Shown here in pieces: positions 1-61,588 of a stretch of DNA of 61,588 nucleotides. Where the stretch lies: contig JBBUAP010000004.1 of the NCBI GenBank assembly GCA_038058635.1, positions 97,196 to 158,783 of the forward strand, in the 5' to 3' direction. Within the stretch, counting starts at the first letter, position 1. Each line of letters opens with the position of its first letter. Both the position numbers and the translations under genes were made by a program. The notes under the pieces were generated by a model. The model searched no databases. It had not been told where the DNA came from and saw only the letters and a program-made list of their open reading frames with translations. The stretch comes from Patescibacteria group bacterium (GTDB taxonomy: Bacteria; Patescibacteriota; UBA1384; 2-12-FULL-50-11).

Positions 1-165
1 TAGCAGTATCACTCCTGGCGATTCGATCGTCGAACCGACCCAAGACCGACCGATTAAGTAGAGTAAGCAACCCAGCAAGAGCACCAAAAAGTAGTCTAGG
101 CCAGTAGCTTTTGAGAGCGACTGGCCAGCGCGAATCTGCCAGTAGCGAGCGGAACTCTTAAGCAT
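1..165 (-). CDS. ABC-2-type transporter permease, N-terminal fragment that runs off the window
   Basis: ATG at 165-163 overlaps the stop of the upstream ATPase gene by 8 nt. My own translation, MLKSSARYWQIRAGQSLSKATGLDYFLVLLLGCLLYLIG..., contains a TM helix. It is absent from the ORF track because it is truncated. Confidence 0.4.
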   Translation of the reverse strand, partial: MLKSSARYWQIRAGQSLSKATGLDYFLVLLLGCLLYLIGRSWVGSTIESPGVILL

Positions 166-880
166 GACCTAGGACCGTTTCCATGACGCCCTTCAGAGAG
201 CGAGTGTGGCTTTTGGTTTGGTTGATGAGTTGTTGTAGAGTGCCCTCAAGTATTTTTTGGCCTTGGTCGAGGACAATTATTTCGTCTGCCAAGCGTTCGG
301 CCAGTTCTAGATTGTTGGTTATCATTACGATCGAACTACCCTCGCGAGCATGGTCAAGCATTAGCTTCTCGACTAGTTCTTGGCCCACAAAGTCTAAGTA
401 TTGGGCTGGCTCGTCCAAAATAATGATTCTCGGACTGTGAATTAAAGCGGCAGCCAGACCTATTTTTTGACGGGTAGCGAGGCTGGCTAGCTCAATCACT
501 CCATAAAGATATGAACCAAGATCAAGCGCCGTTGCCAGTGACTCAATCATTCGGCTCCGGTCCTTTGGTGCTAGATGATAGAGCGAACCGATCAAATCTA
601 AGAGCTCAAAACCAGTTAAGAATTCTTCTAACTCAACGGGATTGGCTAAGTAGCCAGTTTGAATTTGTATTTTCTGCCTGTGGGTACGATGACGGTAGCT
701 ATTGGCCTGAATTTCGCCAGATATAATATGGCCCTTTCCGGCCAAAACTTCGCCCAAGAGATGTTTGCCAGAATCACTTCTACCAACCACCGCTAAAATT
801 TGACCGTTGGGGACTTCAAAGCTGATCCCACTAAGTGTTTCGTTAGGCGAGCGAGCACAGAGATCTTGGACTTTGAGCAT
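158..880 (-). CDS. ABC transporter ATP-binding protein with degenerate motifs
   Basis: Walker A-like GRSDSGKH, Walker B IIILDEP, signature-like LATRQ. I prefer the ATG at 880 (MLKVQDL) over the TTG at 913. Confidence 0.75.
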   Translation of the reverse strand: MLKVQDLCARSPNETLSGISFEVPNGQILAVVGRSDSGKHLLGEVLAGKGHIISGEIQANSYRHRTHRQKIQIQTGYLANPVELEEFLTGFELLDLIGSLYHLAPKDRSRMIESLATALDLGSYLYGVIELASLATRQKIGLAAALIHSPRIIILDEPAQYLDFVGQELVEKLMLDHAREGSSIVMITNNLELAERLADEIIVLDQGQKILEGTLQQLINQTKSHTRSLKGVMETVLGHA

Positions 881-1052
881 TAGACTTCTTTCATAACCAA
901 TTTTAGACGGCAAAAATGGGAGCTACATTTAGCGAAAGACAAGATCTCTTGAGGAGACATAGTCAAGACTATGGTGACGAACGAATCTTGGCTTGTAGCT
1001 AATATAGCCATTTTGGGCAGATCAATTTGGTTGTGAGAGGAGTCTGCACATC

Positions 1053-1553
1053 CTATCTAATGAGGTATTGTTTCGGATCGGCGTCGAGATCGGTAAATTT
1101 GTCCAGACATTCGATCAATTTAGCCGAGGTACTGCGACCGAACGACATTCCTTCCACTCGACAGCCCTTGTTTTCCTTGAGGTACGCCACCAGCGGCGTA
1201 AAATCGCCGTCGCCAGTGACTAGCACCACCACATCGAGACGATCGGCAATTTTGATGGCGTCAACGGCGATGCCGACATCCCAATCTCCTTTTTTGGCTC
1301 CGCCGGCGAAAATCTGAATATCTTTAGAATTCAGTTCAATCCCAAAATTGGCTAGCGCGTCGAAAAACCCCTGTTCCTTCGGAGCATCGGATTTAATGAC
1401 ATAGGCGATTATGCGGATTGGCTGGCGCTTGTCGATTGCCTTCTCGACGATTTTGCCAAAATTAACATAACTTTCGTACATTGCTCGGGCAGAGTAATAC
1501 AAATTCTGGACATCGACGAAAACGCCGACTCGTTGATTATCATAATTAATCAT
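1053..1553 (-). CDS. NYN/LabA-like domain protein
   Basis: RVGVFVDVQNLYYS ... VVLVTGDGDFTPLV is the typical NYN (PIN-like) pattern. Confidence 0.75.
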   Translation of the reverse strand: MINYDNQRVGVFVDVQNLYYSARAMYESYVNFGKIVEKAIDKRQPIRIIAYVIKSDAPKEQGFFDALANFGIELNSKDIQIFAGGAKKGDWDVGIAVDAIKIADRLDVVVLVTGDGDFTPLVAYLKENKGCRVEGMSFGRSTSAKLIECLDKFTDLDADPKQYLIR

Positions 1554-1590
1554 GTAAAAAGTTCCTTTCTATCAAATAGCATATCAGCTT

Positions 1591-2148
1591 TTACTTGACG
1601 CCGTAGAGTATCAAAATATCAAAAAGACCGGCTGTGACCACTTCTTTTAAACTGACCAAGCGATCCGGCATCGCTGACTGGATTTTTTCGGCGTCGGCCT
1701 GCATGCCGGCGCGGTAGCGGATGTAGGTGCGGTCGTAGTCGAACTGGGATTTTTCTAAATTTTCGACTTTGTAACCGAGGGCTTTAAGGTTGCCGACCAA
1801 GCTTTTGACGGCAGAAGACCCGGCACCAGAATCATAGATCTGGACTATCGGTGAGGTGCTTTGGGGTGAAAGAATGCTTTCCTCGGAAGTAACTGGAGTT
1901 GGGGTTGATGCCACGGGAGTCTGTTCGGTGAGCTCTGGAGTCTTTATGGAAGATACGGTAGGTGTAGACGCTATCACAAACTGCCAAATTCCAATGCTAG
2001 CGGCGATTAGCAGTAAGACCAGAACTGCCCACAACATTTTGTTTGAACTGTTCTGACGCCCTACTATCGGACTTTTTACGACCGGCTTCACTGGAGTCGA
2101 AGCGACCTGCTCGGCTCGTCTAACTCTAAAATCAAGGTCTCTGGCCAT
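1591..2148 (-). CDS. Membrane-anchored LytR_C domain protein
   Basis: One TM helix, a Thr/Pro/Ser linker, and a C-terminal IQIYDSGAGSSAVKSLVGNLKALGYKV... LytR_C-like domain. Confidence 0.55.
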   Translation of the reverse strand: MARDLDFRVRRAEQVASTPVKPVVKSPIVGRQNSSNKMLWAVLVLLLIAASIGIWQFVIASTPTVSSIKTPELTEQTPVASTPTPVTSEESILSPQSTSPIVQIYDSGAGSSAVKSLVGNLKALGYKVENLEKSQFDYDRTYIRYRAGMQADAEKIQSAMPDRLVSLKEVVTAGLFDILILYGVK

Positions 2149-2217
2149 GCAAATATCATAGTCGGCGGGATACGCCTCGTAAAGCTCACAAAAGACATTT
2201 TGTTCGCTATAACAGAT

Positions 2218-2472
2218 TTAAAGTTCTGGGATTGGTTGAAGGTCGGAGGGCAGCTCGGGCTGCTTAGTTTTGGTTGGAACAACATCTTTAACTAAACTGG
2301 TCTCGGCATTCTGATTAAAACGCAAAACGATTCTTCGGCGTCGTCGGTCAAATTCCATCGCTACCAACTCCCCTCTTTTGGCACCAATTTCAGTCAGCCA
2401 TTTCTTAGGTAAAAGCATCGCCAAAGAGTAGCGTCCGAACAGAAATAACTTTCGCGCACTCTTTTTGGCCAT
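2218..2472 (-). CDS. AbrB/SpoVT-like small DNA-binding protein
   Basis: SLAMLLPKKWLTEIGAKRGELVAMEFD resembles a swapped-hairpin AbrB/MazE fold. I prefer the internal ATG at 2472 (MAKKSARK) to the 113-aa track ORF. Confidence 0.4.
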   Translation of the reverse strand: MAKKSARKLFLFGRYSLAMLLPKKWLTEIGAKRGELVAMEFDRRRRRIVLRFNQNAETSLVKDVVPTKTKQPELPSDLQPIPEL

Positions 2473-2733
2473 AAACGACATATACCACAGATAAGTTAAA
2501 ACGCAAAAGTCAAAACTAAAACTCAATCCGCCAGTCGGAGGACAAAAGTTGAAACTCAAGGCGAGCCACTACTTTATAATCCGTTCGGTAGATGATAAGA
2601 TTTGGAGACTGTCAGTGGTGATAACCAACTATTGCTAGCCGCGGGGAGCCGTGCTGATAGTTGTTCGGGGTGAAACCCGGATAGGCGTCCGGAGTGGGTA
2701 AGAGCCTCATTTGGCATCGCCCACTCTACACTT

Positions 2734-3336
2734 TTAACTAAATTTCCTGATGACGCCCTTCACTTTGCCTTGGATGGTAACTTTTTTGACGCGAATGGGT
2801 TGGTATTTCTTGTTGGCCGGCTGGAGACGGATATGGTCTTTTTCGCGGTAAAATCGCTTGAGCGTAACATTATCTTTGTCGATGAGGGCCACGACAATAT
2901 CGCCATTTTTAGGATAGTTGCAAGGCTCGATAACGACATAGTCACCCTCAAGAATGCCGTCGTCGATCATCGAGTCCCCTTTTACTTTCAGGGCAAAGAC
3001 ATTTTTCGACATCATATCGCGCGGGATCTCCAGCGATTCGCTGGTTTTAATGGCTTCGATCGGCTTGCCGGCCTGAATAGCGCCAAAGAGCGGGATGTTG
3101 AAGCCCATGAAAGCGCTCGATTCGTCCACTTCAATCGGCTTCAGCGAGCGGTAACCGGTTTCGCCGGTTGCTAGATAGCCCTTAAGCTTTAGGTTGTCGA
3201 CGTGTTCGGCGACGGTTGCCACCGACGAAAAACCGAAGTGATCGGCAATTTCACGATAACTCGGGGCATAGCCGTTGACCTCTAGGTACTTATCGATGAA
3301 ATCTAAAATGTGTTTCTGTTTTGGTGTTAACATCAT
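2734..3336 (-). CDS. lexA: LexA repressor
   Basis: N-terminal wHTH (LTPKQKHILDFIDKYLEVNGYAPSYREIADHFG), an Ala-Gly-like cleavage region, and an S24 peptidase C-terminus (VKGDSMIDDGI ... TLKRF). I prefer the start at MMLTPKQ (3336). Confidence 0.9.
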   Translation of the reverse strand: MMLTPKQKHILDFIDKYLEVNGYAPSYREIADHFGFSSVATVAEHVDNLKLKGYLATGETGYRSLKPIEVDESSAFMGFNIPLFGAIQAGKPIEAIKTSESLEIPRDMMSKNVFALKVKGDSMIDDGILEGDYVVIEPCNYPKNGDIVVALIDKDNVTLKRFYREKDHIRLQPANKKYQPIRVKKVTIQGKVKGVIRKFS

Positions 3337-3372
3337 ATATTCACCGTACCGAACAAAAACCATAACTGTCAA
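3337..3372 (-). promoter_or_regulatory. lexA promoter with a candidate LexA operator in the spacer
   Basis: Minus strand reads TTGACA-GTTATGGTTTTTGTTCGG-TACGGT-GAATAT-ATG. The 12-mer GGTTTTTGTTCG is shared with the dinB-operon promoter at 5366-5401. Confidence 0.5.
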
Positions 3373-3478
3373 GAGCTGATCTTGCAGCAATACTACCCCT
3401 AAAAGAGCGGCATTTTTTACATCTCTGAACCTTATCGCACCCCGGGAGTGCAATAATGGTTGACGTATGTAATTTTTT

Positions 3479-3511
3479 AAAAAAATCCCCGCGGCGGGTG
3501 CCGGACGGGGA
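3479..3511 (-). terminator. Intrinsic terminator ending the dinB operon
   Basis: GC-rich hairpin tccccgcggc/gggt/gccg..cgggga at 3486-3511, followed on the minus strand by a T7 run (A-run 3479-3485 on +). Confidence 0.6.
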
Positions 3512-3574
3512 CGACTTCGATCTTGGGTGTCCCTTCACGTTGGTGGTTCTGGTGACGCGGAGATGACGATACCG

Positions 3575-3769
3575 TCACCTCGCCACTATGACAGGTAGGT
3601 CATCAATGTATATCCAGATAAGTGTTGCGCCGATTATGGCCATCACGATTCCAGCAGTCCACAGTCCAGGTCCATTCTTCCTTGTGTCATATGGTCCATG
3701 TTGGGCAATGCTTAGAAAGACAAATAGTGCCAACGCCATCAAAATTGATCCAACGATGAATCCGATCAT
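3575..3769 (-). CDS. Small two-TM membrane protein
   Basis: 64 aa with two hydrophobic helices; last gene before the terminator. Confidence 0.4.
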   Translation of the reverse strand: MIGFIVGSILMALALFVFLSIAQHGPYDTRKNGPGLWTAGIVMAIIGATLIWIYIDDLPVIVAR

Positions 3770-3845
3770 GTTTTCACCTCTTGCGTCCGTGACGAATCAC
3801 GGTATGAGGTCATTTTAGGTTTTTGTGTTCGAAAAATCAATAGTT

Positions 3846-5105
3846 TCAGACCCGCTTCGTGAAGGGGTTAATGTTGGTTATCTCAGGAATGAACTTGCGT
3901 TTATCCCGGCCGTCGGGCAGGTTGAAGATGCGTTGACGGATTTTGTGCAGGATACCGCGGTGGACCGTCCATTCGCCCCAGCGATTATTGATTTTATCGA
4001 CGGCGTGGGTTAATTGTTCGTTAGCCCTACTGCCCTCAAATAATGGCGCTGTGGCTTCGTATTCGCTGGCTAGATCGCTAACTGTAATTCCGACCTGGCG
4101 AACGGGTTTTAATGACGAGGCGCCGTTTAACAGTCGTTCTCCGGCTCGGTAGATCTGGTAACCATCAAGCAGGTACTCTTTTTGGGTGTGACGCTCACAC
4201 CAACCAGAGCCGTCTTCAAAGCGCAGATAGGCCAGAACGGTTGTGCCAACCAGGTGCTTGCCCCGTAAACGGACGCCAACCCGCTCGGATAGCAGTAGTA
4301 AAACCTTCTTAACATCAGCCATATTGCTGATGTTGTGTGGCAGGGTGTAGGAGTGGCCGATCGATTTTTCTTGCGGTAAGGATCGCCAGGAATGGATGAT
4401 GTTCGAATCCTGACCGTTGCCAATTTGGTGCAACCACGAGCCGGTGTGGTCGCCAAAAACCGCTACCAACATATCTTTGGGCATCCGGCCCAGTTCGGCG
4501 ATAGTGGCAATACCCATACGGTTCAGGCGTGGCCGAAGACGAAAACCGACACCGCACAATTCTTCGATTGGCGTAACGGCAGCGATTCGCGGGAAGTCTT
4601 CTGGCCGGATAACCGTCAGGCCGTCGGGTTTTTGCATCTCACTGGCTAATTTGGCCAGGGTCTTGCCGTACGAGATGCCGATCGAAACGCTGACCCACTC
4701 CCCTATCTCTTGGCGAATCAGGGCTTTAATCCGCTTGGCGATGATGCGAGCATCGTCCCAGCCGATATCCGAATCAAGCTCCAGAAAGGCCTCATCAATC
4801 GAGAAAACATCGACCTTCGGGCCGAAGCGTTCCATTAAGTCAAAAATTCGTTTCGAGGTGAAGCTGTAGCGATCGTAGGTGGCGGGGATGATAATTAACT
4901 GCGGGCAAAGCCGTAAGGCCTCCCAGACGGCCATGCCAGACTTAACACCGAATGTTTTGGCCTCAATTGAAGCGGCGCAGACGACCGTTCGTTCTCCTTT
5001 CCCTTTTCCCGCCACACCGATCGGCTTGCCGCGCAAATTAGGGTGGGCTTGCTGTTCGAGAGTGGCAAAATACGAGTTAACGTCGAGATGTAGAATCTTT
5101 TTCAT
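3846..5105 (-). CDS. dinB: Y-family DNA polymerase IV
   Basis: MKKILHLDVNSYFATLEQ ... SIDEAFLEL shows the Y-family catalytic motifs. The ATG at 5105 forms an ATGA overlap with the stop of the upstream 87-aa ORF. Confidence 0.85.
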   Translation of the reverse strand: MKKILHLDVNSYFATLEQQAHPNLRGKPIGVAGKGKGERTVVCAASIEAKTFGVKSGMAVWEALRLCPQLIIIPATYDRYSFTSKRIFDLMERFGPKVDVFSIDEAFLELDSDIGWDDARIIAKRIKALIRQEIGEWVSVSIGISYGKTLAKLASEMQKPDGLTVIRPEDFPRIAAVTPIEELCGVGFRLRPRLNRMGIATIAELGRMPKDMLVAVFGDHTGSWLHQIGNGQDSNIIHSWRSLPQEKSIGHSYTLPHNISNMADVKKVLLLLSERVGVRLRGKHLVGTTVLAYLRFEDGSGWCERHTQKEYLLDGYQIYRAGERLLNGASSLKPVRQVGITVSDLASEYEATAPLFEGSRANEQLTHAVDKINNRWGEWTVHRGILHKIRQRIFNLPDGRDKRKFIPEITNINPFTKRV

Positions 5106-5365
5106 AGAGCCAGCACGTCTTTCAACTGCCATTCGAGCGTGGTTGGGTCGAAGGTGAGTTGATAGGTATTGCCGAGAGCAGAAACAGCGAAGTTATAAAT
5201 CTGACGGTCGGCATCGCGTTCAATATGAAACAAGTTCATCGAGTCGACTTTATAGGTCCGCCCGCGCCAGCTAAAAAAGTGAATTGTAATCTTAAAACCT
5301 GCGAAACTAGCCAGCACCTTGACCCGCTCTCCTACTTCTTGAACCGTTTCTCGTACTTCCCCCAT
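5102..5365 (-). CDS. Hypothetical 87-aa protein, first gene of the dinB operon
   Basis: Translationally coupled to dinB through an ATGA overlap, and sits behind the SOS-like promoter. I recognise no family. Confidence 0.5.
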   Translation of the reverse strand: MGEVRETVQEVGERVKVLASFAGFKITIHFFSWRGRTYKVDSMNLFHIERDADRQIYNFAVSALGNTYQLTFDPTTLEWQLKDVLAL

Positions 5366-5401
5366 AGTTTTATACTAGCGAACAAAAACCGAACGAGTCA
5401 A
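5366..5401 (-). promoter_or_regulatory. dinB-operon promoter with a candidate LexA operator (GTTC-N7-GTTC)
   Basis: Minus strand reads TTGACT-CGTTCGGTTTTTGTTCGC-TAGTAT-AAAACT-ATG. The geometry is the same as the lexA promoter. Confidence 0.5.
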
Positions 5402-5484
5402 TAGACATTAGTAACTCACCGCTATCAAGCGGACTAGCTTTTCTCGCCACAATCGAATAAAATATCACCACCATTAAGGAGAAG

Positions 5485-5712
5485 GTGAATGATATGGCGA
5501 ACATGAAAGAACACCTAACAAAGCGGGAACAGCAAGTCCTGGAACTGGTTGCAATAGGGTACAGCAATAAGGAGGTGGGAGAGCAGCTTTATATTTCGCA
5601 TCTAACGGTCAAAACCCACCTGACCAGGATCTTCGACAGGCTCCAGGTCAACAATAGGATCCAAGCTGTTCGAAAAGCAATGCGATTAGGTCTAGTTCCG
5701 TTTCCGAACTAG
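5485..5712 (+). CDS. LuxR/GerE-type HTH protein (solo)
   Basis: TKREQQVLELVAIGYSNKEVGEQLYISHLTVKTHLTRIFDRLQV. The start is ambiguous: GTG 5485, ATG 5494 or ATG 5503. Confidence 0.7.
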   Translation: MNDMANMKEHLTKREQQVLELVAIGYSNKEVGEQLYISHLTVKTHLTRIFDRLQVNNRIQAVRKAMRLGLVPFPN

Positions 5713-5858
5713 ACCGACTCAACTGGGTTACGCGAAAGCGCGACCCAGCTTTTTAAATACTGACTCGCTTGTTGACGCTACGGTACAATTTTGATAGACT
5801 GGATATTCGACTGCGGTTAATTCTCGGGGTCGAAGTACTACGGAGGGATAGTTTTGGT

Positions 5859-6161
5859 ATGGGAGTAAGAGAAAGCGATCTGCCTCAAACTTTTTCGCAA
5901 GCGGTTAAGAAGAGGGCTGCCACAAGCAGTGTTCGTCTGACTAGACGAGAGATTGAGGTTCTGGGGCTGAAAGCAATAGGCCACAGCAGTAAGGATGCGG
6001 CCGAAGTCTTGGTTGTCTCGAAGCGAACCGTGGATTTCCATCTGGGGAATGCCTACGACAAGCTTCAGGTCAACAATCTGGTTCAGGCCTGTCGCGCGGC
6101 GACGCGCTTGGGTTTGATTTGTTTCGAGCCAACATTTGGCCGCGCCCGGGGCGAAGCCTAG
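5859..6161 (+). CDS. LuxR/GerE-type HTH protein (solo)
   Basis: LTRREIEVLGLKAIGHSSKDAAEVLVVSKRTVDFHLGNAYDKLQV. I prefer the ATG at 5859, preceded by GGAGGG, over the TTG at 5769. Confidence 0.65.
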   Translation: MGVRESDLPQTFSQAVKKRAATSSVRLTRREIEVLGLKAIGHSSKDAAEVLVVSKRTVDFHLGNAYDKLQVNNLVQACRAATRLGLICFEPTFGRARGEA

Positions 6162-6185
6162 GGCAGAAGGCAACTCAACCACGAA

Positions 6186-6217
6186 GGCCACCTCAACGAC
6201 GAGGTGGCCATTTTTGT
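6186..6217 (+). terminator. Intrinsic terminator after the LuxR pair
   Basis: ggccacctc-aacgac-gaggtggcc hairpin followed by atttttgt. Confidence 0.7.
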
Positions 6218-6360
6218 ATGGTATTTGTGGGGAAAACTATGTGGAAAAGTGGAAAACCGAACAAATGGTGTATTGATAATTACAAAATTGCATAAAATCA
6301 AAACCACCTCCCGCAAGCCCAAACTTACATCCCGGGGGTGTAATCTGGTTGCTGATGTAA

Positions 6361-6405
6361 AATTATAAAGAAAGGCCCCGCTGGCACGAATGCTAGCGGG
6401 GCCTT
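6361..6405 (-). terminator. Intrinsic terminator after the 6412-6822 gene
   Basis: 11-bp stem aaggccccgct / agcggggcctt (6372-6382 / 6395-6405), followed on the minus strand by tttctttataatttt. Confidence 0.65.
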
Positions 6406-6411
6406 GGAAAC

Positions 6412-6822
6412 CTAGCGATGGAGCTTGGGAAGCCGAAGGTCTGCGAGGTAGGCCTTCGTCTTCTCTCCGAGCCGATCGAAGATGTCGATGGGAGCGTCCC
6501 CTTCGAAATCTTCGAGCTGGGACTCTCGCCGCCGCCGGGTGGTCAAGAAATGGCCAGCAATGGCCGCCGCGATCGCGATTGCTCCGAAGAAAACCAAGTC
6601 CTCGCCGTAAGTCTGCGTGACCCAACCGGGAACAGTTTCCCCGCCAAGTTGCCGGTCGAGTTCCGTCTGCGCCTCAAGCGCAGACACTTTACCGAATAGC
6701 TGGAAGCCGTATCCCACAAGGATACTCGCAAAACCTAAGCAAAAGACGAACTTGAATGTCTTCAGCCACAAGGCTTCGACGATCGACTTGAGCCAAAATA
6801 CGATTTTGAATGTCCGTTTCAT
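6412..6822 (-). CDS. Hypothetical membrane protein
   Basis: 136 aa with at least two hydrophobic segments. It is bracketed by a terminator, while the competing ORFs here are Arg-rich antisense artefacts. Confidence 0.45.
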   Translation of the reverse strand: MKRTFKIVFWLKSIVEALWLKTFKFVFCLGFASILVGYGFQLFGKVSALEAQTELDRQLGGETVPGWVTQTYGEDLVFFGAIAIAAAIAGHFLTTRRRRESQLEDFEGDAPIDIFDRLGEKTKAYLADLRLPKLHR

Positions 6823-6958
6823 TTCTGTTCACACCTCCTGTGTAACGGATAAACTCTACCATAAAAGTAGGTAAAAGTCAACCCCAAATAAGGCTAAAAG
6901 CAACTGGCAGCCTGGCATCTAGCTAGGAGCCAGAAGCTAGGAGCTAAGAGCGAAGCGA

Positions 6959-9481
6959 CTACTTAACCAATGCCAGTTTCTCGCCTTTGCGCAGAACGCG
7001 GATTGGGGCTAACTTGTTCAGCTTGCCGGTCAAGAGCAGCTGCGAGAGCGGATCTTCGATGTATTCAGTAATAACTCGACGAACTGGTCGAGCGCCGAAC
7101 TCTGGGTCGAAGCCCTTTTCGGCCAAGAACTCTTTGGCTTTTTCTTCGATTTGAATTTCGATGCCTTCAGGTAAGAGCCGACGAGTTAGTCGGTCAATCT
7201 GTAACTGGACAATCTGCTTGACCTCGTCTTTATTCAGCGGTTTGAAAACAATCGCTTTGTCGAGCCGGTTTATAAACTCCGGTCGGAAATTGTCTTTGAG
7301 TTGAGCTAAAACTTGGGTTTTGATCTCTTCGTAGCGATTTTCAGCCAAAGAAGCGTCTTTTACCTTGAACCCGATCGCTTGCTGACGGTTCATTTCGCTC
7401 AAACCGATATTAGAAGTCATTATTAAGATAGTATTGCGAAAGTTAACGACTCGCCCCTTAGCATCAGTCAGCTGGCCGTCTTCCATAATCTGCAAGAGCA
7501 TATTGAAGACATCGGGGTGGGCTTTTTCGATCTCGTCGAGCAAGACAACCGAATAGGGTTGACGACGAACCGTTTCGGTCAGCTTGCCAGCTTCGTCGTA
7601 GCCAACATAACCCGGAGGCGCTCCGACTAAGCGCGAGACATTGTGGCGCTCCATAAACTCGCTCATATCAACTTTAATTAGCGCCTCGTCCCGGCCAAAA
7701 ACTTCTCGGGCCAAAACTCGAGCGAGCTCTGTCTTACCCACCCCGGTTGGCCCAAGGAAAATAAACGAGCCAAGCGGCCGGTTCGGGTCTGACACTCCGG
7801 CGCTAGAACGACGAATCGCCCCAGAAATGGCGCCGATGGCTTCTTCCTGGCCGACGATATGTTTTTTTAGTACACCTTCCAAGTTCACTAATCGAACTTG
7901 TTGGGTCTTGGCCAGCGCCGTCACCGGCACGCCAGTCCACATTGAGACAACTTTGGCGACATCCTCTCGAGTAATAGAACGGGTTACCGTTCTTTTGGGT
8001 AGTTTAAGTTTAAGCTTCTCGATCTCGTCGAGATAGCGGTACTCCAAAACCCGCCAGCTGGCAGCTTTCTCGTAATCATAAGACTCGGCGGCTTTGGTGT
8101 GTTCTCGATGGGCATCAGAGCGCTTACGCTCCAAATCGGTCATTTTGGTGGATATTTTGATCTGCCCCACTTCCAACTGGGTGGCCGCGGCCGCTTCGTC
8201 GATCAGATCGATGGCTTTGTCAGGCAAGAATCGGTCGCTGATATAACGCTTCGACAAGTCAACGGCGGCTTGAATGGCCTCGTCTTCAATCACCACGCTA
8301 TGATGTTTCTCATAGGCCTTCTTGAGGCCATGAAGAATTTTGACCGAATCCTCGCTTGACGGTTCACCGACATTAATTCTCTGCAGTCGTCGCTCCAGAG
8401 CTGGGTCTTTCTCGATGTGTTTACGGAATTCGTCGTTGGTAGTGGCGCCGATCAGTCGCAACTGCCCCTTCGAGAGAACTGGTTTAAGAATGTGACTTAA
8501 ATCAACCGAACCTTCGGCTGAACCGGCCCCGACGATGGTGTGAAGTTCGTCAATGAATAAGATAATGTTGCCGGCTTTGAGGATTTCGTCGACTAATTTC
8601 TTGGCTCGTTCTTCGAACTGGCCGCGATAAGTCGTGCCGGAAATAAGCAAGGCCAAATCGAGACTAACAATTCTTTTGTCGGCTAATTGAGCCGGAACAT
8701 CTCCGCTGGCAATCTTGGTCGCCAAGCCCTCTACAATCGCTGTCTTACCAACGCCTGGTTCGCCGGTTAGGACGGGGTTATTCTTGACGCGACGGACCAA
8801 AATCTGGCTCATCCGTTGAATCTCTTGTTCACGGCCAATAACGGGGTCGAGTTTTCCGGCCTTGGCCTCCTTGGTCAGGTCATTAGTAAAGTAATCGAGA
8901 GCCGATTTGGATCGACTGGGAGTTCTCGGGCGCCGTTCCGTAAATTGGGCAAATTGCTCGTCGAGATCTTCCATCACGGCTTCTGGGATGGCGTCAGACA
9001 TTTCAACTTCGCCCTCCGGCATACGCTTAAGAGCTTCACCGACGTAGCCAAAGTGATTTTCGAGCTGATCTTTGAGCAGTTTTGGCTCAACCGACAACCC
9101 CGAGAGAATCTTGTAGGCGTTAGTTTCTTTATTGACAGCGATGGCCAGTAGTAAATGCTCGGAATCAACCGTTGGGGTCTGATAAGCGACCGCTCGTTGG
9201 GTAGCGGTTTTGAGTAAACGCTTAAAATCAGCCGAGATCGTATCGGAAGTTTTTAGCTTGAAATCGGGGTTCTGAAGCAGGTAAACAATGCGCTGTGGCG
9301 TTACCATCAGCTCCCGCAACATCTCATAGGCAATCGTCCCCTGGTTTGAAGCCAGGGACACCAGTAGATGCTGGGTGTCGATGCCAGTATCCATCGCGCG
9401 AGCGATCTGCTCGCAATCAAGAACGATCTTCTGGGCAGTCTCGCTTAAACGATTTTTAAGATTGTCGTAATCTTCTTGCAT
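6959..9481 (-). CDS. clpC: ATP-dependent Clp protease ATP-binding subunit ClpC
   Basis: Two Clp_N repeats, two AAA+ modules (GEPGVGKTA; GPTGVGKTE) and a short middle domain. Confidence 0.9.
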
Positions 9482-9577
9482 GGGAGTATTGTACCAGAGT
9501 CAAGCCTGACCGATAGAGTCAAAATGACAAAAAACTAACCAGCATCTAGCAACTAGCTCTATCTTAGGCTTTATAAA

Positions 9578-10828
9578 CTACTTGTCGGCTTTTTTTGTAG
9601 TTTTCTTGACAGTTTTCTTAACAGTCTTGGCTTTGGCTGGCGACTTGGTTTTAGCTACCTTCTTGGGTGCGGTTTCGACCGTTTCGCTGGCAACTGCTTC
9701 AGTTGGCGCAGCTTCTTCGGCTAAAGCTTCCGATGGTAAATCGCCGGACTCTGCCGGCTCAACCTTCTCTACATCGGGTCGGTGGCGAGGATCCTCCCCC
9801 TCTTTAACGATATCGATTTCCCAGCCGGTCAGCTTACTGGCAAGACGAACGTTCTGGCCGTTTTTACCGATCGCTAACGAAAGCTGATCAACAGGAACAT
9901 TAACTGAAGCACTTTCGGCCTTTTTGCGCAAAGTAATTTTATCAATCTTGGCTGGCGACAAAGCATTTGCAATCAACTGCTCGATCGAATCGTTCCAAAG
10001 AATGATGTCGATTTTTTCCTCACCGATTTCCGACAAGACTGCCTGAACACGAGTGCCGCGCTGACCAACGCACGAACCAACTGGGTCGAGACCGGGTTGA
10101 TTAGAGATTACGGCCATCTTAGTGCGGACACCGGCTTCACGGGCAATGGCCTTAACTTCAACGGCGGCGCTGGCAATTTCTGGTACTTCTAGCTCGAAAA
10201 GCTTAGTAATGAAGTCGGCGCTAGAACGGGTCACAAGCACGCGTGGTCCGCGAGGGGTTTCTTCAACGGTGTAAACCAATACTTTCAAGCGCTGACCAGG
10301 GTAATAGTTTTGATTAGGGATTTGGTCGGAGGCGATCATCAAGCCGTTAAGCTTGCCGATATTTAGAATGACATTTGGTCCTTCAACTTGCTGAACATAA
10401 CCGTTTATCAGCTGACCTTGCTTGTCTTTGTACTCGGCGTAAAGAATCTCTTTTTCAGCCTCTCGTAGCCGCTGCGATATAACTTGTTTAGCGGTCATGG
10501 CGGCGATGCGGCCAAAATCTTCGTGTGGTTCGAGCTCGATTTCAATCATATCGCCAATTTTTGCCCCTTTTTGGTACTCCTGGGCTTGGTCGACGGTGAG
10601 TTGGGCGTGAATATTTTCCGGCTCTTCAACCACTTCGAAGTATTGCTTAACATTAAAAACACCCGATTCTTCGTCGAGTTTGGTTTTGATATCTTCGTCC
10701 TGTTGGCCGTAATCCTTACGATAAGCCGCGGCCACCGCCGCTTCAATGGTGTCGATGATTATATCTTTGGGTAGTCCGCGTTCGTCAGCAAGCTGGTTGA
10801 TCGCAGCCGCAAATGGTGAAATAGCCAT
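9578..10828 (-). CDS. nusA: Transcription termination/antitermination factor NusA
   Basis: NusA N-terminal, S1 and two KH regions (CVGQRGTRVQAV; AIGKNGQNVRLASKLTGW), plus a Lys-rich tail. Confidence 0.9.
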   Translation of the reverse strand: MAISPFAAAINQLADERGLPKDIIIDTIEAAVAAAYRKDYGQQDEDIKTKLDEESGVFNVKQYFEVVEEPENIHAQLTVDQAQEYQKGAKIGDMIEIELEPHEDFGRIAAMTAKQVISQRLREAEKEILYAEYKDKQGQLINGYVQQVEGPNVILNIGKLNGLMIASDQIPNQNYYPGQRLKVLVYTVEETPRGPRVLVTRSSADFITKLFELEVPEIASAAVEVKAIAREAGVRTKMAVISNQPGLDPVGSCVGQRGTRVQAVLSEIGEEKIDIILWNDSIEQLIANALSPAKIDKITLRKKAESASVNVPVDQLSLAIGKNGQNVRLASKLTGWEIDIVKEGEDPRHRPDVEKVEPAESGDLPSEALAEEAAPTEAVASETVETAPKKVAKTKSPAKAKTVKKTVKKTTKKADK

Positions 10829-11005
10829 ATAATATATATCTCCTTTTTTCTTTAAAAAAGCCAGGGACTAACCTGGTATGTGGATACTTTAGCACAATGT
10901 TAAAGAAACTTCAACAGACGAAACGATATTTTGCCTCCATCGGCCATTGACCCCTTTTTCAGAAGCAGTTAAAATGCGAACAGCAATTGAAGGAGGGTAT
11001 CTCAG

Positions 11006-11701
11006 ATGCCTAGAATAATTGGTTCCTTAATAGAACGGTTAACTGATGAATGGCTTTCGCCACTCACCAACGACTGTTTGGCCTTGACGAGGGAGGAGAT
11101 AGAACGACGGCTTTGTGTCGCTCCCATTTCTTTCTACAAGCCAGACGCAGTTTGGCTTGTAGCAGGCACGGTCGAACCTGTGCTGAAGCGCATTCAGGTA
11201 GTCTACAATATCCCTGAACCGCACTACGTCACCGCACCGATGGATCACGTCGCCGAAGAACAACAAGTTCGCTGTTACAATCTTGCCGCCTACCTGCTCG
11301 GTGGGCTATTGAGAGATCTCGGTGATCCAAACTTCGACCTGCCTAGGATTGACTCCAAGTGCTTCTTGCTAGTCGAAAAGGACTGGCGGCATCGACGAGC
11401 AGAACCAACCGATGAGCCGTGCACCTTCACCCTGCAGGTGGAAAAAGCCTACAAAAAGGCGGGTGTGGCCTACTACCAGTTCTTCATCGCCTGGGGGTCA
11501 ATCCAAGGTACAATCGGGGTGTTCTACAACCCCAACGGTAGTCAGCAAACTATCGACAAGGAAGTGTATCGGAAGCTCTACCATCGTTGGAATAGGGCCT
11601 GGCAGGAGTTGCCAAGGCTCAAACTGAATACCCTGCGATTGATCGCTCGGCTTTACGCCAGGAAGCAACTCAAGCTCCAACCCGTCCCAATCACGGTCTA
11701 A
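11006..11701 (+). CDS. Hypothetical protein
   Basis: 231-aa ORF with an upstream GGAGGG and a terminator downstream. No family recognised. Confidence 0.5.
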   Translation: MPRIIGSLIERLTDEWLSPLTNDCLALTREEIERRLCVAPISFYKPDAVWLVAGTVEPVLKRIQVVYNIPEPHYVTAPMDHVAEEQQVRCYNLAAYLLGGLLRDLGDPNFDLPRIDSKCFLLVEKDWRHRRAEPTDEPCTFTLQVEKAYKKAGVAYYQFFIAWGSIQGTIGVFYNPNGSQQTIDKEVYRKLYHRWNRAWQELPRLKLNTLRLIARLYARKQLKLQPVPITV

Positions 11702-11749
11702 CACCCGTGATCATGGCTTTTCCCACTGCGTAAGCCAACCTTCACAAGA

Positions 11750-11786
11750 CTCCCAGCCCGATCTGTCACGGCTGGGAGTTATTTTA
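11750..11786 (+). terminator. Intrinsic terminator
   Basis: 9-bp stem ctcccagcc / ggctgggag followed by ttatttta. Confidence 0.6.
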
Positions 11787-11934
11787 TGATCTTGACTGCC
11801 TCTAGCTCTCGTATGCCTTTAAAAGCATATAAGTGTTAGACCTCTCAGTAATCTTGAGATAAGTACAGAATCTCTCGATTGAAATTAAATAGATAACTTG
11901 CACCTAATGCCTTCTAAGGCATAAGATTGCCTTA

Positions 11935-12297
11935 ATGACGAGAAAAACATTACCGTCTCCGGTGAGCGACGACGACAACTATGTCACGCTCGTCACAGGC
12001 GGGCCGACTAAATACTATAATCGTCGACGGGTGCGCAAAGTCTTTGCTCAGTTGGAACGATCACCGCAATTTCAGCCGATCGACTCGGAGTGGTTTAAAA
12101 TATTAATTAGGGACACTGTTTCGGCTCGTCACTACCGGAAAATGACTCAGTTAACACTAGCCGGAATATTAGGAACCAACCAGGCAGCAATCTCTCGGTT
12201 AGAATCGGGTAAATCAAATCCGACCGCCGAACTCCTCGATAGAATCTGGAGCACTTTAGGGGTCTCGCCGACTTTTATTTTGAAAGATAATGACTAG
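11935..12297 (+). CDS. XRE-family HTH protein
   Basis: MTQLTLAGILGTNQAAISRLESGKSNPTAELLDRI. Confidence 0.65.
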   Translation: MTRKTLPSPVSDDDNYVTLVTGGPTKYYNRRRVRKVFAQLERSPQFQPIDSEWFKILIRDTVSARHYRKMTQLTLAGILGTNQAAISRLESGKSNPTAELLDRIWSTLGVSPTFILKDND

Positions 12298-12397
12298 CTC
12301 TTTAATACCTTTAAAACCATATGAGAACTAGAAGTTGTGAGTCCTCACGGCGCTGATTGACTGGACTGAATAAATAGGCGGAGTTACTTACTAATCC

Positions 12398-13120
12398 CTA
12401 ATTTGAGAGTAAGGCCTTGATCGGGAAAATGATTACCGCCCTCCAAATTCGGCCGAAGCGACTGGGTTGGAGGATGAGGCGCCAGAGCCATTCCAAGCGT
12501 AAAGTTCGAAGCAATTGGGGTGCTCGGGGGGTGACGCCAGCCAGCATATCGAAAGTCCCCCCGATACCAACCAATACCTTGGCACCAAGCTCATTTTTGT
12601 GCTGGGCAATCCACTGTTCCTGTTGTGGGGCGCCGTAAGCGACCAAAACAATATCAGCCCCACTGTCTCGTATGGGTTTTAACACATACGGGTCGTTCGG
12701 GTCAGCGCTGGAAGAACCAGCAATCTTCAAGCCAGGACTTAGTTGTTTGAGTCGTTTCCCTGCTTTGGCAGCAATCCCCTCTCGGCCACCTAAGAGGAAA
12801 ATCGACTTGTGATTATCAGCGGCGATACGAGCCAGATGATTAACTAAATCGGCTCCAGAAGTAATTTGTTTAACCGGCTTACCTTTCAGCGCTAGAACCC
12901 AAGCAAGATTGGTTGATTCAGGAATGACCAGATCAGCGCTGTTGAGCGTTTCTCTGTATGAATTGTTCTCGGCGGCTTTGAGCAAAATCTCGCCGTTGGC
13001 AGTGACGATGTGTTTTGGAGAGTCTTCCAAAAGCGCTTGCTGGCAGTATTGATCTAATTCCGTCCAACTCAACCGGTCGATCGTGATTCCGAAAATTCGC
13101 ACCTCACTTTTTTGTTGCAT
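12398..13120 (-). CDS. WecG/TagA/CpsF-family glycosyltransferase
   Basis: IFLLGG ... VLVAYGAPQQEQWI ... GIGGTFDMLAG matches the family pattern. Confidence 0.8.
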   Translation of the reverse strand: MQQKSEVRIFGITIDRLSWTELDQYCQQALLEDSPKHIVTANGEILLKAAENNSYRETLNSADLVIPESTNLAWVLALKGKPVKQITSGADLVNHLARIAADNHKSIFLLGGREGIAAKAGKRLKQLSPGLKIAGSSSADPNDPYVLKPIRDSGADIVLVAYGAPQQEQWIAQHKNELGAKVLVGIGGTFDMLAGVTPRAPQLLRTLRLEWLWRLILQPSRFGRIWRAVIIFPIKALLSN

Positions 13121-14204
13121 CCGTAATTTCTTGCAGGGTTTTTTCCGCCGCCGTCTCCCAAGAAAAATGCTCGGCTTGTTTCACGGCGGTCTGGCTCAAT
13201 CTAGTCGCCAACTCTGGAGTATTTAAAATTCGACTGAAAGCCGAAGCCCAGGAGAGGGCATTAACCGGTGGTAATAAAATCGCCGCCTCGCCCGTCACTT
13301 CTGGTAACGATGAATTGTTACTACAAACAACCGGCACGCCACAAGCCATCGCTTCCAAAACCGATAGGCCAAAACCCTCGTACAGACTCGGGAAGGCGAA
13401 AATGGTGGCGTGTTGGAGGTAGCGAATCATATCGTAACGCGGTAAGTGGCCAGGTTGGAATATTCGATCACGAACGGCTTTAGGTAAGGCGCTGATTTTG
13501 TCTTGGATACCCTCAAAGCCGTAGCCACTGCGACCCCCGAGCACCAAGTTTATCTTCTTTTTCTCCTTGTTTAGCAAAACGAAAGCATCGAGGAGAAGGC
13601 GGATATTTTTTTTATCTTCGATTCGGCCAACAAACAAAATGTACGGTTCGCTTTGAGGAGATATTTCGTTAACCTTGGCAGGTTCAAACAGCTGCTTGTC
13701 GTAGCCGTGGGCGATAACATGAGCTTTTGGTTTAGCGGCCGGGTAGTATTTTATCAGGTCGTTGAGAGTAGCTAATGACGGAACGATCACTTTTTTGGCC
13801 TTAGCCACCGAGACTCCGGTTGAAAAGTTTTGGTATCTACGCTCGAAAGCCGAGTAAGATTGGGGGAAGTACTTAAAGGCCAAATCGTGAATAGTCACAA
13901 CGGTTGGCAGATGGCTGATTAGCGGGACAACATGTGATGGTACAAACAAGACATCGGGTGGGCGACTATTGACCTCGGTAGCTAAGCGAAACTGCGACCA
14001 AAGTCGCTGTTGGGGTAATATCCGCCATTCGATGTTGACCCCGGTTGGCCAACAGTCGCGCGGCTGGTTAGGGGCGTAGAGAATGAAATGATGATCGGAG
14101 TGCAAATTCAAGATCGCTCGAATGATTTCATACGAGTAGTTCTCCGGTCCAGTCCGAATTTTTTTAACCGCTCGTGATGCATCGATACCGATAGTCAATG
14201 ACAT
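13104..14204 (-). CDS. GT4-family (GT-B) glycosyltransferase
   Basis: FAFPSLYEGFGLSVLEAMACGVPVV is the EX7E region. I prefer the start at MSLTIGIDAS (14204). Confidence 0.8.
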   Translation of the reverse strand: MSLTIGIDASRAVKKIRTGPENYSYEIIRAILNLHSDHHFILYAPNQPRDCWPTGVNIEWRILPQQRLWSQFRLATEVNSRPPDVLFVPSHVVPLISHLPTVVTIHDLAFKYFPQSYSAFERRYQNFSTGVSVAKAKKVIVPSLATLNDLIKYYPAAKPKAHVIAHGYDKQLFEPAKVNEISPQSEPYILFVGRIEDKKNIRLLLDAFVLLNKEKKKINLVLGGRSGYGFEGIQDKISALPKAVRDRIFQPGHLPRYDMIRYLQHATIFAFPSLYEGFGLSVLEAMACGVPVVCSNNSSLPEVTGEAAILLPPVNALSWASAFSRILNTPELATRLSQTAVKQAEHFSWETAAEKTLQEITDATKK

Positions 14205-14337
14205 TAGTTGGATTATCCCACGACTTATGCACTTCAGGAAGTAAGTCGTGGGAACACGACGCAACTCTATACCTGATAAGGAAATTGAAGTGCGCAAGTC
14301 GTGTATCCCACCAGTCAAACCTTTTCGCTACAGCTGA

Positions 14338-14964
14338 TCAGACGGTTGGTCGAGCAAATATGTCCATAAAAGCATTCTGCCGCAGGGTTTTGGCTCGAAG
14401 AATATCAGCTACCGTAAATCCAGATTCGGTTAATAACTGGGTAATCTCTGTTTCGGTGTAATTGGCGAAGTATTTCGAGTTGCCAAAGTAGCGTTCTTTG
14501 CTCATCAAGCCCTCTCCCGTTCCCTCGGTAACCGACAGGTATAATAATCCAGAATCATTAAGGACAGTCCGAAATCCAGCTAGGGTTTTACGGGCGTCTG
14601 TCTTTGGTAGGTGTTGAAATGATGCCATCACCCACAAGCCGTCAAAGGTCTTTGGAGGAAATTCCAAAGCCCTCATATCCATTACTTTAAAACTAGCTTT
14701 TGGCGCCGACTGGCCAGCGAATGTTAATAGACTTTTCGACAGATCGATTGCGGTTACTTCTAAACCTTGGGTAGTAAAGTAGGCGGTGTCGTGACCCGGC
14801 CCACAACCGACGTCAAGAATTTTCTTGCCATCAAGATGGGCTAAGAAGTAATCATATAATGGTTGATAGGGCGTCCGGTCGGTGTATTGAGTGATGTAAT
14901 GTGCCGCAAACTTATCGTAAGTTGCAATCGTTGCCTCTACTGGATCGTTGGAGTCCATTAACAT
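14338..14964 (-). CDS. Class I SAM-dependent methyltransferase
   Basis: ILDVGCGPGHDTAYF is motif I. Confidence 0.8.
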   Translation of the reverse strand: MLMDSNDPVEATIATYDKFAAHYITQYTDRTPYQPLYDYFLAHLDGKKILDVGCGPGHDTAYFTTQGLEVTAIDLSKSLLTFAGQSAPKASFKVMDMRALEFPPKTFDGLWVMASFQHLPKTDARKTLAGFRTVLNDSGLLYLSVTEGTGEGLMSKERYFGNSKYFANYTETEITQLLTESGFTVADILRAKTLRQNAFMDIFARPTV

Positions 14965-15005
14965 TTCTTAAATCATTTATCTTAAATCTTGATTCAGTCC
15001 CTTGC

Positions 15006-16013
15006 TTAACTCTTTGCCCACAGCACCGAGCGCAGAAACTCGTCGAGGTGTTCAACGGCGATGCCGGTGCCTTTAGCCACGCAAAGTCGTGGCTCTTCGG
15101 CTAACTGGCACGGGACGCCGGTAACCTTTGTTAGTAATCCATCTAAATTGCGAATCATCGAGCCGCCACCGGTCATGATCATGCCTTTATCCATAATATC
15201 ACTGGCCAGTTCCGGTGGGGTTTTTTGTAAGACGGCTTTGACAGTCGCGATTATTTCTTGCAATTCTTCCTGGACGGCATTGAGAACGTCGTCAGAGAAA
15301 ACAATGATTGATTCGGGCAAGCCGGTGACGAAATTGGATCCGGAAACCTCCATCTGTAATTCTTTTTTCATCGGCAAAACGGTGCCAACTTTAATTTTTA
15401 CTTGCTCGGCCGTTTGTTCGCCGATAACTAAAGAGTATTTTTTACGAATGTAAGCGGCGATGGCGCTGTCAAAACGGTTGCCACCGATTCGGACGCTAGC
15501 TGAAGCAACGACATCACCAAGCGAAATAACGGCCACCTCTGTCGTCCCGCCGCCGATGTCGATAATCAAGTGTCCTTCTGGAGCGGCGATCGGCACGCCG
15601 GCGCCCAAAGCGGCGGCGATGGGCTGTTTAATTAGATAAGCGTTTTTGGCTCCAGCGGCGATACAGGCGTCAACCACCGCTCGTCGTTCAGTCGAGGTGA
15701 CACCAACCGGCACGGCCGCCATAATATCGGGTCGGAACAGGCGCCAACGGCCAGAAACTCGGTTAATAAAGTAGCGCAACATTGCTTCGGTAATTTTAAA
15801 GCTGGCAATCACCCCATCCTTTAACGGGTGGGCGGCTGTGATAGAATCCGGGGTCTTACCAAGCATTTTTCTGGCTTCTTCACCGTAGGCAACGATTTTG
15901 TTGTCGCTGGCGTCGAGCGCCACCACGGCCGGTTCATCGATCACTATCCCATCTACCGGAACATAGACGAGGATATTGGTCGTCCCTAAATCAACACCGA
16001 TTCTTCTGATCAT
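15006..16013 (-). CDS. mreB: Rod-shape determining protein MreB
   Basis: IGVDLGTTNILVY ... IDIGGGTTEVAVIS ... GIIMTGGGS are actin-fold motifs. Confidence 0.9.
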   Translation of the reverse strand: MIRRIGVDLGTTNILVYVPVDGIVIDEPAVVALDASDNKIVAYGEEARKMLGKTPDSITAAHPLKDGVIASFKITEAMLRYFINRVSGRWRLFRPDIMAAVPVGVTSTERRAVVDACIAAGAKNAYLIKQPIAAALGAGVPIAAPEGHLIIDIGGGTTEVAVISLGDVVASASVRIGGNRFDSAIAAYIRKKYSLVIGEQTAEQVKIKVGTVLPMKKELQMEVSGSNFVTGLPESIIVFSDDVLNAVQEELQEIIATVKAVLQKTPPELASDIMDKGMIMTGGGSMIRNLDGLLTKVTGVPCQLAEEPRLCVAKGTGIAVEHLDEFLRSVLWAKS

Positions 16014-16198
16014 GTTAATCGCATTCTAACCTGACGAGCAGGAAATACAATAATCATAAGTCTGAAGGCTCAAGTCTGAAGTCTGATTTAAATCTAAAGT
16101 AACAAGTCCTAAATACTTAATACTTAGAACTTGAAACTTACATTAGACTTTAGCCTTTCGATTTTTGACTTGCTGATATTGGTTGTACACTATCAATA

Positions 16199-16897
16199 AT
16201 GGCACTGAAACATCGACGGTTTATTGCGTTTTTGGCCGGCACTTTAGCGGTTGCGGCTTTTCTGGTAATCTCTTCCGCGGCGGTCGTTTGGGCGAATGGT
16301 TTGCGTTACAACAACTCAACCGGTTCGTTTGAAAAAACTGTTCTGATTGCCATCGATTCGAATCGAGCCGAGCTCACCGTTACTTTGAACGGCGTAAAAG
16401 TGGCCGACCAAATCCCCTATCGAGCGCGCAATCTTTTGCAAAATACTTATGTGGTCGAATTGTCGAAAGTTGGTTTTCAGACCTGGAAACAAATATTTTT
16501 ACTGTCCGAAGGTCAGATCGGCTTGATCAAGGACCCAGTATTAATCGCCCAAATCCCCCTTGTAACTAATGCAGAGGCCGGACTGACACCAATACTAACT
16601 GGTCAGCTCGATTTCGGTTTGAATTTGGCGGACGGTGAATTATCCGATGGCGGGACGTTGGTCACTCGCTTTGGTCGCTCGCCGCTCCAGGTCCACCGCT
16701 TTAACGAATACTATCTTTATCAAGACGGTAACCAGCTTCGACTATTCATACCGGCCGGTACTCAAGACTATTTAATTCATCAATCAGGACAGATCGGTCA
16801 ATTACCGATCGAACTTTTCGAAGACACCTGGCAGGTGGCTATCCAGGACGGAACATCCGTCAAGCTAATTAACCTGACAATACCAACCGCTACCTAG
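16199..16897 (+). CDS. Membrane-anchored PEGA-like domain protein
   Basis: N-terminal TM helix. LTVTLNGVKVADQIPYRARNLLQNTYVVELSKVGFQTW is PEGA-like. Confidence 0.5.
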   Translation: MALKHRRFIAFLAGTLAVAAFLVISSAAVVWANGLRYNNSTGSFEKTVLIAIDSNRAELTVTLNGVKVADQIPYRARNLLQNTYVVELSKVGFQTWKQIFLLSEGQIGLIKDPVLIAQIPLVTNAEAGLTPILTGQLDFGLNLADGELSDGGTLVTRFGRSPLQVHRFNEYYLYQDGNQLRLFIPAGTQDYLIHQSGQIGQLPIELFEDTWQVAIQDGTSVKLINLTIPTAT

Positions 16898-17609
16898 CTG
16901 AAGTAAGTTTCTCGCCCAGAAATGGCTCGGTGGCTTGAGTTGAACCGACTGGGCCGTCGGACAGGGTGGCGACTACGACTAATCGATTGAGGGCGGTGCC
17001 AACTGGGTAGCAAGAGATTAAGGTCAGGGTTGGTGTCGCTGTTCTTTGGAGAACGGTCAGGTTATTGGGTTTGACGATTTTTGATTCTGTAACTTTGTAA
17101 ATATAGCGATTTTGGCCAAACGGTAGGATGATTTCGTCACCAACTGTTAGTTTATCGAGCAAGGCAAAAATGGTTTTATACTGGCCGGTGCTCCAAGGAA
17201 AATCGGAAGAGTGGCCGACGATAACGACATTACCAACCTGGCCCGGGTCAGCTGTGCCCTCGTAACGCACAGCGCCGGTGCGAAGTCGTTCGATAATCGC
17301 GTCAAAATTGGCATCGTAAATTACCGGCGCCCGAACGCCGATTTTGGCGATTATAATTTCTGGATCATAATTGACTGTTGGGGCCGGCGGCGGGATCACG
17401 ACTGGCGGCTGAACAATTGATGAAAAATTGGCTCTCTGCCAAAATGCTGGTCCGTTCATGGCGGCAAAGAAAAAGCCAAAAATGGCGACGAACCAAATGG
17501 TCGTTTTTAAGACTCGACGTGCTCCCCGCCAAAACTTCAGCATCGGCGTGTTAATCCTGAACAGTCTTTTCAGATCTTTCTCGCTAAAAGTTACTGGTTT
17601 AAGAGGCAT
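16890..17609 (-). CDS. Sortase-family transpeptidase
   Basis: TM anchor, VVIVGHSS (catalytic His) and TLTLISCYP (TLxTC Cys). The start is trimmed to ATG 17609 because the track ORF runs into the tRNA-Leu gene. Confidence 0.8.
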   Translation of the reverse strand: MPLKPVTFSEKDLKRLFRINTPMLKFWRGARRVLKTTIWFVAIFGFFFAAMNGPAFWQRANFSSIVQPPVVIPPPAPTVNYDPEIIIAKIGVRAPVIYDANFDAIIERLRTGAVRYEGTADPGQVGNVVIVGHSSDFPWSTGQYKTIFALLDKLTVGDEIILPFGQNRYIYKVTESKIVKPNNLTVLQRTATPTLTLISCYPVGTALNRLVVVATLSDGPVGSTQATEPFLGEKLTSAR

Positions 17610-17612
17610 TTG

Positions 17613-17695
17613 TGGGCAAGGTGGGAGTCGAACCCACATGAGCTTGCGCTCATAGCATTTTGAGTGCTACGTGTAAACCATTCCACCACTTGCCC
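17613..17695 (-). tRNA. tRNA-Leu(CAA), class II
   Basis: Hand-folded: acceptor gggcaag/cttgccc, anticodon arm tagca-ctCAAaa-tgcta, long variable arm gagc-gcaa-gctc, T arm gtggg-ttcgact-cccac. No encoded CCA. Confidence 0.85.
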
Positions 17696-17897
17696 ATAGG
17701 TTAATTCTATCAAATATAGGGTAAAATATCACCTGATGGGCCAGTAGCTCAGTGGGCCGAAACGGTGATGAGAACTAAACTGCTTTAGTTCGAATCGTTG
17801 AGGCGGGTGAGACCCTGTCATACACTTATTATGAGCCGTTAGGAGAAGAATGACTGTAAGGATATGACGGTCGAACCCAGGAAGAGTATAAAAATAG

Positions 17898-17969
17898 GGG
17901 CCAGTAGTTCATCGGTAGAACGCCTCATTCGCATTGAGGAAGTAGCGGGTTCAATTCCCGCCTGGTCCA
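17898..17969 (+). tRNA. tRNA-Ala(CGC)
   Basis: Hand-folded 72 nt: acceptor gggccag/ctggtcc with G3:U70, D arm gttc-atcggta-gaac, anticodon arm cctca-ttCGCat-tgagg, T arm gcggg-ttcaatt-cccgc. Confidence 0.85.
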
Positions 17970-18067
17970 CAGCCTCATTTAATTCGCATTGCAGGGGTCA
18001 GGGGTCCGACTCCCCTCTGGTCCACGATTACTTCTCAAACCCGCTTACTCGTAGTACGCTGATAGTA

Positions 18068-19096
18068 ATGGCGGAGGGGCGGATTGTTGTTGAAGACTCA
18101 GAAAACCTACTGGAGAAAACCATGAGCTTGCCTAGCCAGCTCGAAAACGCCTGGACGAGTAATTGGACTAAGAGTCTACCGATCACGGACGGTGACTTTG
18201 ACAAAGTGATTATCGCCGGTATGGGCGGCTCGGGCATTGCCGGAGCGCTCCTAGTGGATTTGTTTGGTGCTAAAACAAAGCGCCCGATAATTAGTTGGGC
18301 GGATTACGGCTTGCCCGGTTGGACTGACAGCAAGACCCTCCTAATCGCCGTCTCTTACTCTGGCGACACCGAAGAAATACTCGACGGGGTCAAAGTGGCA
18401 GTGGAGCGAAAGATGCCTATCATCGCTATCAGTAGCGGTGGCAAGCTCGAAGAACTGGCCGGTATTCACGGTTTCCCCTTCTTGAAAATTAATTATGTCA
18501 GCCCGCCCCGAGCGGCTTTGGGTCATCTGTACGGTTCGGTCCTCGTCCTCTCGACCAAGTTAGGTCTAATTGATCTGACTGAAAAAGCCTATTTCCAAGC
18601 AGTCGACGAGCTGAAAAAAACTGTTATCCAAAAACATTTCCCAGCCAAGGCCGAAGATTTGGCGGTATCGCTCAATAATAAAGTCCCACTAATTATGGCC
18701 TACTCGCCGCTCTCGGCGGTGGCTAAACGCTTCCAAAATCAGCTCAACGAAAACAGCAAAACCTTTGCGATGGCGGCCGCCTTACCAGATGCTTGTCACA
18801 ATATTATTGTCGGCACCGAATTTGCTGTTGAAGAGAAGTTGCTAATTATATTGCTGGAGTCACAGTACGGCTTCTCCCGGAACATTGCCCGCAAAGCGGC
18901 CTTAGAAAAAGTTTTTGCCGAAAAAGATATCCCATTGGTGCCGCTGGCCGTCAAGTCCGGCTCGTCGCTAGCAGAGCAACTGCTGTTTATCCATTTCGGC
19001 GATCTTTTAAGCTTTTACCTAGCGGGAGTTTACGGCGTCGACCCAACACCGGTCGAGACCATTAATACACTCAAGAGCGAACTGGCGAAACTATAG
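18068..19096 (+). CDS. Bifunctional phosphoglucose/phosphomannose isomerase (SIS domain)
   Basis: IIAGMGGSGIAG plus the SYSGDTEE SIS motifs. The track ORF start (17864) overlaps tRNA-Ala, so ATG 18068 or 18122 is more likely. Confidence 0.75.
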   Translation: MAEGRIVVEDSENLLEKTMSLPSQLENAWTSNWTKSLPITDGDFDKVIIAGMGGSGIAGALLVDLFGAKTKRPIISWADYGLPGWTDSKTLLIAVSYSGDTEEILDGVKVAVERKMPIIAISSGGKLEELAGIHGFPFLKINYVSPPRAALGHLYGSVLVLSTKLGLIDLTEKAYFQAVDELKKTVIQKHFPAKAEDLAVSLNNKVPLIMAYSPLSAVAKRFQNQLNENSKTFAMAAALPDACHNIIVGTEFAVEEKLLIILLESQYGFSRNIARKAALEKVFAEKDIPLVPLAVKSGSSLAEQLLFIHFGDLLSFYLAGVYGVDPTPVETINTLKSELAKL

Positions 19097-19229
19097 AAAT
19101 GAATTTCAAATTTCGAATTTCAAATTTCGAATCAAACTCGAATGTCCTAATTTTAAATTCAATCATTTGTGATTCATTCAAAATTCAAAATTTAAAATTC
19201 AAAATTACTAAATCCGGAGGATTTTGCTG

Positions 19230-20438
19230 ATGTCCAAGATCTTTCGGGTTTGGGGCGATGTGATTCACGATTCTCGGGGCGATCTGACAGTTCAGGCCTC
19301 GGTCCAGACTGACAACAATGTTGTCGGTTCGGCCGCCATTCCAGCTGGCGCTTCCAAGGGACTATTCGAAGCAGCGATTGTCGAAACTAACCTCGCCGTC
19401 AAAAACATTTCCGAATTCATTGAACCGGCTCTTCGTGGTGTCGAAATTACCGATCAACGACTGATTGATCAAAAGATGATTGAGCTTGACGGTACTGGCA
19501 ATAAATCTAAACTCGGCGCTAACAGCATTCTCGGTGTTTCGATGGCAGCCGCCCGCGCTGGCGCCAAAACGACTGACCAGGAACTTTATCGATACATCGC
19601 CCAACTCGACGACCGTCAGTCGTTTACCTTGCCGACCCCAATGTTCAACCTGATTAACGGCGGCAAGCACGCCACCAACAATCTCGACATTCAAGAGTTT
19701 ATGGTTGTTCCCGACCGAATTGGCGGTTATCACAATCAGCTTTCAGCCGGCCAACTGATTTTCAGTACGCTCGGTCAGATCCTGGACGGTGATCACATCA
19801 GCCGGACTTTTGGTGATGAAGGTGGCTACGCCCCAAATTTAGACACCAACGAAATGGCTTGCGACTACTTGGTAAGAGCGATTAAAGATTCGGGCTACAA
19901 GAAGTGGGAAGAAATATCGCTAGGGCTGGATGTCGCCGCTTCCAATGTGCCGCCAACCTTCGATATGACGCCAAGTCGATACTTGGGTTTCTTGCAAGAC
20001 TTCCCGATTCTTTCCCTTGAAGATCCGTTTCCCGAAGAGAGTTGGGAAGATTGGTCGAAGTTCCTACAGCAAATGGAAAAATCTATCGCCACCGACAAGA
20101 AAATCTTGCTAATCGGCGACGACCTTTATGTTACCAACCCCCAAAGGTTGCAGCGCGGCATCGACGAAAAATCCACCAACGCCATTTTGATCAAGCTCAA
20201 TCAAATCGGGTCGGTCAGCGAAACCATGACAGTGATGGAGATGGCTCGTTCAGCCGGTATGGTGACGATTGTTTCTCATCGCTCGGGCGAGACGCTTGAT
20301 GATTTTATCGCCGATTTTGCCGTCGGTATGGGCGCCCAATTCATCAAATCCGGCGCCCCCAACGAAGCCCATCCCGAGCGAATGACCAAATATCGCCGCC
20401 TCTTGACGATTGAACGGCAGCTATTAACCCCGCAGTAA
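19230..20438 (+). CDS. eno: Enolase
   Basis: DSRGDLTVQASV ... SHRSGETLD ... KLNQIGSVSE. GGAGG lies 9 nt upstream of ATG 19230. Confidence 0.9.
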   Translation: MSKIFRVWGDVIHDSRGDLTVQASVQTDNNVVGSAAIPAGASKGLFEAAIVETNLAVKNISEFIEPALRGVEITDQRLIDQKMIELDGTGNKSKLGANSILGVSMAAARAGAKTTDQELYRYIAQLDDRQSFTLPTPMFNLINGGKHATNNLDIQEFMVVPDRIGGYHNQLSAGQLIFSTLGQILDGDHISRTFGDEGGYAPNLDTNEMACDYLVRAIKDSGYKKWEEISLGLDVAASNVPPTFDMTPSRYLGFLQDFPILSLEDPFPEESWEDWSKFLQQMEKSIATDKKILLIGDDLYVTNPQRLQRGIDEKSTNAILIKLNQIGSVSETMTVMEMARSAGMVTIVSHRSGETLDDFIADFAVGMGAQFIKSGAPNEAHPERMTKYRRLLTIERQLLTPQ

Positions 20439-20439
20439 A

Positions 20440-22038
20440 ATGCGACCAAAACCGATTGTTTTGGCAATAATAGACGGTTGGGGAGTAGCACCGCATTGGG
20501 GCGGCAACGCCACCACGCTGGCGAAATTACCGTTTCTTAATTCACTCAAGCTGGTTTATCCCTACGGCACTCTCGAAGCTTCTGGTGAAGCCGTTGGCTT
20601 ACCCAAAGGTGAGCGCGGGAATTCTGAAGTCGGGCATCTAACCATCGGCGCCGGGCAAGTCGTCAACGAATCATTACCAGCCATCACCGCCGCGATTACC
20701 GACGGCTCATTTTTTACTAATCCCCAGCTAGTTCAAGCTTTTGATCGGGCCAAAACCAGCGGCAAAGCCGTCCATATTATGGGTCTGGTTTCTGATGGTG
20801 GCATTCACAGTCACATCAATCATTTGTTTGCCTTGCTCGATATGGCTAAGCAGCGAGGGGTGACTAATGTTTGTCTTCAGGCCATCACCGATGGTCGGGA
20901 TTCCGAACCGTTCGTTGCCCAGGAGCATCTATCGAAAGTCCAGCAGAAGATGACTGAAATCGGTTTCGGTAAGATTTGCACCGTTTCTGGCCGTTATTAC
21001 GCCATGGATCGAGATCATCGCTGGGATCGGATTGAAAAAACTTATCGAGCCATGACCGAAGGGGTTGGACCGTCGGCTCGGACGCCAGCTTCGGCCGTGG
21101 CGTCCTCGTATCGGGACGGTTTTTCCGATGAATTCATTATTCCGACTGTTATTCAGGGTGACGACAACAGCTTTCAACCAATTCAGGACGGTGATTCAGT
21201 CATCTTCTTCAACTTTCGAGGAGACCGGGCCCGAGAAATTACTCAAGCGTTAGTCAAAAAAGATTTTACCGATTTTGCTCGCCCGAAAGTTTTGCAAGAC
21301 CTGTATTTAGTCGGTTTTACTTTCTTTCAGGAAGGTCTGCCGATGGAAGTTGCTTTTCACCCGCGAAATATCACCGAACCATTAGCAGCGATTTTTTCCA
21401 AAGCCGGTTTAACTCAGTTGCATGTGGCGGAATCCGAAAAGTACGCTCATGTCACTTACTTCTTCAACGCCGGCGTCGAAGCGGCGTTCAAAGACGAAGA
21501 ACGGGTCGTTATCCCCTCCCCCAAAGTACCTAGTTATGATCAGGTACCAGAAATGTCGACCAAAGAGATTTCGGAAGCGGTTATTAAGGGTTTGGGCCAG
21601 TTTGATTTCATCGTCCTAAATTACGCCGCACCCGACATGGTTGGTCATACCGGCAATCTTCGTGCGGCCATCCAAGCCTGCGAAGCGGTCGATAGCGGCC
21701 TAAAGTCAATTTTTGAAGCGATGGACCAGCAGAACAGCTTGCTGATTATTACCGCCGATCACGGCAATGTTGAGCAGATGGTCAATCCCAAGACTGGCGA
21801 ACCCGATACCGAGCACACTAACAATCCCGTCCCCTTCTATATCGTCGGTGAGATGGCCAAAGGTTGGCACTTGAGAGCTGGCAAACTGTCGGATGTGGCA
21901 CCGACCATCCTGTCGTTACTCGGTATGCCTATACCCCCCGAAATGACCGGCAAAAATCTCATCGTCCCACCAGAAGTGGCGCCAATGGCTCCAGTTGCAC
22001 CAGCAACGGTTGCCCCTGCCCAACCCGTTGCTGCCTAG
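20440..22038 (+). CDS. gpmI: 2,3-bisphosphoglycerate-independent phosphoglycerate mutase
   Basis: LAIIDGWG ... NSEVGHLTIGAG ... ITADHGN, with a Pro/Ala-rich C-terminal tail. Confidence 0.9.
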   Translation: MRPKPIVLAIIDGWGVAPHWGGNATTLAKLPFLNSLKLVYPYGTLEASGEAVGLPKGERGNSEVGHLTIGAGQVVNESLPAITAAITDGSFFTNPQLVQAFDRAKTSGKAVHIMGLVSDGGIHSHINHLFALLDMAKQRGVTNVCLQAITDGRDSEPFVAQEHLSKVQQKMTEIGFGKICTVSGRYYAMDRDHRWDRIEKTYRAMTEGVGPSARTPASAVASSYRDGFSDEFIIPTVIQGDDNSFQPIQDGDSVIFFNFRGDRAREITQALVKKDFTDFARPKVLQDLYLVGFTFFQEGLPMEVAFHPRNITEPLAAIFSKAGLTQLHVAESEKYAHVTYFFNAGVEAAFKDEERVVIPSPKVPSYDQVPEMSTKEISEAVIKGLGQFDFIVLNYAAPDMVGHTGNLRAAIQACEAVDSGLKSIFEAMDQQNSLLIITADHGNVEQMVNPKTGEPDTEHTNNPVPFYIVGEMAKGWHLRAGKLSDVAPTILSLLGMPIPPEMTGKNLIVPPEVAPMAPVAPATVAPAQPVAA

Positions 22039-22068
22039 CATTCACACAGTCTGTGGTACGATTTATGA

Positions 22069-22734
22069 ATGGACCCGAGTCTAAGAGCAACTGTTCAATC
22101 TTTGCGCGCCGAAGGTTTAACCTTTGCCGAGATTAGTAATCGTTTAGGTACTACACTGTCAAAAAGTACCTTGTCCACCTGGTGTCGGGCTATCACACTT
22201 TCGGACAAGCAAGTTGAAAGGATAGAAGCAATAAAAAAGGATAAGTTAGCCCTAAGTCGTACTAAAGCCTTAATAGTCAATAAAATTGCTAGAGAGAAAT
22301 ACTTAACCGAAATAAGTGCGAGATACAGCTACTTACGACCTCAACTAGAGGGTAGTCTAGACTCCTCTTTGATGGTGCTAGCGACTCTCTACTTGACCGA
22401 AGGAAGCAAGCAGTCCGGTAAGCTCACTTTTGGGAATTCAGACCTCCGAATTATAAAATTATTTCTTAAGCTCTTAAGGATATGCTTTAAGATTGATGAA
22501 AGTAAATTCAGATGTACTGTCCAGAGACGAGCCGATCAGAATGATGAAAATTTATTAAGATATTGGTCTCAAGTTACAGGCATTCCCTCTAAGCAGTTCT
22601 ATGAATCTCGAGTTGACCCTAGAAGTGTAGGTAAACACACTCTCAAAGGGGAATACATGGGCGTCTGTCGTATAGATTATTTCTCGGGATACATTTATAA
22701 TGAATTGCGAGTGATCGCGTCATTGATCACGTAG
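22069..22734 (+). CDS. HTH plus LAGLIDADG-like (homing-endonuclease-like) protein
   Basis: N-terminal HTH (LRAEGLTFAEISNRLGTTLSKSTLSTW). LATLYLTEGSK ... is a LAGLIDADG-type motif. The gene abuts tRNA-Ala(GGC). Confidence 0.4.
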   Translation: MDPSLRATVQSLRAEGLTFAEISNRLGTTLSKSTLSTWCRAITLSDKQVERIEAIKKDKLALSRTKALIVNKIAREKYLTEISARYSYLRPQLEGSLDSSLMVLATLYLTEGSKQSGKLTFGNSDLRIIKLFLKLLRICFKIDESKFRCTVQRRADQNDENLLRYWSQVTGIPSKQFYESRVDPRSVGKHTLKGEYMGVCRIDYFSGYIYNELRVIASLIT

Positions 22735-24339
22735 TTTGGGCCCATAGCTCAGTTGGTAGAGCGTCTGGCTGGCAGTCAGAATGTCGTCGGTTCGAATCCG
22801 TCTGGGTCCACCAAACGTGGCATCTTTTCCATTCAGAGGCAAACAACAGGAGTAACAGTCGTGTATTTTGGTGTTCGAATAGCCGGGGTACGCCCATGGC
22901 ACTCCGATAGGAAATATCGAACACAAGAGCACTCTCTTCTGTTCTAGCGACGACTCTTTATAAGTTTCAGCGAGATCCTCGAACTTGGATTTAATAAAGT
23001 TCGCGACTCGCTCGAGGCTATATTTATCGAGCACGGAATCGCTCTGAGCGATCTTGATAAAGGCGATTTTTTCCTCAAGCCGTCTGTTTTGCTCTTTAAA
23101 TACATCATCGGTGTAGATACCGGCCAGATTCTTCTCAATCAGCGCCTGGCGTAGCTCGTAGAGCTTCTTCAGTTCGACCTCAGCTTCTTCACGCTGTTTC
23201 AGTAAGATTGCCGCCCTACCCTTATAAGTTCGACGGATAAAGGCAATTAGCAATTCAATGGCCTTTGGCCTGAGAGAGATTTCTTTGAGAAAATTTATCA
23301 TCAGTTCATCCATATCCTCCATCTTTACCGATGAACCCCTCCCCTTTTTGCAACGTTTGGGACAGAAGTAGTAGCCGAAGCGTCGGTATTTGCCCTTACT
23401 AAACCCACCGGTAAAGGATCGACCACAGATACCACATTTAATAATCCTTCTAAGCGGAAAATTAGGGTTGTTGGGACTCTTTTTAGCTAGCTGTACCGCC
23501 TTACTAGTATTGCGGCCGGTTACTACAGACTGAACACGATAGAAGAGCTCTTCGGTAATCATCGGCACGTGCTGGCCTTTGACCTCTTCGTTATAGGCCG
23601 CCGAGACGATAAAACCGGCGTAGAACTTGTTTTTGAACATCCGTGACATCGTCTGGTTACTAATTAGAGAGACTTTGCCATGATTTCTCTCCCGAACTCC
23701 CTGCTTATTGAGAATTTCGGCCATCTCTCGCAGAGTCGTCGTGCCAGTGCCCATTCGCTCCCAAGCGGCTTTGATCAGATCCCAGTTTTCCGGATCTTTG
23801 GTGCCGTAGCCGCTCTGATTAACATAGCCGAGCGGTACCGGGCCATTTCGTAATCCACATAGGAATCGAGCCTTCATGCCGTTTCTGGTGCGTTCAGAGC
23901 GGATATCGTTATCCATCTGAGCAAAGCCAGCTAGCATTGTTTCGACAAACCTTTCGGTTGGGCTGTTGCCGGTTGGTTCAGAAGCCGAGATGAGGCGGAT
24001 CTCACACTCACTCAACTTTTTCCGAATCGATAAGTAATCCGAAGTCTGGCGGGAGATTCGATCAAGCCGATAAACAATCACCGCGTCAATAATCTTTTTA
24101 TTCTTACGGCAGTATTCGAGCATTCGAATTAGTTCCGGCCGATTCACCGTTTTAGCCGAACGACCCTCTTCCCGGAATATCTCAACGACTTCGTAACCCC
24201 GTTTCTCCGCTTCCTTGTGGCAGATATCCTTCTGGGTATCCAACGAATAATTCTCGACCTGTTCTTCCGTTGAAACTCGCAGGTATACTACCGCTTTCTC
24301 GACTCTCTTCGCCATCAAATCAACGATCTTGTTATCCAT
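22720..24339 (-). CDS. Large serine recombinase (integrase)
   Basis: N-terminal resolvase domain (VVYLRVSTEEQ ... VYRLDRISR), recombinase domain, Zn ribbon (CGICGRSF ... YYFCPKRC) and coiled coil. AGGAGG precedes ATG 24339. The last ~31 codons are antisense to the tRNA-Ala gene. Confidence 0.85.
   Translation of the reverse strand: MDNKIVDLMAKRVEKAVVYLRVSTEEQVENYSLDTQKDICHKEAEKRGYEVVEIFREEGRSAKTVNRPELIRMLEYCRKNKKIIDAVIVYRLDRISRQTSDYLSIRKKLSECEIRLISASEPTGNSPTERFVETMLAGFAQMDNDIRSERTRNGMKARFLCGLRNGPVPLGYVNQSGYGTKDPENWDLIKAAWERMGTGTTTLREMAEILNKQGVRERNHGKVSLISNQTMSRMFKNKFYAGFIVSAAYNEEVKGQHVPMITEELFYRVQSVVTGRNTSKAVQLAKKSPNNPNFPLRRIIKCGICGRSFTGGFSKGKYRRFGYYFCPKRCKKGRGSSVKMEDMDELMINFLKEISLRPKAIELLIAFIRRTYKGRAAILLKQREEAEVELKKLYELRQALIEKNLAGIYTDDVFKEQNRRLEEKIAFIKIAQSDSVLDKYSLERVANFIKSKFEDLAETYKESSLEQKRVLLCSIFPIGVPWAYPGYSNTKIHDCYSCCLPLNGKDATFGGPRRIRTDDILTASQTLYQLSYGPKLRDQ
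22737..22812 (+). tRNA. tRNA-Ala(GGC), CCA encoded
   Basis: Hand-folded: acceptor gggccca/tgggtcc with G3:U70, D arm gctc-agttggta-gagc, anticodon arm tctgg-ctGGCag-tcaga. The T arm gtcgg-ttcgaat-ccgtc has one U:U mismatch. Confidence 0.85.
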
Positions 24340-24341
24340 CA

Positions 24342-24671
24342 CTATCCTCCTTTCAATAATTCTTTTAATGTTAGGCCGTCAAAGGCCTGTTTTTCATAAA
24401 CGTCAAACCAGGAATCAACCAGGCACTGCAGTTCAGTAATAAATATCTCCACCTCCTCATCCGAGAGGTTAGTTGCTACTTCTTGCAAGATCATCCGGGA
24501 TTTCTGGACTTTTGTCTCTTCAGCGGGGGTTGGAAATATTGAGCCTAGCGTCGTATCTAAGGTTTTGTAAGTGGCCGGGCTAATTAGTGGCCGATCAAGC
24601 TCCATCACTGCCGTTCGACCCGAAGTCGGCAGTGAGTCAGCTCGCCTAATTGTTCCTTCGATTATGGTCAT
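24342..24671 (-). CDS. Hypothetical protein upstream of the recombinase (possible accessory/RDF)
   Basis: 109-aa ORF whose stop abuts the recombinase start. No family recognised. Confidence 0.4.
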   Translation of the reverse strand: MTIIEGTIRRADSLPTSGRTAVMELDRPLISPATYKTLDTTLGSIFPTPAEETKVQKSRMILQEVATNLSDEEVEIFITELQCLVDSWFDVYEKQAFDGLTLKELLKGG

Positions 24672-24686
24672 ATCCCTCCTAAAGAC

Positions 24687-24723
24687 TATCTATATATAGA
24701 TAACACTATCTACATTTAGATAG
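24687..24723. promoter_or_regulatory. Two adjacent palindromic operator-like sites sharing TATCTA/TAGATA half-sites
   Basis: Perfect 16-bp palindrome tatctatatatagata (24687-24702), and ctatcta-catt-tagatag (24706-24723). Confidence 0.45.
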
Positions 24724-24796
24724 TTGTCAAGTGGGTAAATTACCAAGACTTTTACCCGATTTGACTAGTAGTGCCAAACCAAGATAGAAAGAGTAT

Positions 24797-24964
24797 ATGC
24801 TGTATAAAAAGTGTCCGAAATGCCGGGGAACAATGATTGGCGTTAAGGAGAAACCTCCTTTTTACCGCTGTTCCCAGTGTAATTATGAGGCCAAAACCAA
24901 AGAAGACATCGACCAACTCGAAACGTATAAAAATAGCCAGATCCCTCGTTCTACTAACCTTTAG
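24797..24964 (+). CDS. Possible 55-aa Zn-ribbon protein (speculative)
   Basis: My own translation is MLYKKCPKCRGTMIGVKEKPPFYRCSQCNYEAK..., with two CxxC pairs. It is below the ORF-track cutoff and converges on and overlaps the RT stop by 11 nt. Confidence 0.3.
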   Translation: MLYKKCPKCRGTMIGVKEKPPFYRCSQCNYEAKTKEDIDQLETYKNSQIPRSTNL

Positions 24965-25904
24965 AAGCGGAAATTAGCTCGCTGGCCACTTTCTTGCTCC
25001 GAACATGCCCGAGATAGCCAAGGAACGACGGCAAACTCTTTTCGTTTCGTCCCGGGTCGGTTCTCGCCTGCCGCAGAAGGATACGCTTAATCCTTTGCAC
25101 CGTTCTAACTCGCGGGACGCTGTGGTGCGGTCGGGCAACATAGCCAACAAAATCCAGGCCCCAACTTAATTTCCGCAAGGTGACTTTATTGGGATGAACA
25201 TTCAGGGCAAGACGCTCCCGCAAAAACCGATTGATTTCGACAAAGTAGCCCATTAGTTCTTCCGGGTTTTGACCAAGCAAAATAAAATCGTCTGCATAGC
25301 GCAAGTAATGTGGGGCATTTAATTTATGCTTAACAAACTTATCGAACCGATCCATATAAACATTGGCAAAGAGCTGGCTCGTTAAATTACCAAGCGGCAT
25401 TCCTTTGCCCGGGAGAACGGCAAAGCTGTCGATAATCTGACTGAGCAGGCGAAACATCCGTTTGTCGCCAACTCGCTCCCTCAACATCGTTTTAAGAATC
25501 TGATGATCGACACTGTCGAAAAACTTCCTAATGTCACATTTAAGCGCCCAGCACGGTTGGGTGTAGTTTTTACTGACTTGTCGGCCGTGGTCAGCTAGCT
25601 CGCGAAAAGCTCGGTGAGTGCCCATGTTTTTACGGCAAGCGTACGAATCAGAAATGAATGTCGCGTCATAAGGCGGGTAAAGGACTTGGTAGATCGCTTG
25701 ATGGACAAGCCGATCGCGGACGCTAGCTTTGCTGATGATCCGGAGTTTCGGATCGGTGATTTGAAACTGCTGATAACCGCCTGGTCGGTATGCATCCTGT
25801 ATCAAATCTCGGTGGAGAGCGAAGATATTATCTTCCAGATTGAATTCAAAAAGCTGAATATCTTCCTTCCGACGCTTACCCTTGCGGTAATTCCCCCACG
25901 CCAA
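24954..25904 (-). CDS. DGR reverse transcriptase
   Basis: RT motifs including RYADDFILL, and the DGR-typical PLGNLTSQLFANVYM (SQ motif). The compact 316-aa size and the adjacent TR/VR pair also fit. Confidence 0.9.
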   Translation of the reverse strand: MAWGNYRKGKRRKEDIQLFEFNLEDNIFALHRDLIQDAYRPGGYQQFQITDPKLRIISKASVRDRLVHQAIYQVLYPPYDATFISDSYACRKNMGTHRAFRELADHGRQVSKNYTQPCWALKCDIRKFFDSVDHQILKTMLRERVGDKRMFRLLSQIIDSFAVLPGKGMPLGNLTSQLFANVYMDRFDKFVKHKLNAPHYLRYADDFILLGQNPEELMGYFVEINRFLRERLALNVHPNKVTLRKLSWGLDFVGYVARPHHSVPRVRTVQRIKRILLRQARTDPGRNEKSLPSFLGYLGHVRSKKVASELISASKG

Positions 25905-25965
25905 AATGAGATTGTCGATTGAGACGATCTGGTCAAAGTCACCCTCATGCAGTAATAATCTTTTT

Positions 25966-26400
25966 ATGGAGAACTTTCCTCAACAACTCCTGGGTGGAGT
26001 ACCAATTACCCAGAAAACTTATGATTTTTACAGAACCCTTCATCTTCAGGTGCAGCGTTTTCCGAAGATTGAGCGTTATGCTACCGGTCAAACTCTCCAG
26101 AACGAGACCCTAGGCTTGCTAAAGTGTCTGCTGGCCGCCTGCCAAACTTCCGGGTCAGTTAAGGCCGGCCACCTAAGTGACGCCAGTCTCCAGCTCGAAA
26201 CGGTCAAGGTTTTTGTCCGGTTGGCATATGACGTTCGCGCCCTAGATCGACGGGCTTACATTCTCTTGCAAGAATTCTTGCAAGAGATCGGCCGGATGCT
26301 CGGCGGCTGGATCAAGTCGACCCAAAAGTCAAACTCCGAACAGTCAAGTACGAGCAAGCAAAATCTCAGCGACAAAGCTGAGACTGAGCTTATTGAATGA
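25966..26400 (+). CDS. Avd-like four-helix-bundle accessory protein, on the opposite strand to RT/TR/VR
   Basis: KTYDFYRTLHLQVQRFPKIERYATGQTL ... LQEIGRMLGGWIKS is the typical Avd / 23S-IVS four-helix-bundle pattern. I prefer the start at MENFPQQ. Confidence 0.75.
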   Translation: MENFPQQLLGGVPITQKTYDFYRTLHLQVQRFPKIERYATGQTLQNETLGLLKCLLAACQTSGSVKAGHLSDASLQLETVKVFVRLAYDVRALDRRAYILLQEFLQEIGRMLGGWIKSTQKSNSEQSSTSKQNLSDKAETELIE

Positions 26401-26504
26401 TCTGCATGCGCAAATCTTCCCTGCCAACAGATAGTTGGCTGTGAATCATCTGCCCCTGCAGCTGTTCTTCGCCAGCATAGCTGACTATGAATAGTGTGAG
26501 ATTT

Positions 26505-26619
26505 CGGGAGAAGGAGACGCCCAGGTTGTCGTTCGAGTTGTCCGGGTTATCGTTGTCGACGTTCAGGCCGTTGGAGTTGAAGTTGCCAGCATAGACCAAG
26601 TTGCCGTCAGATGAACGCT
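26505..26619 (-). repeat. DGR template repeat (TR)
   Basis: 115 bp colinear with the VR. All 14 differences are A (coding-strand sense) in TR against non-A in VR. Confidence 0.9.
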
Positions 26620-26948
26620 CCTTTGCGTTTCCCCAATCAAATCAACGGCACGATGCACTAAGAAGTAGAGACCGTGCCTGTATAACAATGTGGCGGCAGG
26701 CAAAGCTTCTTTGCCACCCGCGCTAGGAAAACGCAAGCAATCTATTAACTACCCCACACGCTCTAGGTGTGAGGGGAGTGTCAGTTCACTCCATTCGGCC
26801 GGAGTGCGTCCGTAAACGCACTCTCAATGGCAGTTGGATTTTAGCAGTTTTTAGGCGCACTGAATAGGGGTAGGGAGGCATTTTCCAAAATTTCGCTCGA
26901 GTCGGCTTCGCCGACACCCCAGTAAACCAAGGATCCAAGGGCCAAGGT

Positions 26949-29066
26949 TCAAGATTTTTGATTGCGGGAGAAGGAGACGCCCAGGTCGTCGCTCGAGATG
27001 TCCGGGTAAGCGTAGTCGACGCTCAGGCCGCGGGAGAGGAAGTAGCCAGCATAGACCAAGAGGCCGTCAGATGAACGCTGATTAGTCCAAGAGTACATCC
27101 CTTCCATTAAACGAGCTCCCTTAGGATGACTGGCTGATATGGCCCTGTTTGCTTCGAAGAATACCGTCGTGTCGTACATCGCCTCAACAGGGGTCTGGCG
27201 GAATAATTGATTAATTTTTAGTTCCGAGAGTTGTTTGGCGGCTTCCTGCCAGTCGGATCCCATTAGTTTCTCAATTGCCCCGCGTTTTGCGTCGAACTCC
27301 TTAATCGCCTCTGTGTACATTCCTCGCAATAGCGGATCGGAAATATCTGGCCCGACTTGAGTGTCGACGTACTTCGCTAACTCGCCAGTTTGCTGAAGGT
27401 AGTTTTTGCTAGTCGAATCCGGAATGACTTCTCGGCTGGTTAAGGCCCAGCCAGAACGGACGGCTTCTTTTTTGAAGAAATCTTCGTCTTTATACCAATC
27501 CCTGTCATAAAGAACCTTACCATCTTTGTCGCGATCAAATTTTGGCTGAAGAATTTGATCCAGTCGTTCCATTGTTAGCGGGTCGCCTCTTTCGTCTTTA
27601 CCTTGACGATAAATAAGAAACTGTCCGAGCTCCTTAGCGCGTTCCAGCTCTTGCTTGGAGAATGGAATTGGCTCGACTTTTTCTAGATCGATTTTAACCC
27701 CCAGTATTTCCGCAACACGATTAGGAGCGATAACCTGATATTCACCCAGAATTCGCTGTGCTTCAGTAACCTGTTCGAGCAGTTCGCCGGTCAAAGGGGT
27801 TGCTTCAACTCTTGATGCCGTCAAGAGTTCTTCCGCGGTTACGGTAGTTTCTCCGAGCCCTTCTCGCTCCGCCCCGCGGCGTTTGGTTTCTTGCTGTGGA
27901 ACAAAAGCGACGTGGCGAATCAGCTCCTCTAGTTTTTGGCGATCGGCGGTGCCCTCCAGCTTGTTGGAGTAATAATAGCGCAACGCTTTTTGGAAGGTCT
28001 CGTTAATATCGCCGTTGTAAAATTGTTGAACGAACTCGGTCACTCGTCGCGGTTCCATCCGGTCATCGTAGCTAAATTTCTGCGGCTGATCGGCGGCTAC
28101 GGAGCGATTGGCAACCATTTCTTTGGCCGCTCGATGAAACTCTTTGTATTTGCCGAGCACTTCTTCGATACCGGGTATTTCTTTGAGCTGTTCGCGTGGC
28201 AGGGCCTGATCTCTGGTGGTTAGGTAGGACTCTTGCGGCACGGCATTGGTATCGGTTTCTTTGGCTAAGCCGAAGAGTACGTCGGTCGAGTAGGAGAAGG
28301 TTTGTTCTGGCAGATTCGTCACCTCTTTCTGGTAATTCCAGCGTCGAAGTTGAGCCGGATCAAGCGGTTCGCGGCCGATAAAACCCTTGCCCGGCGGATT
28401 CGTTAACCCAACAATCTTTGTTTGGTCTTTATTGACCCCGACCGTCTCCGAAGCATCCTCCGAAAGAACAATTTCGCCGTTTCGCTCCAGGGCATCAAGC
28501 ACCTCGTGAAGACGAATGGTGATGTTCGGTGCGGCCGAGTTGTACTCGTCAAGGACGATAATTTTTCTCTTGCCCTCCTCAATCCGTAGGCCTGATGTAA
28601 CTTTACCGTCGGCAAAAATATACTCCGGATCATCAATCCGTTCTCGGTGAGGATTGGGAATATAGCGACCCATCAGATCCTCTACATCGCTGGCGCCGTT
28701 TAGGTTGACATAGTGAACTTCCCAGCCCAGTTCCGCGGCCATTTTACGAACGGTTGTCGTTTTGCCGATACTGGTTCCGCCCTCTAAAAGAATCGGTTCA
28801 CTTTGCAAGAAACTGACGGCAAACTTTTTTTGCAACTCCAACGAAAAGCGGTCTTGGATGTACTTCTCTCCGGCGTAACTTTCTCGCTTCGGTACGAATT
28901 GACTCTCAACATGAGCTTTTTCTAGTCGGACACCCATGTAGGTAACTGAATTCTCATCTTCAACGACCGGCAGGTTTGGTTGTTGTTCGACTTGCTCAAC
29001 TACGGCATCCTGGACGCCGGTTTCTTCAGCCCCAACTTGATTTTCCGGTGATCCTGGTTCAGGCAT
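26949..29066 (-). CDS. DGR target: MoxR-like (AAA_5) ATPase fused to a C-terminal CLec/FGE-like variable domain
   Basis: Walker A LLEGGTSIGKTTT, Walker B IIVLDEYN, and LDPAQLRRW. The C-terminus YSWTNQ...GVSFSR carries the VR. Confidence 0.85.
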   Translation of the reverse strand: MPEPGSPENQVGAEETGVQDAVVEQVEQQPNLPVVEDENSVTYMGVRLEKAHVESQFVPKRESYAGEKYIQDRFSLELQKKFAVSFLQSEPILLEGGTSIGKTTTVRKMAAELGWEVHYVNLNGASDVEDLMGRYIPNPHRERIDDPEYIFADGKVTSGLRIEEGKRKIIVLDEYNSAAPNITIRLHEVLDALERNGEIVLSEDASETVGVNKDQTKIVGLTNPPGKGFIGREPLDPAQLRRWNYQKEVTNLPEQTFSYSTDVLFGLAKETDTNAVPQESYLTTRDQALPREQLKEIPGIEEVLGKYKEFHRAAKEMVANRSVAADQPQKFSYDDRMEPRRVTEFVQQFYNGDINETFQKALRYYYSNKLEGTADRQKLEELIRHVAFVPQQETKRRGAEREGLGETTVTAEELLTASRVEATPLTGELLEQVTEAQRILGEYQVIAPNRVAEILGVKIDLEKVEPIPFSKQELERAKELGQFLIYRQGKDERGDPLTMERLDQILQPKFDRDKDGKVLYDRDWYKDEDFFKKEAVRSGWALTSREVIPDSTSKNYLQQTGELAKYVDTQVGPDISDPLLRGMYTEAIKEFDAKRGAIEKLMGSDWQEAAKQLSELKINQLFRQTPVEAMYDTTVFFEANRAISASHPKGARLMEGMYSWTNQRSSDGLLVYAGYFLSRGLSVDYAYPDISSDDLGVSFSRNQKS
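26965..27079 (-). repeat. DGR variable repeat (VR), the last ~38 codons of the 705-aa target
   Basis: See TR. VR encodes YAGYFLSRGLSVDYAYPDISSDDLGVSFSR, whereas TR encodes YAGNFNSNGLNVDNDNPDNSNDNLGVSFSR. Confidence 0.9.
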
Positions 29067-29487
29067 TTTGGTAGGTTGCCCCCACTCGGGACAAGAAAGT
29101 TAAGCCGGTTTTTTCAATCTCGGCCAGTTCTCGGCGGGTGACGAGCAAAAGGGTGTGGTTTTCTTCGTATTTGGGCGAGAAAATCGCTTTTTGCATTGTT
29201 ACCTGATCGGATACTTCAATCTGGCCGGTCGGGTATTGGACGACGAAATCATAGGCTTGTTTTAGGGTAAATGGGTGATGGTCGTCTAAAACCAGGTAAT
29301 TCTTCGAGCCTTTGTGAGCGGCGTGAATCAGATGATAAACCGACTCCTGCTCGTCGTGGCCAGCTTTGTTCAGTAGCTGACGAAATTGATGAAGCTCTCT
29401 TTCATCTTCGGCAATAATCAACGGTACTTCTTTCGAAAAACCAGACTGGTTGATGAATTCGGCAAATGAGCTTTCGTCGATAGCCAT
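29059..29487 (-). CDS. Hypothetical 142-aa protein coupled to the DGR target
   Basis: Overlaps the start of the target gene by 8 nt. No family recognised. Confidence 0.5.
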   Translation of the reverse strand: MAIDESSFAEFINQSGFSKEVPLIIAEDERELHQFRQLLNKAGHDEQESVYHLIHAAHKGSKNYLVLDDHHPFTLKQAYDFVVQYPTGQIEVSDQVTMQKAIFSPKYEENHTLLLVTRRELAEIEKTGLTFLSRVGATYQNA

Positions 29488-29500
29488 ATCTTTAGTTTAC

Positions 29501-31768
29501 TCAGAATTGGTCATATCCTTCAATGACCTCCCGGATTAACTCGGCTAACTGATCAGCCATTTCTTTAGCATTGACATTAGCCAGACTGTTTGGGTAGTAG
29601 TGAGCGACATGCTCGGTATTCGGGCCGATCCCTAAACCGATTAGCTTTTGGTTGGTTTCTTCCTGAATGCGTCTGACGGCTACCCCCAGTTCATACTCTG
29701 ACCCTGAATGTTCGTGAGAAGGCTCCGGATTACCATCAGAAAGCGGAATTAGAAACTTTTCGGTTGCCCCTTGTTGGGCTAAGCGCTGTGAGGCTTGCCC
29801 CAACGCCCAACCGTCGTCGTTATAGGCCGCTCGGTCGCTAGACACCTCTTGTAGCATACCGCCCATATGATCACGCACTTCATCGGACATGGCCTCGTGA
29901 AAACCCTTGAAGACGTGAATCCGGTCATTAAAGCCGAGGATTTCGTTATCAATTGAGAGTCGATTGAGTACCTCTGATAGGACAATGGCAGCCTTGAAGG
30001 TTTCGTTAATCTTCTGGCCGCGCATTGAACCCGACAGATCGACAAGTAAGCTAATAGCGTAGTCTTTCTCTCGGGGTGTTTCTCTTCGCTCCCAAGCATG
30101 GCTTTCCATGGCCGGTACGTCCTTGGCTTTCTCCTGAATGCGGCGTTTGATATCAATGTGTTTACCAGATCGAAAACCGCTCTCCCAGTTGTGGGCTCGC
30201 CTGGCCACAAAGATTGCTCGCAGATCGTCCTCAAGTTTATCAATTGTCTCTAACACTTCGCGGCGCTTTTCCTCGTAGATATTAGCGTCTTTGTTGATTG
30301 CTTCCTGGGCAAGATCGTGAAACTTGTCGACTTCCTCCTGTTGTTCTGGCGGCAGTGGTGGTCGATCCGTTTGCTCAGCCAATTTTTTACCGACTGTTTT
30401 GGTTCCCGCCGGTTTCCCTTCGTGTTGTTCGGGATCTTGATTGAGTTTGCCCCGCAGCTCTTCTTTGATAGTTTCTTCGAATTGGCGCAACATCTCTTCC
30501 GCTCGCTGTTGCAAATCTTGCTTAACTTCTTCCGGTAGGCTGTCGATATACTCTCGAATTTTTTGTTTGGTTTCTTCGCTAAGTGATTCCAAGTCAACTG
30601 GACCACTAGGTGGTTCCTGGGTTTCCTGTTCGTCGCCTTCAGTGGGTTTGCCTGGCTGATTGTTGTTCTGTTCTTGTTTTTCCTTGGCCTGATCTATTGC
30701 TTGTTGTAAGGCACCTTGCAGCTCTTGCTGTTGCTCGGGTGTTAGACGATCTTTTAATTCTTGTGGCAGTTGGGGTTGTCCCTGCCCGGACTCACCGCCT
30801 TCAACGAACTGCTTTTGTATGTCCCTCATTTGCTGCTCCATTTTCTCATCCTGAATGTCCTCGTCGACGAGTTTTTTGAATTCCGGCCAGATCTCATCTC
30901 GGTTTATTTCGTAGAATGTTTGGGCGTACTTCTTGATCAACTGTTCGCTTTTGTCGGCCTCCTGTCGGGAGGGGTAGCGCCACCAGGCGTCTTGAGCGGA
31001 AGGCAAGGTTTTAGCGACGACTTCTTTGACGTCGTCGGGCAGATCCTCACTAACTTCACCGAACCCCCCGCTTGACTCCTTCAGCCACTGTTTGATGTAC
31101 TCGAAACTGGCTTGCATAAAGCGTGGTTGATGACCGAGCTTATCTTTGGCTTCTACTTTGAGGACTTTTTCTTTTTCTAGCTCAATGTCGTAGGCGACTT
31201 TCATCTGCTCACGAAACTTCGGATAGTTTTCGGCAACGAAATTGTTGACGCGCGGGTCTTCTATAGCGTTCATCATTGCCCCAAATCCTGGCTGAGCCCA
31301 GGTTTCCAAGGGGATAGACTCCATTCTCGAAATTCGCCTGTGACCACCCTCGTGGGAGATGATACAGCGCAGATAATCCATTGGCTGTTCGAGCAAATCT
31401 TTCGGATCGACCCGGATGATGTTGTCCTTAAAATCCCAATGCCAACCAGTACCGGGTTCATTGAGCCGAACGGGAATCTTAAAGTCCTTGCCGATAAAGT
31501 AAGCTAGCGATGAAAGAAGCTTTTGTTTGGTCTCTATCTCTTTTTGTTGTTTCGGGTTGAATTGGGCGAGAACTTCTTTATCCCTGCCCTGCCGGAGCAT
31601 TTGGAGGGTAGTTTCGGGAGTTTGGCGACTCACGAGTGGTTCTGGTTGAGCTTCCGGTCGTTGAAGCTCGGCCACTTCGGGCTGGGCTCCTTGAGAGGGT
31701 AAATTTAACTCTTGCGCTTCGGTGGGCGCTATTGACCCGTCAGTAAATGTCCCCTCATTCCGTTCCAT
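29501..31768 (-). CDS. vWA-domain protein with an N-terminal HExxH metallopeptidase-like region and an acidic coiled-coil linker
   Basis: IISHEGGHRR ... EDPRVNNF near the N-terminus, an E/Q/K-rich centre, and a C-terminal MIDAS LLVDLSGSMRG ... NDDG ... LSDGNPEP. Confidence 0.8.
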   Translation of the reverse strand: MERNEGTFTDGSIAPTEAQELNLPSQGAQPEVAELQRPEAQPEPLVSRQTPETTLQMLRQGRDKEVLAQFNPKQQKEIETKQKLLSSLAYFIGKDFKIPVRLNEPGTGWHWDFKDNIIRVDPKDLLEQPMDYLRCIISHEGGHRRISRMESIPLETWAQPGFGAMMNAIEDPRVNNFVAENYPKFREQMKVAYDIELEKEKVLKVEAKDKLGHQPRFMQASFEYIKQWLKESSGGFGEVSEDLPDDVKEVVAKTLPSAQDAWWRYPSRQEADKSEQLIKKYAQTFYEINRDEIWPEFKKLVDEDIQDEKMEQQMRDIQKQFVEGGESGQGQPQLPQELKDRLTPEQQQELQGALQQAIDQAKEKQEQNNNQPGKPTEGDEQETQEPPSGPVDLESLSEETKQKIREYIDSLPEEVKQDLQQRAEEMLRQFEETIKEELRGKLNQDPEQHEGKPAGTKTVGKKLAEQTDRPPLPPEQQEEVDKFHDLAQEAINKDANIYEEKRREVLETIDKLEDDLRAIFVARRAHNWESGFRSGKHIDIKRRIQEKAKDVPAMESHAWERRETPREKDYAISLLVDLSGSMRGQKINETFKAAIVLSEVLNRLSIDNEILGFNDRIHVFKGFHEAMSDEVRDHMGGMLQEVSSDRAAYNDDGWALGQASQRLAQQGATEKFLIPLSDGNPEPSHEHSGSEYELGVAVRRIQEETNQKLIGLGIGPNTEHVAHYYPNSLANVNAKEMADQLAELIREVIEGYDQF

Positions 31769-31800
31769 GCTTTCAGGTTACAGATTCTTGGAAAACTTTC

Positions 31801-32007
31801 CTAGCGTGACGTATATTTTTCCAGTTTTCCTAACGCTTTGTCTCGGTACTTACTAACGGTCTGGGTGGAAATGTCGAATTTCTGAGCAATTTCATTCACT
31901 GTGTAGTGCCGATCACCTAAACCGTAATACATAACGATAATTATCTGTTCGCTTGGAGTGAGGATAGAAATAAGCTTGCCGTCGTGATCGGATAATAACG
32001 GTTTCAT
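31801..32007 (-). CDS. Sigma-70 region-4-like HTH mini-protein
   Basis: IIIVMYYGLGDRHYTVNEIAQKFDISTQTVSKYRDKALGKLEK. Confidence 0.6.
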   Translation of the reverse strand: MKPLLSDHDGKLISILTPSEQIIIVMYYGLGDRHYTVNEIAQKFDISTQTVSKYRDKALGKLEKYTSR

Positions 32008-32010
32008 TGT

Positions 32011-33363
32011 TTACTGCGGTTTCGTTATATCTTTAATATTGGATTCGTTCATTCTCCACAAGCCGCCTTCTCGTATTAATGTCCAGGTGCCTTCAAACTC
32101 TCCAGTTTTCCATTCCCAGGTTTCTATATTACGCTCAGTGGCGTAAAAGTGAGCGTTAATGACGTTTGGTTTATCGCTTAACTCAACCGATACCAGGCGA
32201 ATGAAAATGGTTTGTTCCAGGCCTTTGGACCAGTTATCGTAAGGCAGTCTGGCTTTACGGCTTGAGGAGTAAAAGTTGTTGTAGGCGCCTAGAATATCCC
32301 CTCCTCCGAGGGTGGTGTAGTACTTAGCAACGACTTCAGCTTGTTCGGATGGGTAACTGAGCTTGATCTCTTGCGGAGTTGCACCCTCGGCCGTTTTAAT
32401 CATCGTCTGGATGCGATCATTGAGCTGGGAGTACTCAATGGCAAAACCGGCGTTTTCTTGCCCCTGCAGTGTCTGGGTGTTCATACCGACGACTTTGCCG
32501 CAGATATCGACCAGTGGACCACCTGAATTGCCCGGAATAATAGAGGCATCAGTTTGGATGAAACTACGATCGTCGTAGTCGTCTAGTGTCAGAGCCGAAA
32601 CAATGCCTTTGGAGATCGTTAGATTCCGACCAAGCGGATAACCGATGGCATAGACTTCGTCGATCGGAATAACTGGTCTTGTGGCTCCGGTAAGAAAGGG
32701 CATGTCGCTATAGTTTGTTATTTTGATCAGAGCGATATCACGCAGAGAGTCGGTAGCAACGACCCTAGCACCGGAGGCAAGGTCTTGATTGCCAAGATAA
32801 ATTTTGGTGATCGGGTTGTGATCAACGACATGATTATTGGTGACAATAAAATTCTTCTCAACAAAGAAACCACTACCAACACCTTCCTCGCCCTCAATTA
32901 GTACGACTGAATCAGAGGCGGTTTGAACATCTGCTTGGCCGCATTTTAGTTCGTAGTCGAGTTTGCCGGTACGATAACCGTTCCAGTACCAAAGAAGAGC
33001 TACGTTAAGAATGAGCGACGCCAAAATGCTAAGTCGCACAACCCATTTACCAGTAAATAATCCGCCTCTCCATAGCCGCTTTATGATCCTAGCGGCTCGG
33101 CGATATGTCTCAGAGCTAGCAATAGTTTTTACGAATCGATTTTCGGTTAGTCTGCCGGAATGGTGCATCGCGTCCTGTCGTTGTGCGTGAATGAAACCTC
33201 TGTAGGCCAGAAATAAAACGAGAATAACTGCACCAATAGTCCCGATAATACTTGGAGCAAATAGTATGATCGCAGCTATTACCAAGATCCATAATAGTCC
33301 GCGTAGGAATCTACGGAAATTAGCCGACATAGGTTTAGTTAGCTTGCTTACAAATTTCTTCAT
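32011..33363 (-). CDS. Membrane-anchored trypsin-like (S1) serine protease with an extra C-terminal domain
   Basis: N-terminal TM helices. The triad context is VTNNHVV / DIALIKI / GNSGGPLVD. Confidence 0.8.
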   Translation of the reverse strand: MKKFVSKLTKPMSANFRRFLRGLLWILVIAAIILFAPSIIGTIGAVILVLFLAYRGFIHAQRQDAMHHSGRLTENRFVKTIASSETYRRAARIIKRLWRGGLFTGKWVVRLSILASLILNVALLWYWNGYRTGKLDYELKCGQADVQTASDSVVLIEGEEGVGSGFFVEKNFIVTNNHVVDHNPITKIYLGNQDLASGARVVATDSLRDIALIKITNYSDMPFLTGATRPVIPIDEVYAIGYPLGRNLTISKGIVSALTLDDYDDRSFIQTDASIIPGNSGGPLVDICGKVVGMNTQTLQGQENAGFAIEYSQLNDRIQTMIKTAEGATPQEIKLSYPSEQAEVVAKYYTTLGGGDILGAYNNFYSSSRKARLPYDNWSKGLEQTIFIRLVSVELSDKPNVINAHFYATERNIETWEWKTGEFEGTWTLIREGGLWRMNESNIKDITKPQ

Positions 33364-34822
33364 ATATTTTCACCATAGCTAATGTATCGAGTTTGCAGTA
33401 CTCACAAAGGTTGTGGAAGAGAGCCTCTTTATCGATATCTTCCTTGCCTTCCAACACCGCCTGCATCCATAGACGTTGAGCAGTTGCGCCGTCACTGACA
33501 TCTAAATCGGTATATTTTAGATCGGGTATTAAAGTCGGCAATACTTTCTTAATAGATGCGCTTCCCATAAAGCCCTTATCTCTAAACCAGCCTTCGGAAA
33601 ACGGTATCATTAAATCTACGATTCGCTCGTTTACGCTCTCCATAAAACCTGCTTGTTCTGGAACGATTTCGCCCAGTAATTTATTACAGCCCTTCTCAAA
33701 AGTTTCGTACCAAACAAGTACCGTCCCCTTATTGCCAATGTCTGCCTTTAGTTGTTTTATTAATGGCTCTGCAGGGTTGGTTTTATCCAGATGTAAATAT
33801 TCTTTGTGCGAAAGCTTTCCATCTGGTTTATCTAATATATGTAATGAATACTGGAACGGCAGCTGGCTGTAAGGCTTTAATCCATCGTAAGGTGGAACCG
33901 TCGAGCTAAGCGTTTCGTAGTCAAAAAAGTAAAGCGGATACTCCAAGCCTTCCAAAAACTTTTTGATGTTGTGTTTACTAACATACCGCTTCCCAGTCTT
34001 GTTGGTTTCTACTTGCCAGCGTTGTTTTGGTTTTAATACAAACTCGTCCGGAATATCTTTGATCTTTTCGATAAGCAGATCTTCTAACTGCCCGATAACC
34101 GCGCTTGGTGTTGCTAGGTTGTAGATACTGTCCTTTTCAAGCGGACCAACCAGACTTTTGTAAATATCTAGCCACTCACTAAAAGCGCCCATCTTGGCGT
34201 AGCGTGGCGAAATATTCGGAATTTCTGGAGAATCTATAGTTTGGAACGCTTGCTGTATGTTCTGCTCGGTAGCTTTTTCCAACGCTCGTACTTCTTTTGT
34301 GATGTCAGTGATCGCCGCAAATTTATTAACGTCTATAACGCCATCTTTAACGAATTGGTTGTTAACGTGTATCACCGAAATATTTCGTACTTTAAGCCCG
34401 GCTTTTTCTAACACTCTTGTCTGAAACGCTAGGTCGTGTTCGTGCTCTGGCTTGGCTTTGGTACTGGCCTTAATCTCGAATAGATCGAAAGTATCTCCCT
34501 CTACTCTTTTGATCACGTCCACAATACAAGTAATGTTTTCAGTTTCGAAACGTCCCTGGAAAATTGTATCTGCTCCGTCTGCCAAAACTTGTTTTGTCCG
34601 CTCCGGCATAGATATATATGTACTGAAATCTCCTTTATCAAACCCAATTCGTATTCCATCTGGGAATATCTGTTCTGCGTATTCTTCAAACAGGTTTCCA
34701 CTGTCGAATATTGCTTGCGTGTTTGCGTCTACTGCCGGTAACTTGCTTTTGTCGTGCTTCTTAAGCCAGAGCCAAGCGGGGTGTTTGAGAAAAAGAAGAT
34801 ACTCACTTTTCGAGAGAGTCAT
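33335..34822 (-). CDS. DUF2779-like (RecB/Cas4-type PD-(D/E)XK nuclease-like) protein
   Basis: N-terminal LSKSEYLLFLKHPAWLWLKK is typical of DUF2779. DLFEIKAST is a nuclease-like core. Confidence 0.6.
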   Translation of the reverse strand: MTLSKSEYLLFLKHPAWLWLKKHDKSKLPAVDANTQAIFDSGNLFEEYAEQIFPDGIRIGFDKGDFSTYISMPERTKQVLADGADTIFQGRFETENITCIVDVIKRVEGDTFDLFEIKASTKAKPEHEHDLAFQTRVLEKAGLKVRNISVIHVNNQFVKDGVIDVNKFAAITDITKEVRALEKATEQNIQQAFQTIDSPEIPNISPRYAKMGAFSEWLDIYKSLVGPLEKDSIYNLATPSAVIGQLEDLLIEKIKDIPDEFVLKPKQRWQVETNKTGKRYVSKHNIKKFLEGLEYPLYFFDYETLSSTVPPYDGLKPYSQLPFQYSLHILDKPDGKLSHKEYLHLDKTNPAEPLIKQLKADIGNKGTVLVWYETFEKGCNKLLGEIVPEQAGFMESVNERIVDLMIPFSEGWFRDKGFMGSASIKKVLPTLIPDLKYTDLDVSDGATAQRLWMQAVLEGKEDIDKEALFHNLCEYCKLDTLAMVKIYEEICKQAN

Positions 34823-35464
34823 CTAAAGACCTCTCCGTTCTTCTTCTGTTTTTGCTCTTTTTTCGATAGACCACTCTTTATTGATCGTGACCAGATTCTC
34901 TTGCAGGTCGGGAAGCAGCGGGTTATCAACCCACGCTTCTGCTAGCTTGGCGATTAACCGCTGGTAGCGTAATAGTTGTTGCTCTTTGGGTTGATTAAAC
35001 CTTAAGAAAGTTTTTTCGCCTTCCCTCTGGTAGTCTTGGATTTGTTCGCTCATGTTGTGCAAGACGTCGGCAGATTTCACTAACAACGAGTCTGGCAACA
35101 TGCTTGATATGTGCTCTAGGGCCAGCCGCTTTCGTTCTTCCCACGGCAGACTCTTATCTTGTTCGGTAACGTCATTAACAATACGAGCAACTTCCTTCCC
35201 AAACTCCTTCACCAAATAGTCTTCAGTTAATTCTGTGTCTTCAAGAACATCGTGTAATATTCCCGCAACGATAATATCTTCAGTCGCCCCGGTCCTTGCC
35301 AAAATTAAGCCAACGCTTAGTAAGTGGGTAATATACGGCACATTCTTACCTTTTCGCGTTTGACCGTCGTGAGCAACGATGGCTACCTCAATAGCTTTCT
35401 GTATCGCCGGAGGATAAACTGATCCGTTTAGACTTAATTTCCGGAAGCTATCTTCAGTCTTCAT
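34823..35464 (-). CDS. HD-domain (p)ppGpp hydrolase-like protein (SpoT/RelA hydrolase type)
   Basis: AHDGQTRKGKNVPYITHLLSV ... AGILHDVLEDT. Confidence 0.75.
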   Translation of the reverse strand: MKTEDSFRKLSLNGSVYPPAIQKAIEVAIVAHDGQTRKGKNVPYITHLLSVGLILARTGATEDIIVAGILHDVLEDTELTEDYLVKEFGKEVARIVNDVTEQDKSLPWEERKRLALEHISSMLPDSLLVKSADVLHNMSEQIQDYQREGEKTFLRFNQPKEQQLLRYQRLIAKLAEAWVDNPLLPDLQENLVTINKEWSIEKRAKTEEERRGL

Positions 35465-35621
35465 CACGCGTCATATGTTTGCGCATCTGCGAGCGGATCA
35501 ACATCGTTTTGTCATCAGCAATATCAATTTCTCCGCATTTAGGACATGCATTATCTGTGCAAACAGGACAAAACGTTTCTTGACACTTCTTGCACTCTAC
35601 TGACATGAATTGGTGTGGCAT
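35454..35621 (-). CDS. 55-aa Zn-ribbon protein (not in the ORF track)
   Basis: My own translation is MPHQFMSVECKKCQETFCPVCTDNACPKCGEIDIADDK..., with three CxxC pairs. GGGAG lies 4 nt upstream, right after the hsdR stop, and the ORF overlaps the HD gene start. Confidence 0.45.
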   Translation of the reverse strand: MPHQFMSVECKKCQETFCPVCTDNACPKCGEIDIADDKTMLIRSQMRKHMTRDED

Positions 35622-35629
35622 TTTGCTCC

Positions 35630-38458
35630 CTATACCCCCTCGATAAACGTTTCTATGAAAGTATTAAACTTGGTCATCAGCCGCTTTACGACTGACTCCC
35701 GCTCAAGAATTTTTGGTTGAGTTGTTAGCGTCCCAACCAAATCGTTGCCACGTGGTTTGCGGCCGCTATACAAATAGTTATCAATTAAGCCCTGCAACTT
35801 TTCGGTCATGAGCCCCTCTTCGTTACACATCCGTTCAAATGCCTTGGTCTTTTCGTCACTCCAAAACTCTTCGAATTTAGTCTCCACTTCTTCCGAATCA
35901 GTAATCTTGGGAATGGTTTGCTTAATAAACTTCTCAATCAATTCCTTTTTACTACGTAATCTGTCATCGGCCGACATCACATTGAAAATATTGTTCAGAA
36001 TAGACTTTTTAGCATCTTCGGTGGCGTCAATAAGCCGTGCCAACAGTCGAATAATATAATCGACATTGATCTCATCTCGTCTTACTAGCTCCAGCTCAAA
36101 ATCCACATCATCCAAGATCGAGACTTTCTCTTTTTCGTGTTCGCTTCGAACTTTATCGTAAATGTCTAGATACTTACTGCGGAAGTCGACAAATGCTTGG
36201 GCCGAGATTGTAGTATCTTCGATTTTAAAATCGGTGAAGGTGATTAAGATGTTTCTCAGTCTCAATAGCTCCCGGAAATTGGTCACAAATTTTAGTTCTT
36301 GTTCTTCACCAACTAACAGATCAACGTCGGCCGGTGTTGGTGTCAGCTCACGAAGTTGCGCAATAGCTTCATTAAATTTCTCCACGTATTTCTCGTACGG
36401 CTCCATAAAGATTATTTCTTGGGCGTCTTTGTTACTAAACAGTGCGATCGCGTCGTCGGTTGCTTTCTTCAGATTGCGAAACACCACAATATTGCCTTGC
36501 GATTTACGCTCGTCGAGGATCCGATTGGTTCGCGAATACGCCTGCAGTAAGCCGTGATAACGCAAGCTCTTATCCACATACATTGTATTTAGCGTTTTGC
36601 TATCAAAGCCGGTCAAAAACATATTAACCACTAACAGAATATCTACTTGTCGTTTTCTAACCTTATCGGCCACGTCCCTGTAATAGTTGTAGAAACTGCC
36701 GCTATCCTTGGTAGTAAAGTTTGTTCCGAACTGTTCGTTGTAGTCAGCGATATAACTCTCCAGCCTGTCTCTTGAGTGTTGGTTGAGTTTACTGAACAAG
36801 CTCAACTGGATGTCCTCATCTAGCAGCCCGTTAGCGTATTTATCTTCTTCGTTGGCGCCGTAGCTAAATATCGTAGCGATCCTTAGCTTGCTCTCACTCC
36901 CAACTTGCTTGGCTTTAAAAATTTCGTAGTACTTTGTTAATATGTCCACACTTCCGACCGCAAAAATTGCGTTGAACTCCCGTGAATGGGTCTTGCGATC
37001 GTGATTAGCTAAAATATACTCGACAATCTTCTCCAACCTTTTCGGCGACTCCATTAGTTCTTTGATGTCAATCGCCTCCACTTCGATATCAACCTCGTTG
37101 GTAGTTTCCTTCTGGCGATACCGACCAACGTACTCAACCGAAAACTTCAACACATTTTCGTCATTGATAGCGTCGGTAATTACATACTTATGCAGACACT
37201 CACCAAACAAGTCGTGAGTGGTTCGTCGACCCAAAGCGTTACCGCTGGCATTTTCGGCAAATATTGGTGTACCGGTAAAGCCAAAAAGCTGATGGTTGGT
37301 AAAGAACTCAACAATTCGCTTATGGATCTCACCAAACTGACTGCGATGACATTCGTCAAAAATAAAGACAACTTTTTGATTACGGTGTTTATCCATCTTC
37401 AACAAATGCCGTTCGTTAGTAATGGCGTTGTTGAGCTTCTGGATAGTGGTAACGATTAGCTTGCTGTCTGGGTTACCAAACTGTTTTACCAATTGTCGGG
37501 TGTTATCTGTTTGGTCAACGCAATCTTCCTCAAAATTATTGAATTCGCGGATGGTTTGGGTATCTAAGTCGTTGCGGTCAACCACAAATACAACTTTGTA
37601 GATTTCCGGCAAGTCCACCAATATCTGGCTGGCCTTAAACGAAGTCAGTGTCTTTCCGCTACCGGTAGTGTGCCAGATGTAGCTGCCTTTAGTACTATTT
37701 TTAACTCGGTCAATTATCGCCTCAACGGCGTAGTACTGATACGGCCGCAGAATCATTAGTGTTTTGGTCTCGGCCAGAACGGTGTAGTTAGCAATCATCT
37801 TGGAAATGTGGCAGCGCTCCAAGAATGCTTCAGAGAACTTCGCTAAATCAGTAATTTTATTATTTTCTTTGTCGGCCCAGAACGAAGTGAATTTGAACGA
37901 TTGCCGGTGGTTATTGGAGTAGTATTTGGTATTAACACCGTTAGAAATTACAAAAATTTGGATGTATTGAAACAGTCCGTAGCTGGCGTCGTAACTATGG
38001 CGTTGGTAGCGGTTGGTCTGATTGAACGCTTCTTTGAGTTCCAGCCCACGGCGTTTTAACTCGATCTGTACCAATGGCAAGCCGTTAATTAGAATCGTCA
38101 CATCATAGCGGTTCTTGAAACTACCCTCATTTGAAACCTGGTTAGTAACCTGGAATTCGTTCTGACACCACTCGCGGCTATTAAAGAATTCAACATAATA
38201 ATTCGTGCCGTCATCACGGATCAGTCGCATTGTGTCGCGCAAGGTTTTAGCTTTATCAAAAACATTGCCCTTGGCGAGGTGGTTTAGGATTTTCTGAAAT
38301 TCCCCTTCGCTGAAAGCTGTCTCGTTATGTTTCTCGAGCTGGAATTTCAAGTTCGCTATCAGTTCTTTCTCGTCAGCCACAACCACCCGCTCATACTTCA
38401 TTTTTTGAAGCTGGGCGATGAGATTATTCTCTAAAGTTTGTTCGGATTGGATTTTCAT
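35630..38458 (-). CDS. hsdR: Type I restriction enzyme R subunit
   Basis: N-terminal nuclease region plus SF2 helicase motifs (HTTGSGKT, FDECHRSQ) and an HsdR C-terminal domain. Confidence 0.9.
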   Translation of the reverse strand: MKIQSEQTLENNLIAQLQKMKYERVVVADEKELIANLKFQLEKHNETAFSEGEFQKILNHLAKGNVFDKAKTLRDTMRLIRDDGTNYYVEFFNSREWCQNEFQVTNQVSNEGSFKNRYDVTILINGLPLVQIELKRRGLELKEAFNQTNRYQRHSYDASYGLFQYIQIFVISNGVNTKYYSNNHRQSFKFTSFWADKENNKITDLAKFSEAFLERCHISKMIANYTVLAETKTLMILRPYQYYAVEAIIDRVKNSTKGSYIWHTTGSGKTLTSFKASQILVDLPEIYKVVFVVDRNDLDTQTIREFNNFEEDCVDQTDNTRQLVKQFGNPDSKLIVTTIQKLNNAITNERHLLKMDKHRNQKVVFIFDECHRSQFGEIHKRIVEFFTNHQLFGFTGTPIFAENASGNALGRRTTHDLFGECLHKYVITDAINDENVLKFSVEYVGRYRQKETTNEVDIEVEAIDIKELMESPKRLEKIVEYILANHDRKTHSREFNAIFAVGSVDILTKYYEIFKAKQVGSESKLRIATIFSYGANEEDKYANGLLDEDIQLSLFSKLNQHSRDRLESYIADYNEQFGTNFTTKDSGSFYNYYRDVADKVRKRQVDILLVVNMFLTGFDSKTLNTMYVDKSLRYHGLLQAYSRTNRILDERKSQGNIVVFRNLKKATDDAIALFSNKDAQEIIFMEPYEKYVEKFNEAIAQLRELTPTPADVDLLVGEEQELKFVTNFRELLRLRNILITFTDFKIEDTTISAQAFVDFRSKYLDIYDKVRSEHEKEKVSILDDVDFELELVRRDEINVDYIIRLLARLIDATEDAKKSILNNIFNVMSADDRLRSKKELIEKFIKQTIPKITDSEEVETKFEEFWSDEKTKAFERMCNEEGLMTEKLQGLIDNYLYSGRKPRGNDLVGTLTTQPKILERESVVKRLMTKFNTFIETFIEGV

Positions 38459-40116
38459 ATGACTTCGTAATTGTCTTTGCCGATTGAATTGATGAAACAG
38501 GATGTTGGCTTGTCCTTGGTGTTTATCAGGTAAAGGCGTTTCTTTGTTCGTGTCAGCGCGACCAGCATCTGGTAAATTTCGCTCTCGTCCGGAGCGGAAG
38601 TAGTAGGGAGCTTCCCCTGGTCGAATCCTATTAAAAATACGACATCTGCCCCAAGCCCTTTGGATAAAAGTATACTCGTAACTGCGATCTCTAGATTCGC
38701 TAACGGACGTGGGAGGTGGTTAGTCTCTTCTCTTAACTGATTGGTTAGTATTTCCCTATAGTCCAACCTACTGCTGGAGATTAACCCTTCAAGCGAAGCT
38801 ATCGAGCTGTTAGCAATTTTAGTTCTCTCAGATTTAGATTTTTTAGTTAAACCGTTATGTGTTGTGGCAATTTTTTCTGACGTTTTTTTGAAATCCTCTG
38901 GGATAGAATTGATAAAGTTTTGCTTCTCATCTAATGATATCAATATGAGACTTTTTCGAGTTTCCTCGTCCAAGCTCTCTATCATCAATCGCCAAGCCAA
39001 TGTACTCAAAGGACTTTTCTTGAGCAGTTTAAGTCCCTCGATAATATTTGTCTTTAGCTTATAAACGTCATCTGTGAGTTTAGGATTATCGACATGTTTA
39101 AATCCTTTATATCTAAGCTGTTCTGCGATCACGGGGAGTAGATACTTGCACGTCCTAGCTTCGCCAATTACCAATACGGACTTAATCTTCTGACGCTCAA
39201 GAAGCTCGCTCAATTGATGAATAATCTTATTTGCAATGTCCGCAGGAACAACATTTTGCAAAAGAATGATACTGGGGTTCGCCTCGTTATCTTCTTTTTT
39301 CCCGGGAGTGTAGCACAAATATTCTTTTTTTATTCTTTCGTTGCCCAAGTTATTCAGTCCATATGCGTTTGCAATGCGGTGGAATGCGTTAATAATCACA
39401 TCTGTGCAACGAGAACAGAATCTGAGCGTAGTACTTAAATACTCTTCACCCGTAGCCTTATATTTTTCCCGAATAAACTTTGAAAACGAACCCTTGAAGT
39501 CGTAGAGCGCTTGGTCGTCATCTCCTACGATTAATATATTATTCTTTGTTGCTAGCAAGTCGATGAACTTGTCTTCAGTCTCATTCAGGTCTTGATACTC
39601 ATCAACTAAAATTAGATCATAGTCCGACGGAATCTTTTCTGGGAACTTTTCACCAAGCTTCAAAGCGTAGTGAATCGCATCCTTGTCTCCGATTGCCTTG
39701 TAGTAATTGCTCCTCGCTAGATATTCCTTGCTGTCTATTGAAACGTCCCGTAATCCCTGTAACGAGAGGTCGTAAGCAATTACATCATAGATCTGAGGGA
39801 AATATATCCAGCCTTCGCCAAGGAGATCTATCACAAACTTACGTGCGAAGCTGTGTATTGTCCTGGTTTCAGCCAGACCCGCTAGGTCATCAGCAAGCTC
39901 ATCGCATAATTTTCCCATGAAGGTAAGCGCGAGGAACTTTGACTTTCCTTCTTTTTTCTCTTTCCGTATCACTCTTTCAAACAAAAAGCTTTTTCCTGTA
40001 CCGGGTCCAGCGACGACAACCCTTTTTTTATGAACTGAGTTAAGAACCTTAGAGAGATCGTTCTGCCTTTCGGTTTCATGGTCGATTGGCGTCGTCACTA
40101 GCGATTCCGTCGTCAT
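38455..40116 (-). CDS. UvrD/Rep-like SF1 helicase-family ATPase embedded between hsdS and hsdR
   Basis: VVVAGPGTGKS, ILVDEYQDLN, VGDDDQALYDFKG, VVFLIGF and LVALTRTKKRLYLI. ATGA-type 4-nt overlaps occur at both ends. Confidence 0.75.
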   Translation of the reverse strand: MTTESLVTTPIDHETERQNDLSKVLNSVHKKRVVVAGPGTGKSFLFERVIRKEKKEGKSKFLALTFMGKLCDELADDLAGLAETRTIHSFARKFVIDLLGEGWIYFPQIYDVIAYDLSLQGLRDVSIDSKEYLARSNYYKAIGDKDAIHYALKLGEKFPEKIPSDYDLILVDEYQDLNETEDKFIDLLATKNNILIVGDDDQALYDFKGSFSKFIREKYKATGEEYLSTTLRFCSRCTDVIINAFHRIANAYGLNNLGNERIKKEYLCYTPGKKEDNEANPSIILLQNVVPADIANKIIHQLSELLERQKIKSVLVIGEARTCKYLLPVIAEQLRYKGFKHVDNPKLTDDVYKLKTNIIEGLKLLKKSPLSTLAWRLMIESLDEETRKSLILISLDEKQNFINSIPEDFKKTSEKIATTHNGLTKKSKSERTKIANSSIASLEGLISSSRLDYREILTNQLREETNHLPRPLANLEIAVTSILLSKGLGADVVFLIGFDQGKLPTTSAPDESEIYQMLVALTRTKKRLYLINTKDKPTSCFINSIGKDNYEVI

Positions 40117-41291
40117 ACAAACATCTGCTGGAGGAGGGCTTTTTTAAAACGCTTGGCTTGCTCCAGTTTACTTTCTTCTAGCTTGATTTTGTCATCGAGC
40201 GCTGTTAGAAATCCTGAGATTGCCACCTGCTCCATTAGGATGGGTAATAGTACTACTAACTTCAATAAACTACCCCTCTGGATGTTTGGTAATCCTGAGC
40301 CAACTCTCAATCGCATTATTTTCAACTGATAAAATTTCAGCTGTTGGTATAGAAAGGCTTTTTCAACATCAGGGCTCGGCTGGATTGTATAGCAGTGTCC
40401 ACCACTCCAAAACCTCTCAGTTAAATAGCCTACAAATCCACAAGAATTTCCACCTTCGCTTATAGTTATAGTATTTGCCTCCTCATTGAACTTGTCGGTG
40501 TAGCCTGAGGGTCCAATGCCTCCGTTAATCATAGGGTATTTCCCAGTTCTCGTTAGTTCAGATCCGTTCAGTTGAGCTCCCTTCGTTATCATTGCAATAT
40601 TCCCCAGTTTCTTTTCTTCCCAATCTGGGAAAGAATTACCACCTTCGTCCTTGAAGCGGAGTTTTTGGGAAAAGATGGCTTGCATCACCCCTTTTTTGTA
40701 CTTTTTCAGCAGGTCGATTCGTGTCCGCACAAGCTCAATCTTCTCGTCCACCGTAACAAGAAAGCTTCCAACCTTGCTTTGTTCGGCGATACCCGGGAGA
40801 CAAAGAGGGAAAGAGTTGAGGCGTTCTTTCGTTATTGTTTTAAGAGTTCCTCCTGGCGCCTTAACTTTCTCCCGTTCAAACAGCAAATAAACAGCACTGA
40901 TGAAGTAATCGATGTCCACGGGAAGAGTAAAGGAGTTAAACAATAGCAACGTCCTATCTACGTACGCGTCATATTGGGTTTTTGCAATTCGCCCGATTGA
41001 ACCCTGGATGGTTAATACAATCGACCCCTTCTTTACAAATACACTTAGATTTTGTGCAGCTTGGCTAATTTTTCGTTTCGTCGTCTCCTTCAGTTTTAAG
41101 TCAGCACCCACATCAAACACCTGAATGAATGGACTGCCATGTTCGTCGTCATACCATTTTGCGAGACCGTAAGGTTGGGGGAAGCTACCGCGTCTGTACT
41201 TTGCAACGTCGCTTAACTTGTGTTCCTGCCACTCACCACGAAACTCAGGAAACCGCAATTCAGGGGTTCTACTTTTTACTGTTTTTTGCAT
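40113..41291 (-). CDS. hsdS: Type I restriction enzyme S (specificity) subunit
   Basis: Two target-recognition domains separated by conserved helices (LPEFRGEW...; ...LEQAKRFKKALLQQMF). Confidence 0.85.
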   Translation of the reverse strand: MQKTVKSRTPELRFPEFRGEWQEHKLSDVAKYRRGSFPQPYGLAKWYDDEHGSPFIQVFDVGADLKLKETTKRKISQAAQNLSVFVKKGSIVLTIQGSIGRIAKTQYDAYVDRTLLLFNSFTLPVDIDYFISAVYLLFEREKVKAPGGTLKTITKERLNSFPLCLPGIAEQSKVGSFLVTVDEKIELVRTRIDLLKKYKKGVMQAIFSQKLRFKDEGGNSFPDWEEKKLGNIAMITKGAQLNGSELTRTGKYPMINGGIGPSGYTDKFNEEANTITISEGGNSCGFVGYLTERFWSGGHCYTIQPSPDVEKAFLYQQLKFYQLKIMRLRVGSGLPNIQRGSLLKLVVLLPILMEQVAISGFLTALDDKIKLEESKLEQAKRFKKALLQQMFV

Positions 41292-41883
41292 TATTATTTG
41301 CGTTTATTTGCTGTCTAAATTGTGCTATTCTGTATCCGCTGATATTTAGAATTAAAGCTATTTCGGAAGAAGTTCTTCCCTCCTTGATTAGTTGATCAAC
41401 TAACTCGAGGCGCTTCTGCTTAATGAAATATTCTTTGGTCCTGTAGTATTTCGGAAAGTCACTCCATCCTTGCATCTCCGACCACAGAGATGGGATAAAA
41501 TATGGTTCAACCAATTTAGGACCCGCAAATTGACCGTAGCCAAGTAACGTTGCTACTGCCTTTAGTAGTATTATCAGTAAACCTTTCAGGTCGTTTGGAA
41601 TCGACTTGAGAAGTGTTATTTCACTTTTTAGATAACTAAGTTGGTAGCACAGATAGTCGACGAACTTTTCGCTAGCTTGGATCTTTTTTACTTCAGCGAT
41701 AAGTTTGTCGATTAGTTTTAGTATTTGTTTGCGGAAGTAGTTGTCCGAATTGAATGCCGAGGCCATACCATGATAACCTCCATTCTCACCGAACACCGAA
41801 GTGAAGAAATGCTCCGCCATGATCCCGCTGAAGTAAGTTGATTGGGGGGTTTTATCGTTTTTACTATAAACAATCTTATCCAT
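41269..41883 (-). CDS. Hypothetical protein with a C-terminal HTH, embedded in the hsd operon
   Basis: 204 aa with a GRTSSEIALILNISGYRIAQFRQ HTH-like tail. Overlaps the hsdS start by 23 nt. Confidence 0.5.
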   Translation of the reverse strand: MDKIVYSKNDKTPQSTYFSGIMAEHFFTSVFGENGGYHGMASAFNSDNYFRKQILKLIDKLIAEVKKIQASEKFVDYLCYQLSYLKSEITLLKSIPNDLKGLLIILLKAVATLLGYGQFAGPKLVEPYFIPSLWSEMQGWSDFPKYYRTKEYFIKQKRLELVDQLIKEGRTSSEIALILNISGYRIAQFRQQINANNNAKNSKK

Positions 41884-41901
41884 GTAGTTAGTTCGGCAAG
41901 A

Positions 41902-42738
41902 CTATGCCGAGCCCTTCCTAATCAACTCGTCCATCGTTTTATTTTGGGCGTTCGTGAAAGTTAACCATGCATTAACACTCCTGCCGGTCGCGAAACTACC
42001 AGCATGATTTGGGCTTCTGAAGGGGACATTTTCAGTTAATTCAACAGTCTCACCTAAATCTTTACCGTATTTTCGGAATACTTCTTCCCGCTCTGCTAAA
42101 GACTTCGGCCATTCCTTACCCCAACTGGGTGCGTAACTCTTATCTATAAGTGACCCAACCAGAATAACGAATTTATCACCACGAAATTGCGCTTTGATAT
42201 CTGACTTTTTCGCCACACAATACCAAATATCTTCAGCTTTATCCTGTTTGGTTGAAAAAATGCTATAGCCAAGTGATTCTGCAATAAGTGCCACATCATC
42301 AAGAATTCTCTGCAAGCTATGGGTCTTAAATTCGTGCACATTATTACGAGCAGGAACAGTTTTATTAAGTATTTCCATCGCTGCTGACCCCTTAGCTTTT
42401 TCAACCGCTAGCGATTCCAGATACTTAACATCGCTCTTCTCCAAGTGGTTGGCGTTAGAGACAATAGCTAGCGCAATATCCCATAAGCCGGTGAGTTTGT
42501 CGTGGGTTTTAATTCGGTCGTAGAAGTTCTCACTCTCGCCAATATAGAGCTGGTTGTCTCCGGAGTTTATAAGTAAATACAAAGCTGGCTGCCTAAGCTC
42601 GTTGCGCTCCGTAGCATTATTAAGTTTAATTCTGGGAATAACTACTCCCTTGATTTGGCTATCCGATAACTCGATGATTCTCAAGCCCTCAAGGGTTCCG
42701 TCTGGCAAGTATGTTTGGATTAAGCGTGGAGTATTCAT
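41902..42738 (-). CDS. GIY-YIG-like / DUF4357-type protein embedded between hsdM and hsdS
   Basis: LYLLINSGDNQLYIGESENFYDRIKTH is GIY-YIG-like. The C-terminal FRSPNHAGSFATGRSVNAWLTF is DUF4357-like. The gene starts 1 nt after the hsdM stop. Confidence 0.6.
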   Translation of the reverse strand: MNTPRLIQTYLPDGTLEGLRIIELSDSQIKGVVIPRIKLNNATERNELRQPALYLLINSGDNQLYIGESENFYDRIKTHDKLTGLWDIALAIVSNANHLEKSDVKYLESLAVEKAKGSAAMEILNKTVPARNNVHEFKTHSLQRILDDVALIAESLGYSIFSTKQDKAEDIWYCVAKKSDIKAQFRGDKFVILVGSLIDKSYAPSWGKEWPKSLAEREEVFRKYGKDLGETVELTENVPFRSPNHAGSFATGRSVNAWLTFTNAQNKTMDELIRKGSA

Positions 42739-44295
42739 TTAAAATGGTCTATCTATACCAAGCTCCTTGGTAAATTTTTCAATTTTGGAGTTGATTTCCG
42801 ACTCTTGAGTGGTAATTTTTTTGATTTCGGTCGAGACTTCTTTAAGATCGATCTGCTCCTCCTCTTCAAACGTATCGACATATCGTGGGATGTTGAGGTT
42901 GTAATCGTTCTCTTTAATTTCCTCGATTTTGGCGACGTGGCTGTATTTATCTTCGTTCTTTCTGGCCTGATAGGTTTGGATAATTTTATCGATATCTTGA
43001 GCACGTAAATAGTTCTTGTTGCCACGTTTCTCAAAATTTTTTGAGCTGTCGATGAATAAAACATCGTCAGGGTGTTCCCGACATTTTTTAAACACCAAAA
43101 TGCATGCCGAGATTGACGTACCGTAAAATAGGTTTGGGGGCAAACCGATAACGGCATCGAGGTAATTCTTATCTTTAATTACGTACTTCCGTATTTGAGC
43201 TTCTGCGTTGCTATGGAAAAGGGAGCCATTAGACATTACCGTAGCCATGGTGCCGTTGTCGTCTAGCTGGTAGATCATGTGCGTGATAAAGGTATAGTCG
43301 GCACAAGATTTTGGTGCTAATCTACCATACTGACTGAAACGATCCTCTTGCAGGTGGTGCGCATCAGCTGACCAGTCTGAACCAAACGGCGGATTAGCCA
43401 CGATAGCTTCGAACCTGTGTTCTAGGTGTTGCGGATGCTCGAGTGTGTCTTCTTGTTTAATATCAAATCGGTCAAAACGAACATCGTGCAATATCATATT
43501 CATTCGCGCCAAGTTGTAGGTAGTGTTATTTAGTTCTTGACCGTAGAAGTGATCAACATCTTGAACGTGTCGGGCGACTCGAAGTAGTAGCGAACCCGAG
43601 CCGCAAGTGGGGTCGTAAACACTCTTGAGACGTTTTTTGCCGTCCGTAACAATACTTGCCAAAACTTCAGAGACTTCTTGCGGAGTGTAAAATTCACCGG
43701 CTTTTTTGCCTGCCCCAGCCGCAAACTGACCGATTAGGTACTCATAGGCATCACCAAGGACATCAACCTTGGCGTCCTCGAGCTTGAAGTCGATTTTGTC
43801 GAGATGTAACAGGACTTTTGAAATAAGCTTATTTCGGTCGGCAACCGATCTACCAAGTTTAGCGGCGTTGAGATCGATTTCGCTGAAAAGTTTGTCAAAA
43901 TCATCTTCACTGTCGGCACCCATGGTGCTGTGCTCGATGTTGTTAAGAATGCGCTCCAGTTCTTCAATGAGGTTTTTTGAGGTTGGGCTTTGGATGGCAA
44001 TTTGATGAAACAGTTCGCTTGGCTTGAGAAAGTACCCAAGAGTATCTATGGCTGCCTGCTTAACAGCGGTAACCATCTTCGCGTCTTTATCGGTTAACTC
44101 ATTCAGTTCTGCGTACTTTACGCCATCGGCCTTTAGCAACTTATCGGCAAACAGCTCTACCTTTTCAGAAAGGTATTTATAGAAGATGAAGCCTAGGATA
44201 TAGTCGCGAAATTGACCAGCATCCATATTCCCACGCAACTCATTGGCAATATTCCAAAGTTGAGTTTGAAGCTGTTTCTTTTGCTCGTCAGACAT
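42739..44295 (-). CDS. hsdM: Type I restriction enzyme M subunit (N6-adenine methyltransferase)
   Basis: HsdM N-terminal domain, DPTCGSGSLL (motif I) and IVANPPFG (motif IV). Confidence 0.9.
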   Translation of the reverse strand: MSDEQKKQLQTQLWNIANELRGNMDAGQFRDYILGFIFYKYLSEKVELFADKLLKADGVKYAELNELTDKDAKMVTAVKQAAIDTLGYFLKPSELFHQIAIQSPTSKNLIEELERILNNIEHSTMGADSEDDFDKLFSEIDLNAAKLGRSVADRNKLISKVLLHLDKIDFKLEDAKVDVLGDAYEYLIGQFAAGAGKKAGEFYTPQEVSEVLASIVTDGKKRLKSVYDPTCGSGSLLLRVARHVQDVDHFYGQELNNTTYNLARMNMILHDVRFDRFDIKQEDTLEHPQHLEHRFEAIVANPPFGSDWSADAHHLQEDRFSQYGRLAPKSCADYTFITHMIYQLDDNGTMATVMSNGSLFHSNAEAQIRKYVIKDKNYLDAVIGLPPNLFYGTSISACILVFKKCREHPDDVLFIDSSKNFEKRGNKNYLRAQDIDKIIQTYQARKNEDKYSHVAKIEEIKENDYNLNIPRYVDTFEEEEQIDLKEVSTEIKKITTQESEINSKIEKFTKELGIDRPF

Positions 44296-44336
44296 TACCC
44301 AAATTGTACTGCTAAACAGGTTGGATTCATAGCAAA
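44260..44336 (-). repeat. Copy A of the ~77-bp repeat (native hsdM 5' end plus leader)
   Basis: Aligns at a constant offset of 1565 bp with 45825-45901. The first ~50 bp differ at 3 positions. Confidence 0.8.
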
Positions 44337-44357
44337 AATCGTCCGTTCCACTAGCAA

Positions 44358-44645
44358 CTACCGCTTGATCTTTTCTTCAATCTCTAGCTCAGCCCTATTT
44401 AGAATGTTCTCTATCACCCAATATTTAAATTTCCCTATATCAAAATATGTGTATTGCTTGGAGTAAAATTCTTTTGTGTAGCCATTATTACTTATGAAGA
44501 TATTGAATTCATCAAATAGTTTTTTGTCATTTTCTGATAAGTTGTCTCTCACAATATAATAGTGAGGTATCTCGGCCATTGTTTTGGCAAAGACCCATTT
44601 ATTGTTGTCAATGAATTGTTTGAATCTGATTTCGTCGTTATTCAC
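44358..44645 (-). CDS. Hypothetical 95-aa protein
   Basis: ORF directly downstream of the 368-aa nuclease-like gene. No family recognised. Confidence 0.45.
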   Translation of the reverse strand: MNNDEIRFKQFIDNNKWVFAKTMAEIPHYYIVRDNLSENDKKLFDEFNIFISNNGYTKEFYSKQYTYFDIGKFKYWVIENILNRAELEIEEKIKR

Positions 44646-44658
44646 GATATGTTAATTC

Positions 44659-45765
44659 CTAATTCTCGGACGTCAGTGTCTCCTTAATCCAAGAACAGAT
44701 TAAGAAAAATTCACGGCGAGCATCATCTTTGGCGAGTGCACGAAGAGGTAATTTCAATCCGCTGTATCCATCGATATTATCTAAATCAACTATTGCGCCC
44801 GTAACTGATTGCAATCGTTGTAACAACTCCACTCGTTTTTCGGGCCTATCAAATGGTTGCGGGCTTTTGTTCCGTTGATGGGGAGCATTCCATGAAATCA
44901 TCGCGTCACCTGTCACCGCAAATGGATAAAATCCCTTTTTATCGTCAGTATTAAAACCAATAACAAAAGAACCCATTTGGTTTGTCATCCAATAAATTTC
45001 ACAATTATTTTTCCCAGCCCATTCAATAATTTGCTCGGCGGCAAATACTTCTTCTTCCCCGAAATCTTTCAAGCGTTGTTTGAATAATTCCCAATTCCAC
45101 AACTTTCCTGGCATCTTGTTAGTTTTTACGTCTTTTTTAACTTCAACACCAAACAATTTTGGAATCATTATTTCGTACTTTTCGAATTTATAATATTCCA
45201 TTTGGACGGCATAAATATCAAATTGGCTATTTTGGTTGATATAAACAATTAAGTCTTTCAGTCTGTCTTCTATCCCATCCATCAAAACTACAAATTTAAT
45301 GTTGCCTTGTTGAAGATTTCTTTTTATAGCTTCAAAGATTAAGTCACTTTGTTCTTCGTCGATCTCAAAAAACTCTCTTGTTTTTTCCTCGAAGCTGAGT
45401 TTGAATTTATTATTTATTTCATAATTTATTTTATTCATAAATTCGTTGCAATCGCTATGTCGCCAAAGAGAAGCACCATAATCAAGAGCTTGGGCGACCA
45501 CCGTCCTTTTATCGGGGTTTCTATATAATTTTGTTTCAACAACATAAATATCACCGTCTTTATCGATAGCCAATGCGTCAATCGGACCGGATTCGGTTGA
45601 GAATTCTCTTGCTACCACAAAAAGTTTTTTGTCATCTTCTATTTCGTAAACGGGGATCGACTCTGGGTTTTCATGGATATAATTTTGTAGATAACCTTCT
45701 TTTTCGAAGACAGATTTATCTATTTTTTGCGCTTTTTTGCCGTCTTGTGAAATAATAATCGCCAT
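44659..45765 (-). CDS. PD-(D/E)XK nuclease-like protein
   Basis: GPIDALAIDKDGDIYVVETKLYRNPDKR gives the D...E-x-K core. Confidence 0.5.
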   Translation of the reverse strand: MAIIISQDGKKAQKIDKSVFEKEGYLQNYIHENPESIPVYEIEDDKKLFVVAREFSTESGPIDALAIDKDGDIYVVETKLYRNPDKRTVVAQALDYGASLWRHSDCNEFMNKINYEINNKFKLSFEEKTREFFEIDEEQSDLIFEAIKRNLQQGNIKFVVLMDGIEDRLKDLIVYINQNSQFDIYAVQMEYYKFEKYEIMIPKLFGVEVKKDVKTNKMPGKLWNWELFKQRLKDFGEEEVFAAEQIIEWAGKNNCEIYWMTNQMGSFVIGFNTDDKKGFYPFAVTGDAMISWNAPHQRNKSPQPFDRPEKRVELLQRLQSVTGAIVDLDNIDGYSGLKLPLRALAKDDARREFFLICSWIKETLTSEN

Positions 45766-45824
45766 AGTTTCTAACTCTTTATATCGTCAAGGCTGGCTCT
45801 AAGTGTTTTGGAGTGATTCCACGA

Positions 45825-45901
45825 TTGAGTTTGGAGCTGTTTCTTTTGATCGTCAGACATTACCCAAAGTGTACTCCTTATATGGTTAGTTTCATAGCAA
45901 A
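45825..45901 (-). repeat. Copy B of the ~77-bp repeat (orphan hsdM 5' end: ATG 45860 plus ~12 conserved codons)
   Basis: The remnant reads MSDDQKKQLQTQ..., against hsdM MSDEQKKQLQTQ..., then diverges and stops at 45771. Confidence 0.8.
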
Positions 45902-46010
45902 GACCAATGACCTAGTTCGACAGTCAGTAGTCGTTTTGTTATTATTCTCCTAATCATGAGAGAGAACACGAACCTGTGACTTAGTGTCACTGAGCGACGC
46001 CTCTCGTAAG

Positions 46011-47117
46011 TTAAGCGTTTTTGAGTAGTTTTATGTATTCTGGGCAAACGTAAAGAAACCGATTTCTCTTCGGTTGTTTCTTTTTGACTATAACTTGCTC
46101 TTTTTCAAGAATTGCTAAGTACTTACGGGCGGTAACATAAGCGACCTTAAGACCACTTTCGAAGTCCTTTTGGACAAAGTAGGGGTTTAGGTAGAGTAGC
46201 TTTGCGATGTCCCGAGCGTAAGCATGACCAACCAGTTTTTCAAGCTTTTCCTCAAGCTCCTGTTGGAAGTCGTGTATCTTCTGTAGAACTTTAAGGGTGT
46301 ACTTAGCTTGTTTCTCGAGAGCTTTAAGTATGTATAAAACCCATGGCTTCCACTCGCCTTTGTAAGTGACGTTACGAAGCAGGAGGTAGTAGTCGTCCCT
46401 ATTTTCAAGGATAAACTTACTGACAAATAAGAGTGGCAGGTGTAGCGCCCTTTGCTTTGAAAGGTATAGGGGGATAAGCATCCGGCCAGTTCGACCGTTA
46501 CCGTCATGGAATGGGTGGATCGCTTCAAATTGATAGTGTAAAACAGCCGCACGACCAAAAATCTCGTGTTCGGGAGCTTTTTCGTTGAAGTACTTCTCGT
46601 AGTTAGACAACAGTTCCCGGATTAGACCCTCACCTTCGGGCGGCGTGTAGTAGACTACGCCAGTGTGAGGATTCTTCAATTGAGTGCCCGGAAGCTTACG
46701 AATGCCAGACTTCGTTGGCTCTAGCGTCTTCTGAATGGCGATGTATTGGTTGGTGGCAAGAAAGTCTTTCTCGACTAACTCTTTGAAGCCAAAAATTAGA
46801 GCAGCGGTGTAACGCATTACTTCTTTTTCGTGAGGTTTTATCTCGCCTGCTTCCAAGATCTTGGCTTGGTAGATGCGCTCATTAGTAGTGATGATATTTT
46901 CTATTCCAGAGCTTGCCACCGCCTCCGGAACGTACAGGGGAGACATTAGATTCAGACTATGGGTTATATTTTGCTTGTCGGCTCCAAGAATTGTATTCAA
47001 AGAACCGATTGCTTGAGAGGTCGCGATTGAGGCGATAAGAATATCGGGGTCCTTAAAGTCTAGATCAGGCGCCGGAACACCGGCTAGATCGTTGAAGGGT
47101 TTGTTTGGGTTTGCCAT
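46011..47117 (-). CDS. Fic/DOC-family protein
   Basis: Canonical HPFHDGNGRTGR motif with a C-terminal wHTH-like tail. Confidence 0.85.
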   Translation of the reverse strand: MANPNKPFNDLAGVPAPDLDFKDPDILIASIATSQAIGSLNTILGADKQNITHSLNLMSPLYVPEAVASSGIENIITTNERIYQAKILEAGEIKPHEKEVMRYTAALIFGFKELVEKDFLATNQYIAIQKTLEPTKSGIRKLPGTQLKNPHTGVVYYTPPEGEGLIRELLSNYEKYFNEKAPEHEIFGRAAVLHYQFEAIHPFHDGNGRTGRMLIPLYLSKQRALHLPLLFVSKFILENRDDYYLLLRNVTYKGEWKPWVLYILKALEKQAKYTLKVLQKIHDFQQELEEKLEKLVGHAYARDIAKLLYLNPYFVQKDFESGLKVAYVTARKYLAILEKEQVIVKKKQPKRNRFLYVCPEYIKLLKNA

Positions 47118-47393
47118 TACTATATAAACTTAAGACTATTCTATACAGTTGTCAAGGGGTACTTGACAGTAGTTATACAGCGATACCTAGGAATAGGTGT
47201 TTGAGATCTAATAAATTTTTCTCCTGCCCACAGTTCTAAGTATAAGGACAGATCCGACGGCCTCAAGGTCGTCCTTTCTATATTTTTCTAGTTAAGGAAA
47301 GGCTCCACCTTGACCCCGCCGGCGTGCTGTCCTTCCCTTTTTGTCAAAGGGCAGGAGGTCGACACGCCCGGAAGAATAAAGAAAGGAGAGAAG

Positions 47394-47708
47394 ATGAAAA
47401 CAAAAGAATTGTCGAAAGAGGCGCGGATGAACGATCGGTTTCGTGAGTTGGGATTTGGGATGACATTGACGCAGGGAGTCCACAGCTTGAAAAACATCGA
47501 GGGATTACTGCATGCGATTAGAAATTACGACTCGTTCACGGAAGGTAACGATCCGTATGGCGAGCATGACTTCGGCTCGGTTAATTGGTACGGGAAGAAG
47601 ATCTTCTGGAAGATCGACTATCATAACCCGACCTATTCGGGCTGGTGTGATCCGCTCTCGGAGAATTGCAAACGGGTCCTGACAGTAATGTTGGCGGAGG
47701 AGTACTAA
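47394..47708 (+). CDS. DUF3768-like protein
   Basis: NDPYGEHDFGSVNWYGKKIFWKIDYHN. AAAGGAGAG lies upstream of ATG 47394. Confidence 0.6.
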   Translation: MKTKELSKEARMNDRFRELGFGMTLTQGVHSLKNIEGLLHAIRNYDSFTEGNDPYGEHDFGSVNWYGKKIFWKIDYHNPTYSGWCDPLSENCKRVLTVMLAEEY

Positions 47709-47723
47709 GAGAGAGGCTCGGGG

Positions 47724-48470
47724 TTAATTGCCTCGGGCCTTTTTCTTTGGTTGGAGCTCTGCAATAGCCCGATCGGAGATCGCCACACGAAAGCGGAGAT
47801 CGGGCTCGTCAGCGTAGTTTTCTTTGATGTATCGATTCGCGGCCTTATTGGCCGACTTATTGGCGGAAATGATAATAATCTTTGGAAAATCTTTACTAAC
47901 ATTCTCCTGCCACTCGTTGGAGTAATAATACTCGGCGTAGCGCTCGATGTGGTCAATGATGTTTTTCGTTCGAGGGGTGGAGGGAATCTCGACGAAAAAC
48001 CGATCCGCTTCGCTTTTTTGGTTGATGACAATATAGGCGTCGGGTGCTGGTGATATGACGTGACTAATACCGGCCAGATCGGTCTTGGTCCAAAAGCGAA
48101 GTGCCCCTCCCCATTGGGCAAGAAGTTGAAGGTAAAGATCGGCAATAAAGCTACATTTCTCGCGAAAAGTTATTGAATAGCTTGCTTCTCGCCAGATCCG
48201 ATTAAGCGGGAGGGTTTTCTTTACCAACTTCTGCGTAATTAAGTATTTTCTTCCAATTGTTCCGAGCGAGTAATAGGCGGTTACTGTACTTGATGTCTGA
48301 TGTTTACTGACGAGCTTAAGTTTGACCATTTGGTTTAGCCAGACGATGATTTTGCTGTGCGATTTATGAGTGAGAAGGTTTTGGATTTGTAGGCGAGTTA
48401 AGAAGCGGAAGCGATAGAGAAAGATTAGGATTTCAGTTTGACGTTTGTTTATTGTTATTAGTTGTTTCAT
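47724..48470 (-). CDS. Replication-relaxation family protein
   Basis: N-terminal wHTH pattern INKRQTEILIFLYRFRFLTRLQIQNLL. Adjacent to the coupling protein. Confidence 0.6.
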   Translation of the reverse strand: MKQLITINKRQTEILIFLYRFRFLTRLQIQNLLTHKSHSKIIVWLNQMVKLKLVSKHQTSSTVTAYYSLGTIGRKYLITQKLVKKTLPLNRIWREASYSITFREKCSFIADLYLQLLAQWGGALRFWTKTDLAGISHVISPAPDAYIVINQKSEADRFFVEIPSTPRTKNIIDHIERYAEYYYSNEWQENVSKDFPKIIIISANKSANKAANRYIKENYADEPDLRFRVAISDRAIAELQPKKKARGN

Positions 48471-48582
48471 TGATTGAGTCTATTGAGATAAGCATAGGAG
48501 GTAATATATAAAGAAAGCGTCGTGATTTTGATGCTTCCAACCTGCAAAAGCTTAACTTTTGGTGACAGGCATGTCACCGTTT

Positions 48583-51105
48583 TCATGCTAAAGATTCGGA
48601 TTCTTCTACTACTGGGATTGCCATATCTTTCAGCACCTGCTCTGCTTCGGGGTCGGAGTAGCGCTGGGCGTAATTTGTCCGGGAAGATTCTATCAGTCGG
48701 TTAACCAGCTCTTCATTTTTGACCGAACTAATCGGAATCGTGACACCGGAGAACGGGTCTTCTGCTTGAAGGGAAGACAGGCGCATATAGAAGTGATGGC
48801 GCGGCAAATTAGAGATATCTCCAGGCTTAACATACGGGGCGAACTGCGCCAGCATCGTTTCTTCATCGACCGGACTGGCGGTGCGGAAAGTTACGACAAC
48901 GCCGGTGTTGGCCAGAATCACCTCAACCGTGGAGCGGTCAGATTGCTGAGCCGTTGATTGCTCGGCAATCGTAATTCTAAGACCAAACTTTCGCCCGCCG
49001 GACATCAATTTGGTGAATGCAGCGGTGGCAAAATTCTGAAACTCATCGATGAATAGATAAAACGGTTTGCGAGCTGATAGCTCTTTGCGAGCTCGTCGTA
49101 AGGCTGCCTGATGGATCTTGGCAATTATCATCGTACCGAGCAGTTGCGAGGTATCTTCCCCGAGTTTTCCTTCGGCAAAGTTACAGAGCAGAATCTTCTC
49201 GGAATTGAGAATATCCTCAAAATTGATGGTCGATTTAGGTTGCTCCAGAATCCGTTTGGCAATAGGTGAGAATAGTAACCGTCCGATCTTGGCCGTAACA
49301 CCGGAAACCATTTTGACGATTTGGTAATTTCCGGCCTTACCAAACTCATTCTTCCAAAAGTTTTTCAGATTCTGGTCTTTGAGACGACTAATAACCTGCT
49401 TTTGGAACTTAGGGTTATTGAGTAACTCGTAAACGGTAAAGATTGTCGCGTTCTCAACTGTGAAAGCAGTATGGATGGTGTTTCGCAGGACATACTCGAT
49501 GCGATGCGCGTCGTTATTATCATCTTTGTTAAATATCCTTCGAAAGACCGAGACGACGCTCTCACAAGTTAGTTCTTTCTCCAGCTCCAGATCGTCTCCA
49601 TCCAACCCTTCCGGTAACTCTAGTAAGTTAATACCGACCGGGTACTTGATATCAAACGGATTAAAGTAAATCAGATCATTGATCCGTGATTCCGGCACAG
49701 TGGCTAGTAAGTCTTCTGCTAAATCGCCATGAGGATCGATAACTGCCAGGCCTCGACCGCGGCGAATGTCGCCACTGGCCATGTGATACATGGCGGTTGA
49801 TTTTCCAGAGCCGGTCTGACCGATCAAATACATATGCCGGGAGCGCTCATCATCGGTTAAGCCGATATCGGTGGAGTTATTGCCATAATTGTTGACGGCA
49901 AATACTGTATCCAATTCATGATTGTTTTTTAAAGATAGCGGCGCTGGTAATTCGCGACTTTTTGACTTAACCAGATCCTCCGTCCGAAAGGTTCTGGAAT
50001 ACGGGAAGTGATAGAGAGCTCCGACTTCGGCTGACGAAAGTAGTAATCGCTCGGTGTTGAGCCGGTTTCTGAACTGCCACCAACGCAAGCGCTGACCGAC
50101 TCTACCGAACCAATTTTTTCGGCTGACTAGAGACTGTCCTGCCGGGTGGGTGAAACTCATAAATGAGGCCAGCAAGCCGCGTTGGCGGGCTTTAAGTTGC
50201 TGTGGCTCGTTAATTAGGAGAGCTCGAACCGAAGTCTCGAAAAGCGGCTGATCCAACTTGGTCTTAACTGATTGTGCCAGTTCTTGGTGCTCCGGCGTTT
50301 CAGTCTCTGTTGTGATTTTGCGGCCGGTTGGGGGTGGCTTTTGGCTGGTAACAAATTCAGCTGTAGCAAGCAGTGGAATCATTATTATTCCGACAACGGT
50401 TTCAACGATATTAGCAACCCGATCTACAGTTCGTTGGGTTACCAGAGCTGCGGGCTGAAGTTTGGCTGCTTTATTCCTGATACGTTTCTGTTGGGTGTGA
50501 CTGACCGGCTGAACGACAAGCTGGAGAGTGAGGAGCTCCCCCTCACTTAGCTGAGTCATATTACCGGTTATATAAGACAGCGGATCGTGTCGCCCTAGAT
50601 CGGTCTGGTAGTTGAGCGGCAGTATTGAATGACCAGCTAAGCCAAATTCAATCACGGCTGTTTTTAATTCCGTCGGGAGATCGGTTGGTAGGTATTCTAC
50701 TGTTTCACGGACCTTTAGCGCCGGTAAGTAAGCACGCAGACTCCGCTCGGTCGTTTCAGCCATCGATTTGGGCACCCTCAAGACGTAACGAATGCCGCTC
50801 TCTTTGCTGGAGACAATCTCCAGTGAGCAGGTTGGTTGTCGCTGCAAGAAACGATCCGCCAAAGAGCGTTGGCGCAACAAGCCATAGACCAGGGTGAAGA
50901 GTTGGGCGGTCGAGACTGCCGGTATCTCCGTATCAGTTGGCGGTATCACTTCAAGCAAAACCGTTTCCTGGCGTAGCCGTTGGTAGAGAGCGAGTAACCG
51001 GGTGACACAGGCGAGAACCGCCCACAGCAGGACAAGTGCCAGGGCGTACAGCCCAAAAAGGCGGATTGTTTCAAGATTGATAGTGACGGAGGGAAATCTA
51101 TTCAT
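48583..51105 (-). CDS. Type IV secretion coupling protein (VirD4/TraG-like, FtsK/HerA-fold ATPase)
   Basis: N-terminal TM helices, Walker A IGQTGSGKST and Walker B FYLFIDEFQNF. Confidence 0.8.
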   Translation of the reverse strand: MNRFPSVTINLETIRLFGLYALALVLLWAVLACVTRLLALYQRLRQETVLLEVIPPTDTEIPAVSTAQLFTLVYGLLRQRSLADRFLQRQPTCSLEIVSSKESGIRYVLRVPKSMAETTERSLRAYLPALKVRETVEYLPTDLPTELKTAVIEFGLAGHSILPLNYQTDLGRHDPLSYITGNMTQLSEGELLTLQLVVQPVSHTQQKRIRNKAAKLQPAALVTQRTVDRVANIVETVVGIIMIPLLATAEFVTSQKPPPTGRKITTETETPEHQELAQSVKTKLDQPLFETSVRALLINEPQQLKARQRGLLASFMSFTHPAGQSLVSRKNWFGRVGQRLRWWQFRNRLNTERLLLSSAEVGALYHFPYSRTFRTEDLVKSKSRELPAPLSLKNNHELDTVFAVNNYGNNSTDIGLTDDERSRHMYLIGQTGSGKSTAMYHMASGDIRRGRGLAVIDPHGDLAEDLLATVPESRINDLIYFNPFDIKYPVGINLLELPEGLDGDDLELEKELTCESVVSVFRRIFNKDDNNDAHRIEYVLRNTIHTAFTVENATIFTVYELLNNPKFQKQVISRLKDQNLKNFWKNEFGKAGNYQIVKMVSGVTAKIGRLLFSPIAKRILEQPKSTINFEDILNSEKILLCNFAEGKLGEDTSQLLGTMIIAKIHQAALRRARKELSARKPFYLFIDEFQNFATAAFTKLMSGGRKFGLRITIAEQSTAQQSDRSTVEVILANTGVVVTFRTASPVDEETMLAQFAPYVKPGDISNLPRHHFYMRLSSLQAEDPFSGVTIPISSVKNEELVNRLIESSRTNYAQRYSDPEAEQVLKDMAIPVVEESESLA

Positions 51106-51294
51106 TTAATAACTTCCGTCTTCCCCTCCGTTAACGGAATGGTGTTAATTACCCAATGCTTAACACAATAGAATATGTTAGTAAAGATAATATTTGTTGT
51201 TAAGTCTCTTTTGGATGATGATTAGCGACAAGTTGCTTTTATCGTTCTCAATCCATATAATGCTTGGAGAAATCTTCGGATAGGGGGTGCTCGA

Positions 51295-51636
51295 TTGGAG
51301 CGCGAAATTACACGACGCACATTTTTCATCGGCACTGTCGGTGCCATCGGTACGGTTCTGGCTGGTTGCGGCGGTGGCGGAGTAGCTGTTCAGACTCACT
51401 CCGTTCTTGAGCGGACTCAAGATCAGTATGGCATCAGTGGTGTTGACCTCGATGGCGATAAAGTCGTCAGGGTTGGTAGCCTCCAAGAGGATCCGAGCTT
51501 GGATAAAGGCCTAATCTTCAAGGTCAACGGGTTGTACCCGCCCAGGGATCTGGCCGACTTTCGCCACGCTCGAATCTATATGGTTGCTGAAACAGACCGA
51601 ATTAGCTGGCACCTCGTACAAAACGATGGCCACTAA
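51295..51636 (+). CDS. Putative Tat-signal lipoprotein
   Basis: TRRTFFIGTVGAIGTVLAGCGGGG is a twin-arginine signal plus lipobox. TTG start. Confidence 0.45.
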   Translation: MEREITRRTFFIGTVGAIGTVLAGCGGGGVAVQTHSVLERTQDQYGISGVDLDGDKVVRVGSLQEDPSLDKGLIFKVNGLYPPRDLADFRHARIYMVAETDRISWHLVQNDGH

Positions 51637-51650
51637 CAACAGACATTCCA

Positions 51651-51704
51651 AAGGAGGACGAAGAATCGCTGAAAAAGCTGCTCTTGTCCTCCCCTTTGTT
51701 TTTC
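51651..51704 (+). terminator. Possible intrinsic terminator
   Basis: ggaggac ... gtcctcc stem followed by cctttgtttttctc. The loop is long. Confidence 0.35.
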
Positions 51705-51721
51705 TCTACAAAGAAGAAACT

Positions 51722-53173
51722 GTGATTAAGCGTTTTTTATTCATTTCCGTTTTCATACTTGGTCTACTCGTGCCGGTTTTGGTGATCAAAGCCCAGGCGA
51801 ATGGTTTTGCCCTAGTCGCAATTAGTCCGAGCGGTCAAAAAACAGTTTGTGTCAAAGGGTCTGAAAACTCTGTCATGTCGGCGCTCCAAAATCAGGGCTT
51901 TAACCCCAAACAAGACGACACTGGGTTCATTTACTCACTGATCGGTTACGATGGCCCACTCTCAAGTGATCCAGCCGCCGAACAGAACTTCTGGGGCTTC
52001 TGGATTAGCGACGACCTCTCTTTCAGCAGTCTCGGCCCGGCTCAAGTTAAACCCCAAAACGGCGAACTCTATCTTCTTCATTTCGGTAACGGTACTAAAC
52101 CGGCGACAAGTATTAAGTATGCGGATGTTTGTGTAGAGGCATCGGCGCCAACTCCGGCACCAATAAGTTCTTCTACCGAACATCCAACGGGCACTCCTAC
52201 GGAATCGCAACAAGTCGGAACCAACCAAAGCAGCTTCTTTACCAGCTTCCAGTACTTGCGAAACAATTACACCAATCAAGGTCAGAGTGCTAAAGACTGG
52301 GCAGCGATGGCACTGGGCAGCCAGAATCAAAGTATTGAAACCAGTAGTAACGACTCGGAGTCCGTTCTCAGTCTTTCGAGAAATGCGTTATCTAGGGCAG
52401 CTCAGGGGCTGGATCGAACGACTCAAGTCAACAAGATTAAGGATAGTTATCGGGAGAATCAGCTTGGTAACCCGGGTTTAATTAATGATGATATTTTCGG
52501 TATTTTGGCTATTCAGAGCACCGACCCAGCGTGGCTAAAGGATCACCAGGCGGTCTTTGACACAATCCTTTCCTCTCAGCGATCAGATGGCAGTTTCGGA
52601 TTTTCCAAAAGCAGCGACGGCGACGTCGATATAACCGCTGCGACAATCTGGGCTCTCGTTTACAAACAGGATTTGCCAACAGATTCACTCAATAAAGCCT
52701 CAGCCTACATTGCAGGCGCCCACAACAGTGATGGCGGCTTCGGTTTTAAGCCCAATCAAATGTCAAATGTTGCTTCGACAAGTTGGGCAATTCTGGCTTA
52801 TCGATCAATTGATAAGAGTGTGACTCAAGCCGAAAACTATCTCATTAATAATAAGCAAAGTGGTGGCTACTGGCTCTTCGGCGGTGAGCCAAATTATCTA
52901 AATACCGCTTACGCCGTTCTGGCACTGTCCGACAAAAAAATGCCGATCGTTGCAAATCCGCCTACTAACCCCATCCCGACCCCACCGCCCACAATAAAAC
53001 CAAAGCCTCGAACGATTATTGAGACAACATGGATGTTTACTGAAGTTGAAGAAACAGCAAGCTCCGAGAGTCACTCATGGTCCGGTTCATGTTCGGCCTC
53101 AGCCAGCGCCTCAGCATCGGCCAGTGGCGGGAACGCTTCTGCAACGGCATCCGCCAGTGCGAGTTGTAATTAG
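51722..53173 (+). CDS. Secreted DUF4430-like plus prenyltransferase/terpene-cyclase-repeat protein with a Ser/Ala-repeat tail
   Basis: Signal peptide after GTG 51722 (VIKRFLFISVFILGLLVPVLVIKAQA). Repeats SQRSDGSFGF, HNSDGGFGF and KQSGGYWLF. Tail SASASASASASGGNASATASASAS. Confidence 0.6.
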   Translation: MIKRFLFISVFILGLLVPVLVIKAQANGFALVAISPSGQKTVCVKGSENSVMSALQNQGFNPKQDDTGFIYSLIGYDGPLSSDPAAEQNFWGFWISDDLSFSSLGPAQVKPQNGELYLLHFGNGTKPATSIKYADVCVEASAPTPAPISSSTEHPTGTPTESQQVGTNQSSFFTSFQYLRNNYTNQGQSAKDWAAMALGSQNQSIETSSNDSESVLSLSRNALSRAAQGLDRTTQVNKIKDSYRENQLGNPGLINDDIFGILAIQSTDPAWLKDHQAVFDTILSSQRSDGSFGFSKSSDGDVDITAATIWALVYKQDLPTDSLNKASAYIAGAHNSDGGFGFKPNQMSNVASTSWAILAYRSIDKSVTQAENYLINNKQSGGYWLFGGEPNYLNTAYAVLALSDKKMPIVANPPTNPIPTPPPTIKPKPRTIIETTWMFTEVEETASSESHSWSGSCSASASASASASGGNASATASASASCN

Positions 53174-53203
53174 CCTCGACCGTCCATTATAGAAGCCGAA
53201 TAT

Positions 53204-53232
53204 TTGACAACATATGCTAGTCATGGTATGAA
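53204..53232 (+). promoter_or_regulatory. Candidate sigma-70-type promoter of the T4SS operon
   Basis: TTGACA (53204-53209), a 17-nt spacer, then TATGAA (53227-53232), upstream of the pilin-like gene. Confidence 0.3.
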
Positions 53233-53325
53233 AATGGCAAGTGATAGTTTGATTGTTAATTAATATAAATATTTAACAACGAGCGACGAGAGATCGTCCT
53301 CGTTCGGAGGGGAAAGGAGTTTTTC

Positions 53326-53655
53326 ATGCTCAGCCGCCTTCGAACTTTAGGTCTTTCGCTGTTATTGACGCTTGTCTTGGTGACCCCTGCGCTGGCCGCC
53401 TCTGAAGACGTGGCCAAAGTTCAGAACTTTATCCAGAACGCGATTCAAATTCTGGTAACGTTTGCCGGACTACTAGCGGCCGGGTTCTTCGTGATGGGTG
53501 GTATTGGCTACATCACCAGTTCCGGTAACCCGGAACATCTTGACCGCTCGAAACGAACGATAATTTATTCGGGAATCGGGTTAGCGGTCGCCATTGGAGC
53601 GTTTGTCCTAAGTAACGCCATCTCGGAGTTGGCGTCCACTGCCTTTGGTGGATAA
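53326..53655 (+). CDS. VirB2/TrbC-like T4SS pilin candidate
   Basis: Signal peptide (..TPALA/AS), two TM helices separated by a short polar loop, 109 aa. Confidence 0.55.
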   Translation: MLSRLRTLGLSLLLTLVLVTPALAASEDVAKVQNFIQNAIQILVTFAGLLAAGFFVMGGIGYITSSGNPEHLDRSKRTIIYSGIGLAVAIGAFVLSNAISELASTAFGG

Positions 53656-53657
53656 TA

Positions 53658-54938
53658 ATGAACAGGCTTGTTTCCGCAATTATCTTGGCGGGAACGACCT
53701 TGCTCCTGCCGACCGTCGCCTTCGCCGCCTCTAACGGTGAGGTTGCTCACTTTACCCAGGACACCCTAACGGTCCTAATTTCGGTTGCCGGATTGGCCGC
53801 TGCCTTCTTCCTAATACGGGGCGGCTATGTCTATATAACATCAACCGGTAAACCGGAGGCTCTGGCAGAAGCTAAGCGAACGATTCGACAGGCCTTAATC
53901 GGTCTGGTGATTGTCATTGCCGCTGCTGTATTTTCGTCGATGCTCTCTGGGGCGTTCAACGAACCAAATACTCCAGCTCTGGGTACGGCGATTAATTTGG
54001 CTCCGATTCAACCGGCTCCGGACGACGGCTCGCTGGCCCGGATTATATTGAATGCTATTGCTGGATTCCTTCAAAACATCGTCCAGTCAGCCACCCGACC
54101 GATTATCGACGGCGTAATTCACTTCCTAACAACGACCCCAATGCTTTCAACTAATTCGGTTGTCTTTAACTTCTGGCTGATAATGGTCGGTATTACTGAC
54201 TCACTCTTCGCACTGGGAATCGCCTTACTTGGCTTTCAAGTGATGAGCGCCTCAACCTTTGGCTTTGAGGATGTGCCACTGAAGCAGTTGATGCCGAGAA
54301 TCGGGCTGGCATTTCTGGTTGCCAACACATCCATCTTTACTATCGACTGGATAATTAAGCTTTGCCAGGTGTTGATTGATGCGGTTATCCATGCCACAGG
54401 TGGGATCGGTCAGGCCTGGATACTTAATGCCTTTGATCCGGCCGCACTAGCAACTGGAGGAACACTGCTGATTACGCTCATTTTTATGCTTGTATTCACT
54501 CTGCTGGCGGTTGTCTTGCTACTGTTTTATATCAGCCGCTTGATGATCCTGGCTTTTGGGGCGGTAATGGCGCCGTTGGTCTGTTTATTATGGCTGATGC
54601 CCAAGATGAGTGATTTTGCCGAAGCGGCGGCTAAATCCTACCTCGTGATGATTTTCAGTCTTTTTATTCACGTTGTTATCATTCAACTGGCCTCGGCGTT
54701 TCTAACGGTACCAAACCAGGTCAATACCAACCCGTTTATCTCGATTCTGATCGGAATCGCCCTCTTTTCGATTCTGCTTAAGAGTACGGCGATGACGGTG
54801 CAATTGGCGCTGGCTTCGCAAGCAACGGGAGTGTTTAAGAAATTCGGCGGTCAGTTCCTCAACGTTGTTAGTCCAGCTCCTGCTGCAGTCAGCTCAACGC
54901 GCTCTAGTGCTGCCCTAGCCAAGAAAGCAGCCGGATGA
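53658..54938 (+). CDS. VirB6/TrbL-like polytopic membrane protein with an N-terminal pilin-like module
   Basis: Residues ~1-100 are clearly paralogous to the preceding pilin-like ORF, followed by at least 6 TM helices. Confidence 0.6.
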   Translation: MNRLVSAIILAGTTLLLPTVAFAASNGEVAHFTQDTLTVLISVAGLAAAFFLIRGGYVYITSTGKPEALAEAKRTIRQALIGLVIVIAAAVFSSMLSGAFNEPNTPALGTAINLAPIQPAPDDGSLARIILNAIAGFLQNIVQSATRPIIDGVIHFLTTTPMLSTNSVVFNFWLIMVGITDSLFALGIALLGFQVMSASTFGFEDVPLKQLMPRIGLAFLVANTSIFTIDWIIKLCQVLIDAVIHATGGIGQAWILNAFDPAALATGGTLLITLIFMLVFTLLAVVLLLFYISRLMILAFGAVMAPLVCLLWLMPKMSDFAEAAAKSYLVMIFSLFIHVVIIQLASAFLTVPNQVNTNPFISILIGIALFSILLKSTAMTVQLALASQATGVFKKFGGQFLNVVSPAPAAVSSTRSSAALAKKAAG

Positions 54939-55441
54939 GAACAACCGTTGTCCCAGCCCAAATTACGACAGTTGAAGACCGAATTGCTGGTAACTTCACT
55001 TTTATCCAGATTTTCTTGCTGATTGTGGCGTTAGTTGTTGGAACAATTATTTATGCTGTCGCCCCGCCTCAGATGAAGCTTGGCTCTATAAAGCTTTCAG
55101 CAATTGTTTTCCAATTCTTCGTCTTCGGCGGACTGGCAATTAGAATCAACGGCAAGATCGTTGCCGACTGGCTGGTAACCTACATGCGTTACTCAAAACG
55201 ACCCCGCTATTACGTTTTCACTAAAAATGATGAACTGAGCCGGGAAAAGTATATAGCAACCAAAGAACCCAAAAAGGTTACCGGTGAGCAAAAACAAGTA
55301 GCTAAGTCGGTAGCTCCATCTATCCCGGCCGCTGAACAGGCCAGGGTTACTAAATTACTTACCAATCCAACCGTGACAGTTTCGTTTGAATTAGCTAAGA
55401 AAGGTGGCATAGATGTTTCACTCACGCCAGTCAAAGAGTAA
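54935..55441 (+). CDS. PrgI/VirB3-like small membrane protein
   Basis: VPAQITTVEDRIAGNFTFIQIFLLIVALVVG. Lies immediately upstream of VirB4. Confidence 0.5.
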   Translation: MRTTVVPAQITTVEDRIAGNFTFIQIFLLIVALVVGTIIYAVAPPQMKLGSIKLSAIVFQFFVFGGLAIRINGKIVADWLVTYMRYSKRPRYYVFTKNDELSREKYIATKEPKKVTGEQKQVAKSVAPSIPAAEQARVTKLLTNPTVTVSFELAKKGGIDVSLTPVKE

Positions 55442-56030
55442 CGGTTCGGCCAGATCACAAATCGCAATTAAAGGCGTTCGCGATAATATTTTAATTCTGC
55501 CTGATAATCGCTACAGGGCCGTTCTGACTACTTCATCAGTTAATTTTGAATTGCAGAGTGCCGACGAGCAGGACGCGTTGGTCGATACCTTCCAGTCATT
55601 CCTCAACTCTCTCACTACCCCGATTCAGATATTAGTCCGAATTCGTGAGTTGGACGTCGATCGCTACATTGAGGACTTCCAGGAAGCTAGGGCAAGCGAA
55701 ACTCAGGCCATATATAAGAAACAGATGGAAAGCTACGGGGAATTTATCCGTCAGCTTGTCTCTGGTAATAAAATCCTATCCCGGCGCTTTTACGTTGTCA
55801 TCCCCTACGAGAGCCGCAATGTGACTGACTTCCCTCTAATTCGAGAGCAGCTGCAACTGGAGCAAGAGATCATTATTAAAGGCTTGGAAAAACTAGGCAT
55901 GACGGCGCGGCCACTGACCAGTCTGGAGATTCTCGACCTGTTCTACAGCTTCTACCGACCACAACACGCTAAAACCCAGCCGTTAACACAGGAGTTAATC
56001 AAACACACCCATGCCACGAATTATCTCTAA
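55413..56030 (+). CDS. VirB4/PrgJ-like ATPase, N-terminal part (separate ORF)
   Basis: IAIKGVRDNILILPDNRYRAVLTTSSVNFELQSADEQDALVDTFQSFLNSL is a typical VirB4 N-domain. Overlaps the next ORF by 20 nt in a different frame. Confidence 0.65.
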   Translation: MFHSRQSKSNGSARSQIAIKGVRDNILILPDNRYRAVLTTSSVNFELQSADEQDALVDTFQSFLNSLTTPIQILVRIRELDVDRYIEDFQEARASETQAIYKKQMESYGEFIRQLVSGNKILSRRFYVVIPYESRNVTDFPLIREQLQLEQEIIIKGLEKLGMTARPLTSLEILDLFYSFYRPQHAKTQPLTQELIKHTHATNYL

Positions 56031-57789
56031 ACTTAAAAAGCGCCTGACCGGCTGGAGAAAGCAGCGCCGGGAAAAACCGAAGAAACTGGCTTTTCACGTT
56101 GGCGAACAAGATCAACTGGACTTTGTTACCTACTCCGGACTTGAAGAGCAGATAAAACACCTGGTGATTGATGGGCGCTATGTTCGAACGCTCTATGTTT
56201 CCGGCTATCCGTACACTGCTTCCAGCGGTTGGCTCAATCACTTGATCAACTTCAACTACAACGTCGATATTTCCTTTCACATCGAACCGGTCGATGCAAC
56301 GTTCGCTTTGCCGAAGTTGAACCGTAAGATTACGGAGATGACTTCGACAAAACGGGCGATGGAGCGAGCCGGTCGGATTATTGGAGCCGAATTGCTTGAC
56401 CCGTTGGAATCGGCGATTGAGCTACGGGACAAGATTCAGCGCGGCCAGGAAAACCTCTTCCAGATCTCGCTCTACATTACAATCTCGGCCGATTCGGTGG
56501 TGGAGTTGGAGAAGACGGTCAAATTACTGGAAACTTTACTGGCGACACGGCTGTTTTATACAAAAAACGCTATTTTCCAGCAACTGGAAGGGCTCCAGTC
56601 CACTCTGCCACGGGGAGACAATCTTTTGAGCCAGAAACGAAACCTCGATAGTTCGTCAGCGGCCTTGATGTTTCCGTTTATCTCTTCGGAATTAGTCCAG
56701 GAATCTGGTGTACTGTACGGAATCAACAAATCAAACAGTTCGCTCGTGATTCTTGACCGATTCTCGTTACCAAATGCCAACAGCATTCTCTTTGCTCAAT
56801 CTGGAGCCGGCAAGAGCTACACAGCCAAAGTCGAAATATTGCGTCACTTGATGCAAGGCACGAAAGTAATCGTAATTGACCCGGAACGTGAGTATCGACA
56901 GTTGGCCGAGTCGGTCAAGGGAACTTATATCAAACTGTCGGTTCACTCGAAAGAGAAGATCAATCCGTTCGACTTGTCGGTTAACGCCTACAACGAGGCA
57001 GACAGTTTTACTGACCACATCCAGTCGCTGACAGAAATTATCTCCTTGATGGCCGATGGCCTCCACGCCGAAGAGAAGTCGGTGGTAGATCGGGCGCTTT
57101 TATTGACCTATAAAAAATTCGGCTGGGCGAAGAAAGCCAATAAACCCGGTAGCAAGTACCCACTGTTAAGTGACTTTTTTAAAGTTCTGAAATCGTTAAA
57201 GCAGCCGCGTCTCTGTCAGCGCTTGGAGAAATACATCAGAGGCTCGCTTTCCGAAGTCTTTAATTCCCAAACCAATATCCAACTCGATAATCGTTTGGTT
57301 GTTTTTGACACTAAAGACCTGCCAGAGTCATTGCGGCAGATTATGCACTTGGTCGTCGCTCAGTTTACTCAAAACCAGGTTAAATCTGACCCAACGAAGC
57401 GCATTTTGGTGATTGATGAGGCTTGGCTGATGCTGGAGCACGAAGAGTCGGCACGATTCATTGCCGGATTAGTTCGACGGGCACGGAAATATTATCTTGG
57501 TGTCAGTATCATTTCTCAGCAAGCCAGTGACTTTCTGCAAAATGCTTACGGTCGAGCAATCGCCTCCCAAAGCGCTCTGCGCATTCTGATGCGCCAAGAC
57601 ACAACCACGATCAAGAACGTCGCCTCCGAGTTTCGTTTAAGCGAATATGAGCAGCGCTTTCTACTAACATGCGAGCGCGGTGAGGCCTTGATTATTGCCA
57701 ATCAGCACCACGTGGCGGTCAAGGTGACGGCATCCGAGTCCGAACATCCGTTGATTACAACTGACCCGTCGGAACGACGAAAAGAATGA
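56011..57789 (+). CDS. VirB4/PrgJ-like ATPase, C-terminal ATPase part
   Basis: Walker A FAQSGAGKSY and Walker B LVIDEAWLML. Confidence 0.8.
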   Translation: MPRIISKLKKRLTGWRKQRREKPKKLAFHVGEQDQLDFVTYSGLEEQIKHLVIDGRYVRTLYVSGYPYTASSGWLNHLINFNYNVDISFHIEPVDATFALPKLNRKITEMTSTKRAMERAGRIIGAELLDPLESAIELRDKIQRGQENLFQISLYITISADSVVELEKTVKLLETLLATRLFYTKNAIFQQLEGLQSTLPRGDNLLSQKRNLDSSSAALMFPFISSELVQESGVLYGINKSNSSLVILDRFSLPNANSILFAQSGAGKSYTAKVEILRHLMQGTKVIVIDPEREYRQLAESVKGTYIKLSVHSKEKINPFDLSVNAYNEADSFTDHIQSLTEIISLMADGLHAEEKSVVDRALLLTYKKFGWAKKANKPGSKYPLLSDFFKVLKSLKQPRLCQRLEKYIRGSLSEVFNSQTNIQLDNRLVVFDTKDLPESLRQIMHLVVAQFTQNQVKSDPTKRILVIDEAWLMLEHEESARFIAGLVRRARKYYLGVSIISQQASDFLQNAYGRAIASQSALRILMRQDTTTIKNVASEFRLSEYEQRFLLTCERGEALIIANQHHVAVKVTASESEHPLITTDPSERRKE

Positions 57790-58415
57790 ATCCGAAAACG
57801 CTCCAGGTAATTTTCGGTCTCTTTTCAATGAAAAGCGAGATCAAGTATATTTTCTATACCTTCCTGACCATTCTCCTTGTTCCAATTTTGATTGTCATCA
57901 TCCTGACACAGGCCGGATTCAACATTATATCTGATGCCTTAGCGACCAGTGACCCTCAAACTCAAGAAGTCATTATTCATAATCCAGCCAATGGTGAGAC
58001 ACTCGATCGTATTGCGGAAAAACGAATGTGGCCAACTAACGGGGTCGTTACTTTAGAGTTTGGTGAGCCAAACCTACCCTTCTATCTATTTCACACGGGG
58101 ATAGATATTGCCGATCCACATGGTCAAATCGGTTCAGAAGTTGTCGCATTTATGGCCGGAAAAGTTAAAACCGTCAAACACGACGAAGATGGGTATGGTA
58201 ACCACGTCGTTATCCAGCATCGAAGCTATCTCGTTTCCCTTTATGGCCACCTTGATTCAATCTTGGTAGAGGAAGGACAAGATCTAATAATGGGCGATAC
58301 AATTGGTTTTATGGGCACTACCGGCACTTCATCCGGTCCGCACTTACATTTTGAAATTCGGATATTTTATATCCCAATAAACCCTCGGATCTTTCTGACT
58401 GGTGACCCGCCATAA
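57786..58415 (+). CDS. M23-family peptidoglycan hydrolase (T4SS wall-lytic factor)
   Basis: TM anchor, HTGIDIA and GPHLHFE. ATGA overlap with VirB4. Confidence 0.8.
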   Translation: MNPKTLQVIFGLFSMKSEIKYIFYTFLTILLVPILIVIILTQAGFNIISDALATSDPQTQEVIIHNPANGETLDRIAEKRMWPTNGVVTLEFGEPNLPFYLFHTGIDIADPHGQIGSEVVAFMAGKVKTVKHDEDGYGNHVVIQHRSYLVSLYGHLDSILVEEGQDLIMGDTIGFMGTTGTSSGPHLHFEIRIFYIPINPRIFLTGDPP

Positions 58416-58420
58416 AACAC

Positions 58421-58729
58421 CTAAACAGTATTTTTCTTTAGCTTCTGGATTGCTCGCTGTTCAACAATCCGAATTGCCGAGCCGGTAACTTCATACATTT
58501 TTCCGATTTCTTCCAGAGTTTTTGATGGTTCTTCAAAACCATAGTGCGCCCTTAAGATTGTCTGCTCGCGGGGTGATAAAATATTAAAGTATTCATAACG
58601 TTTCTCTAAGAACCCCCTGATATCTTCCATAATTAGAGGATAGGACGAGTTTCGCTCGTTGTCGAGCTCAATCCTCAGGAATTGTTGAACGAAATCCGTA
58701 AATATCCTAGATAATAAAAGTGTTGACAT
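58421..58729 (-). CDS. Sigma-70 region-4-like HTH mini-protein
   Basis: REQTILRAHYGFEEPSKTLEEIGKMYEVTGSAIRIVEQRAIQKLKK. Confidence 0.6.
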   Translation of the reverse strand: MSTLLLSRIFTDFVQQFLRIELDNERNSSYPLIMEDIRGFLEKRYEYFNILSPREQTILRAHYGFEEPSKTLEEIGKMYEVTGSAIRIVEQRAIQKLKKNTV

Positions 58730-58816
58730 ATGCTTTATATGTTAATAAAATGACGGAGGAAATTTAGGGAGGGTTATTGCTATTTCTATTAAATAAATTA
58801 ACTGGAGAAAGTATAA

Positions 58817-59698
58817 ATGGACAATCAAAGAGTAAAAACGGTCAGTTACGGATTACGCGATCTGCCCATCGGTGTCGTTGAATGTGATGGTGAGCAGCCT
58901 CGCCGAGACCTAGATACTGAAATTATGGTTGCTAACCTTAAGCCTTCGATTGCCCACCATGGCATTCAGCAGCCAATTACAGTTACAGAGTACAAGACGG
59001 GTAAATATCGAATTATTGACGGTCACCGGCGTTATAAATGTGCCAAAGATTTGGGTTTCACTTTAATCCCTTGTTTGATCTACCCGGACCTGGATCCTGG
59101 TGAAATGGAAGTGCGCCGTTATGAGATGCAGAATCTTCGTCGGCCCTGGAAGCCTCTTGAACGTTCCGACGCTTTCTTGCGTATGAAAGAAAAGTTGGGC
59201 TTCCGTTCAATTCGAGAGATGGCTGAGTACATCGGTATCTCTGAGGGTTCGGTTGCTAATTATCTTGAATTGCGTAATCAACAGCTCCATCTTTTGAGCC
59301 GATTTGAGAAGAATAACCTCGGTGAGTCATATCAGACCGAGATCGTCCGTCTCAAACCCCATCTCTGTAAGGTAGGCGATTTTGAGGCCAATGAGATCAT
59401 TGATAATATTATGGAGCGAATTGTTAACGATAAAATTCGCAACTCCAAAGAAATTCGAGTCCTAAAGAGCGCTTTCATCCGAATCGACCTCTATGCTGAC
59501 TTGATTGCAAATTATCTTCAAAATCCGGACATGAAACTTCGCGAACTCGAGGAGCAAATTCTACGAACCGGTTTCTCATGGAACGTCCAAAAAGTTGTGG
59601 CTGATATCGCCAAAAAGAAGTCCAAAGGGGAGAAACTGACCGAAAAGGAGCAGGACGCCCTCAAACAACTTCGAAAATTAATCGAAGAAGTTCTCTAA
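58817..59698 (+). CDS. ParB/Srx-like nuclease-domain protein
   Basis: GIQQPITVTEYKTGKYRIIDGHRRYKCAKDLG, plus a central HTH. Confidence 0.75.
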   Translation: MDNQRVKTVSYGLRDLPIGVVECDGEQPRRDLDTEIMVANLKPSIAHHGIQQPITVTEYKTGKYRIIDGHRRYKCAKDLGFTLIPCLIYPDLDPGEMEVRRYEMQNLRRPWKPLERSDAFLRMKEKLGFRSIREMAEYIGISEGSVANYLELRNQQLHLLSRFEKNNLGESYQTEIVRLKPHLCKVGDFEANEIIDNIMERIVNDKIRNSKEIRVLKSAFIRIDLYADLIANYLQNPDMKLRELEEQILRTGFSWNVQKVVADIAKKKSKGEKLTEKEQDALKQLRKLIEEVL

Positions 59699-59699
59699 A

Positions 59700-61103
59700 A
59701 TGATCCATCTTTTTGGAGAAGATAAACTTAGGGCAGTAGCCTACTATCGTCACTCGGCCGAAGACAAGCAAGAAAACTCAGTTGGCAATCAGCGCGAACA
59801 GGTTGAGGAATTTGCCGCTAAGGTTGATGTTGAGATTCTCGAGCATTTCCAAGACGAGGGCTTTACCGGTACTAACGCTAACCGTCCAGGCTTCCAAGCG
59901 ATGCTAAATAAATGGGTGCATGACCCGAACGCTCCGAAGATTGACTACATCCTTGTCTATGACGCTTCCCGCTTTGGCCGGTTTCAAAGTCGACCGGAAG
60001 CATGGGAGCTATTAGTTCAACTAGATAAACGAGGCACAAAACTCGCTACCGTTAATCGCGGTCTGCCAAAGCCTGGGTCCAATGTAATGGATGACATTAT
60101 GCTCGTCCTGGATTTTGCCCAAGCTGGCGAACAGAGCGCTTTGCTTAGTGAGAAAGTGTTTTACGGCTGCAACAAAATATCGGGGCAAGGTTACTCGGCT
60201 GGAGGCTGCGCTCCTTATGGTTATGTTCGAATATTACTCAACGAGCAACGAGATCGTGTCGATGTATTAAACCTTGGGGAGAGGAAAATGATTTCGAACC
60301 AGCGAGTTAGTTTTGAACCCGCAATTAACGGCGAAGCCGAGGTGGTCAAGCGAATATTCAGAGAGTTTGTTTCCAGAGGCTATTTCCCGGATGAAATTAC
60401 TGACCGACTTAACCACGATAAAATAGTAACTGCTAAGCAAAATGAGTGGACAACGCACGGTATTATTAACGTCTTAAGTAACGAAACGTACATAGGAACC
60501 AGAGTTTATAACAAAGTTTCAAGCCGGCTCAATCAGGAGAAGCGTCGCAATCGTCCTAGTGTGTGGACTCGCTGCTTAAACGCTCACCCAGCTATTATTG
60601 ACGAGCTGACATTTCGCAAGGCTCAGGAGAGGCTGTATTGGCTCCGACCCGCCAGTCACGGACAATCAATCCGTCAATTTCGCTCAACACAGTCCTATGT
60701 CTGGCGGTATTTTACCGAAATATTCCAGCGCTTTACGGAAGACCAACAGTTCTACCTTCGTAGTAATCTGCCGGTGGTGTTTGGCAATACTTACGTGGTT
60801 GGTGACGAGAAACGATCCTGTTTCTATATACCCAGCAAGGCAAAGAGGTTTGGCAAACTGTTCGCAATCACTATCGACAATGCTTCCGAGAAGCCATCTG
60901 TCGATAGTATTAATTTGGTCGATGTGCAGGAAATCGGCTGGTCGAACTTTTTTATTACTAGCCAAAATGACGAACGACCAGTTATTGACGCCAACAAGAT
61001 TGATGCAACGCTAGAAAACGTCTGTGAAGAAGTGCTAGCACAGTGTAGTCCATGGCTCAAAGTTGCTCCTGAGGCAGTAATCGCTCCGCCAGTCGCAGTC
61101 TAA
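59700..61103 (+). CDS. Large serine recombinase (second copy)
   Basis: AVAYYRHSAEDKQENS ... VYDASRFGR is the resolvase catalytic domain, followed by a recombinase domain. Confidence 0.8.
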   Translation: MIHLFGEDKLRAVAYYRHSAEDKQENSVGNQREQVEEFAAKVDVEILEHFQDEGFTGTNANRPGFQAMLNKWVHDPNAPKIDYILVYDASRFGRFQSRPEAWELLVQLDKRGTKLATVNRGLPKPGSNVMDDIMLVLDFAQAGEQSALLSEKVFYGCNKISGQGYSAGGCAPYGYVRILLNEQRDRVDVLNLGERKMISNQRVSFEPAINGEAEVVKRIFREFVSRGYFPDEITDRLNHDKIVTAKQNEWTTHGIINVLSNETYIGTRVYNKVSSRLNQEKRRNRPSVWTRCLNAHPAIIDELTFRKAQERLYWLRPASHGQSIRQFRSTQSYVWRYFTEIFQRFTEDQQFYLRSNLPVVFGNTYVVGDEKRSCFYIPSKAKRFGKLFAITIDNASEKPSVDSINLVDVQEIGWSNFFITSQNDERPVIDANKIDATLENVCEEVLAQCSPWLKVAPEAVIAPPVAV

Positions 61104-61204
61104 CCGAGCTTTCAAGACGATTAGCGCCGATTGATTGGGTGCATGCCCTATTAATTCTCTAGCACGCAGATAAGTGGCGCTAATCGGCTTGGAAGCGTCG
61201 ACTG

Positions 61205-61450
61205 CTAGTCTATATCGAGTGATTTGACGTTTAAGACCTTCAGTATTTTTTGGAGCTTTTCGTACGAGGGGTTATTTTCGCCTCGCTCGATCGTAGCGTA
61301 GTAGTTATCGTTGACGCCGGCTTTTTCAGCTAGCTCGGCTTGAGTAAGTCCAGCCTGCTCCCGAGCTTTCCGGAGTTTGTTTCCTAAATCTTTGCGTATT
61401 TTTTTACTTCTTGGACTATCCATATGCCGATAGTAGCAGTTATTAGCCAT
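61205..61450 (-). CDS. XRE-family HTH protein
   Basis: AREQAGLTQAELAEKAGVNDNYYATIERGENNPS. Confidence 0.65.
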   Translation of the reverse strand: MANNCYYRHMDSPRSKKIRKDLGNKLRKAREQAGLTQAELAEKAGVNDNYYATIERGENNPSYEKLQKILKVLNVKSLDID

Positions 61451-61588
61451 ATCATCTAGCCTCTTCAGGCCGATAGACTCTTTCTATAGTATCAAACCAT
61501 TGTAAAAAGAGTTCGAATGAAACATCATGAAGGCCACCAAACGAAACATTGTCGGAATTAAGAAAACGGAGCGATTTTGCGGGAGCCA

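Follow-up and report, generated by a model that had tools for sequence, protein, structure and literature searches.

Positions 22812-61537 of the window, i.e. of the whole 61,588-nt stretch of DNA analysed here, very probably correspond, to judge from sequence comparisons, to a single 38,726-bp ICE of a groundwater Saccharimonadales bacterium, inserted at tRNA-Ala(GGC) by the large serine recombinase LSR1. The host is an ultra-small groundwater Saccharibacteria bacterium, a Patescibacteria epibiont. Genes left of the tRNA encode PGI, enolase and iPGM, and on its 3' side the content switches to LSR1, DGR, defence genes, T4SS and ParB, with another serine recombinase, LSR2, after these (Table). 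The preliminary description had reported this switch and proposed an ICE at the tRNA; ARAGORN and Pfam confirm the former, and borders obtained from relatives without the element and from genomes G009 and G013 support the latter. Its right border (61103) was, by contrast, too short: the element extends 434 nt further and contains the attP arm as well as an XRE gene.

The ends, 22812 and 61537, were set by comparison with relatives. On the left, the alignment with relatives without the element (G003, G002, G004 and G010, which have the empty tRNA-Ala site recommended earlier for comparison) breaks off at ..GGTCCACCA. On the right, homology to the G009 mini-element and to G013 ends immediately after ATGAAGGCCAC, at 61537, and the window stops at the contig end; host DNA past attR thus amounts to 51 nt, with the remainder unassembled and attB not rebuildable from this genome. 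In relatives the backbone genes run eno-iPGM-orf-tRNA-Ala-[variable]-DUF378-LeuRS, and the tRNA-Ala site is element-free in four of them, holds a 6.3-kb mini-element with identical ends in one (G009) and the matching architecture in one. In sequencing run X5, which holds another strain, a 45.7-kb contig reads through this tRNA and departs at 22817, and a contig with a 92%-identical LSR1 adjoins a different tRNA-like 3' end.

Table. Features of the element and its borders (window coordinates)
Feature	Position	Strand	Evidence or remarks
LSR1, large serine recombinase, integrated form, 540 aa	22720-24342	-	Pfam Resolvase + Recombinase + Zn_ribbon_recom
tRNA-Ala(GGC), integration target	22738-22813	+	ARAGORN
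attL core CCACCAAACG	22808-22817	+	repeated at attR 61534-61543
109-aa LSR1 partner, candidate recombination directionality factor	24342-24671	-	stop overlaps LSR1 start
Upstream region of LSR1 module	24672-24940	.	homology to G009, G013 and run X5 stops at ~24,913-24,940
DGR cargo	24954-29066	-	RT 24954-25904 (-); bAvd 25906-26400 (+)
DGR TR and VR	26500-26619; 26960-27079		VR at 3' end of AAA_5 target gene 26949-29066 (-)
142-aa protein; VWA (CobT_C) protein 29501-31768; trypsin-like protease 32011-33363	29059-33363	-	Pfam
Low-GC defence block	33335-47117	-	Pfam, PADLOC, GC 0.420, repeat D2; DUF2779/Cas4-like, HD, HsdR, GajB-like UvrD helicase, HsdS, 204-aa protein, then PDC-S14 (GIY-YIG), HsdM, 95-aa protein, PDC-S11-like protein, SoFic
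Type I R-M HsdR/S/M	35630-44295		Pfam
hsdM 5' remnant	45816-45901		within defence block, between PDC-S11-like protein and SoFic
Fic (SoFic)	46011-47117		Pfam
DUF3768 protein	47310-47708	+	kept beside relaxase in all related ICEs examined
Replic_Relax (PF13814), candidate MOB_C-class relaxase	47724-48470	-	Pfam 47.3 bits, cut-off 25.3
VirD4-type coupling protein (T4CP)	48583-51105	-	Pfam
Variable genes between T4CP and pilin	51178-53173	.	102 aa (-); 529 aa (+)
T4SS operon	53326-58415	+	Pfam, hydropathy; VirB2-like pilin, 426-aa polytopic VirB6-like, PrgI/VirB3-like, VirB4, M23 cell-wall hydrolase
Accessory module	58421-61103	.	Pfam; sigma70-region-4 mini-protein (-), ParB (+), LSR2 (+)
ParB	58817-59698	+	Pfam
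LSR2, second serine recombinase	59700-61103	+	Pfam
Imperfect palindrome, 89 bp (I1)	61108-61196	.	between LSR2 and XRE
XRE-family HTH gene	61208-61450	-	far end of every examined family member followed that far
Segment encoding native LSR1 C-terminal tail (26 aa + stop)	61452-61537	-	attP P arm within, 61511-61537
Flank beyond element	61538-61588	.	contig end; LeuRS region expected from relatives absent from assembly

A PDB sequence search matches LSR1 to the integrases of TP901-1 and A118, and alignment A3 shows its R22, S24 and four Cys to be invariant. Its reading frame appears to span attP: element DNA accounts for 22812-24342 only, the last ~30 codons being antisense to the tRNA, and the excised-form frame in seven elements runs through 26-31 further codons to a stop, via a conserved [SFY]EHLL[GS]W motif. 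LSR1 would thus recombine the tRNA with an attP situated in the 3' coding region of the LSR1 gene itself, probably at the A73-C74 step (22810-22811), as read from seven attL/attR pairs, although the neighbouring [C/G]A could be the step instead. The CCA end is encoded, and its last two nucleotides, CA, belong to the element, whose P' arm starts with CAAA and would supply them upon insertion. Integration would swap the last 26 residues of LSR1 for tRNA-antisense sequence and excision would bring back the conserved tail. The 109-aa partner has no Pfam or NCBIfam match and no detectable sequence family, and its gene lies immediately 5' of an LSR1 homologue in 21 of the 21 listed loci (two are duplicate records). 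A model of the complex, built on our own alignments and possibly influenced by existing solved integrase-RDF complexes, reached an ipSAE of 0.73 (best control 0.01), with run-to-run contact agreement of at least 48% and partner pLDDT of at least 58. Of 80 solved complexes, 58 attained this mark, as did 2 of the 110 mismatched pairs. The partner is predicted to bind LSR1 residues 358-379 and 437-478, past the zinc-ribbon cysteines, where the coiled coil presumably has its base, and would act as a directionality factor on LSR1.

After excision, transfer would be carried out by a candidate relaxase of the MOB_C class, together with the coupling protein of VirD4 type and a monoderm-type T4SS (pilin, VirB6-like, VirB3-like, split VirB4 and M23 hydrolase). 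The preliminary description saw no canonical MOB relaxase, yet PF13814, found in the Replic_Relax protein, is the MOB_C relaxase superfamily in CONJscan (PMC5357655), which makes this protein a candidate. VirB4 is encoded by two overlapping ORFs (55413-56030 and 56011-57789). The 529-aa protein has one TM segment and a weak alpha/alpha-toroid match; neither for it nor for the 102-aa protein were homologues found in related ICEs.

Analysis of relatives reveals a family with a common module (LSR1, 109 aa, M23, VirB4 ... pilin, T4CP, MOB_C, DUF3768, cargo, XRE), inserted at tRNA-Glu in G003, tRNA-Pro in G007 and G092 and tRNA-Arg in G016, and adjoining a tRNA-like 3' fragment in G014; the P arm of each element ends in 4-6 nt that match the 3' end of its target tRNA. 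A ~40% identical VirB4 paralogue is present in 154 of the 162 genomes of the class, and the ICE-type VirB4 (67-100% identical, mostly 75-93%) in 34, the present genome (G000) included. Between G000 and G007/G014, enolase and iPGM are 64-68% identical and the ICE VirB4 90-93%; by this measure the conjugation genes are far closer between genera than housekeeping genes.

The cargo consists of a DGR and a low-GC defence block. All 15 of the 15 TR/VR mismatches of the DGR fall at TR adenines, and the DGR, a cassette found also inside the G007 and G092 ICEs, evidently diversifies a MoxR-type ATPase. The trypsin-like protease shares 85% nucleotide identity with a copy on contig C1. The stretch at 33.3-47.1 kb, judged by eye in the preliminary description to be more A+T-rich and distinct, proved so on measurement: GC is 0.420, where 5-kb windows of the genome average 0.485 +/- 0.024, and the tetranucleotide distance to the genome, 0.0194, is attained by 2.6% of 13-kb genome windows, whereas the remainder of the element has a GC of 0.47-0.48 and tetranucleotides within the normal range. 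This block occupies the variable cargo slot of the ICE family, adjoining DUF3768; contig C1 carries a second defence island that is similar to it.

LSR2 matches TnpX, phiC31 and SprA in a PDB sequence search, and the sigma-r4/ParB/LSR2 set, found elsewhere only in G013 (162 class and 401 phylum genomes searched), is evidently an accessory recombination module and does not provide the integrase of this ICE family. The 89-bp palindrome behind it is kept in G013 with a compensatory change and absent 3' of the other LSR2 homologues examined; it may represent either a hairpin resembling a terminator or the site of LSR2. The interior genes (RT ... M23) have the opposite order to those in G003, G007, G014, G016 and G092, and LSR2, closing the T4SS operon, occupies the position held by LSR1 in these type-A relatives, which makes a composite history possible: an LSR2-dependent conjugative element (~24.95-61.2 kb, RT to ParB-LSR2) could lie within a small resident LSR1 element like that of G009, which shares the LSR1, 109-aa and XRE ends and has no T4SS; each of the two would then be mobile by itself, one nested in the other. 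A sharp break in homology to the LSR1 module at ~24.93 kb in G009, G013 and run X5 would fit. We nevertheless consider such nesting unlikely, given that G013 is the sole genome with LSR2 among the 33 others that have ICE-type VirB4, and there an in-frame stop in LSR2 has left the architecture intact, and that ParB immediately precedes LSR2 homologues in 63 of 64 metagenome loci with no T4SS genes nearby. Furthermore, the proposed inner ends carry neither inverted nor direct repeats, and among nine other T4SS modules examined, the 109-aa/LSR1 pair directly adjoins M23 in five and DUF3768 in G123, a distant serine recombinase taking that place in G072 and G116.

A division into two tandem elements, an LSR1 cargo island (22.8-47.2 kb) and an LSR2 conjugative element (47.3-61.1 kb), which the preliminary description had offered beside one element with two recombinases, has a recombinase at both ends and the shift in composition near 47 kb in its favour. 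It is nonetheless barely credible: a scan of the window found a single P arm and a single attL, with no att-like sequence or tRNA fragment near 47 kb or elsewhere inside; the attR matching LSR1-family elements lies at 61537, on the right-hand side of LSR2; the boundary at 47 kb corresponds to the cargo slot of the family; and G007, G014, G016 and G092 carry DGR/MoxR-VWA and defence genes inside one LSR1-bounded ICE. The single element is thus the better supported of the two proposals. It is also very improbable that this ICE is an immobile remnant, past excision and transfer and now inherited vertically. Such decay would agree with VirB4 in two ORFs, with the failure to recognise a VirB8-like gene in the element, with a chromosomal LSR1 deprived of its native tail, and with the lack of an excision junction or circular form in contigs (which lose rare junctions) of the runs holding this DNA. 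Every core gene is, however, an intact open frame, and the VirB4 split is not decay, because each of the nine other ICE copies examined shows the same split; between genera, conjugation proteins share 88-99% identity, and the ICE-type VirB4 is missing from the congeners G001, G002, G004 and G005.

The single ICE resembles streptococcal serine-integrase ICEs and IMEs, such as the rumA-targeting ICEs and IME_Class_8, which combines a serine integrase with PF13814/MOB_C and VirD4 (Ambroset 2016, PMC4701971; Coluzzi 2017, PMC5357655), in having a large serine integrase at one end, a short repeat in the target gene at one end and in the integrase gene at the other with exchange of the 3' parts, a (here candidate) MOB_C relaxase adjoining the VirD4 coupling protein, and monoderm-type conjugation machinery. 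In the streptococcal study tRNA genes were targeted by tyrosine integrases only and serine integrases acted inside protein genes, whereas here a serine recombinase is found at a tRNA gene, in a Patescibacteria epibiont, with a strictly linked 109-aa partner gene and VirB2-like pilins. As in phiC31 Int-gp3, SPbeta SprA-SprB and Bxb1 Int-gp47, the small partner is modelled on helices flanking the presumed zinc-ribbon coiled-coil insertion; unlike in these RDF pairs, it belongs to no detectable sequence family, and the translational coupling of its gene, upstream of that for the integrase, precludes separate regulation in the usual way. The integrases of Myxococcus phage Mx8 (IntP) and of the archaeal SSV1 type are tyrosine recombinases with attP within the integrase gene, which integration alters or splits. 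There, too, the free and the integrated states have different forms of the protein, but LSR1 is a serine recombinase that would lose just a 26-residue tail and gain tRNA-antisense residues.

T4SS of the Patescibacteria clade are described as chromosomal, mostly without relaxase and co-opted for other functions, and most are regarded as non-conjugative (Quinonero-Coronel et al. 2025, PMC12102498). The present system belongs to the same phylum and shares VirB4, VirB6-like, PrgI/VirB3-like, VirB2-like pilin and T4CP components, and the expected chromosomal VirB4 paralogue is also encoded in G000 (contig C1, 41% identical). It differs in being a second copy, located in an att-bounded element with a candidate relaxase and an integrase, patchy in distribution (34/162 genomes) and 75-93% conserved across families. 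In a group whose secretion system has been described as a fixed chromosomal one, roughly one in five of the related genomes searched appears to carry mobile copies, at various tRNA genes.

The assembly of the source genome comprises 788 kb in 6 contigs, the window being the final 61.6 kb of one of them (contig C4), and the runs that hold its DNA are groundwater metagenomes. To the left of tRNA-Ala(GGC) lie the genes of PGI, enolase, iPGM and a 221-aa ORF, and all genes that the preliminary description named to its right were recovered by Pfam. In related genomes the backbone order is enolase, iPGM, orf, tRNA-Ala(GGC), a variable stretch, DUF378, LeuRS, L32, NusB and RNase III. No recombinase follows tRNA-Ala(GGC) in G003 (same genus), G002, G004 and G010, and the similarity of the window to these genomes ends at GGTCCACCA; together with a contig of the metagenome run X5, they supply the empty tRNA-Ala site with which comparison had been suggested. 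Another relative, G009, has an element of 6,254 bp at this tRNA-Ala(GGC), comprising LSR1 (74% aa), the 109-aa gene (63-65%) and XRE (74%) at the opposite end, and its similarity to the window ends at ATGAAGGCCAC, i.e. at window position 61537. The genome G013 has the same right-hand order as the window (VirB4, M23, sigma-r4, ParB, LSR2, XRE, attR, DUF378, LeuRS), while its left end (iPGM, tRNA-Ala, LSR1, 109 aa) lies on a separate contig. The limits of homology in the relatives, G009 and G013 thus delineate an element of 38,726 bp, and they move its right end outward from 61103, where it had initially been placed. The sequence CCACCAAACG is present at both ends, and the combination of a site-specific recombinase, defined attL and attR, and an element-free site in relatives is that of an integrative and conjugative element (ICE).

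Coordinates of the tRNA gene, the element and selected features in the window
Feature	Position	Strand	Remark
tRNA-Ala(GGC)	22738-22813		
Element	22812-61537		
LSR1	22720-24342	-	large serine recombinase at the tRNA end
109-aa gene	24342-24671	-	directly upstream of LSR1
bAvd	25906-26400		
TR	26500-26619		
VR	26960-27079		3' end of AAA_5 gene
Low-GC block	33335-47117		
VirB4, first ORF	55413-56030		
VirB4, second ORF	56011-57789		
LSR2	59700-61103	+	beside ParB
Palindrome	61108-61196		between convergent LSR2 and XRE

Outside the right end only 51 nt precede the end of the contig; no k-mer overlap leads from the end of C4 to another contig, and this assembly contains none of LeuRS, NusB and RNase III, which the relatives lead one to expect downstream. 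In X5, a run of another study, a 45.7-kb contig of a ~91%-identical relative passes tRNA-Ala(GGC) up to the position corresponding to 22817 and then diverges, and a 92%-identical LSR1 contig of similar depth meets another tRNA-like 3' end at 22807, for which no counterpart was found in the genome studied here. In the runs examined no excision junction was seen, and the contigs available for X1 and X2, the source runs, exhibit the integrated form only; since contigs drop rare variants, this result does not bear on excision. To the left of the element, the 410-aa ORF call for PGI (17864-19096) has its start before that of tRNA-Ala(CGC) (17898-17970), which it overlaps in the same orientation; the true PGI start is probably further downstream than called.

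Analysis of related genomes reveals a family of elements with a shared layout, inserted in tRNA-Glu (G003), tRNA-Pro (G007 and G092), tRNA-Arg (G016) or a tRNA-like 3' fragment (G014). The common order is attL, LSR1, 109 aa, M23, VirB4, PrgI, VirB6-like protein, pilin, T4CP, PF13814, DUF3768, cargo, XRE and attR, with the contig of G003 stopping within T4CP, short of the far end. In G123 the 109-aa/LSR1 pair adjoins DUF3768 instead, and a distant serine recombinase serves in G116 and G072, in the former again at tRNA-Ala(GGC). The recombinase frame runs antisense into the tRNA in every case of the family. XRE is inverted in the elements of G007, G014, G016 and G092. In G007 (contig C1, ~114,170-114,300, locus L036) we also found a second tRNA-Pro 3' fragment (CCTCTCACCCCGAC) ~100 nt past attR, after which the flank is nearly repeated; this fragment may be the scar of an earlier integration.

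Comparison of the element ends shows a right-end motif that consists of GGTGTTCGAA and, after ~14 nt, [G/C]NC[C/G]AC, the final 4-6 nt of which equal the 3' end of the target tRNA (GGCCAC for Ala, GCGCAC for Arg, GGCGAC for Pro). Only [C/G]AC is shared by attL and attR in every one of the seven pairs, and the P' arm always starts with CAAA or CAAG. The simplest reading of the shared [C/G]AC is a 2-bp crossover at A73-C74 (AC), with the final CA of the tRNA CCA end provided by the element. Measured from the crossover, a TTCGAA-like motif occurs at a distance of 24 nt in the P arm and of 19 nt in the tRNA. In the model for A118-type integrases, attP half-sites are ~5 bp longer than attB half-sites, and by analogy the two spacings would fit this model. 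A search for a long direct repeat of the tRNA 3' end gave no match, which agrees with the use of a serine recombinase. The predicted attP is ATGAAGGCCAC followed by CAAACGTGGC (window position 61537 joined to 22812), and the predicted repaired attB joins 22811 to 61538.

According to Pfam, LSR1 comprises the Resolvase catalytic domain, the Recombinase domain and a zinc ribbon; R22, S24, C303, C306, C327 and C331 are invariant in the alignment of its homologs, which identifies it as a large serine recombinase. When the right end is joined to the left end, the LSR1 frame of each of the seven elements (7/7) continues for 26-31 codons before it meets a stop, and this tail of the excised form contains the conserved motif [SFY]EHLL[GS]W[FLV][DE]. 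The integrated forms instead extend 6-62 codons past the crossover into unrelated sequence. After excision, the stop codon of LSR1 (TGA) and the start codon of XRE (ATG) would be 1 nt apart (61448-61454), so that the 109-aa gene, LSR1 and XRE would constitute one coupled operon in the circle only. A reciprocal exchange of 3' parts is known from streptococcal ICEs that target rumA (PMC4701971), which thus resemble the LSR1 element in exchanging 3' parts on integration. The 109-aa gene, a candidate recombination directionality factor (RDF), precedes the LSR1 homolog in 21 of the 21 loci listed (two of them duplicate records, and Berkelbacteria and WWE3 records included). The model of the LSR1/109-aa complex scored 0.73 and the best control 0.01; by rough counts obtained with our own alignments, the 0.73 mark is passed by 58 of 80 solved complexes and by 2 of 110 mismatched pairs. 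Across the model runs contact agreement was at least 48% and pLDDT of the 109-aa protein at least 58, and the modelled contacts fall on LSR1 residues 358-379, 437-478 and 494-496. The high score of the model may partly reflect likeness to existing solved integrase-RDF complexes.

It is conceivable, though on balance we doubt it, that the tail exchange makes LSR1 a built-in sensor of its integration state. The free circle would then encode full-length LSR1 with the conserved 26-residue tail and the chromosome a tail-swapped LSR1, and the 109-aa partner, always co-translated and modelled beside the swap point, would have a different effect on each of them. Directionality would in that case be set by the position of attP and not by separate regulation of an RDF.

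The presence of a second serine recombinase had led to two proposals, namely two tandem elements or one element with two recombinases. The window contains one P arm and one attL, and neither an internal att site nor a tRNA 3' fragment was found between the proposed units, which speaks against tandem elements and favours the proposal of a single element. LSR2 possesses the Resolvase and Recombinase domains with invariant R17 and S19, and exhibits neither a Zn_ribbon_recom match nor, in the alignment of its homologs, a four-Cys pattern. Among the 162 genomes of the class and a 401-genome sample of the phylum, it was found elsewhere only in G013, where the gene has an in-frame stop. In metagenomes, ParB lies directly upstream of LSR2 homologs (35-65% identity) in 63 of the 64 loci with enough sequence, with no T4SS genes within flanks of up to 10 kb and no tRNA consistently alongside. 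Because of its rarity and its pairing with ParB away from T4SS genes, LSR2 is an accessory module of the G000/G013 lineage (G000 being the source genome) and not the integrase of the family; the strict ParB-LSR2 pair may represent a recombination module of two genes that is undescribed and widespread in Patescibacteria. In two metagenome loci (L068 and L072) tRNA-Ser(GCT) is immediately upstream of the pair, and several loci have another serine recombinase or the reverse transcriptase of a DGR beside it. Between LSR2 and XRE lies an 89-bp imperfect palindrome (RNA fold of -53 kcal/mol, no T-run), kept in G013 with a compensatory change but not at other LSR2 loci. A long hairpin after LSR2 was rejected as a family-wide feature, since only 1 of 34 loci has z < -2.

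The interior of the element from RT to M23 is inverted versus other family members, the sigma-r4/ParB/LSR2 trio occupies the place held elsewhere by the 109-aa/LSR1 pair, and the LSR1 module has a sharp end at ~24.91-24.94 kb in comparisons with G009, G013 and X5. These features make past shuffling of modules likely. A pair of elements nested at present is much less likely. Comparison of the relevant intergenic regions for inverted or direct repeats that would mark inner ends or an LSR2-driven inversion yielded only chance-level matches.

Our findings contradict the earlier statement that no canonical MOB relaxase is visible: a 248-aa relaxase candidate matches PF13814 over nearly the whole model with 47.3 bits (cut-off 25.3), and CONJscan assigns this family to MOB_C (PMC5357655). 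A VirD4 coupling protein and a serine integrase accompany the MOB_C relaxase in streptococcal IMEs (PMC5357655), and in Patescibacteria MOB_C is the commonest relaxase class, often located near t4cp (Quinonero-Coronel et al., PMC12102498). Judged from its sequence, the candidate would provide the relaxase of an ICE. The T4SS genes are represented by Pfam matches to TrwB_AAD_bind/TraG-D_C, P-loop_TraG/CagE_TrbE_VirB, T4SS_pilin/TrbC, PrgI and M23, so T4CP and VirB4 are accompanied by further mating-pair-formation genes, as in ICEs. A 426-aa protein has ~8-9 hydrophobic segments, and no VirB8-like gene was found in the element. A VirB4 of ~38-44% identity occurs in 154 of the 162 class genomes and represents the chromosomal system, here located on contig C1 and sharing 41% pairwise identity with the ICE VirB4. 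A further VirB4 copy is present in 34 of the 162, this genome counted, across many families (mostly 75-93% identical; range 67-93% in other genomes), and absent from the congeners G001, G002, G004 and G005. While enolase and iPGM of this genome share 64-68% identity with those of G007 and G014, the ICE proteins are far closer (VirB4 90-93%, VirB6-like 88-90%, pilin 96-99%), which, like the family's insertion in different tRNA genes, is indirect evidence of excision and transfer. The ICE VirB4 is encoded by two ORFs in different frames that overlap by 20 nt, and the same split was found in 9 of 9 other ICE copies examined; in this family the chromosomal paralog is a single frame of ~900 aa.

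The cargo includes a genuine diversity-generating retroelement (DGR), with RT, Avd and a TR/VR pair in which all 15 mismatches (15/15) fall at TR adenines; the same cassette occurs in the ICEs of G007 and G092. In all three, bAvd is encoded on the strand opposite RT, TR and the target gene, which is unusual for a DGR. The A+T-richness noticed by eye at 33.3-47.1 kb is confirmed by computation: the GC content of this block is 0.420 versus 0.485 +/- 0.024 for the genome (5-kb windows), and in tetranucleotide composition (distance 0.0194) only 2.6% of 13-kb genome windows are at least as far from the genome; the rest of the element has a GC content of 0.47-0.48 and ordinary distances. The block encodes a complete type I R-M system (HsdR, HsdM and HsdS together), a GajB-like helicase, PDC-S14, a PDC-S11-like protein and SoFic, but no recombinase of its own, and lies between DUF3768 and the protease, a slot that in G014 and G016 is occupied by other R-M genes. 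A second low-GC island (GC 0.427) is located outside the window, after dnaK on contig C1 (253000-271800, i.e. 253-272 kb), and contains HsdM/S/R, Fic, a trypsin-like protease, HD and DUF2779, with no tRNA or recombinase seen. The protease and HD genes of the two islands share 85-86% nucleotide identity, and the tetranucleotide distance between the islands (0.0095) is the same as that by which ordinary genome windows differ on average from the genome profile. The first ~15 codons of hsdM with their upstream region (44251-44336) have an 85% remnant copy 1.5 kb away (45816-45901), and the C1 island contains related pieces at three positions; this repeat may be a junction sequence that aids the shuffling of defence genes.

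The T4SS of Patescibacteria is viewed as a fixed chromosomal system, with conjugation largely lost (PMC12102498), and most such systems have been judged not conjugative (Quinonero-Coronel et al., PMC12102498). The system described here differs in being a second copy, residing in an element with an integrase, a relaxase candidate, a coupling protein and clean att sites. To the family this copy adds specificity for tRNA-Ala(GGC), the accessory ParB-LSR2 module and, as the related sequences of the two islands suggest, evidence of gene exchange between ICE cargo and a chromosomal defence island. The tRNA-specific serine integrases, with P-arm ends that co-vary with the target, might be developed into genetic tools for this phylum, in which manipulation is very difficult. 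That the tRNA gene used differs from genus to genus points to genuine conjugative traffic between these ultra-small epibionts, by which DGRs and defence islands are carried between lineages.

Follow-up and report, generated by a model that had tools for sequence, protein, structure and literature searches.

Among the diversity-generating retroelements (DGRs) of CPR bacteria, 90% share architecture B3, TR-(avd)-RT, and the UVR4 targets of CPR DGRs match Midasin AAA (Wu 2018, PMC5758913). These DGRs also appear as 'DGR clade 2' of Roux et al.; their commonest target is said to be AAA fused to CLec (PMC10907252), and a Midasin/MoxR-type AAA ATPase was given as a CPR DGR target by Paul 2017, as cited by Doré 2024 (PMC10907252). 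In the DGR of Bordetella phage BPP-1, arranged as mtd-VR, avd, TR, Sp, brt, both flanks of the TR are paired with Sp (bioRxiv 10.1101/2023.10.23.563531), and the role of the GC hairpins after the VR has been described (PMC3240598). Furthermore, DGR-diversified MoxR-vWA 'ternary' conflict systems are known from cyanobacteria and Thiohalocapsa (Kaur 2020, PMC7159879; Doré 2024, PMC10907252). Our analysis of a 61,588-nt stretch of DNA from a Patescibacteria group bacterium, here referred to as the window, revealed a genuine, complete DGR of the kind already known as common in ultra-small CPR bacteria (Patescibacteria), with the layout target(VR), TR, avd on the opposite strand, and RT. Like the CPR B3 DGRs, it carries an inverted avd within the same order of genes and a single C-terminal VR on an AAA_5/Midasin-like ATPase; all its close relatives reside in Patescibacteria hosts, and we found no essential difference from this group. 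The element itself is ordinary and belongs to the DGR type most often encountered in CPR bacteria. In the DGR literature that we compared, which does not include Paul 2017, we found no description of a scaffold 5′ of the TR, YTTGR arrays, a fixed A/C marker, VWA-P142 partners, or an ICE-like location.

The TR (positions 26505-26619, minus strand) and the VR (26965-27079, minus strand) had initially been aligned by hand. Computational realignment confirmed that both repeats are 115 nt long, ungapped, and colinear at an offset of 460, and that they differ at 14 positions, each of which is a T in the TR on the plus strand (A in the coding sense) and C, A, or G in the VR. Half of the TR adenines (14 of 28) are substituted (A>T 6, A>C 4, and A>G 4 in the coding sense), there are no non-adenine differences, and the chance that 14 of 14 random mismatches would hit an A is (28/115)^14 = 2.6 × 10−9. 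The 21-nt segment at 26505-26525 and 26965-26985 contains no A, is identical in both repeats, and is IMH-like, as originally proposed. The VR was also correctly placed at the end of the 705-amino-acid (aa) open reading frame, where it spans codons 663 to 701. The peptide strings given for the recoding of the TR Asn codons proved correct as well, except that the Ala originates from an Asp codon (GAT>GCT) and not from Asn. Of the TR codons, 16 contain A (10 AAC and 6 others), and mutation cannot turn any of these into a stop; no further VR-like copy of the TR was found in the window. The repeat is 5 nt longer than first noted, extending to 26500/26960, and this extension harbors a 15th difference, TR-A/VR-C at 26504/26964. 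As a TR-A lies opposite a VR-C after the terminal CCG in 27 of 30 related TR/VR pairs, although the change is synonymous, these comparative data show that the difference at the IMH boundary is a fixed marker and not a product of random mutagenesis. The same cassette with A-specific TR/VR differences was found in 38 related Patescibacteria loci, whose 53 TR/VR pairs carry 853 of 908 mismatches at TR adenines, and the gene order VWA, P142, AAA, TR, (avd), RT recurs across the related loci.

The RT gene (24954-25967, minus strand) encodes 337 aa when counted from the ATA codon at 25967-25965. Its assignment as a DGR-type RT was upheld by the LGNLTSQ (25374-25394) and YADD (25287-25298) motifs, the LGxxxSQ motif reportedly being typical of DGR RTs, and by a PDB comparison in which the best match was the BPP-1 bRT (8ub7; E value of 3.4 × 10−46, 161 bits, aligned from query residue 8), compared with 4 × 10−24 and 89 bits for a group II intron RT. 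The protein also matched Pfam RVT_1 (E value of 1.2 × 10−21), many PADLOC DRT models, and, as the top NCBIfam match, a group II intron RT/maturase model with 140 bits, below the cut-off of 300. Group II intron, DRT, and DGR RTs are all mutually related. No ATG, GTG, or TTG was found 5′ of the conserved RT N terminus (HEGDFDQI), which lies upstream of the first canonical start of the frame, TTG 25904 (residue 22, 316-aa ORF). An ATA/ATT codon and the upstream Shine-Dalgarno-like GAGGAAAG are kept in two related loci (L006 and L007). The RT must start at the rare ATA codon or else be N-terminally truncated. The Avd-like gene reported near the TR was corroborated as avd (25966-26400, plus strand, 144 aa) by matches to the bAvd profile Pfam PF22296 (63.8 bits; cut-off of 40) and to NCBIfam DivGenRetAVD (78.9 bits; cut-off of 80). 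Its orientation, opposite to RT, TR, and VR, was absent from the preliminary description: avd is convergent with the TR and head-to-head with the RT gene, its ATG overlapping the putative ATA start by 2 nt. This inverted position recurs in nearly all related loci and agrees with architecture B3 (Wu 2018).

The target gene (26949-29066, minus strand, 705 aa) encodes an AAA+ N terminus, followed by a helical middle part and, at the C terminus, the VR domain. The N-terminal domain is of the MoxR/Midasin type (Pfam AAA_5, 46.5 bits), carries Walker A (GGTSIGKTT, 28755-28781) and Walker B (IIVLDEYN, 28539-28562) motifs, and matched midasin (E value of 3 × 10−28), NorQ, and CobS in the PDB, while Foldseek placed its AAA fold closest to CbbQ/NorQ (E value of about 10−11). 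No signal peptide or transmembrane segment was evident by eye in the sequence. The target has more than 421 homologues, mostly in Patescibacteria, and in their alignment column entropy exceeds 3 bits exactly at the TR-Asn positions. The VR domain had no Pfam or PDB profile match, and a C-type lectin fold was not supported, the best Foldseek match being FGE with an E value of 0.4 to 2. Upstream lie P142 (29059-29487, minus strand), a conserved 142-aa protein that had no match in Pfam, NCBIfam, or PADLOC and occupies the same position between the VWA and AAA genes in almost all of 78 related loci, and the gene of a 755-aa VWA protein (29501-31768, minus strand), which is kept upstream of the target in related loci. 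The latter protein bears a C-terminal CobT_C/VWA domain (Pfam CobT_C E value of 6.9 × 10−15), a MIDAS motif (DLSGSM, 30023-30040), and an HEGGH motif (31340-31354). NorQ works with the VWA protein NorD. The 755-aa protein presumably partners the AAA target. The pair shares with NorQ/NorD and CbbQ/CbbO the best structural matches of the AAA domain, and with CobS/CobT weak CobS sequence matches as well as a partner with CobT_C/VWA domain and MIDAS motif. Unlike in these three systems, there is no metabolic client gene nearby, and only the window target, not NorQ, CbbQ, or CobS, has a C-terminal extension of approximately 280 residues with a hypervariable tip. In the 'ternary' systems, too, a VWA protein and an AAA+ ATPase of the MoxR class are encoded next to a DGR whose variable target is a C-terminal binding domain, and the targets of both appear cytoplasmic. 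However, their variable CLec resides on the VWA or a separate protein, whereas the variable domain of the window is fused to the ATPase; they use RT clade 5, unlike the window; their hosts are multicellular rather than CPR bacteria; and neither a VMAP protein nor a conserved effector was found, the neighbouring trypsin-like protease having no counterpart in related loci.

Directly 5′ of the TR, we identified a conserved structured noncoding RNA (26613-26776, minus strand), the proposed scaffold of the DGR RNA. On this strand it comprises helix P2 (5′ strand 26725-26736, 3′ strand 26623-26634), two hairpins (26647-26678 and 26693-26721), a conserved unpaired CACAUUGUUAUACAGG (26677-26692), an anchor AGAUUGCU (26736-26743), and the 5′ strand of P1 (about 26751-26759). 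RNAalifold recovered P2 with 12 pairs and compensatory changes in 9 of them, 96.5% of cells were paired versus 49 to 55% in slid controls, and the covariation score of 0.689 (0.13 to 0.20 for controls) was reached by 0 of 500 shuffles. P2 was also formed in the single-sequence MFE structure, and it ends at most about 4 nt from the TR start. The covariance model R1 yielded 25 matches in 912 kb, one per locus and always just 5′ of a TR, and scored 96.4 bits in the window; no Rfam family matches the scaffold. The 3′ strand of P1 would be AUCUCACAC (26494-26502) in the TR 3′ flank (26494-26504, minus strand), which includes the fixed TR-A at 26504. The cognate P1 duplex had −10.6 kcal/mol compared with −6.66 ± 0.57 kcal/mol for permuted partners, a value reached by 0 of 20,000 permutations in a test that involves no column-wise covariation, and in the window the P1 register is ambiguous, as it competes with a local hairpin (26752-26776). 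We infer that in the window's clade a scaffold of approximately 150 nt pairs with both flanks of the TR that follows it: P2 would engage the sequence just 5′ and P1 that just 3′ of the TR, which would thereby become a closed loop. This arrangement would represent the BPP-1 topology in circularly permuted form. In both cases two duplexes with noncoding RNA hold the TR flanks (in the window as judged from covariation), but the scaffold lies 5′ of the TR in the window, whereas BPP-1 has a 140-nt spacer 3′ of it. The permuted scaffold fits the short, terminator-bearing gap between the TR and the convergent avd.

The region 3′ of the VR contains an array of four YTTGR motifs (CTTGA ACCTTGG CCCTTGG ATCCTTGG; 26927-26953, minus strand) with a period of 7 to 8 nt, beginning at the TGA stop codon of the target. 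In related loci, the motif occurs 3.26 times per 70 nt after VRs, compared with 0.41 after TRs and 0.46 in the background. All arrays of at least four motifs in the scan lie 3′ of a target-gene end, the window holding no second one, and arrays occur after each VR of multi-target loci as well as after VRs belonging to another sequence class (the L040-L048 and L078 group), but not after TRs. The GC-rich hairpin GTCGGC-GAA-GCCGAC (26901-26915, minus strand), 44 nt 3′ of the end of VR homology, is a candidate DGR target hairpin/cruciform; such hairpins follow 26 of 53 related VRs versus 9 of 39 TRs, most commonly with GAA, GTA, or GGA triloops. The VR would be marked as the recipient by features that the TR lacks, namely, the fixed C, the YTTGR array, and the GC hairpin with a GNA loop. 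Shared with BPP-1 are the homologous RT (E value of 3 × 10−46), Avd, the A-specific transfer from TR to VR, the GC-rich A-free IMH-like end, and the GC hairpin after the VR. The window differs in its avd, located on the opposite strand between TR and RT, in the hairpin-VR distance (44 nt versus 4 to 34 nt reported for phage DGRs), in the 3-nt GAA loop, in the repeat array between VR and hairpin, and in its target, a predicted cytoplasmic ATPase instead of a tail fibre.

Could the TR be a decayed duplicate of the target 3′ end, and the RT belong to another retroelement such as a group II intron, a retron, or a defence RT? The sub-threshold NCBIfam match and the many PADLOC DRT models speak for this reading, to which we give practically no credence: 14 of 14 differences fall on TR adenines (P value of about 3 × 10−9), the bias is repeated in 38 related loci, no other solved structure matches nearly as well as bRT, the RT has the LGxxxSQ motif and an adjacent Avd, and Rfam revealed neither a group II intron nor a retron RNA. 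Within the reach of sequence analysis, this reading is refuted. It is also improbable that the scaffold and the YTTGR array fall outside the DGR, lying by chance between VR and TR, and instead constitute an independent small RNA or serve the target operon as 3′-UTR, terminator, or regulatory elements. Both are situated in the 3′-UTR of the target, the hairpin might terminate transcription, and their roles in reverse transcription or homing are deduced from sequence. Nevertheless, the covariance model matches only directly 5′ of TRs, with P2 ending within about 4 nt of them, and the scaffold stays at the TR where the avd-RT module is inverted (L008 and L051) or extra targets intervene. Moreover, the sequence 5′ of the anchor shows complementarity to the 3′ flank of its own TR, and the arrays follow VRs, both in multi-target loci and in a different sequence class, but not TRs.

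A DGR by descent that is now inactive, with a frozen VR and an RT that is poorly translated for want of a canonical start or an element that is unexpressed, appears rather unlikely. We saw no VR heterogeneity in the assembled contigs compared: an identical target protein is encoded on at least 10 contigs, two contigs from separate sequencing runs (L001 and L002) have 100% nucleotide identity to the window, VR included, and the 90% cluster of the target protein has one member and no variants. JGI scans found no copies, and the minus strand around the TR showed no promoter-like site. Identical contigs are weak evidence, however, because consensus assemblies hide minority VR variants. As for the RT, its first ATG/GTG/TTG lies inside the conserved N-terminal extension, yet the frame is open and conserved upstream of this TTG in the window, L006, and L007, with an Ile codon (ATA/ATT) at the same place behind a conserved GAGGA-like Shine-Dalgarno sequence. 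The catalytic motifs, avd, TR, IMH-like end, hairpin, and RNA scaffold are intact. The term 'complete DGR' used in the preliminary description is fair, a DGR-type RT, bAvd, an A-specific TR/VR pair, an IMH-like end, and a hairpin after the VR all having been found, with two caveats: the RT start (rare ATA or truncation) and no sign of present-day activity.

The cassette of VWA protein, 142-aa protein, AAA target, and DGR adjoins a large serine recombinase (22720-24342, minus strand; Pfam Resolvase, Recombinase, and Zn_ribbon_recom) and tRNA-Ala (22738-22813, plus strand). Such a recombinase also follows the RT in four related loci (L016, L024, L038, and L081). The recombinase likely represents the integrase end of an ICE-like island that occupies tRNA-Ala, and at this end the DGR cassette would be carried as cargo. 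Collectively, we hold with high confidence the whole explanation of a complete Patescibacteria (CPR)-type DGR with a 5′ RNA scaffold, VR marks, an AAA-VWA module, and a place as ICE-like cargo. Following the established DGR mechanism, the minus-strand RNA with the TR would be bound by the RT-Avd complex and reverse transcribed with random misincorporation opposite template adenines, and the cDNA would replace the VR as far as the A-free IMH-like segment. The 16 codons recoded in this way, of which 10 are AAC, would fall within the C-terminal tip of a cytoplasmic MoxR/Midasin-type AAA+ ATPase and would allow approximately 10^15 proteins and no stop codons. The diversified ATPase would act with the VWA and 142-aa proteins, and the set looks like a MoxR-VWA module that may serve in remodelling or sensing through a variable ligand-binding tip.

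A repeat search of 24800-29300 returned one 120-nt direct repeat, at 26500-26619 and 26960-27079, with a spacing of 460 and 88% identity. The preliminary description had placed here a colinear, 115-nt pair consisting of a template repeat (TR, 26505-26619, minus strand) and a variable repeat (VR, 26965-27079, minus strand) that differ only at adenines. Computed re-alignment recovered this pair, with 14 ungapped mismatches, and all 14 fall on a TR adenine (T on the plus strand), so that 14 of the 28 adenines are changed. In the coding sense, the VR bases opposite these adenines are T (6), C (4) and G (4). Given the base composition of the TR (28 A, 39 C, 25 G and 23 T in 115 nt), the chance that 14 random mismatches would all lie on A is (28/115)^14 = 2.6 × 10−9. 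The identical, adenine-free 21-nt end (26505-26525 and 26965-26985) was likewise borne out and is GC-rich, and the VR does form the C-terminal end of the 705-aa target gene (26949-29066, minus strand), where it spans codons 663-701. The earlier observation is thus confirmed, with two additions. The homology extends 5 nt beyond the original bounds, which adds a 15th difference, TR A against VR C, at 26504/26964. Furthermore, the proposed change of Asn into variable residues holds for the Asn codons, as all 10 AAC codons of the TR are recoded in the VR (...GNLVYAGNFNSNGLNVDNDNPDNSNDNLGVSFSR encoded by the TR becomes ...GLLVYAGYFLSRGLSVDYAYPDISSDDLGVSFSR), but the Ala of the VR derives from an Asp codon (GAT>GCT), the only one of the six other A-containing TR codons to be recoded. 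DGR templates place adenines at codon positions 1-2 (AAY codons), as the AAC codons do here; a stop codon is unreachable from any TR codon, and the repertoire size amounts to 15^10 × 4^6, about 10^15.4 proteins. An adenine-tolerant scan of both strands found no second VR for this TR within the window.

The same pattern recurs in relatives of the target. A protein search yielded more than 421 target homologues of ~690-710 aa with 50-58% identity, and the named ones come from Patescibacteria. Alignment of 119 C-termini revealed a conserved C-terminal scaffold (W660, G668, V671, G674, G680, P688 and LGVSFSR) and nine columns with entropy above 3 bits (669, 672, 675, 682, 684, 687, 690, 692 and 694). 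Seven of the nine correspond to TR Asn (AAC) codons and two to other A-containing codons (672 TAT and 684 GAC), while the other three AAC columns (677, 679 and 685) reach 2.3-2.8 bits. With one genome scanned per species, 78 related loci emerged, almost all from Patescibacteria lineages. An unbiased repeat search detected 53 TR/VR pairs, distributed over 38 of these loci; of their 908 mismatches, 853 fall on TR adenines. The recurrent gene order, determined by tblastn, is VWA gene, P142 (a 142-aa protein in the window), AAA target (frequently with a second, short paralogous target after it), avd (accessory variability determinant) on the opposite strand, and reverse transcriptase (RT). Two loci carry avd and RT together in inverted orientation. 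Second or third targets sharing the same TR occur in loci L008, L010, L020, L022, L025, L031, L032, L038, L054, L072, L073 and L079. These extra targets are often short paralogues comprising the C-terminal ~280 residues alone, with the ATPase absent; the window has one target. In locus L074, long tandem repeats with a unit of ~99 nt (1-900 and 5061-5353) flank a related AAA/VWA locus in which no DGR was detected.

The RT frame (24954-25967, minus strand) matches Pfam RVT_1. Its best PDB match is 8ub7 (E value of 3.4 × 10−46, 161 bits, RT residues 8 to 322 aligned), and the 328-aa 'Reverse transcriptase' chain of 8ub7-8ube is, judging by its sequence, bRT, the RT of the DGR of Bordetella phage BPP-1. 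The second-best PDB match, the group II intron RT 6ar1, scored 88.6 bits. The LGNLTSQ and YADD motifs noticed earlier are both present and fit the [I/L/V]GxxxSQ motif 4 of the DGR clade and YxDD, respectively. We rejected a group II intron or retron identity, since an Rfam search found neither intron nor retron RNA by the RT gene and the NCBIfam scores lie below the family cut-offs (group_II_RT_mat, 140 bits against 300; retron_St85_RT, 53 against 235). All PADLOC and NCBIfam matches to the RT were sub-threshold or generic only. The Avd-like gene beside the TR proved to be bAvd (25966-26400, plus strand; Pfam 63.8 bits against a cut-off of 40), scoring just under the cut-off of NCBIfam DivGenRetAVD (78.9 against 80 bits). 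On the minus strand, the target with its VR is followed by 330 nt, the TR (26619 to 26505), avd (25966-26400 on the plus strand) and the RT (25967 to 24954), with avd convergent with the TR and the RT divergent from avd. Architecture class B3 is defined by the core order TR-(avd)-RT with avd reversed in strand (Wu 2018, PMC5758913). Judged by its gene order, the window element fits this B3 architecture of the Patescibacteria (CPR), and the related loci show the same order. Collectively, these data support the reading of the element as a DGR; the element itself belongs to an already known class, that of CPR B3 DGRs with a Midasin/MoxR AAA target.

The start of the RT gene is unusual. No ATG, GTG or TTG precedes the conserved N-terminal extension of the protein (HEGDFDQIVSIDNL), and use of the first canonical start, TTG 25904, removes ~21 conserved residues. 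At the expected start position, the window and the two relatives closest to it, L006 and L007, carry an Ile codon (ATA in the window, ATT in both relatives), which is preceded by an GAGGAAAG-like Shine-Dalgarno sequence and overlaps the opposite-strand avd ATG by 2 nt. Farther relatives have ATG at this position, abutting or overlapping the avd start. From this comparison we infer that the RT probably begins at a rare codon. As the RT and avd starts abut or overlap in the relatives (25941-25968 in the window), the translation signals of each gene fall within the other. A simple scan of 24800-27100 found no sigma-70 promoter or terminator on the minus strand; the same scan placed a promoter-like site at 25930-25959 (plus strand), directly ahead of the avd ATG, with a count no higher than chance. 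At its 3′ end, the RT gene overlaps by 11 nt a gene on the opposite strand for a 55-aa zinc-ribbon protein (24797-24964, plus strand), which is kept in only the two closest relatives.

The N-terminus of the target matches AAA_5 (Pfam, 46.5 bits against a cut-off of 22) and carries the Walker A motif GGTSIGKTT and the Walker B motif IIVLDEYN; its sequence matches are midasin, NorQ and CobS. The AlphaFold model of the target (pLDDT 82.8) had the MoxR ATPases CbbQ and NorQ as its best Foldseek matches (E value of about 1e-11). The target is a MoxR-class AAA+ ATPase. Residues 425-705 were modelled with a pLDDT of 95.4 and a pTM of 0.93. Formylglycine-generating enzymes (FGE) have the CLec-like fold employed by DGR targets, and the top Foldseek PDB matches of this model were nearly all FGE, at non-significant E values of 0.4-2 over 60-90 columns. 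At the sequence level, nothing indicative of a CLec fold was found in Pfam (19 C-terminal domains, E value up to 10) or in a PDB profile search, where the best match of the VR domain, antibody heavy chains with an E value of 0.5, is due to chance. A Foldseek search of BFVD revealed no structural neighbour of residues 425-705. In the corresponding UVR4 class, targets match the Midasin AAA domain and the fold of the variable domain was left unsettled (Wu 2018, PMC5758913).

Upstream of the target and on the same strand lie P142 (29059-29487, minus strand) and then a 755-aa protein with a CobT_C/VWA domain. Motif reading located in the latter the MIDAS motif DLSGSM (30023-30040, minus strand) and an HExxH-like motif, HEGGH (31340-31354, minus strand), within the N-terminal half, for which there was no Pfam match. 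P142, for which searches of Pfam, NCBIfam and PADLOC gave no match, occupies the position between VWA and AAA genes in almost every one of the 78 related loci, and its gene overlaps the target start by 8 nt. The VMAP/MoxR-vWA ternary conflict system consists of a MoxR ATPase, a vWA protein and a VMAP protein with an effector (Kaur 2020), whereas the window has the ATPase and the VWA protein and, as third conserved gene, P142, without a family match. No conserved effector was found beside the AAA/VWA cassette among the related loci. Membership in the ternary system was rejected on the third component, which was not recognized with libraries that contained no VMAP profile. A trypsin-like protease (32011-33363) was also discarded as a conserved third component, having no match in the related loci.

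Alignment of 19-26 TRs revealed conserved blocks in the 150-180 nt upstream of the TR. RNAalifold predicted a 12-bp helix, P2, between UUGCGUUUUCCU (26725-26736) and GGGGAAACGCAA (26623-26634), the latter stopping 4 nt short of the TR. Nine of the pairs show compensatory changes; 96.5% of the cells are paired, compared with 49-55% when the partner is slid, and the covariation score of 0.689 (against 0.13-0.20) was reached by 0 of 500 shuffles. A covariance model gave 25 matches in 912 kb, one per locus and each directly 5′ of a TR, including loci outside the seed. Its match in the window spans 26613-26761 (96.4 bits), and the structured RNA covers 26613-26776 (minus strand). Within it, the near-invariant adenines of an unpaired block (26677-26692) are candidate priming nucleotides. 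No Rfam family corresponds to this RNA, a relaxed threshold over 26350-27000 giving chance matches only. A second proposed helix, P1, would join the stretch 5′ of a conserved ACUGCU anchor to its complementary cognate sequence directly 3′ of the TR (26494-26502 in the window). The mean P1 duplex energy is −10.6 kcal/mol, compared with −6.66 ± 0.57 for permuted partners, and 0 of 20,000 permutations reached −10.6. In the window, the register of P1 is uncertain because a local hairpin (26752-26776) competes with it. Folding of the whole 26440-26960 region gave a z-score of only −1.18; thermodynamic stability alone thus gives no support, and the structure rests on covariation. Only a short gap separates the TR from the convergent avd downstream: the avd match usually begins 25-60 nt away, compared with about 100 nt in the window, and a hairpin resembling a bidirectional terminator is often present in this gap.

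The flanks of the VRs have features of their own. After the terminal Arg codon, the TR reads CCG-A and the VR CCG-C in 27 of the 30 pairs that have a TR adenine there; CGN is four-fold degenerate, yet the A/C difference is kept (P < 1e-10 if random, relatedness ignored). In the window, this is the 26504/26964 difference, which follows the 21-nt adenine-free segment, and by comparison across the pairs it behaves as an IMH/IMH* difference (the adenine-free end segment of the VR and its TR counterpart) that would set the 3′ limit of transfer. Directly after each VR, 3′ of the target stop codon, we found arrays of 3-8 YTTGR motifs (CTTGA, CTTGG and TTTGA) with a dominant spacing of 7-8 nt across loci L006-L082. 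In the 70 nt that follow a VR, the motif occurs 3.26 times on average; the corresponding values are 0.41 for TRs and 0.46 for random windows. Arrays of this kind do not follow TRs and are very rare elsewhere. Across 851 kb from the related loci, all arrays of at least 4 motifs lie 3′ of target-gene ends, including those of VRs of another sequence class, and the only such array in the window starts at the target stop codon (26927-26953, minus strand). A 68-aa sigma70_r4 protein (31801-32007) was considered as a binder of these TTGA-containing arrays but rejected, since none of the 78 related loci encodes a homologue. About a third of DGRs have a GC-rich inverted repeat downstream of the VR. In the window, a GC-rich hairpin, GTCGGC-GAA-GCCGAC (26901-26915, minus strand), lies 44 nt past the end of the homology, and among the relatives such a hairpin follows 26 of 53 VRs compared with 9 of 39 TRs, with GAA, GTA and GGA as the commonest loops. 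In BPP-1, homing is efficient only when a GC hairpin closed by a GRNA loop lies 4-34 nt past the VR (PMC3240598).

We observe the parts of the DGR, an adenine-specific history of the VR, and conservation of both the cassette and its cis-elements. The window element could nevertheless be a frozen relic, a DGR by descent whose VR is no longer diversified. The exact target protein is present on at least 10 assembled contigs. Two of these contigs, assembled from two different sequencing runs, were examined and match the window at every nucleotide; both are consensus contigs that break within or near the TR, as repeats do in assemblies. Identical contigs are present in runs such as ERR3858118 and ERR3858133. 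The 90% protein cluster of the target has one member and hence no variants, and two scans of JGI metagenomes with VR-flank patterns revealed no copy of the locus. Together with the missing canonical start ahead of the conserved RT N-terminus, the identical contigs and the lack of variants keep the relic reading alive, although we consider it unlikely.

The left part of the window carries ordinary chromosomal genes (ClpB, MreB, PGI, enolase and iPGM). It is followed by a tRNA-Ala gene (22738-22813, plus strand) and a large serine recombinase (22720-24342, minus strand; Pfam), the ORF of which crosses the entire tRNA gene on the opposite strand, its last ~30 codons being the tRNA complement. This read-through suggests that the island may have integrated at tRNA-Ala. 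Past the recombinase come the DGR, the AAA/VWA cassette and further island genes, among them the trypsin-like protease. Within about 32000-61000 these include a DUF2779/Cas4-like nuclease and then an HD protein, and a type I R-M system of HsdR (35630-38458), HsdS (40113-41291) and HsdM (42739-44295), which is interrupted by a UvrD-like helicase (38455-40116) and has a GIY-YIG/DUF4357 gene between HsdS and HsdM (41902-42738). Fic, a Replic_Relax relaxase, a TraG/VirD4-like coupling protein and a T4SS pilin lie past the R-M system. A relaxase and coupling protein are also found a few kb upstream of the cassette in loci L003 and L005, and a serine recombinase lies directly past the RT in several related loci. 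The flanking recombinase and tRNA, the mobility genes and the same neighbours in relatives identify the DGR cassette, on gene content, as a probable passenger of an ICE-like island, at the end where the integrase lies. A search of the rest of the window for att-type direct repeats (at least 13 nt) matching the tRNA-Ala region was negative, and the far island boundary was not located.

On the comparative data, P1 and P2 would present the TR ends to the enzyme, and the VR would be recognized as recipient by its array, hairpin and fixed C. By analogy with the BPP-1 mechanism, RT-Avd would bind the scaffold-TR RNA and copy the TR with misincorporation at A, and the cDNA would replace the VR upstream of the IMH-like segment. 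BPP-1 has a spacer RNA 3′ of its TR, whereas the CPR arrangement would have the same closed-loop topology with the scaffold on the 5′ side. With slightly less than even confidence, we propose that the RNA of CPR B3 DGRs is circularly permuted relative to that of BPP-1, such that a covarying scaffold of ~150 nt 5′ of the TR clamps both TR flanks, and that the VRs are marked by a clade-specific YTTGR array, a GNA-loop hairpin and a fixed IMH base. No published description of a 5′-scaffold arrangement was found in the literature searched, a set that did not include Paul 2017.

As for the protein, one may speculate that the diversified tip enables the MoxR-type ATPase, acting alongside P142 and the VWA protein, to bind intracellular ligands that change. 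The ATPase module could act in defence or sensing, a role suggested for MoxR-vWA DGR systems of other phyla, or alternatively could benefit the mobile island. Retention of the ATPase target with its VWA partner on conjugative-type islands suggests a programmable remodelling or sensing machine in very small genomes.

The DGR alone is one more member of a well-surveyed class and changes little; the parts worth following are the clade-wide scaffold and the VR-flanking array. Per genome, DGRs are more numerous in CPR bacteria than in other groups, and most of them are of class B3. The spacer-downstream model of BPP-1 cannot apply as drawn to B3 elements, and the upstream scaffold offers a concrete, testable RNA model for the clade. 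How DGR cDNA finds and replaces the VR is poorly understood, and the VR-specific repeat array is a new candidate recognition element. If functional and undescribed, the scaffold and the VR markers would define cDNA priming and target recognition in the most abundant cellular DGR clade.

Follow-up and report, generated by a model that had tools for sequence, protein, structure and literature searches.

A predicted retroelement-diversified MoxR-class ATPase travels with a vWA/HExxH protein in a conserved cassette of CPR genomes

Results

Genes and features of the locus

The window analysed here is a stretch of 61,588 nucleotides, in which five open reading frames follow one another on the minus strand, with an 8-nt overlap between the genes of the ATPase and of a 142-aa protein and then gaps of 13, 32 and 3 nt. 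Strand, coordinates and tight spacing of these ORFs agree with the first-pass annotation. The genes and the features surrounding them are as follows.

22720..24342, minus strand: large serine recombinase with Resolvase and Recombinase domains, ICE boundary (gene call from another assembly)
22738-22813, plus strand: tRNA-Ala, overlapping the 3' end of the serine recombinase
24954..25904, minus strand: retroelement reverse transcriptase (RT), 316 aa
25906..26400, plus strand: Avd accessory protein, with a likely start at 25966 giving 144 aa; opposite strand to target, TR and RT
26500..26619, minus strand: template repeat (TR), 120 nt with 31 adenines
26960..27079, minus strand: variable region (VR), 120 nt, target codons about 663-702
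26949..29066, minus strand: retroelement target, AAA ATPase, 705 aa (Pfam AAA_5, E 5e-12)
29059..29487, minus strand: conserved 142-aa protein with the motif YDFxVQYPTGQ, fold unassigned by search
29501..31768, minus strand: vWA/HExxH adaptor protein, 755 aa (Pfam CobT_C vWA, E 7e-15)
31801..32007, minus strand: sigma-70 region-4-only protein, 68 aa (Sigma70_r4, E 4.5e-10)
32011..33363, minus strand: membrane-anchored HtrA-like serine protease, 450 aa (Trypsin_2, E 9e-28)

The location of these genes on an ICE, as proposed earlier, was confirmed. The boundary of the element is at the tRNA-Ala/serine recombinase pair, a type IV secretion system adjoins the cassette, and a type I restriction-modification system is also borne by the element.

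Adenine-specific diversification of the target gene

The DGR reported by the first-pass annotation is a real retroelement, recognised by its RT, its Avd and its TR/VR pair. The RT matches Pfam RVT_1 (E 1e-21), shows the YADD and LGNLTSQ motifs in its translation, is collinear with the RT of related loci and is 36% identical to the BPP-1 RT. Avd was retrieved with both Pfam (bAvd, 3.6e-17) and NCBIfam (DivGenRetAVD, 4.3e-22); its length of 144 aa was also called in another assembly of the same sequence, and its opposite orientation corresponds to the family norm, as observed in 30 loci. TR and VR are 87.5% identical and form a clean pair, with 15 differences that all fall at TR adenines (15/15), 14 of them at codon positions 1 or 2, and with the same GC-rich 3' end in both. 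No second copy of TR was detected within the window by blastn. The substituted codons (669, 675, 677, 679, 682, 685-687, 690, 692, 694 and 701) are located in or beside the last beta strands in the structure model of the target. Relatives carry a similar signature, the mismatches between TR and VR being at adenines in 17/18, 15/15 and 23/24 instances in the examples taken. In loci with two targets a single TR matches both, and in 90%-identity clusters of relatives variation is densest across the last 40-80 residues. As judged from these sequences, the RT diversifies about 12 codons in the last 40 residues of the target by adenine-specific mutagenesis, a signature present here and family-wide.

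The cassette could also be an inactive relic, which diversified its target formerly and is now frozen in this genome. One identical sequence of the target gene was found on all the 6-10 contigs bearing it, leaving no sign of ongoing diversification in the sampled population, and the 90% cluster of this target has a single member. However, all ORFs are intact, including the catalytic motifs of the RT, the A-only differences and identical 3' end of the TR/VR pair are preserved, and close relatives of the target are polymorphic in their VR; we consider a relic very improbable.

The target is a MoxR-class ATPase with a variable C-terminal module

The 705-aa target consists of an acidic, disordered N-terminus (net charge -10 across 40 residues), an AAA_5 ATPase domain (about residues 90-260, plus the lid), a linker and a C-terminal module (about residues 421-705) which ends in the VR. 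Searches with PDB profiles recovered the midasin AAA (1.5e-30), NorQ and CobS, and Foldseek recovered NorQ (9qh4, 4.7e-11) and CbbQ (6l1q); among viral structures, phage MoxR/CobS-like ATPases matched best. The homologues number more than 400, with lengths of about 700 aa and identities of about 50%, and the few with source names come from Patescibacteria or related MAGs. The Walker A (GGTSIGKTT) and Walker B (LDE) motifs, N223 and the DPAQLRRW motif are invariant across 38 ATPase homologues; the MoxR-type motifs and the acidic N-terminus described by the first-pass annotation were both recovered. No membrane-like or signal-like segment was seen in the ATPase, as had been stated for its signal peptide, nor in the 142-aa and vWA proteins. 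Taken together, these results support a cytoplasmic AAA ATPase of the MoxR class as the diversified protein.

Residues 421-705 were modelled with confidence (means of 10-residue blocks mostly above 93), and the order of secondary structures in the model is CLec-like. Using hhalign, the VR could be linked to the FGE-like tails of sister sub-families with 76-84% probability. No CLec or FGE match for the target C-terminus was obtained with Pfam, with PDB profile searches or with hhalign against Mtd, and only ATPase matches were listed by Foldseek for the target. The fold of the variable module may, on this indirect evidence, be CLec-like. The C-terminal module is represented by 948 cluster representatives, and in the best 150 of these its end always coincides with the C-terminus or falls a few residues short of it, whether the module stands alone (about 300-360 aa) or is part of a longer protein. 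Among the module proteins of more than 860 aa that were scanned, 6/8 contain an AAA_5 domain. This C-terminal module of about 285 residues is autonomous.

Partner proteins encoded upstream

The 755-aa protein comprises a disordered acidic N-terminus, a zincin-like domain with an HExxH motif (139-143), a helical part rich in E, Q and K (about 300-530) and a C-terminal vWA domain (about 565-755). Residues H139, E140, H143, E170 and D171, as well as the MIDAS residues D577, S579, S581 and D678, are invariant across 32 homologues, and E, Q, K and D make up 49.5% of residues 300-500; the combination of an HExxH module, a coiled-coil-like region and a MIDAS vWA domain recognised by the first-pass annotation was thus recovered. 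PDB profile searches matched the vWA domain of CobT (1.8e-15), the midasin MIDAS (1.8e-7) and NorD, and Foldseek listed the NorD VWA and the MIDAS domain of MDN1/Rea1, along with integrin I domains. The HExxH domain, modelled with moderate confidence, had no family match and perhaps is not a peptidase. In the sequences aligned, the ATPase, HExxH and vWA motifs are strictly conserved. No Pfam or PDB match was obtained for the 142-aa protein, whether as single sequence or as profile.

Composition of the conserved cassette

A survey of 78 related loci from CPR genomes, with counts given over 66, 74, 75 or 50 of them, was used to determine which genes travel together. The vWA/HExxH gene lies directly upstream and on the same strand in 60/66 loci, and the 142-aa gene directly upstream of the ATPase gene in 66/74. 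RT is present in 34/50 loci with at least 3 kb downstream, the other 16/50 with enough flank having no RT nearby. The ATPase of the closest syntenic relative is 70% identical, and synteny with this relative breaks exactly upstream of the vWA gene. The conserved unit is made of the vWA/HExxH protein, the 142-aa protein, the AAA ATPase with its VR, TR, Avd on the opposite strand, and RT. Of the proposed neighbourhood, the links of the ATPase to the vWA and 142-aa genes held across genomes and those to the protease and sigma-r4 genes did not.

The protease and sigma-r4 genes are not part of the cassette

The first-pass annotation had assigned all five genes to one sensing system, with the variable tail as sensor, the AAA/vWA pair as switch and the trypsin-like protease as effector; a regulatory part would fall to the sigma-r4 protein. 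The domains named for the last two proteins are those found here by Pfam, the genes are co-oriented and separated by at most 32 nt, other phyla have MoxR-vWA ternary systems of the VMAP type with trypsin-like effectors (PMC7159879, PMC10907252), and PADLOC models contain protease domains to which the protease shows a weak likeness. However, equally tight packing extends over the whole run of minus-strand ORFs (about 44.3 to 26.9 kb), and promoter-like and terminator-like sites are no commoner than in shuffled sequence; since the genes of the island are all tightly spaced, the spacing does not point specifically to a five-gene unit. Single-sequence phmmer detected the protease in 1/75 related loci, where about 6 kb separate it from the cassette lying downstream, and did not detect the sigma-r4 gene in any (0/75). 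The closest syntenic relative lacks a 14.7-kb block in which both genes lie. Three protease relatives were examined; they adjoin restriction-modification genes and a PD-(D/E)XK nuclease and never vWA, AAA or retroelement genes, and the sigma-r4 gene is absent from their loci. The protease itself has membrane-like segments, at residues 16-61 and 106-127, joined by a K/R-rich loop; from the positive-inside rule an extracellular catalytic domain is predicted, on the other side of the membrane from the cytoplasmic ATPase. On these grounds the protease was rejected as effector of the ATPase module and belongs with the upstream restriction-modification/PD-(D/E)XK block; the sigma-r4 protein, found in none of the 75 loci and missing in the closest syntenic relative, was rejected as a member. 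Because the genes are not conserved together, the five-gene reading is largely refuted, and we give it hardly any credence. The MoxR-vWA module stands through the coupling of the ATPase and vWA genes across CPR genomes, without its protease arm.

Mobile setting

At least 22 loci have mobile-element markers (coupling protein or relaxase, SU10-type portal or capsid, serine recombinase) no more than 10 kb from the cassette, and in 9 loci a serine recombinase is among the genes at this distance. One related cassette has the portal gene of an SU10-like prophage on one side and the major capsid gene on the other, and three IMG/VR viral contigs carry the cassette. The cassette could serve the ICE or phage, and not the cell, in maintenance or takeover, for example by counteracting variable defence proteins of the host or by aiding virion or conjugation assembly; the linkage to an ICE and to recombinases and the likeness of the ATPase to phage MoxR/CobS-like proteins are in favour of such a role. 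However, these contigs are only 3 among 2.9 million, with 0/3 from the sub-family of the window, and most of the 78 loci have no recognisable marker within 10 kb, in a marker search which is insensitive. We regard a service to the element as unlikely.

The variable ATPase might instead bind molecules of the host organism or enter the host, possibly through the type IV secretion of the ICE; it would then adapt the symbiont to changing hosts and not combat mobile elements. CPR retroelements are said to widen the ligand specificity of host-attachment proteins (statement in PMC10221324, citing Paul et al. 2017), a type IV secretion system adjoins the cassette here, and vWA/MIDAS domains are classic adhesion modules, consistent with the integrin I domains listed above. 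But the protein has no signal peptide or membrane anchor, an ATP-driven motor requires cytoplasmic ATP, the nearest structural relatives of the ATPase and vWA proteins are intracellular chaperone pairs, and many copies are in prophage-like contexts without secretion system, making this explanation quite improbable. The mobile-element linkage as such is compatible equally well with defence, counter-defence and host manipulation.

Discussion

With moderate confidence, we take the functional unit to be a cassette of about 6.8 kb (24954-31768), and not a five-gene operon. The cassette belongs to the commonest class of CPR retroelement target and is carried here as cargo of an ICE at tRNA-Ala. By analogy with NorQ-NorD, CobS-CobT and midasin, the ATPase would form a hexamer displaying six variable binding heads, and one vWA adaptor would dock on the ring, where ATP hydrolysis would pull or twist it. 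In published structures, a finger or shaft of the vWA protein enters the MoxR-type ring (PMC13036017; bioRxiv 10.64898/2026.07.21.739949). A cytoplasmic ligand caught by the heads might then be remodelled, or passed to the metallopeptidase-like domain of the adaptor. Most speculatively, the job of the cassette would be the anticipatory recognition of foreign or competing proteins, as a defence of the cell or a weapon of the element, because it is found on ICEs, in prophages and in islands bounded by recombinases. It is from this setting that we infer a defence role; with PADLOC models, the three core proteins had no significant match.

Among known systems, Bordetella phage BPP-1 shares the adenine mutagenesis from TR to a C-terminal VR through RT and Avd, but its target Mtd is a phage tail fibre with no sequence similarity to this cytoplasmic ATPase detectable by hhalign, and the orientation of Avd also differs. 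The chaperone pairs NorQ/NorD, CobS/CobT, CbbQ/CbbO and RavA/ViaA, and midasin, provide the best sequence and structure matches, with adjacent genes and intact Walker and MIDAS motifs as here. What sets the cassette apart from them is the additional hypervariable domain of its ATPase, the zincin-like domain at the N-terminus of its adaptor and the absence of a client enzyme gene (CobN, NOR, Rubisco) from the locus; the core proteins scored 17.8 bits for NCBIfam CobS against a cut-off of 558 and 28.8 for CobT against 759.

The VMAP ternary systems (Kaur et al. 2020, PMC7159879; PMC10907252) likewise bring together, at one locus, an ATPase of the MoxR class, a vWA protein and a lectin-type domain diversified by a retroelement, and sensing is predicted to be cytoplasmic in them too. 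Their variable domain is on the vWA protein, whereas here it is on the ATPase. Our loci conserve neither a VMAP protein nor adaptor domains, nor an effector of the caspase, TIR or trypsin type, and their vWA protein has an HExxH domain instead. They are enriched in multicellular bacteria, while the hosts of this cassette are ultra-small symbionts. In published work, the majority of RTs from CPR retroelements fall into a separate clade, apart from VMAP-type systems (PMC10907252, PMC8144416).

The closest class is that of the CPR AAA-ATPase/CLec variable proteins (Paul et al. 2017, as cited in PMC10907252). Dore et al. (2024, PMC10907252, citing Paul et al.) describe an AAA ATPase fused to a CLec tail as the commonest CPR retroelement target and propose that the ATPase transduces signals detected by the C-terminus, and the CPR 'UVR4' targets carry a midasin-type AAA (Wu et al. 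2018, PMC5758913). The vWA/HExxH adaptor and the 142-aa partner are not mentioned as constant companions in these papers; Paul et al. 2017 may have described them. The first-pass annotation overstated the novelty of the system, as the AAA/CLec class is already reported there. As far as these accounts describe it, an N-terminal AAA_5/midasin-type ATPase, a C-terminal VR, a CPR host and a non-canonical Avd/TR arrangement are features of that class and of this locus alike, and nothing essential differs between the two.

Organization of the locus

The five minus-strand ORFs that the first-pass annotation described as a single operon are all present, and Pfam backs four of them, the exception being the 142-aa protein. 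From the protease gene to the AAA gene the spacings are 3, 32 and 13 nt, followed by an 8-nt overlap, which agrees with the coupling by overlaps or gaps of less than 35 nt that had been described. A promoter and terminator scan returned sites no commoner than in shuffled sequence and was therefore unable to define transcription units.

Features of the locus (window positions)
32011-33363, minus strand: protease, 450 aa (Pfam Trypsin_2, 9e-28)
31801-32007, minus strand: sigma-r4 mini-protein, 68 aa (Pfam Sigma70_r4, 4.5e-10)
29501-31768, minus strand: vWA protein, 755 aa (Pfam CobT_C vWA, 7e-15)
29059-29487, minus strand: 142-aa protein (no Pfam match)
26949-29066, minus strand: AAA protein, 705 aa (Pfam AAA_5, 5e-12)
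26960-27079: variable region (VR), 120-nt repeat with 15 differences from the template repeat
26500-26619: template repeat (TR), 120-nt repeat
25906-26400, plus strand: accessory protein Avd, intact (bAvd 3.6e-17, DivGenRetAVD 4.3e-22)
24954-25904: reverse transcriptase (RT), intact (RVT_1 1e-21)

The retroelement is a genuine diversity-generating retroelement. All 15 TR/VR mismatches fall at TR adenines, 14 of them in codon positions 1 or 2, and phage retroelement RTs, BPP-1 Brt included, share 36-37% identity with the RT. Among relatives, TR-VR mismatches are likewise found almost exclusively at adenines, and the variable columns of related ATPases, counted within 90%-identity clusters, are densest in the last 40-80 residues. 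No variants of the window's own ATPase were present among the database sequences, and neither a second VR elsewhere in the window nor a convincing GC-rich hairpin directly downstream of the VR was found.

The RT and Avd genes point away from each other, and no more than 61 nt (25904-25966) separate their likely starts. They lie on opposite strands in 30 related loci. As members of the family normally show this opposite orientation, a recent inversion of avd was ruled out. The TR is placed beyond Avd, so that any TR-RT co-transcript would have to cross avd antisense; this layout is also the family norm.

The VR-bearing protein is a MoxR-type ATPase

More than 400 homologues of the ATPase were recovered at E<=0.001. 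They are about 700 aa long, about 50% identical, and share a common architecture with an AAA_5/midasin-type N-terminus and the VR at the extreme C-terminus; the source names, given for few of them, were Patescibacteria or related MAGs. A profile of the family searched against the PDB matched midasin AAA domains (1.5e-30), NorQ and CobS. The AlphaFold2 model (mean pLDDT 77.9) gave Foldseek matches to NorQ and CbbQ (the top matches) and to dynein AAA modules, as well as to phage MoxR/CobS-like ATPases in the viral structure library BFVD. Walker A, Walker B, the sensor-1 residue N223 and the arginine motif DPAQLRRW are invariant in 38 ATPase sequences. Together with the AAA_5 match, these motifs and the NorQ/CbbQ matches bear out the assignment of the VR-bearing protein to the MoxR type. 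A hydropathy scan detected no membrane or signal segment in this protein, for which the lack of a signal peptide had been claimed, nor in the 142-aa and vWA proteins.

A variable module at the C-terminus with a possible CLec fold

The first-pass annotation had given the protein a CLec/FGE-like C-terminus. Residues 421-705 were modelled confidently by AlphaFold2, the means of 10-residue blocks being mostly above 93, in the order beta, alpha, alpha, beta, a helical insert and then three to four strands. In the model this order is CLec-like, as in a CLec fold that carries an insert; the codons substituted in the VR lie in or beside the last strands. Searches for known relatives of the module were negative. 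For the full-length model, a Foldseek comparison with PDB and BFVD gave only ATPase matches among the 50 matches listed; ten C-terminal modules had no CLec match in Pfam at E<=10; a profile of 37 C-termini searched against the PDB did not match solved CLec proteins; and hhalign of the C-terminus against BPP-1 Mtd and Vibrio phage VP58.5 gp18 was negative.

Sister sub-families have the ATPase in common and differ in their tails, some of which read "EWNLL...GWG...YEWT...GFRVAVVL". We take these tails to be FGE-like; their Pfam and PDB profile searches gave no confirming match. The VR region of the window was linked to them by hhalign at 76-84% probability, which lends indirect support, at the level of profile alignment, to a possible CLec/FGE-type fold of the variable module.

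At E<=1e-3 the module was found in 948 cluster representatives. Among the best 150 of these it ends at the C-terminus or within a few residues of it, and its context is mostly a stand-alone protein of 300-360 aa or a longer protein; six of the eight scanned module proteins of more than 860 aa contain an AAA_5 domain. Judged from this distribution, the variable C-terminal module is autonomous. Many related loci also have a second, stand-alone target for which the same TR serves as template. It is about 330 aa long and corresponds to ATPase residues ~420-705 (loci L005, L007, L017, L022, L028, L029, L035, L070 and L076; for example L007:12043-13104), and is sometimes sited between the vWA and 142-aa genes. 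The window is without such a stand-alone gene.

The vWA and 142-aa partners

The family of the vWA protein runs parallel to that of the ATPase. Its profile matched the CobT vWA domain (1.8e-15), the midasin MIDAS domain and NorD in the PDB, and structural matches of its model were the NorD VWA and the MDN1/Rea1 MIDAS domain. The protein terminates in the vWA domain. Invariant residues are the HExxH motif (139-143), E170/D171 and the MIDAS residues (DxSxS and a downstream D). The HExxH region, which had no Pfam match in ten orthologues at E<=1, is predicted to form three short strands and then the helix that bears the motif, a zincin-like arrangement. The 142-aa protein matched nothing in Pfam or the PDB, even when searched as a 36-sequence profile.

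Three proteins and the retroelement form the conserved unit

A scan of one genome per species yielded 78 loci, and the window proteins were searched against all their ORFs. The vWA gene was directly upstream on the same strand in 60 of the 66 loci with enough flank, and elsewhere in the locus in 5 more; with the intact Walker and MIDAS motifs, this adjacency upholds the MoxR-vWA pairing that had been claimed. The 142-aa gene was directly upstream of the ATPase gene in 66/74 loci, and an RT was found within the locus in 34 of the 50 having at least 3 kb downstream. The protease was recovered in one locus out of 75 (E 9e-12), about 6 kb upstream of the cassette, and the sigma-r4 gene in none of the 75. 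When 1,975 flanking ORFs were clustered, no further partner recurred broadly: TR-derived ORFs aside, none was present in more than 7 loci, and the most recurrent of the remainder were lineage-specific phage or HTH genes. The proposed gene neighbourhood is thus kept for the ATPase, vWA and 142-aa genes but not for the protease and sigma-r4 genes.

The closest syntenic relative, L003, has an ATPase 70% identical to that of the window and shares both the vWA-to-RT block and an ICE backbone (coupling protein, relaxase, Fic). Missing from it is the 14.7-kb segment at window positions 46386-31678, which contains type I restriction-modification, the UvrD-like helicase, HD_4, DUF2779, the protease and sigma-r4. 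The candidate system narrows to a compact transferable cassette of about 6.8 kb (24954-31768), which consists of the three proteins with RT, Avd and TR. The sigma-r4 gene, which had been counted as part of the system, is an orphan.

The protease belongs with the restriction-modification genes

The protease had been considered a possible effector. It has about 38 close homologues, aligned over ~70-98% of its length, and membrane segments at 16-61 and 106-127 in the hydropathy scan. Because the loop between these segments is K/R-rich, the positive-inside rule suggests that the catalytic domain faces outward. All three relatives that were inspected have restriction-modification genes and a PD-(D/E)XK nuclease as neighbours, and vWA, AAA, retroelement and sigma-r4 genes were not found near any of them.

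Gene context of the protease in three related loci
L091: HsdR, DUF6994, protease, HD_4, DUF2779
L092: MmeI-type methylase, PDDEXK_1, protease, ParB, recombinase
L093: methylase, ResIII, PDDEXK_1, protease

The protease gene of the window shares a 29-nt overlap with the DUF2779 (Cas4-like) gene. From this overlap, the gene context of the relatives and the outward topology, the protease belongs to the upstream restriction-modification/PD-(D/E)XK block. As an effector it was a misleading lead, being predicted to face outward and encoded in the segment absent from L003; the evidence points to a separate, recurring pairing of protease and nuclease beside restriction-modification genes. The membrane-anchored protease and the PD-(D/E)XK nuclease (DUF2779/PDDEXK_1; 32011-33363 and 33335-34822 in the window, respectively) may be an undescribed restriction-modification accessory pair.

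Two contigs of independent assemblies with the same sequence, L081 and L082, end within or just beside the protease gene. These ends hint at strain heterogeneity or at a junction between the variable block and the retroelement cassette. The type I restriction-modification genes (35630-44295) are interrupted between hsdS and hsdR by extra genes, encoding a GIY-YIG/DUF4357 protein (41902-42738), a 204-aa protein (41269-41883) and a UvrD-like helicase (38455-40116).

Mobile-element setting

An ICE occupies the window between tRNA-Ala (22738-22813) and position 61.1 kb or beyond. Its genes encode two large serine recombinases, a Replic_Relax relaxase, a TrwB/TraG-type coupling protein, an M23 peptidase, and type IV secretion proteins (VirB2-like pilins, PrgI, VirB4/TraC). 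The cassette is accordingly carried by an ICE, as had been said, on the basis of the tRNA-Ala with serine recombinase, relaxase, coupling protein and type IV secretion genes. One large serine recombinase ORF (22720-24342, minus strand) runs at its 3' end antisense through the plus-strand tRNA-Ala(GGC). This tRNA gene is apparently the integration site of the element, and tRNA sequence encodes the C-terminus of the recombinase; the tRNA segment has no second copy within the window. The VirB4/TraC-type ATPase is apparently split into two overlapping ORFs (55413-56030 and 56011-57789); the split may be due to a frameshift or reflect two genuine genes.

Elsewhere the cassette was found in an SU10-like prophage, flanked by the portal and capsid genes, or next to an amidase and a recombinase. 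At least 22 loci have a mobile-element marker within 10 kb of the cassette, and it occurs on only 3 IMG/VR contigs. The portal/major-capsid siting is seen in one sister sub-family (L086 6214-20351; L037, L039-L042, L088-L090), which also has a gene for a 520-aa HEPN protein immediately before the vWA gene. This HEPN-vWA adjacency may stem from a common phage ancestry and not from a link in function.

Proposed mechanism and comparison with known systems

The first-pass annotation was largely correct in what it observed and half right in its interpretation: the sensor-motor-adaptor idea and the ICE setting stand, while the protease and the sigma-r4 protein fall outside the system and its novelty was overstated. 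NTPase-linked retroelement targets had been described. The locus belongs to the known class of CPR AAA-CLec variable proteins: Wu et al. 2018 (PMC5758913) reported a cassette architecture specific to CPR, with midasin-type AAA domains in the "UVR4" targets of these bacteria, and Dore et al. 2024 (PMC10907252) suggested that the ATPase of CPR retroelement targets is a transducer. In the accounts of this class consulted here, with Paul et al. 2017 represented by the papers that cite it, no mention is made of the vWA/HExxH and 142-aa proteins as constant partners.

These ATPases are the commonest CPR retroelement targets, and their motor residues, like the MIDAS and HExxH residues of the partner, are strictly conserved. 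In recently solved structures a finger or shaft of the vWA partner enters the MoxR-type ring, and ATP drives twisting of the adaptor (PMC13036017; bioRxiv 10.64898/2026.07.21.739949). By analogy with these ring structures, we infer hexamer formation, complex formation and peptidase activity: the ATPase hexamer would display six variable heads, would be coupled to one vWA/zincin adaptor, and with it would act on cytoplasmic ligands. Conflict is the most likely biological role given the mobile-element setting, and is the weakest step of the proposal. It is conceivable, if rather unlikely, that the three conserved genes form a self-contained machine, in which a MoxR hexamer with six hypermutable heads works through a vWA adaptor with a built-in zincin protease, the retroelement re-programmes substrate choice, and ICEs and phages have carried the whole into dozens of CPR lineages, where it serves either as an anticipatory immune receptor in the cytoplasm or as a weapon of mobile elements. 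The recent NorQ-NorD and CobS-CobT structures give a concrete mechanical model for the cassette, which makes heterologous reconstitution and ligand hunting practical.

Cobaltochelatase CobS/CobT was considered and rejected, since the NCBIfam scores were far below the cut-offs (CobS 17.8 bits against 558, CobT 28.8 against 759) and no CobN was found in the window or the related loci. With PADLOC 2.0 models, the ATPase, vWA and 142-aa proteins gave only noise at E>=1e-3, and only the protease matched, to generic protease domains. The VMAP ternary systems encode a VMAP protein with MoxR and vWA, whereas here the five proteins had no match to a VMAP/effector-adaptor family (Pfam, E<=0.01) and the only third conserved gene beside MoxR and vWA is that of the 142-aa protein. 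In VMAP systems the variable lectin-type domain is on the vWA protein and the VMAP protein has effector domains (Kaur et al. 2020, PMC7159879; PMC10907252); in the present cassette the VR is on the ATPase. If the three conserved genes do form the self-contained machine described above, they would make up a class of their own in mechanism, apart from the VMAP systems with their vWA-fused variable domain, in organisms that are often without other adaptive systems.
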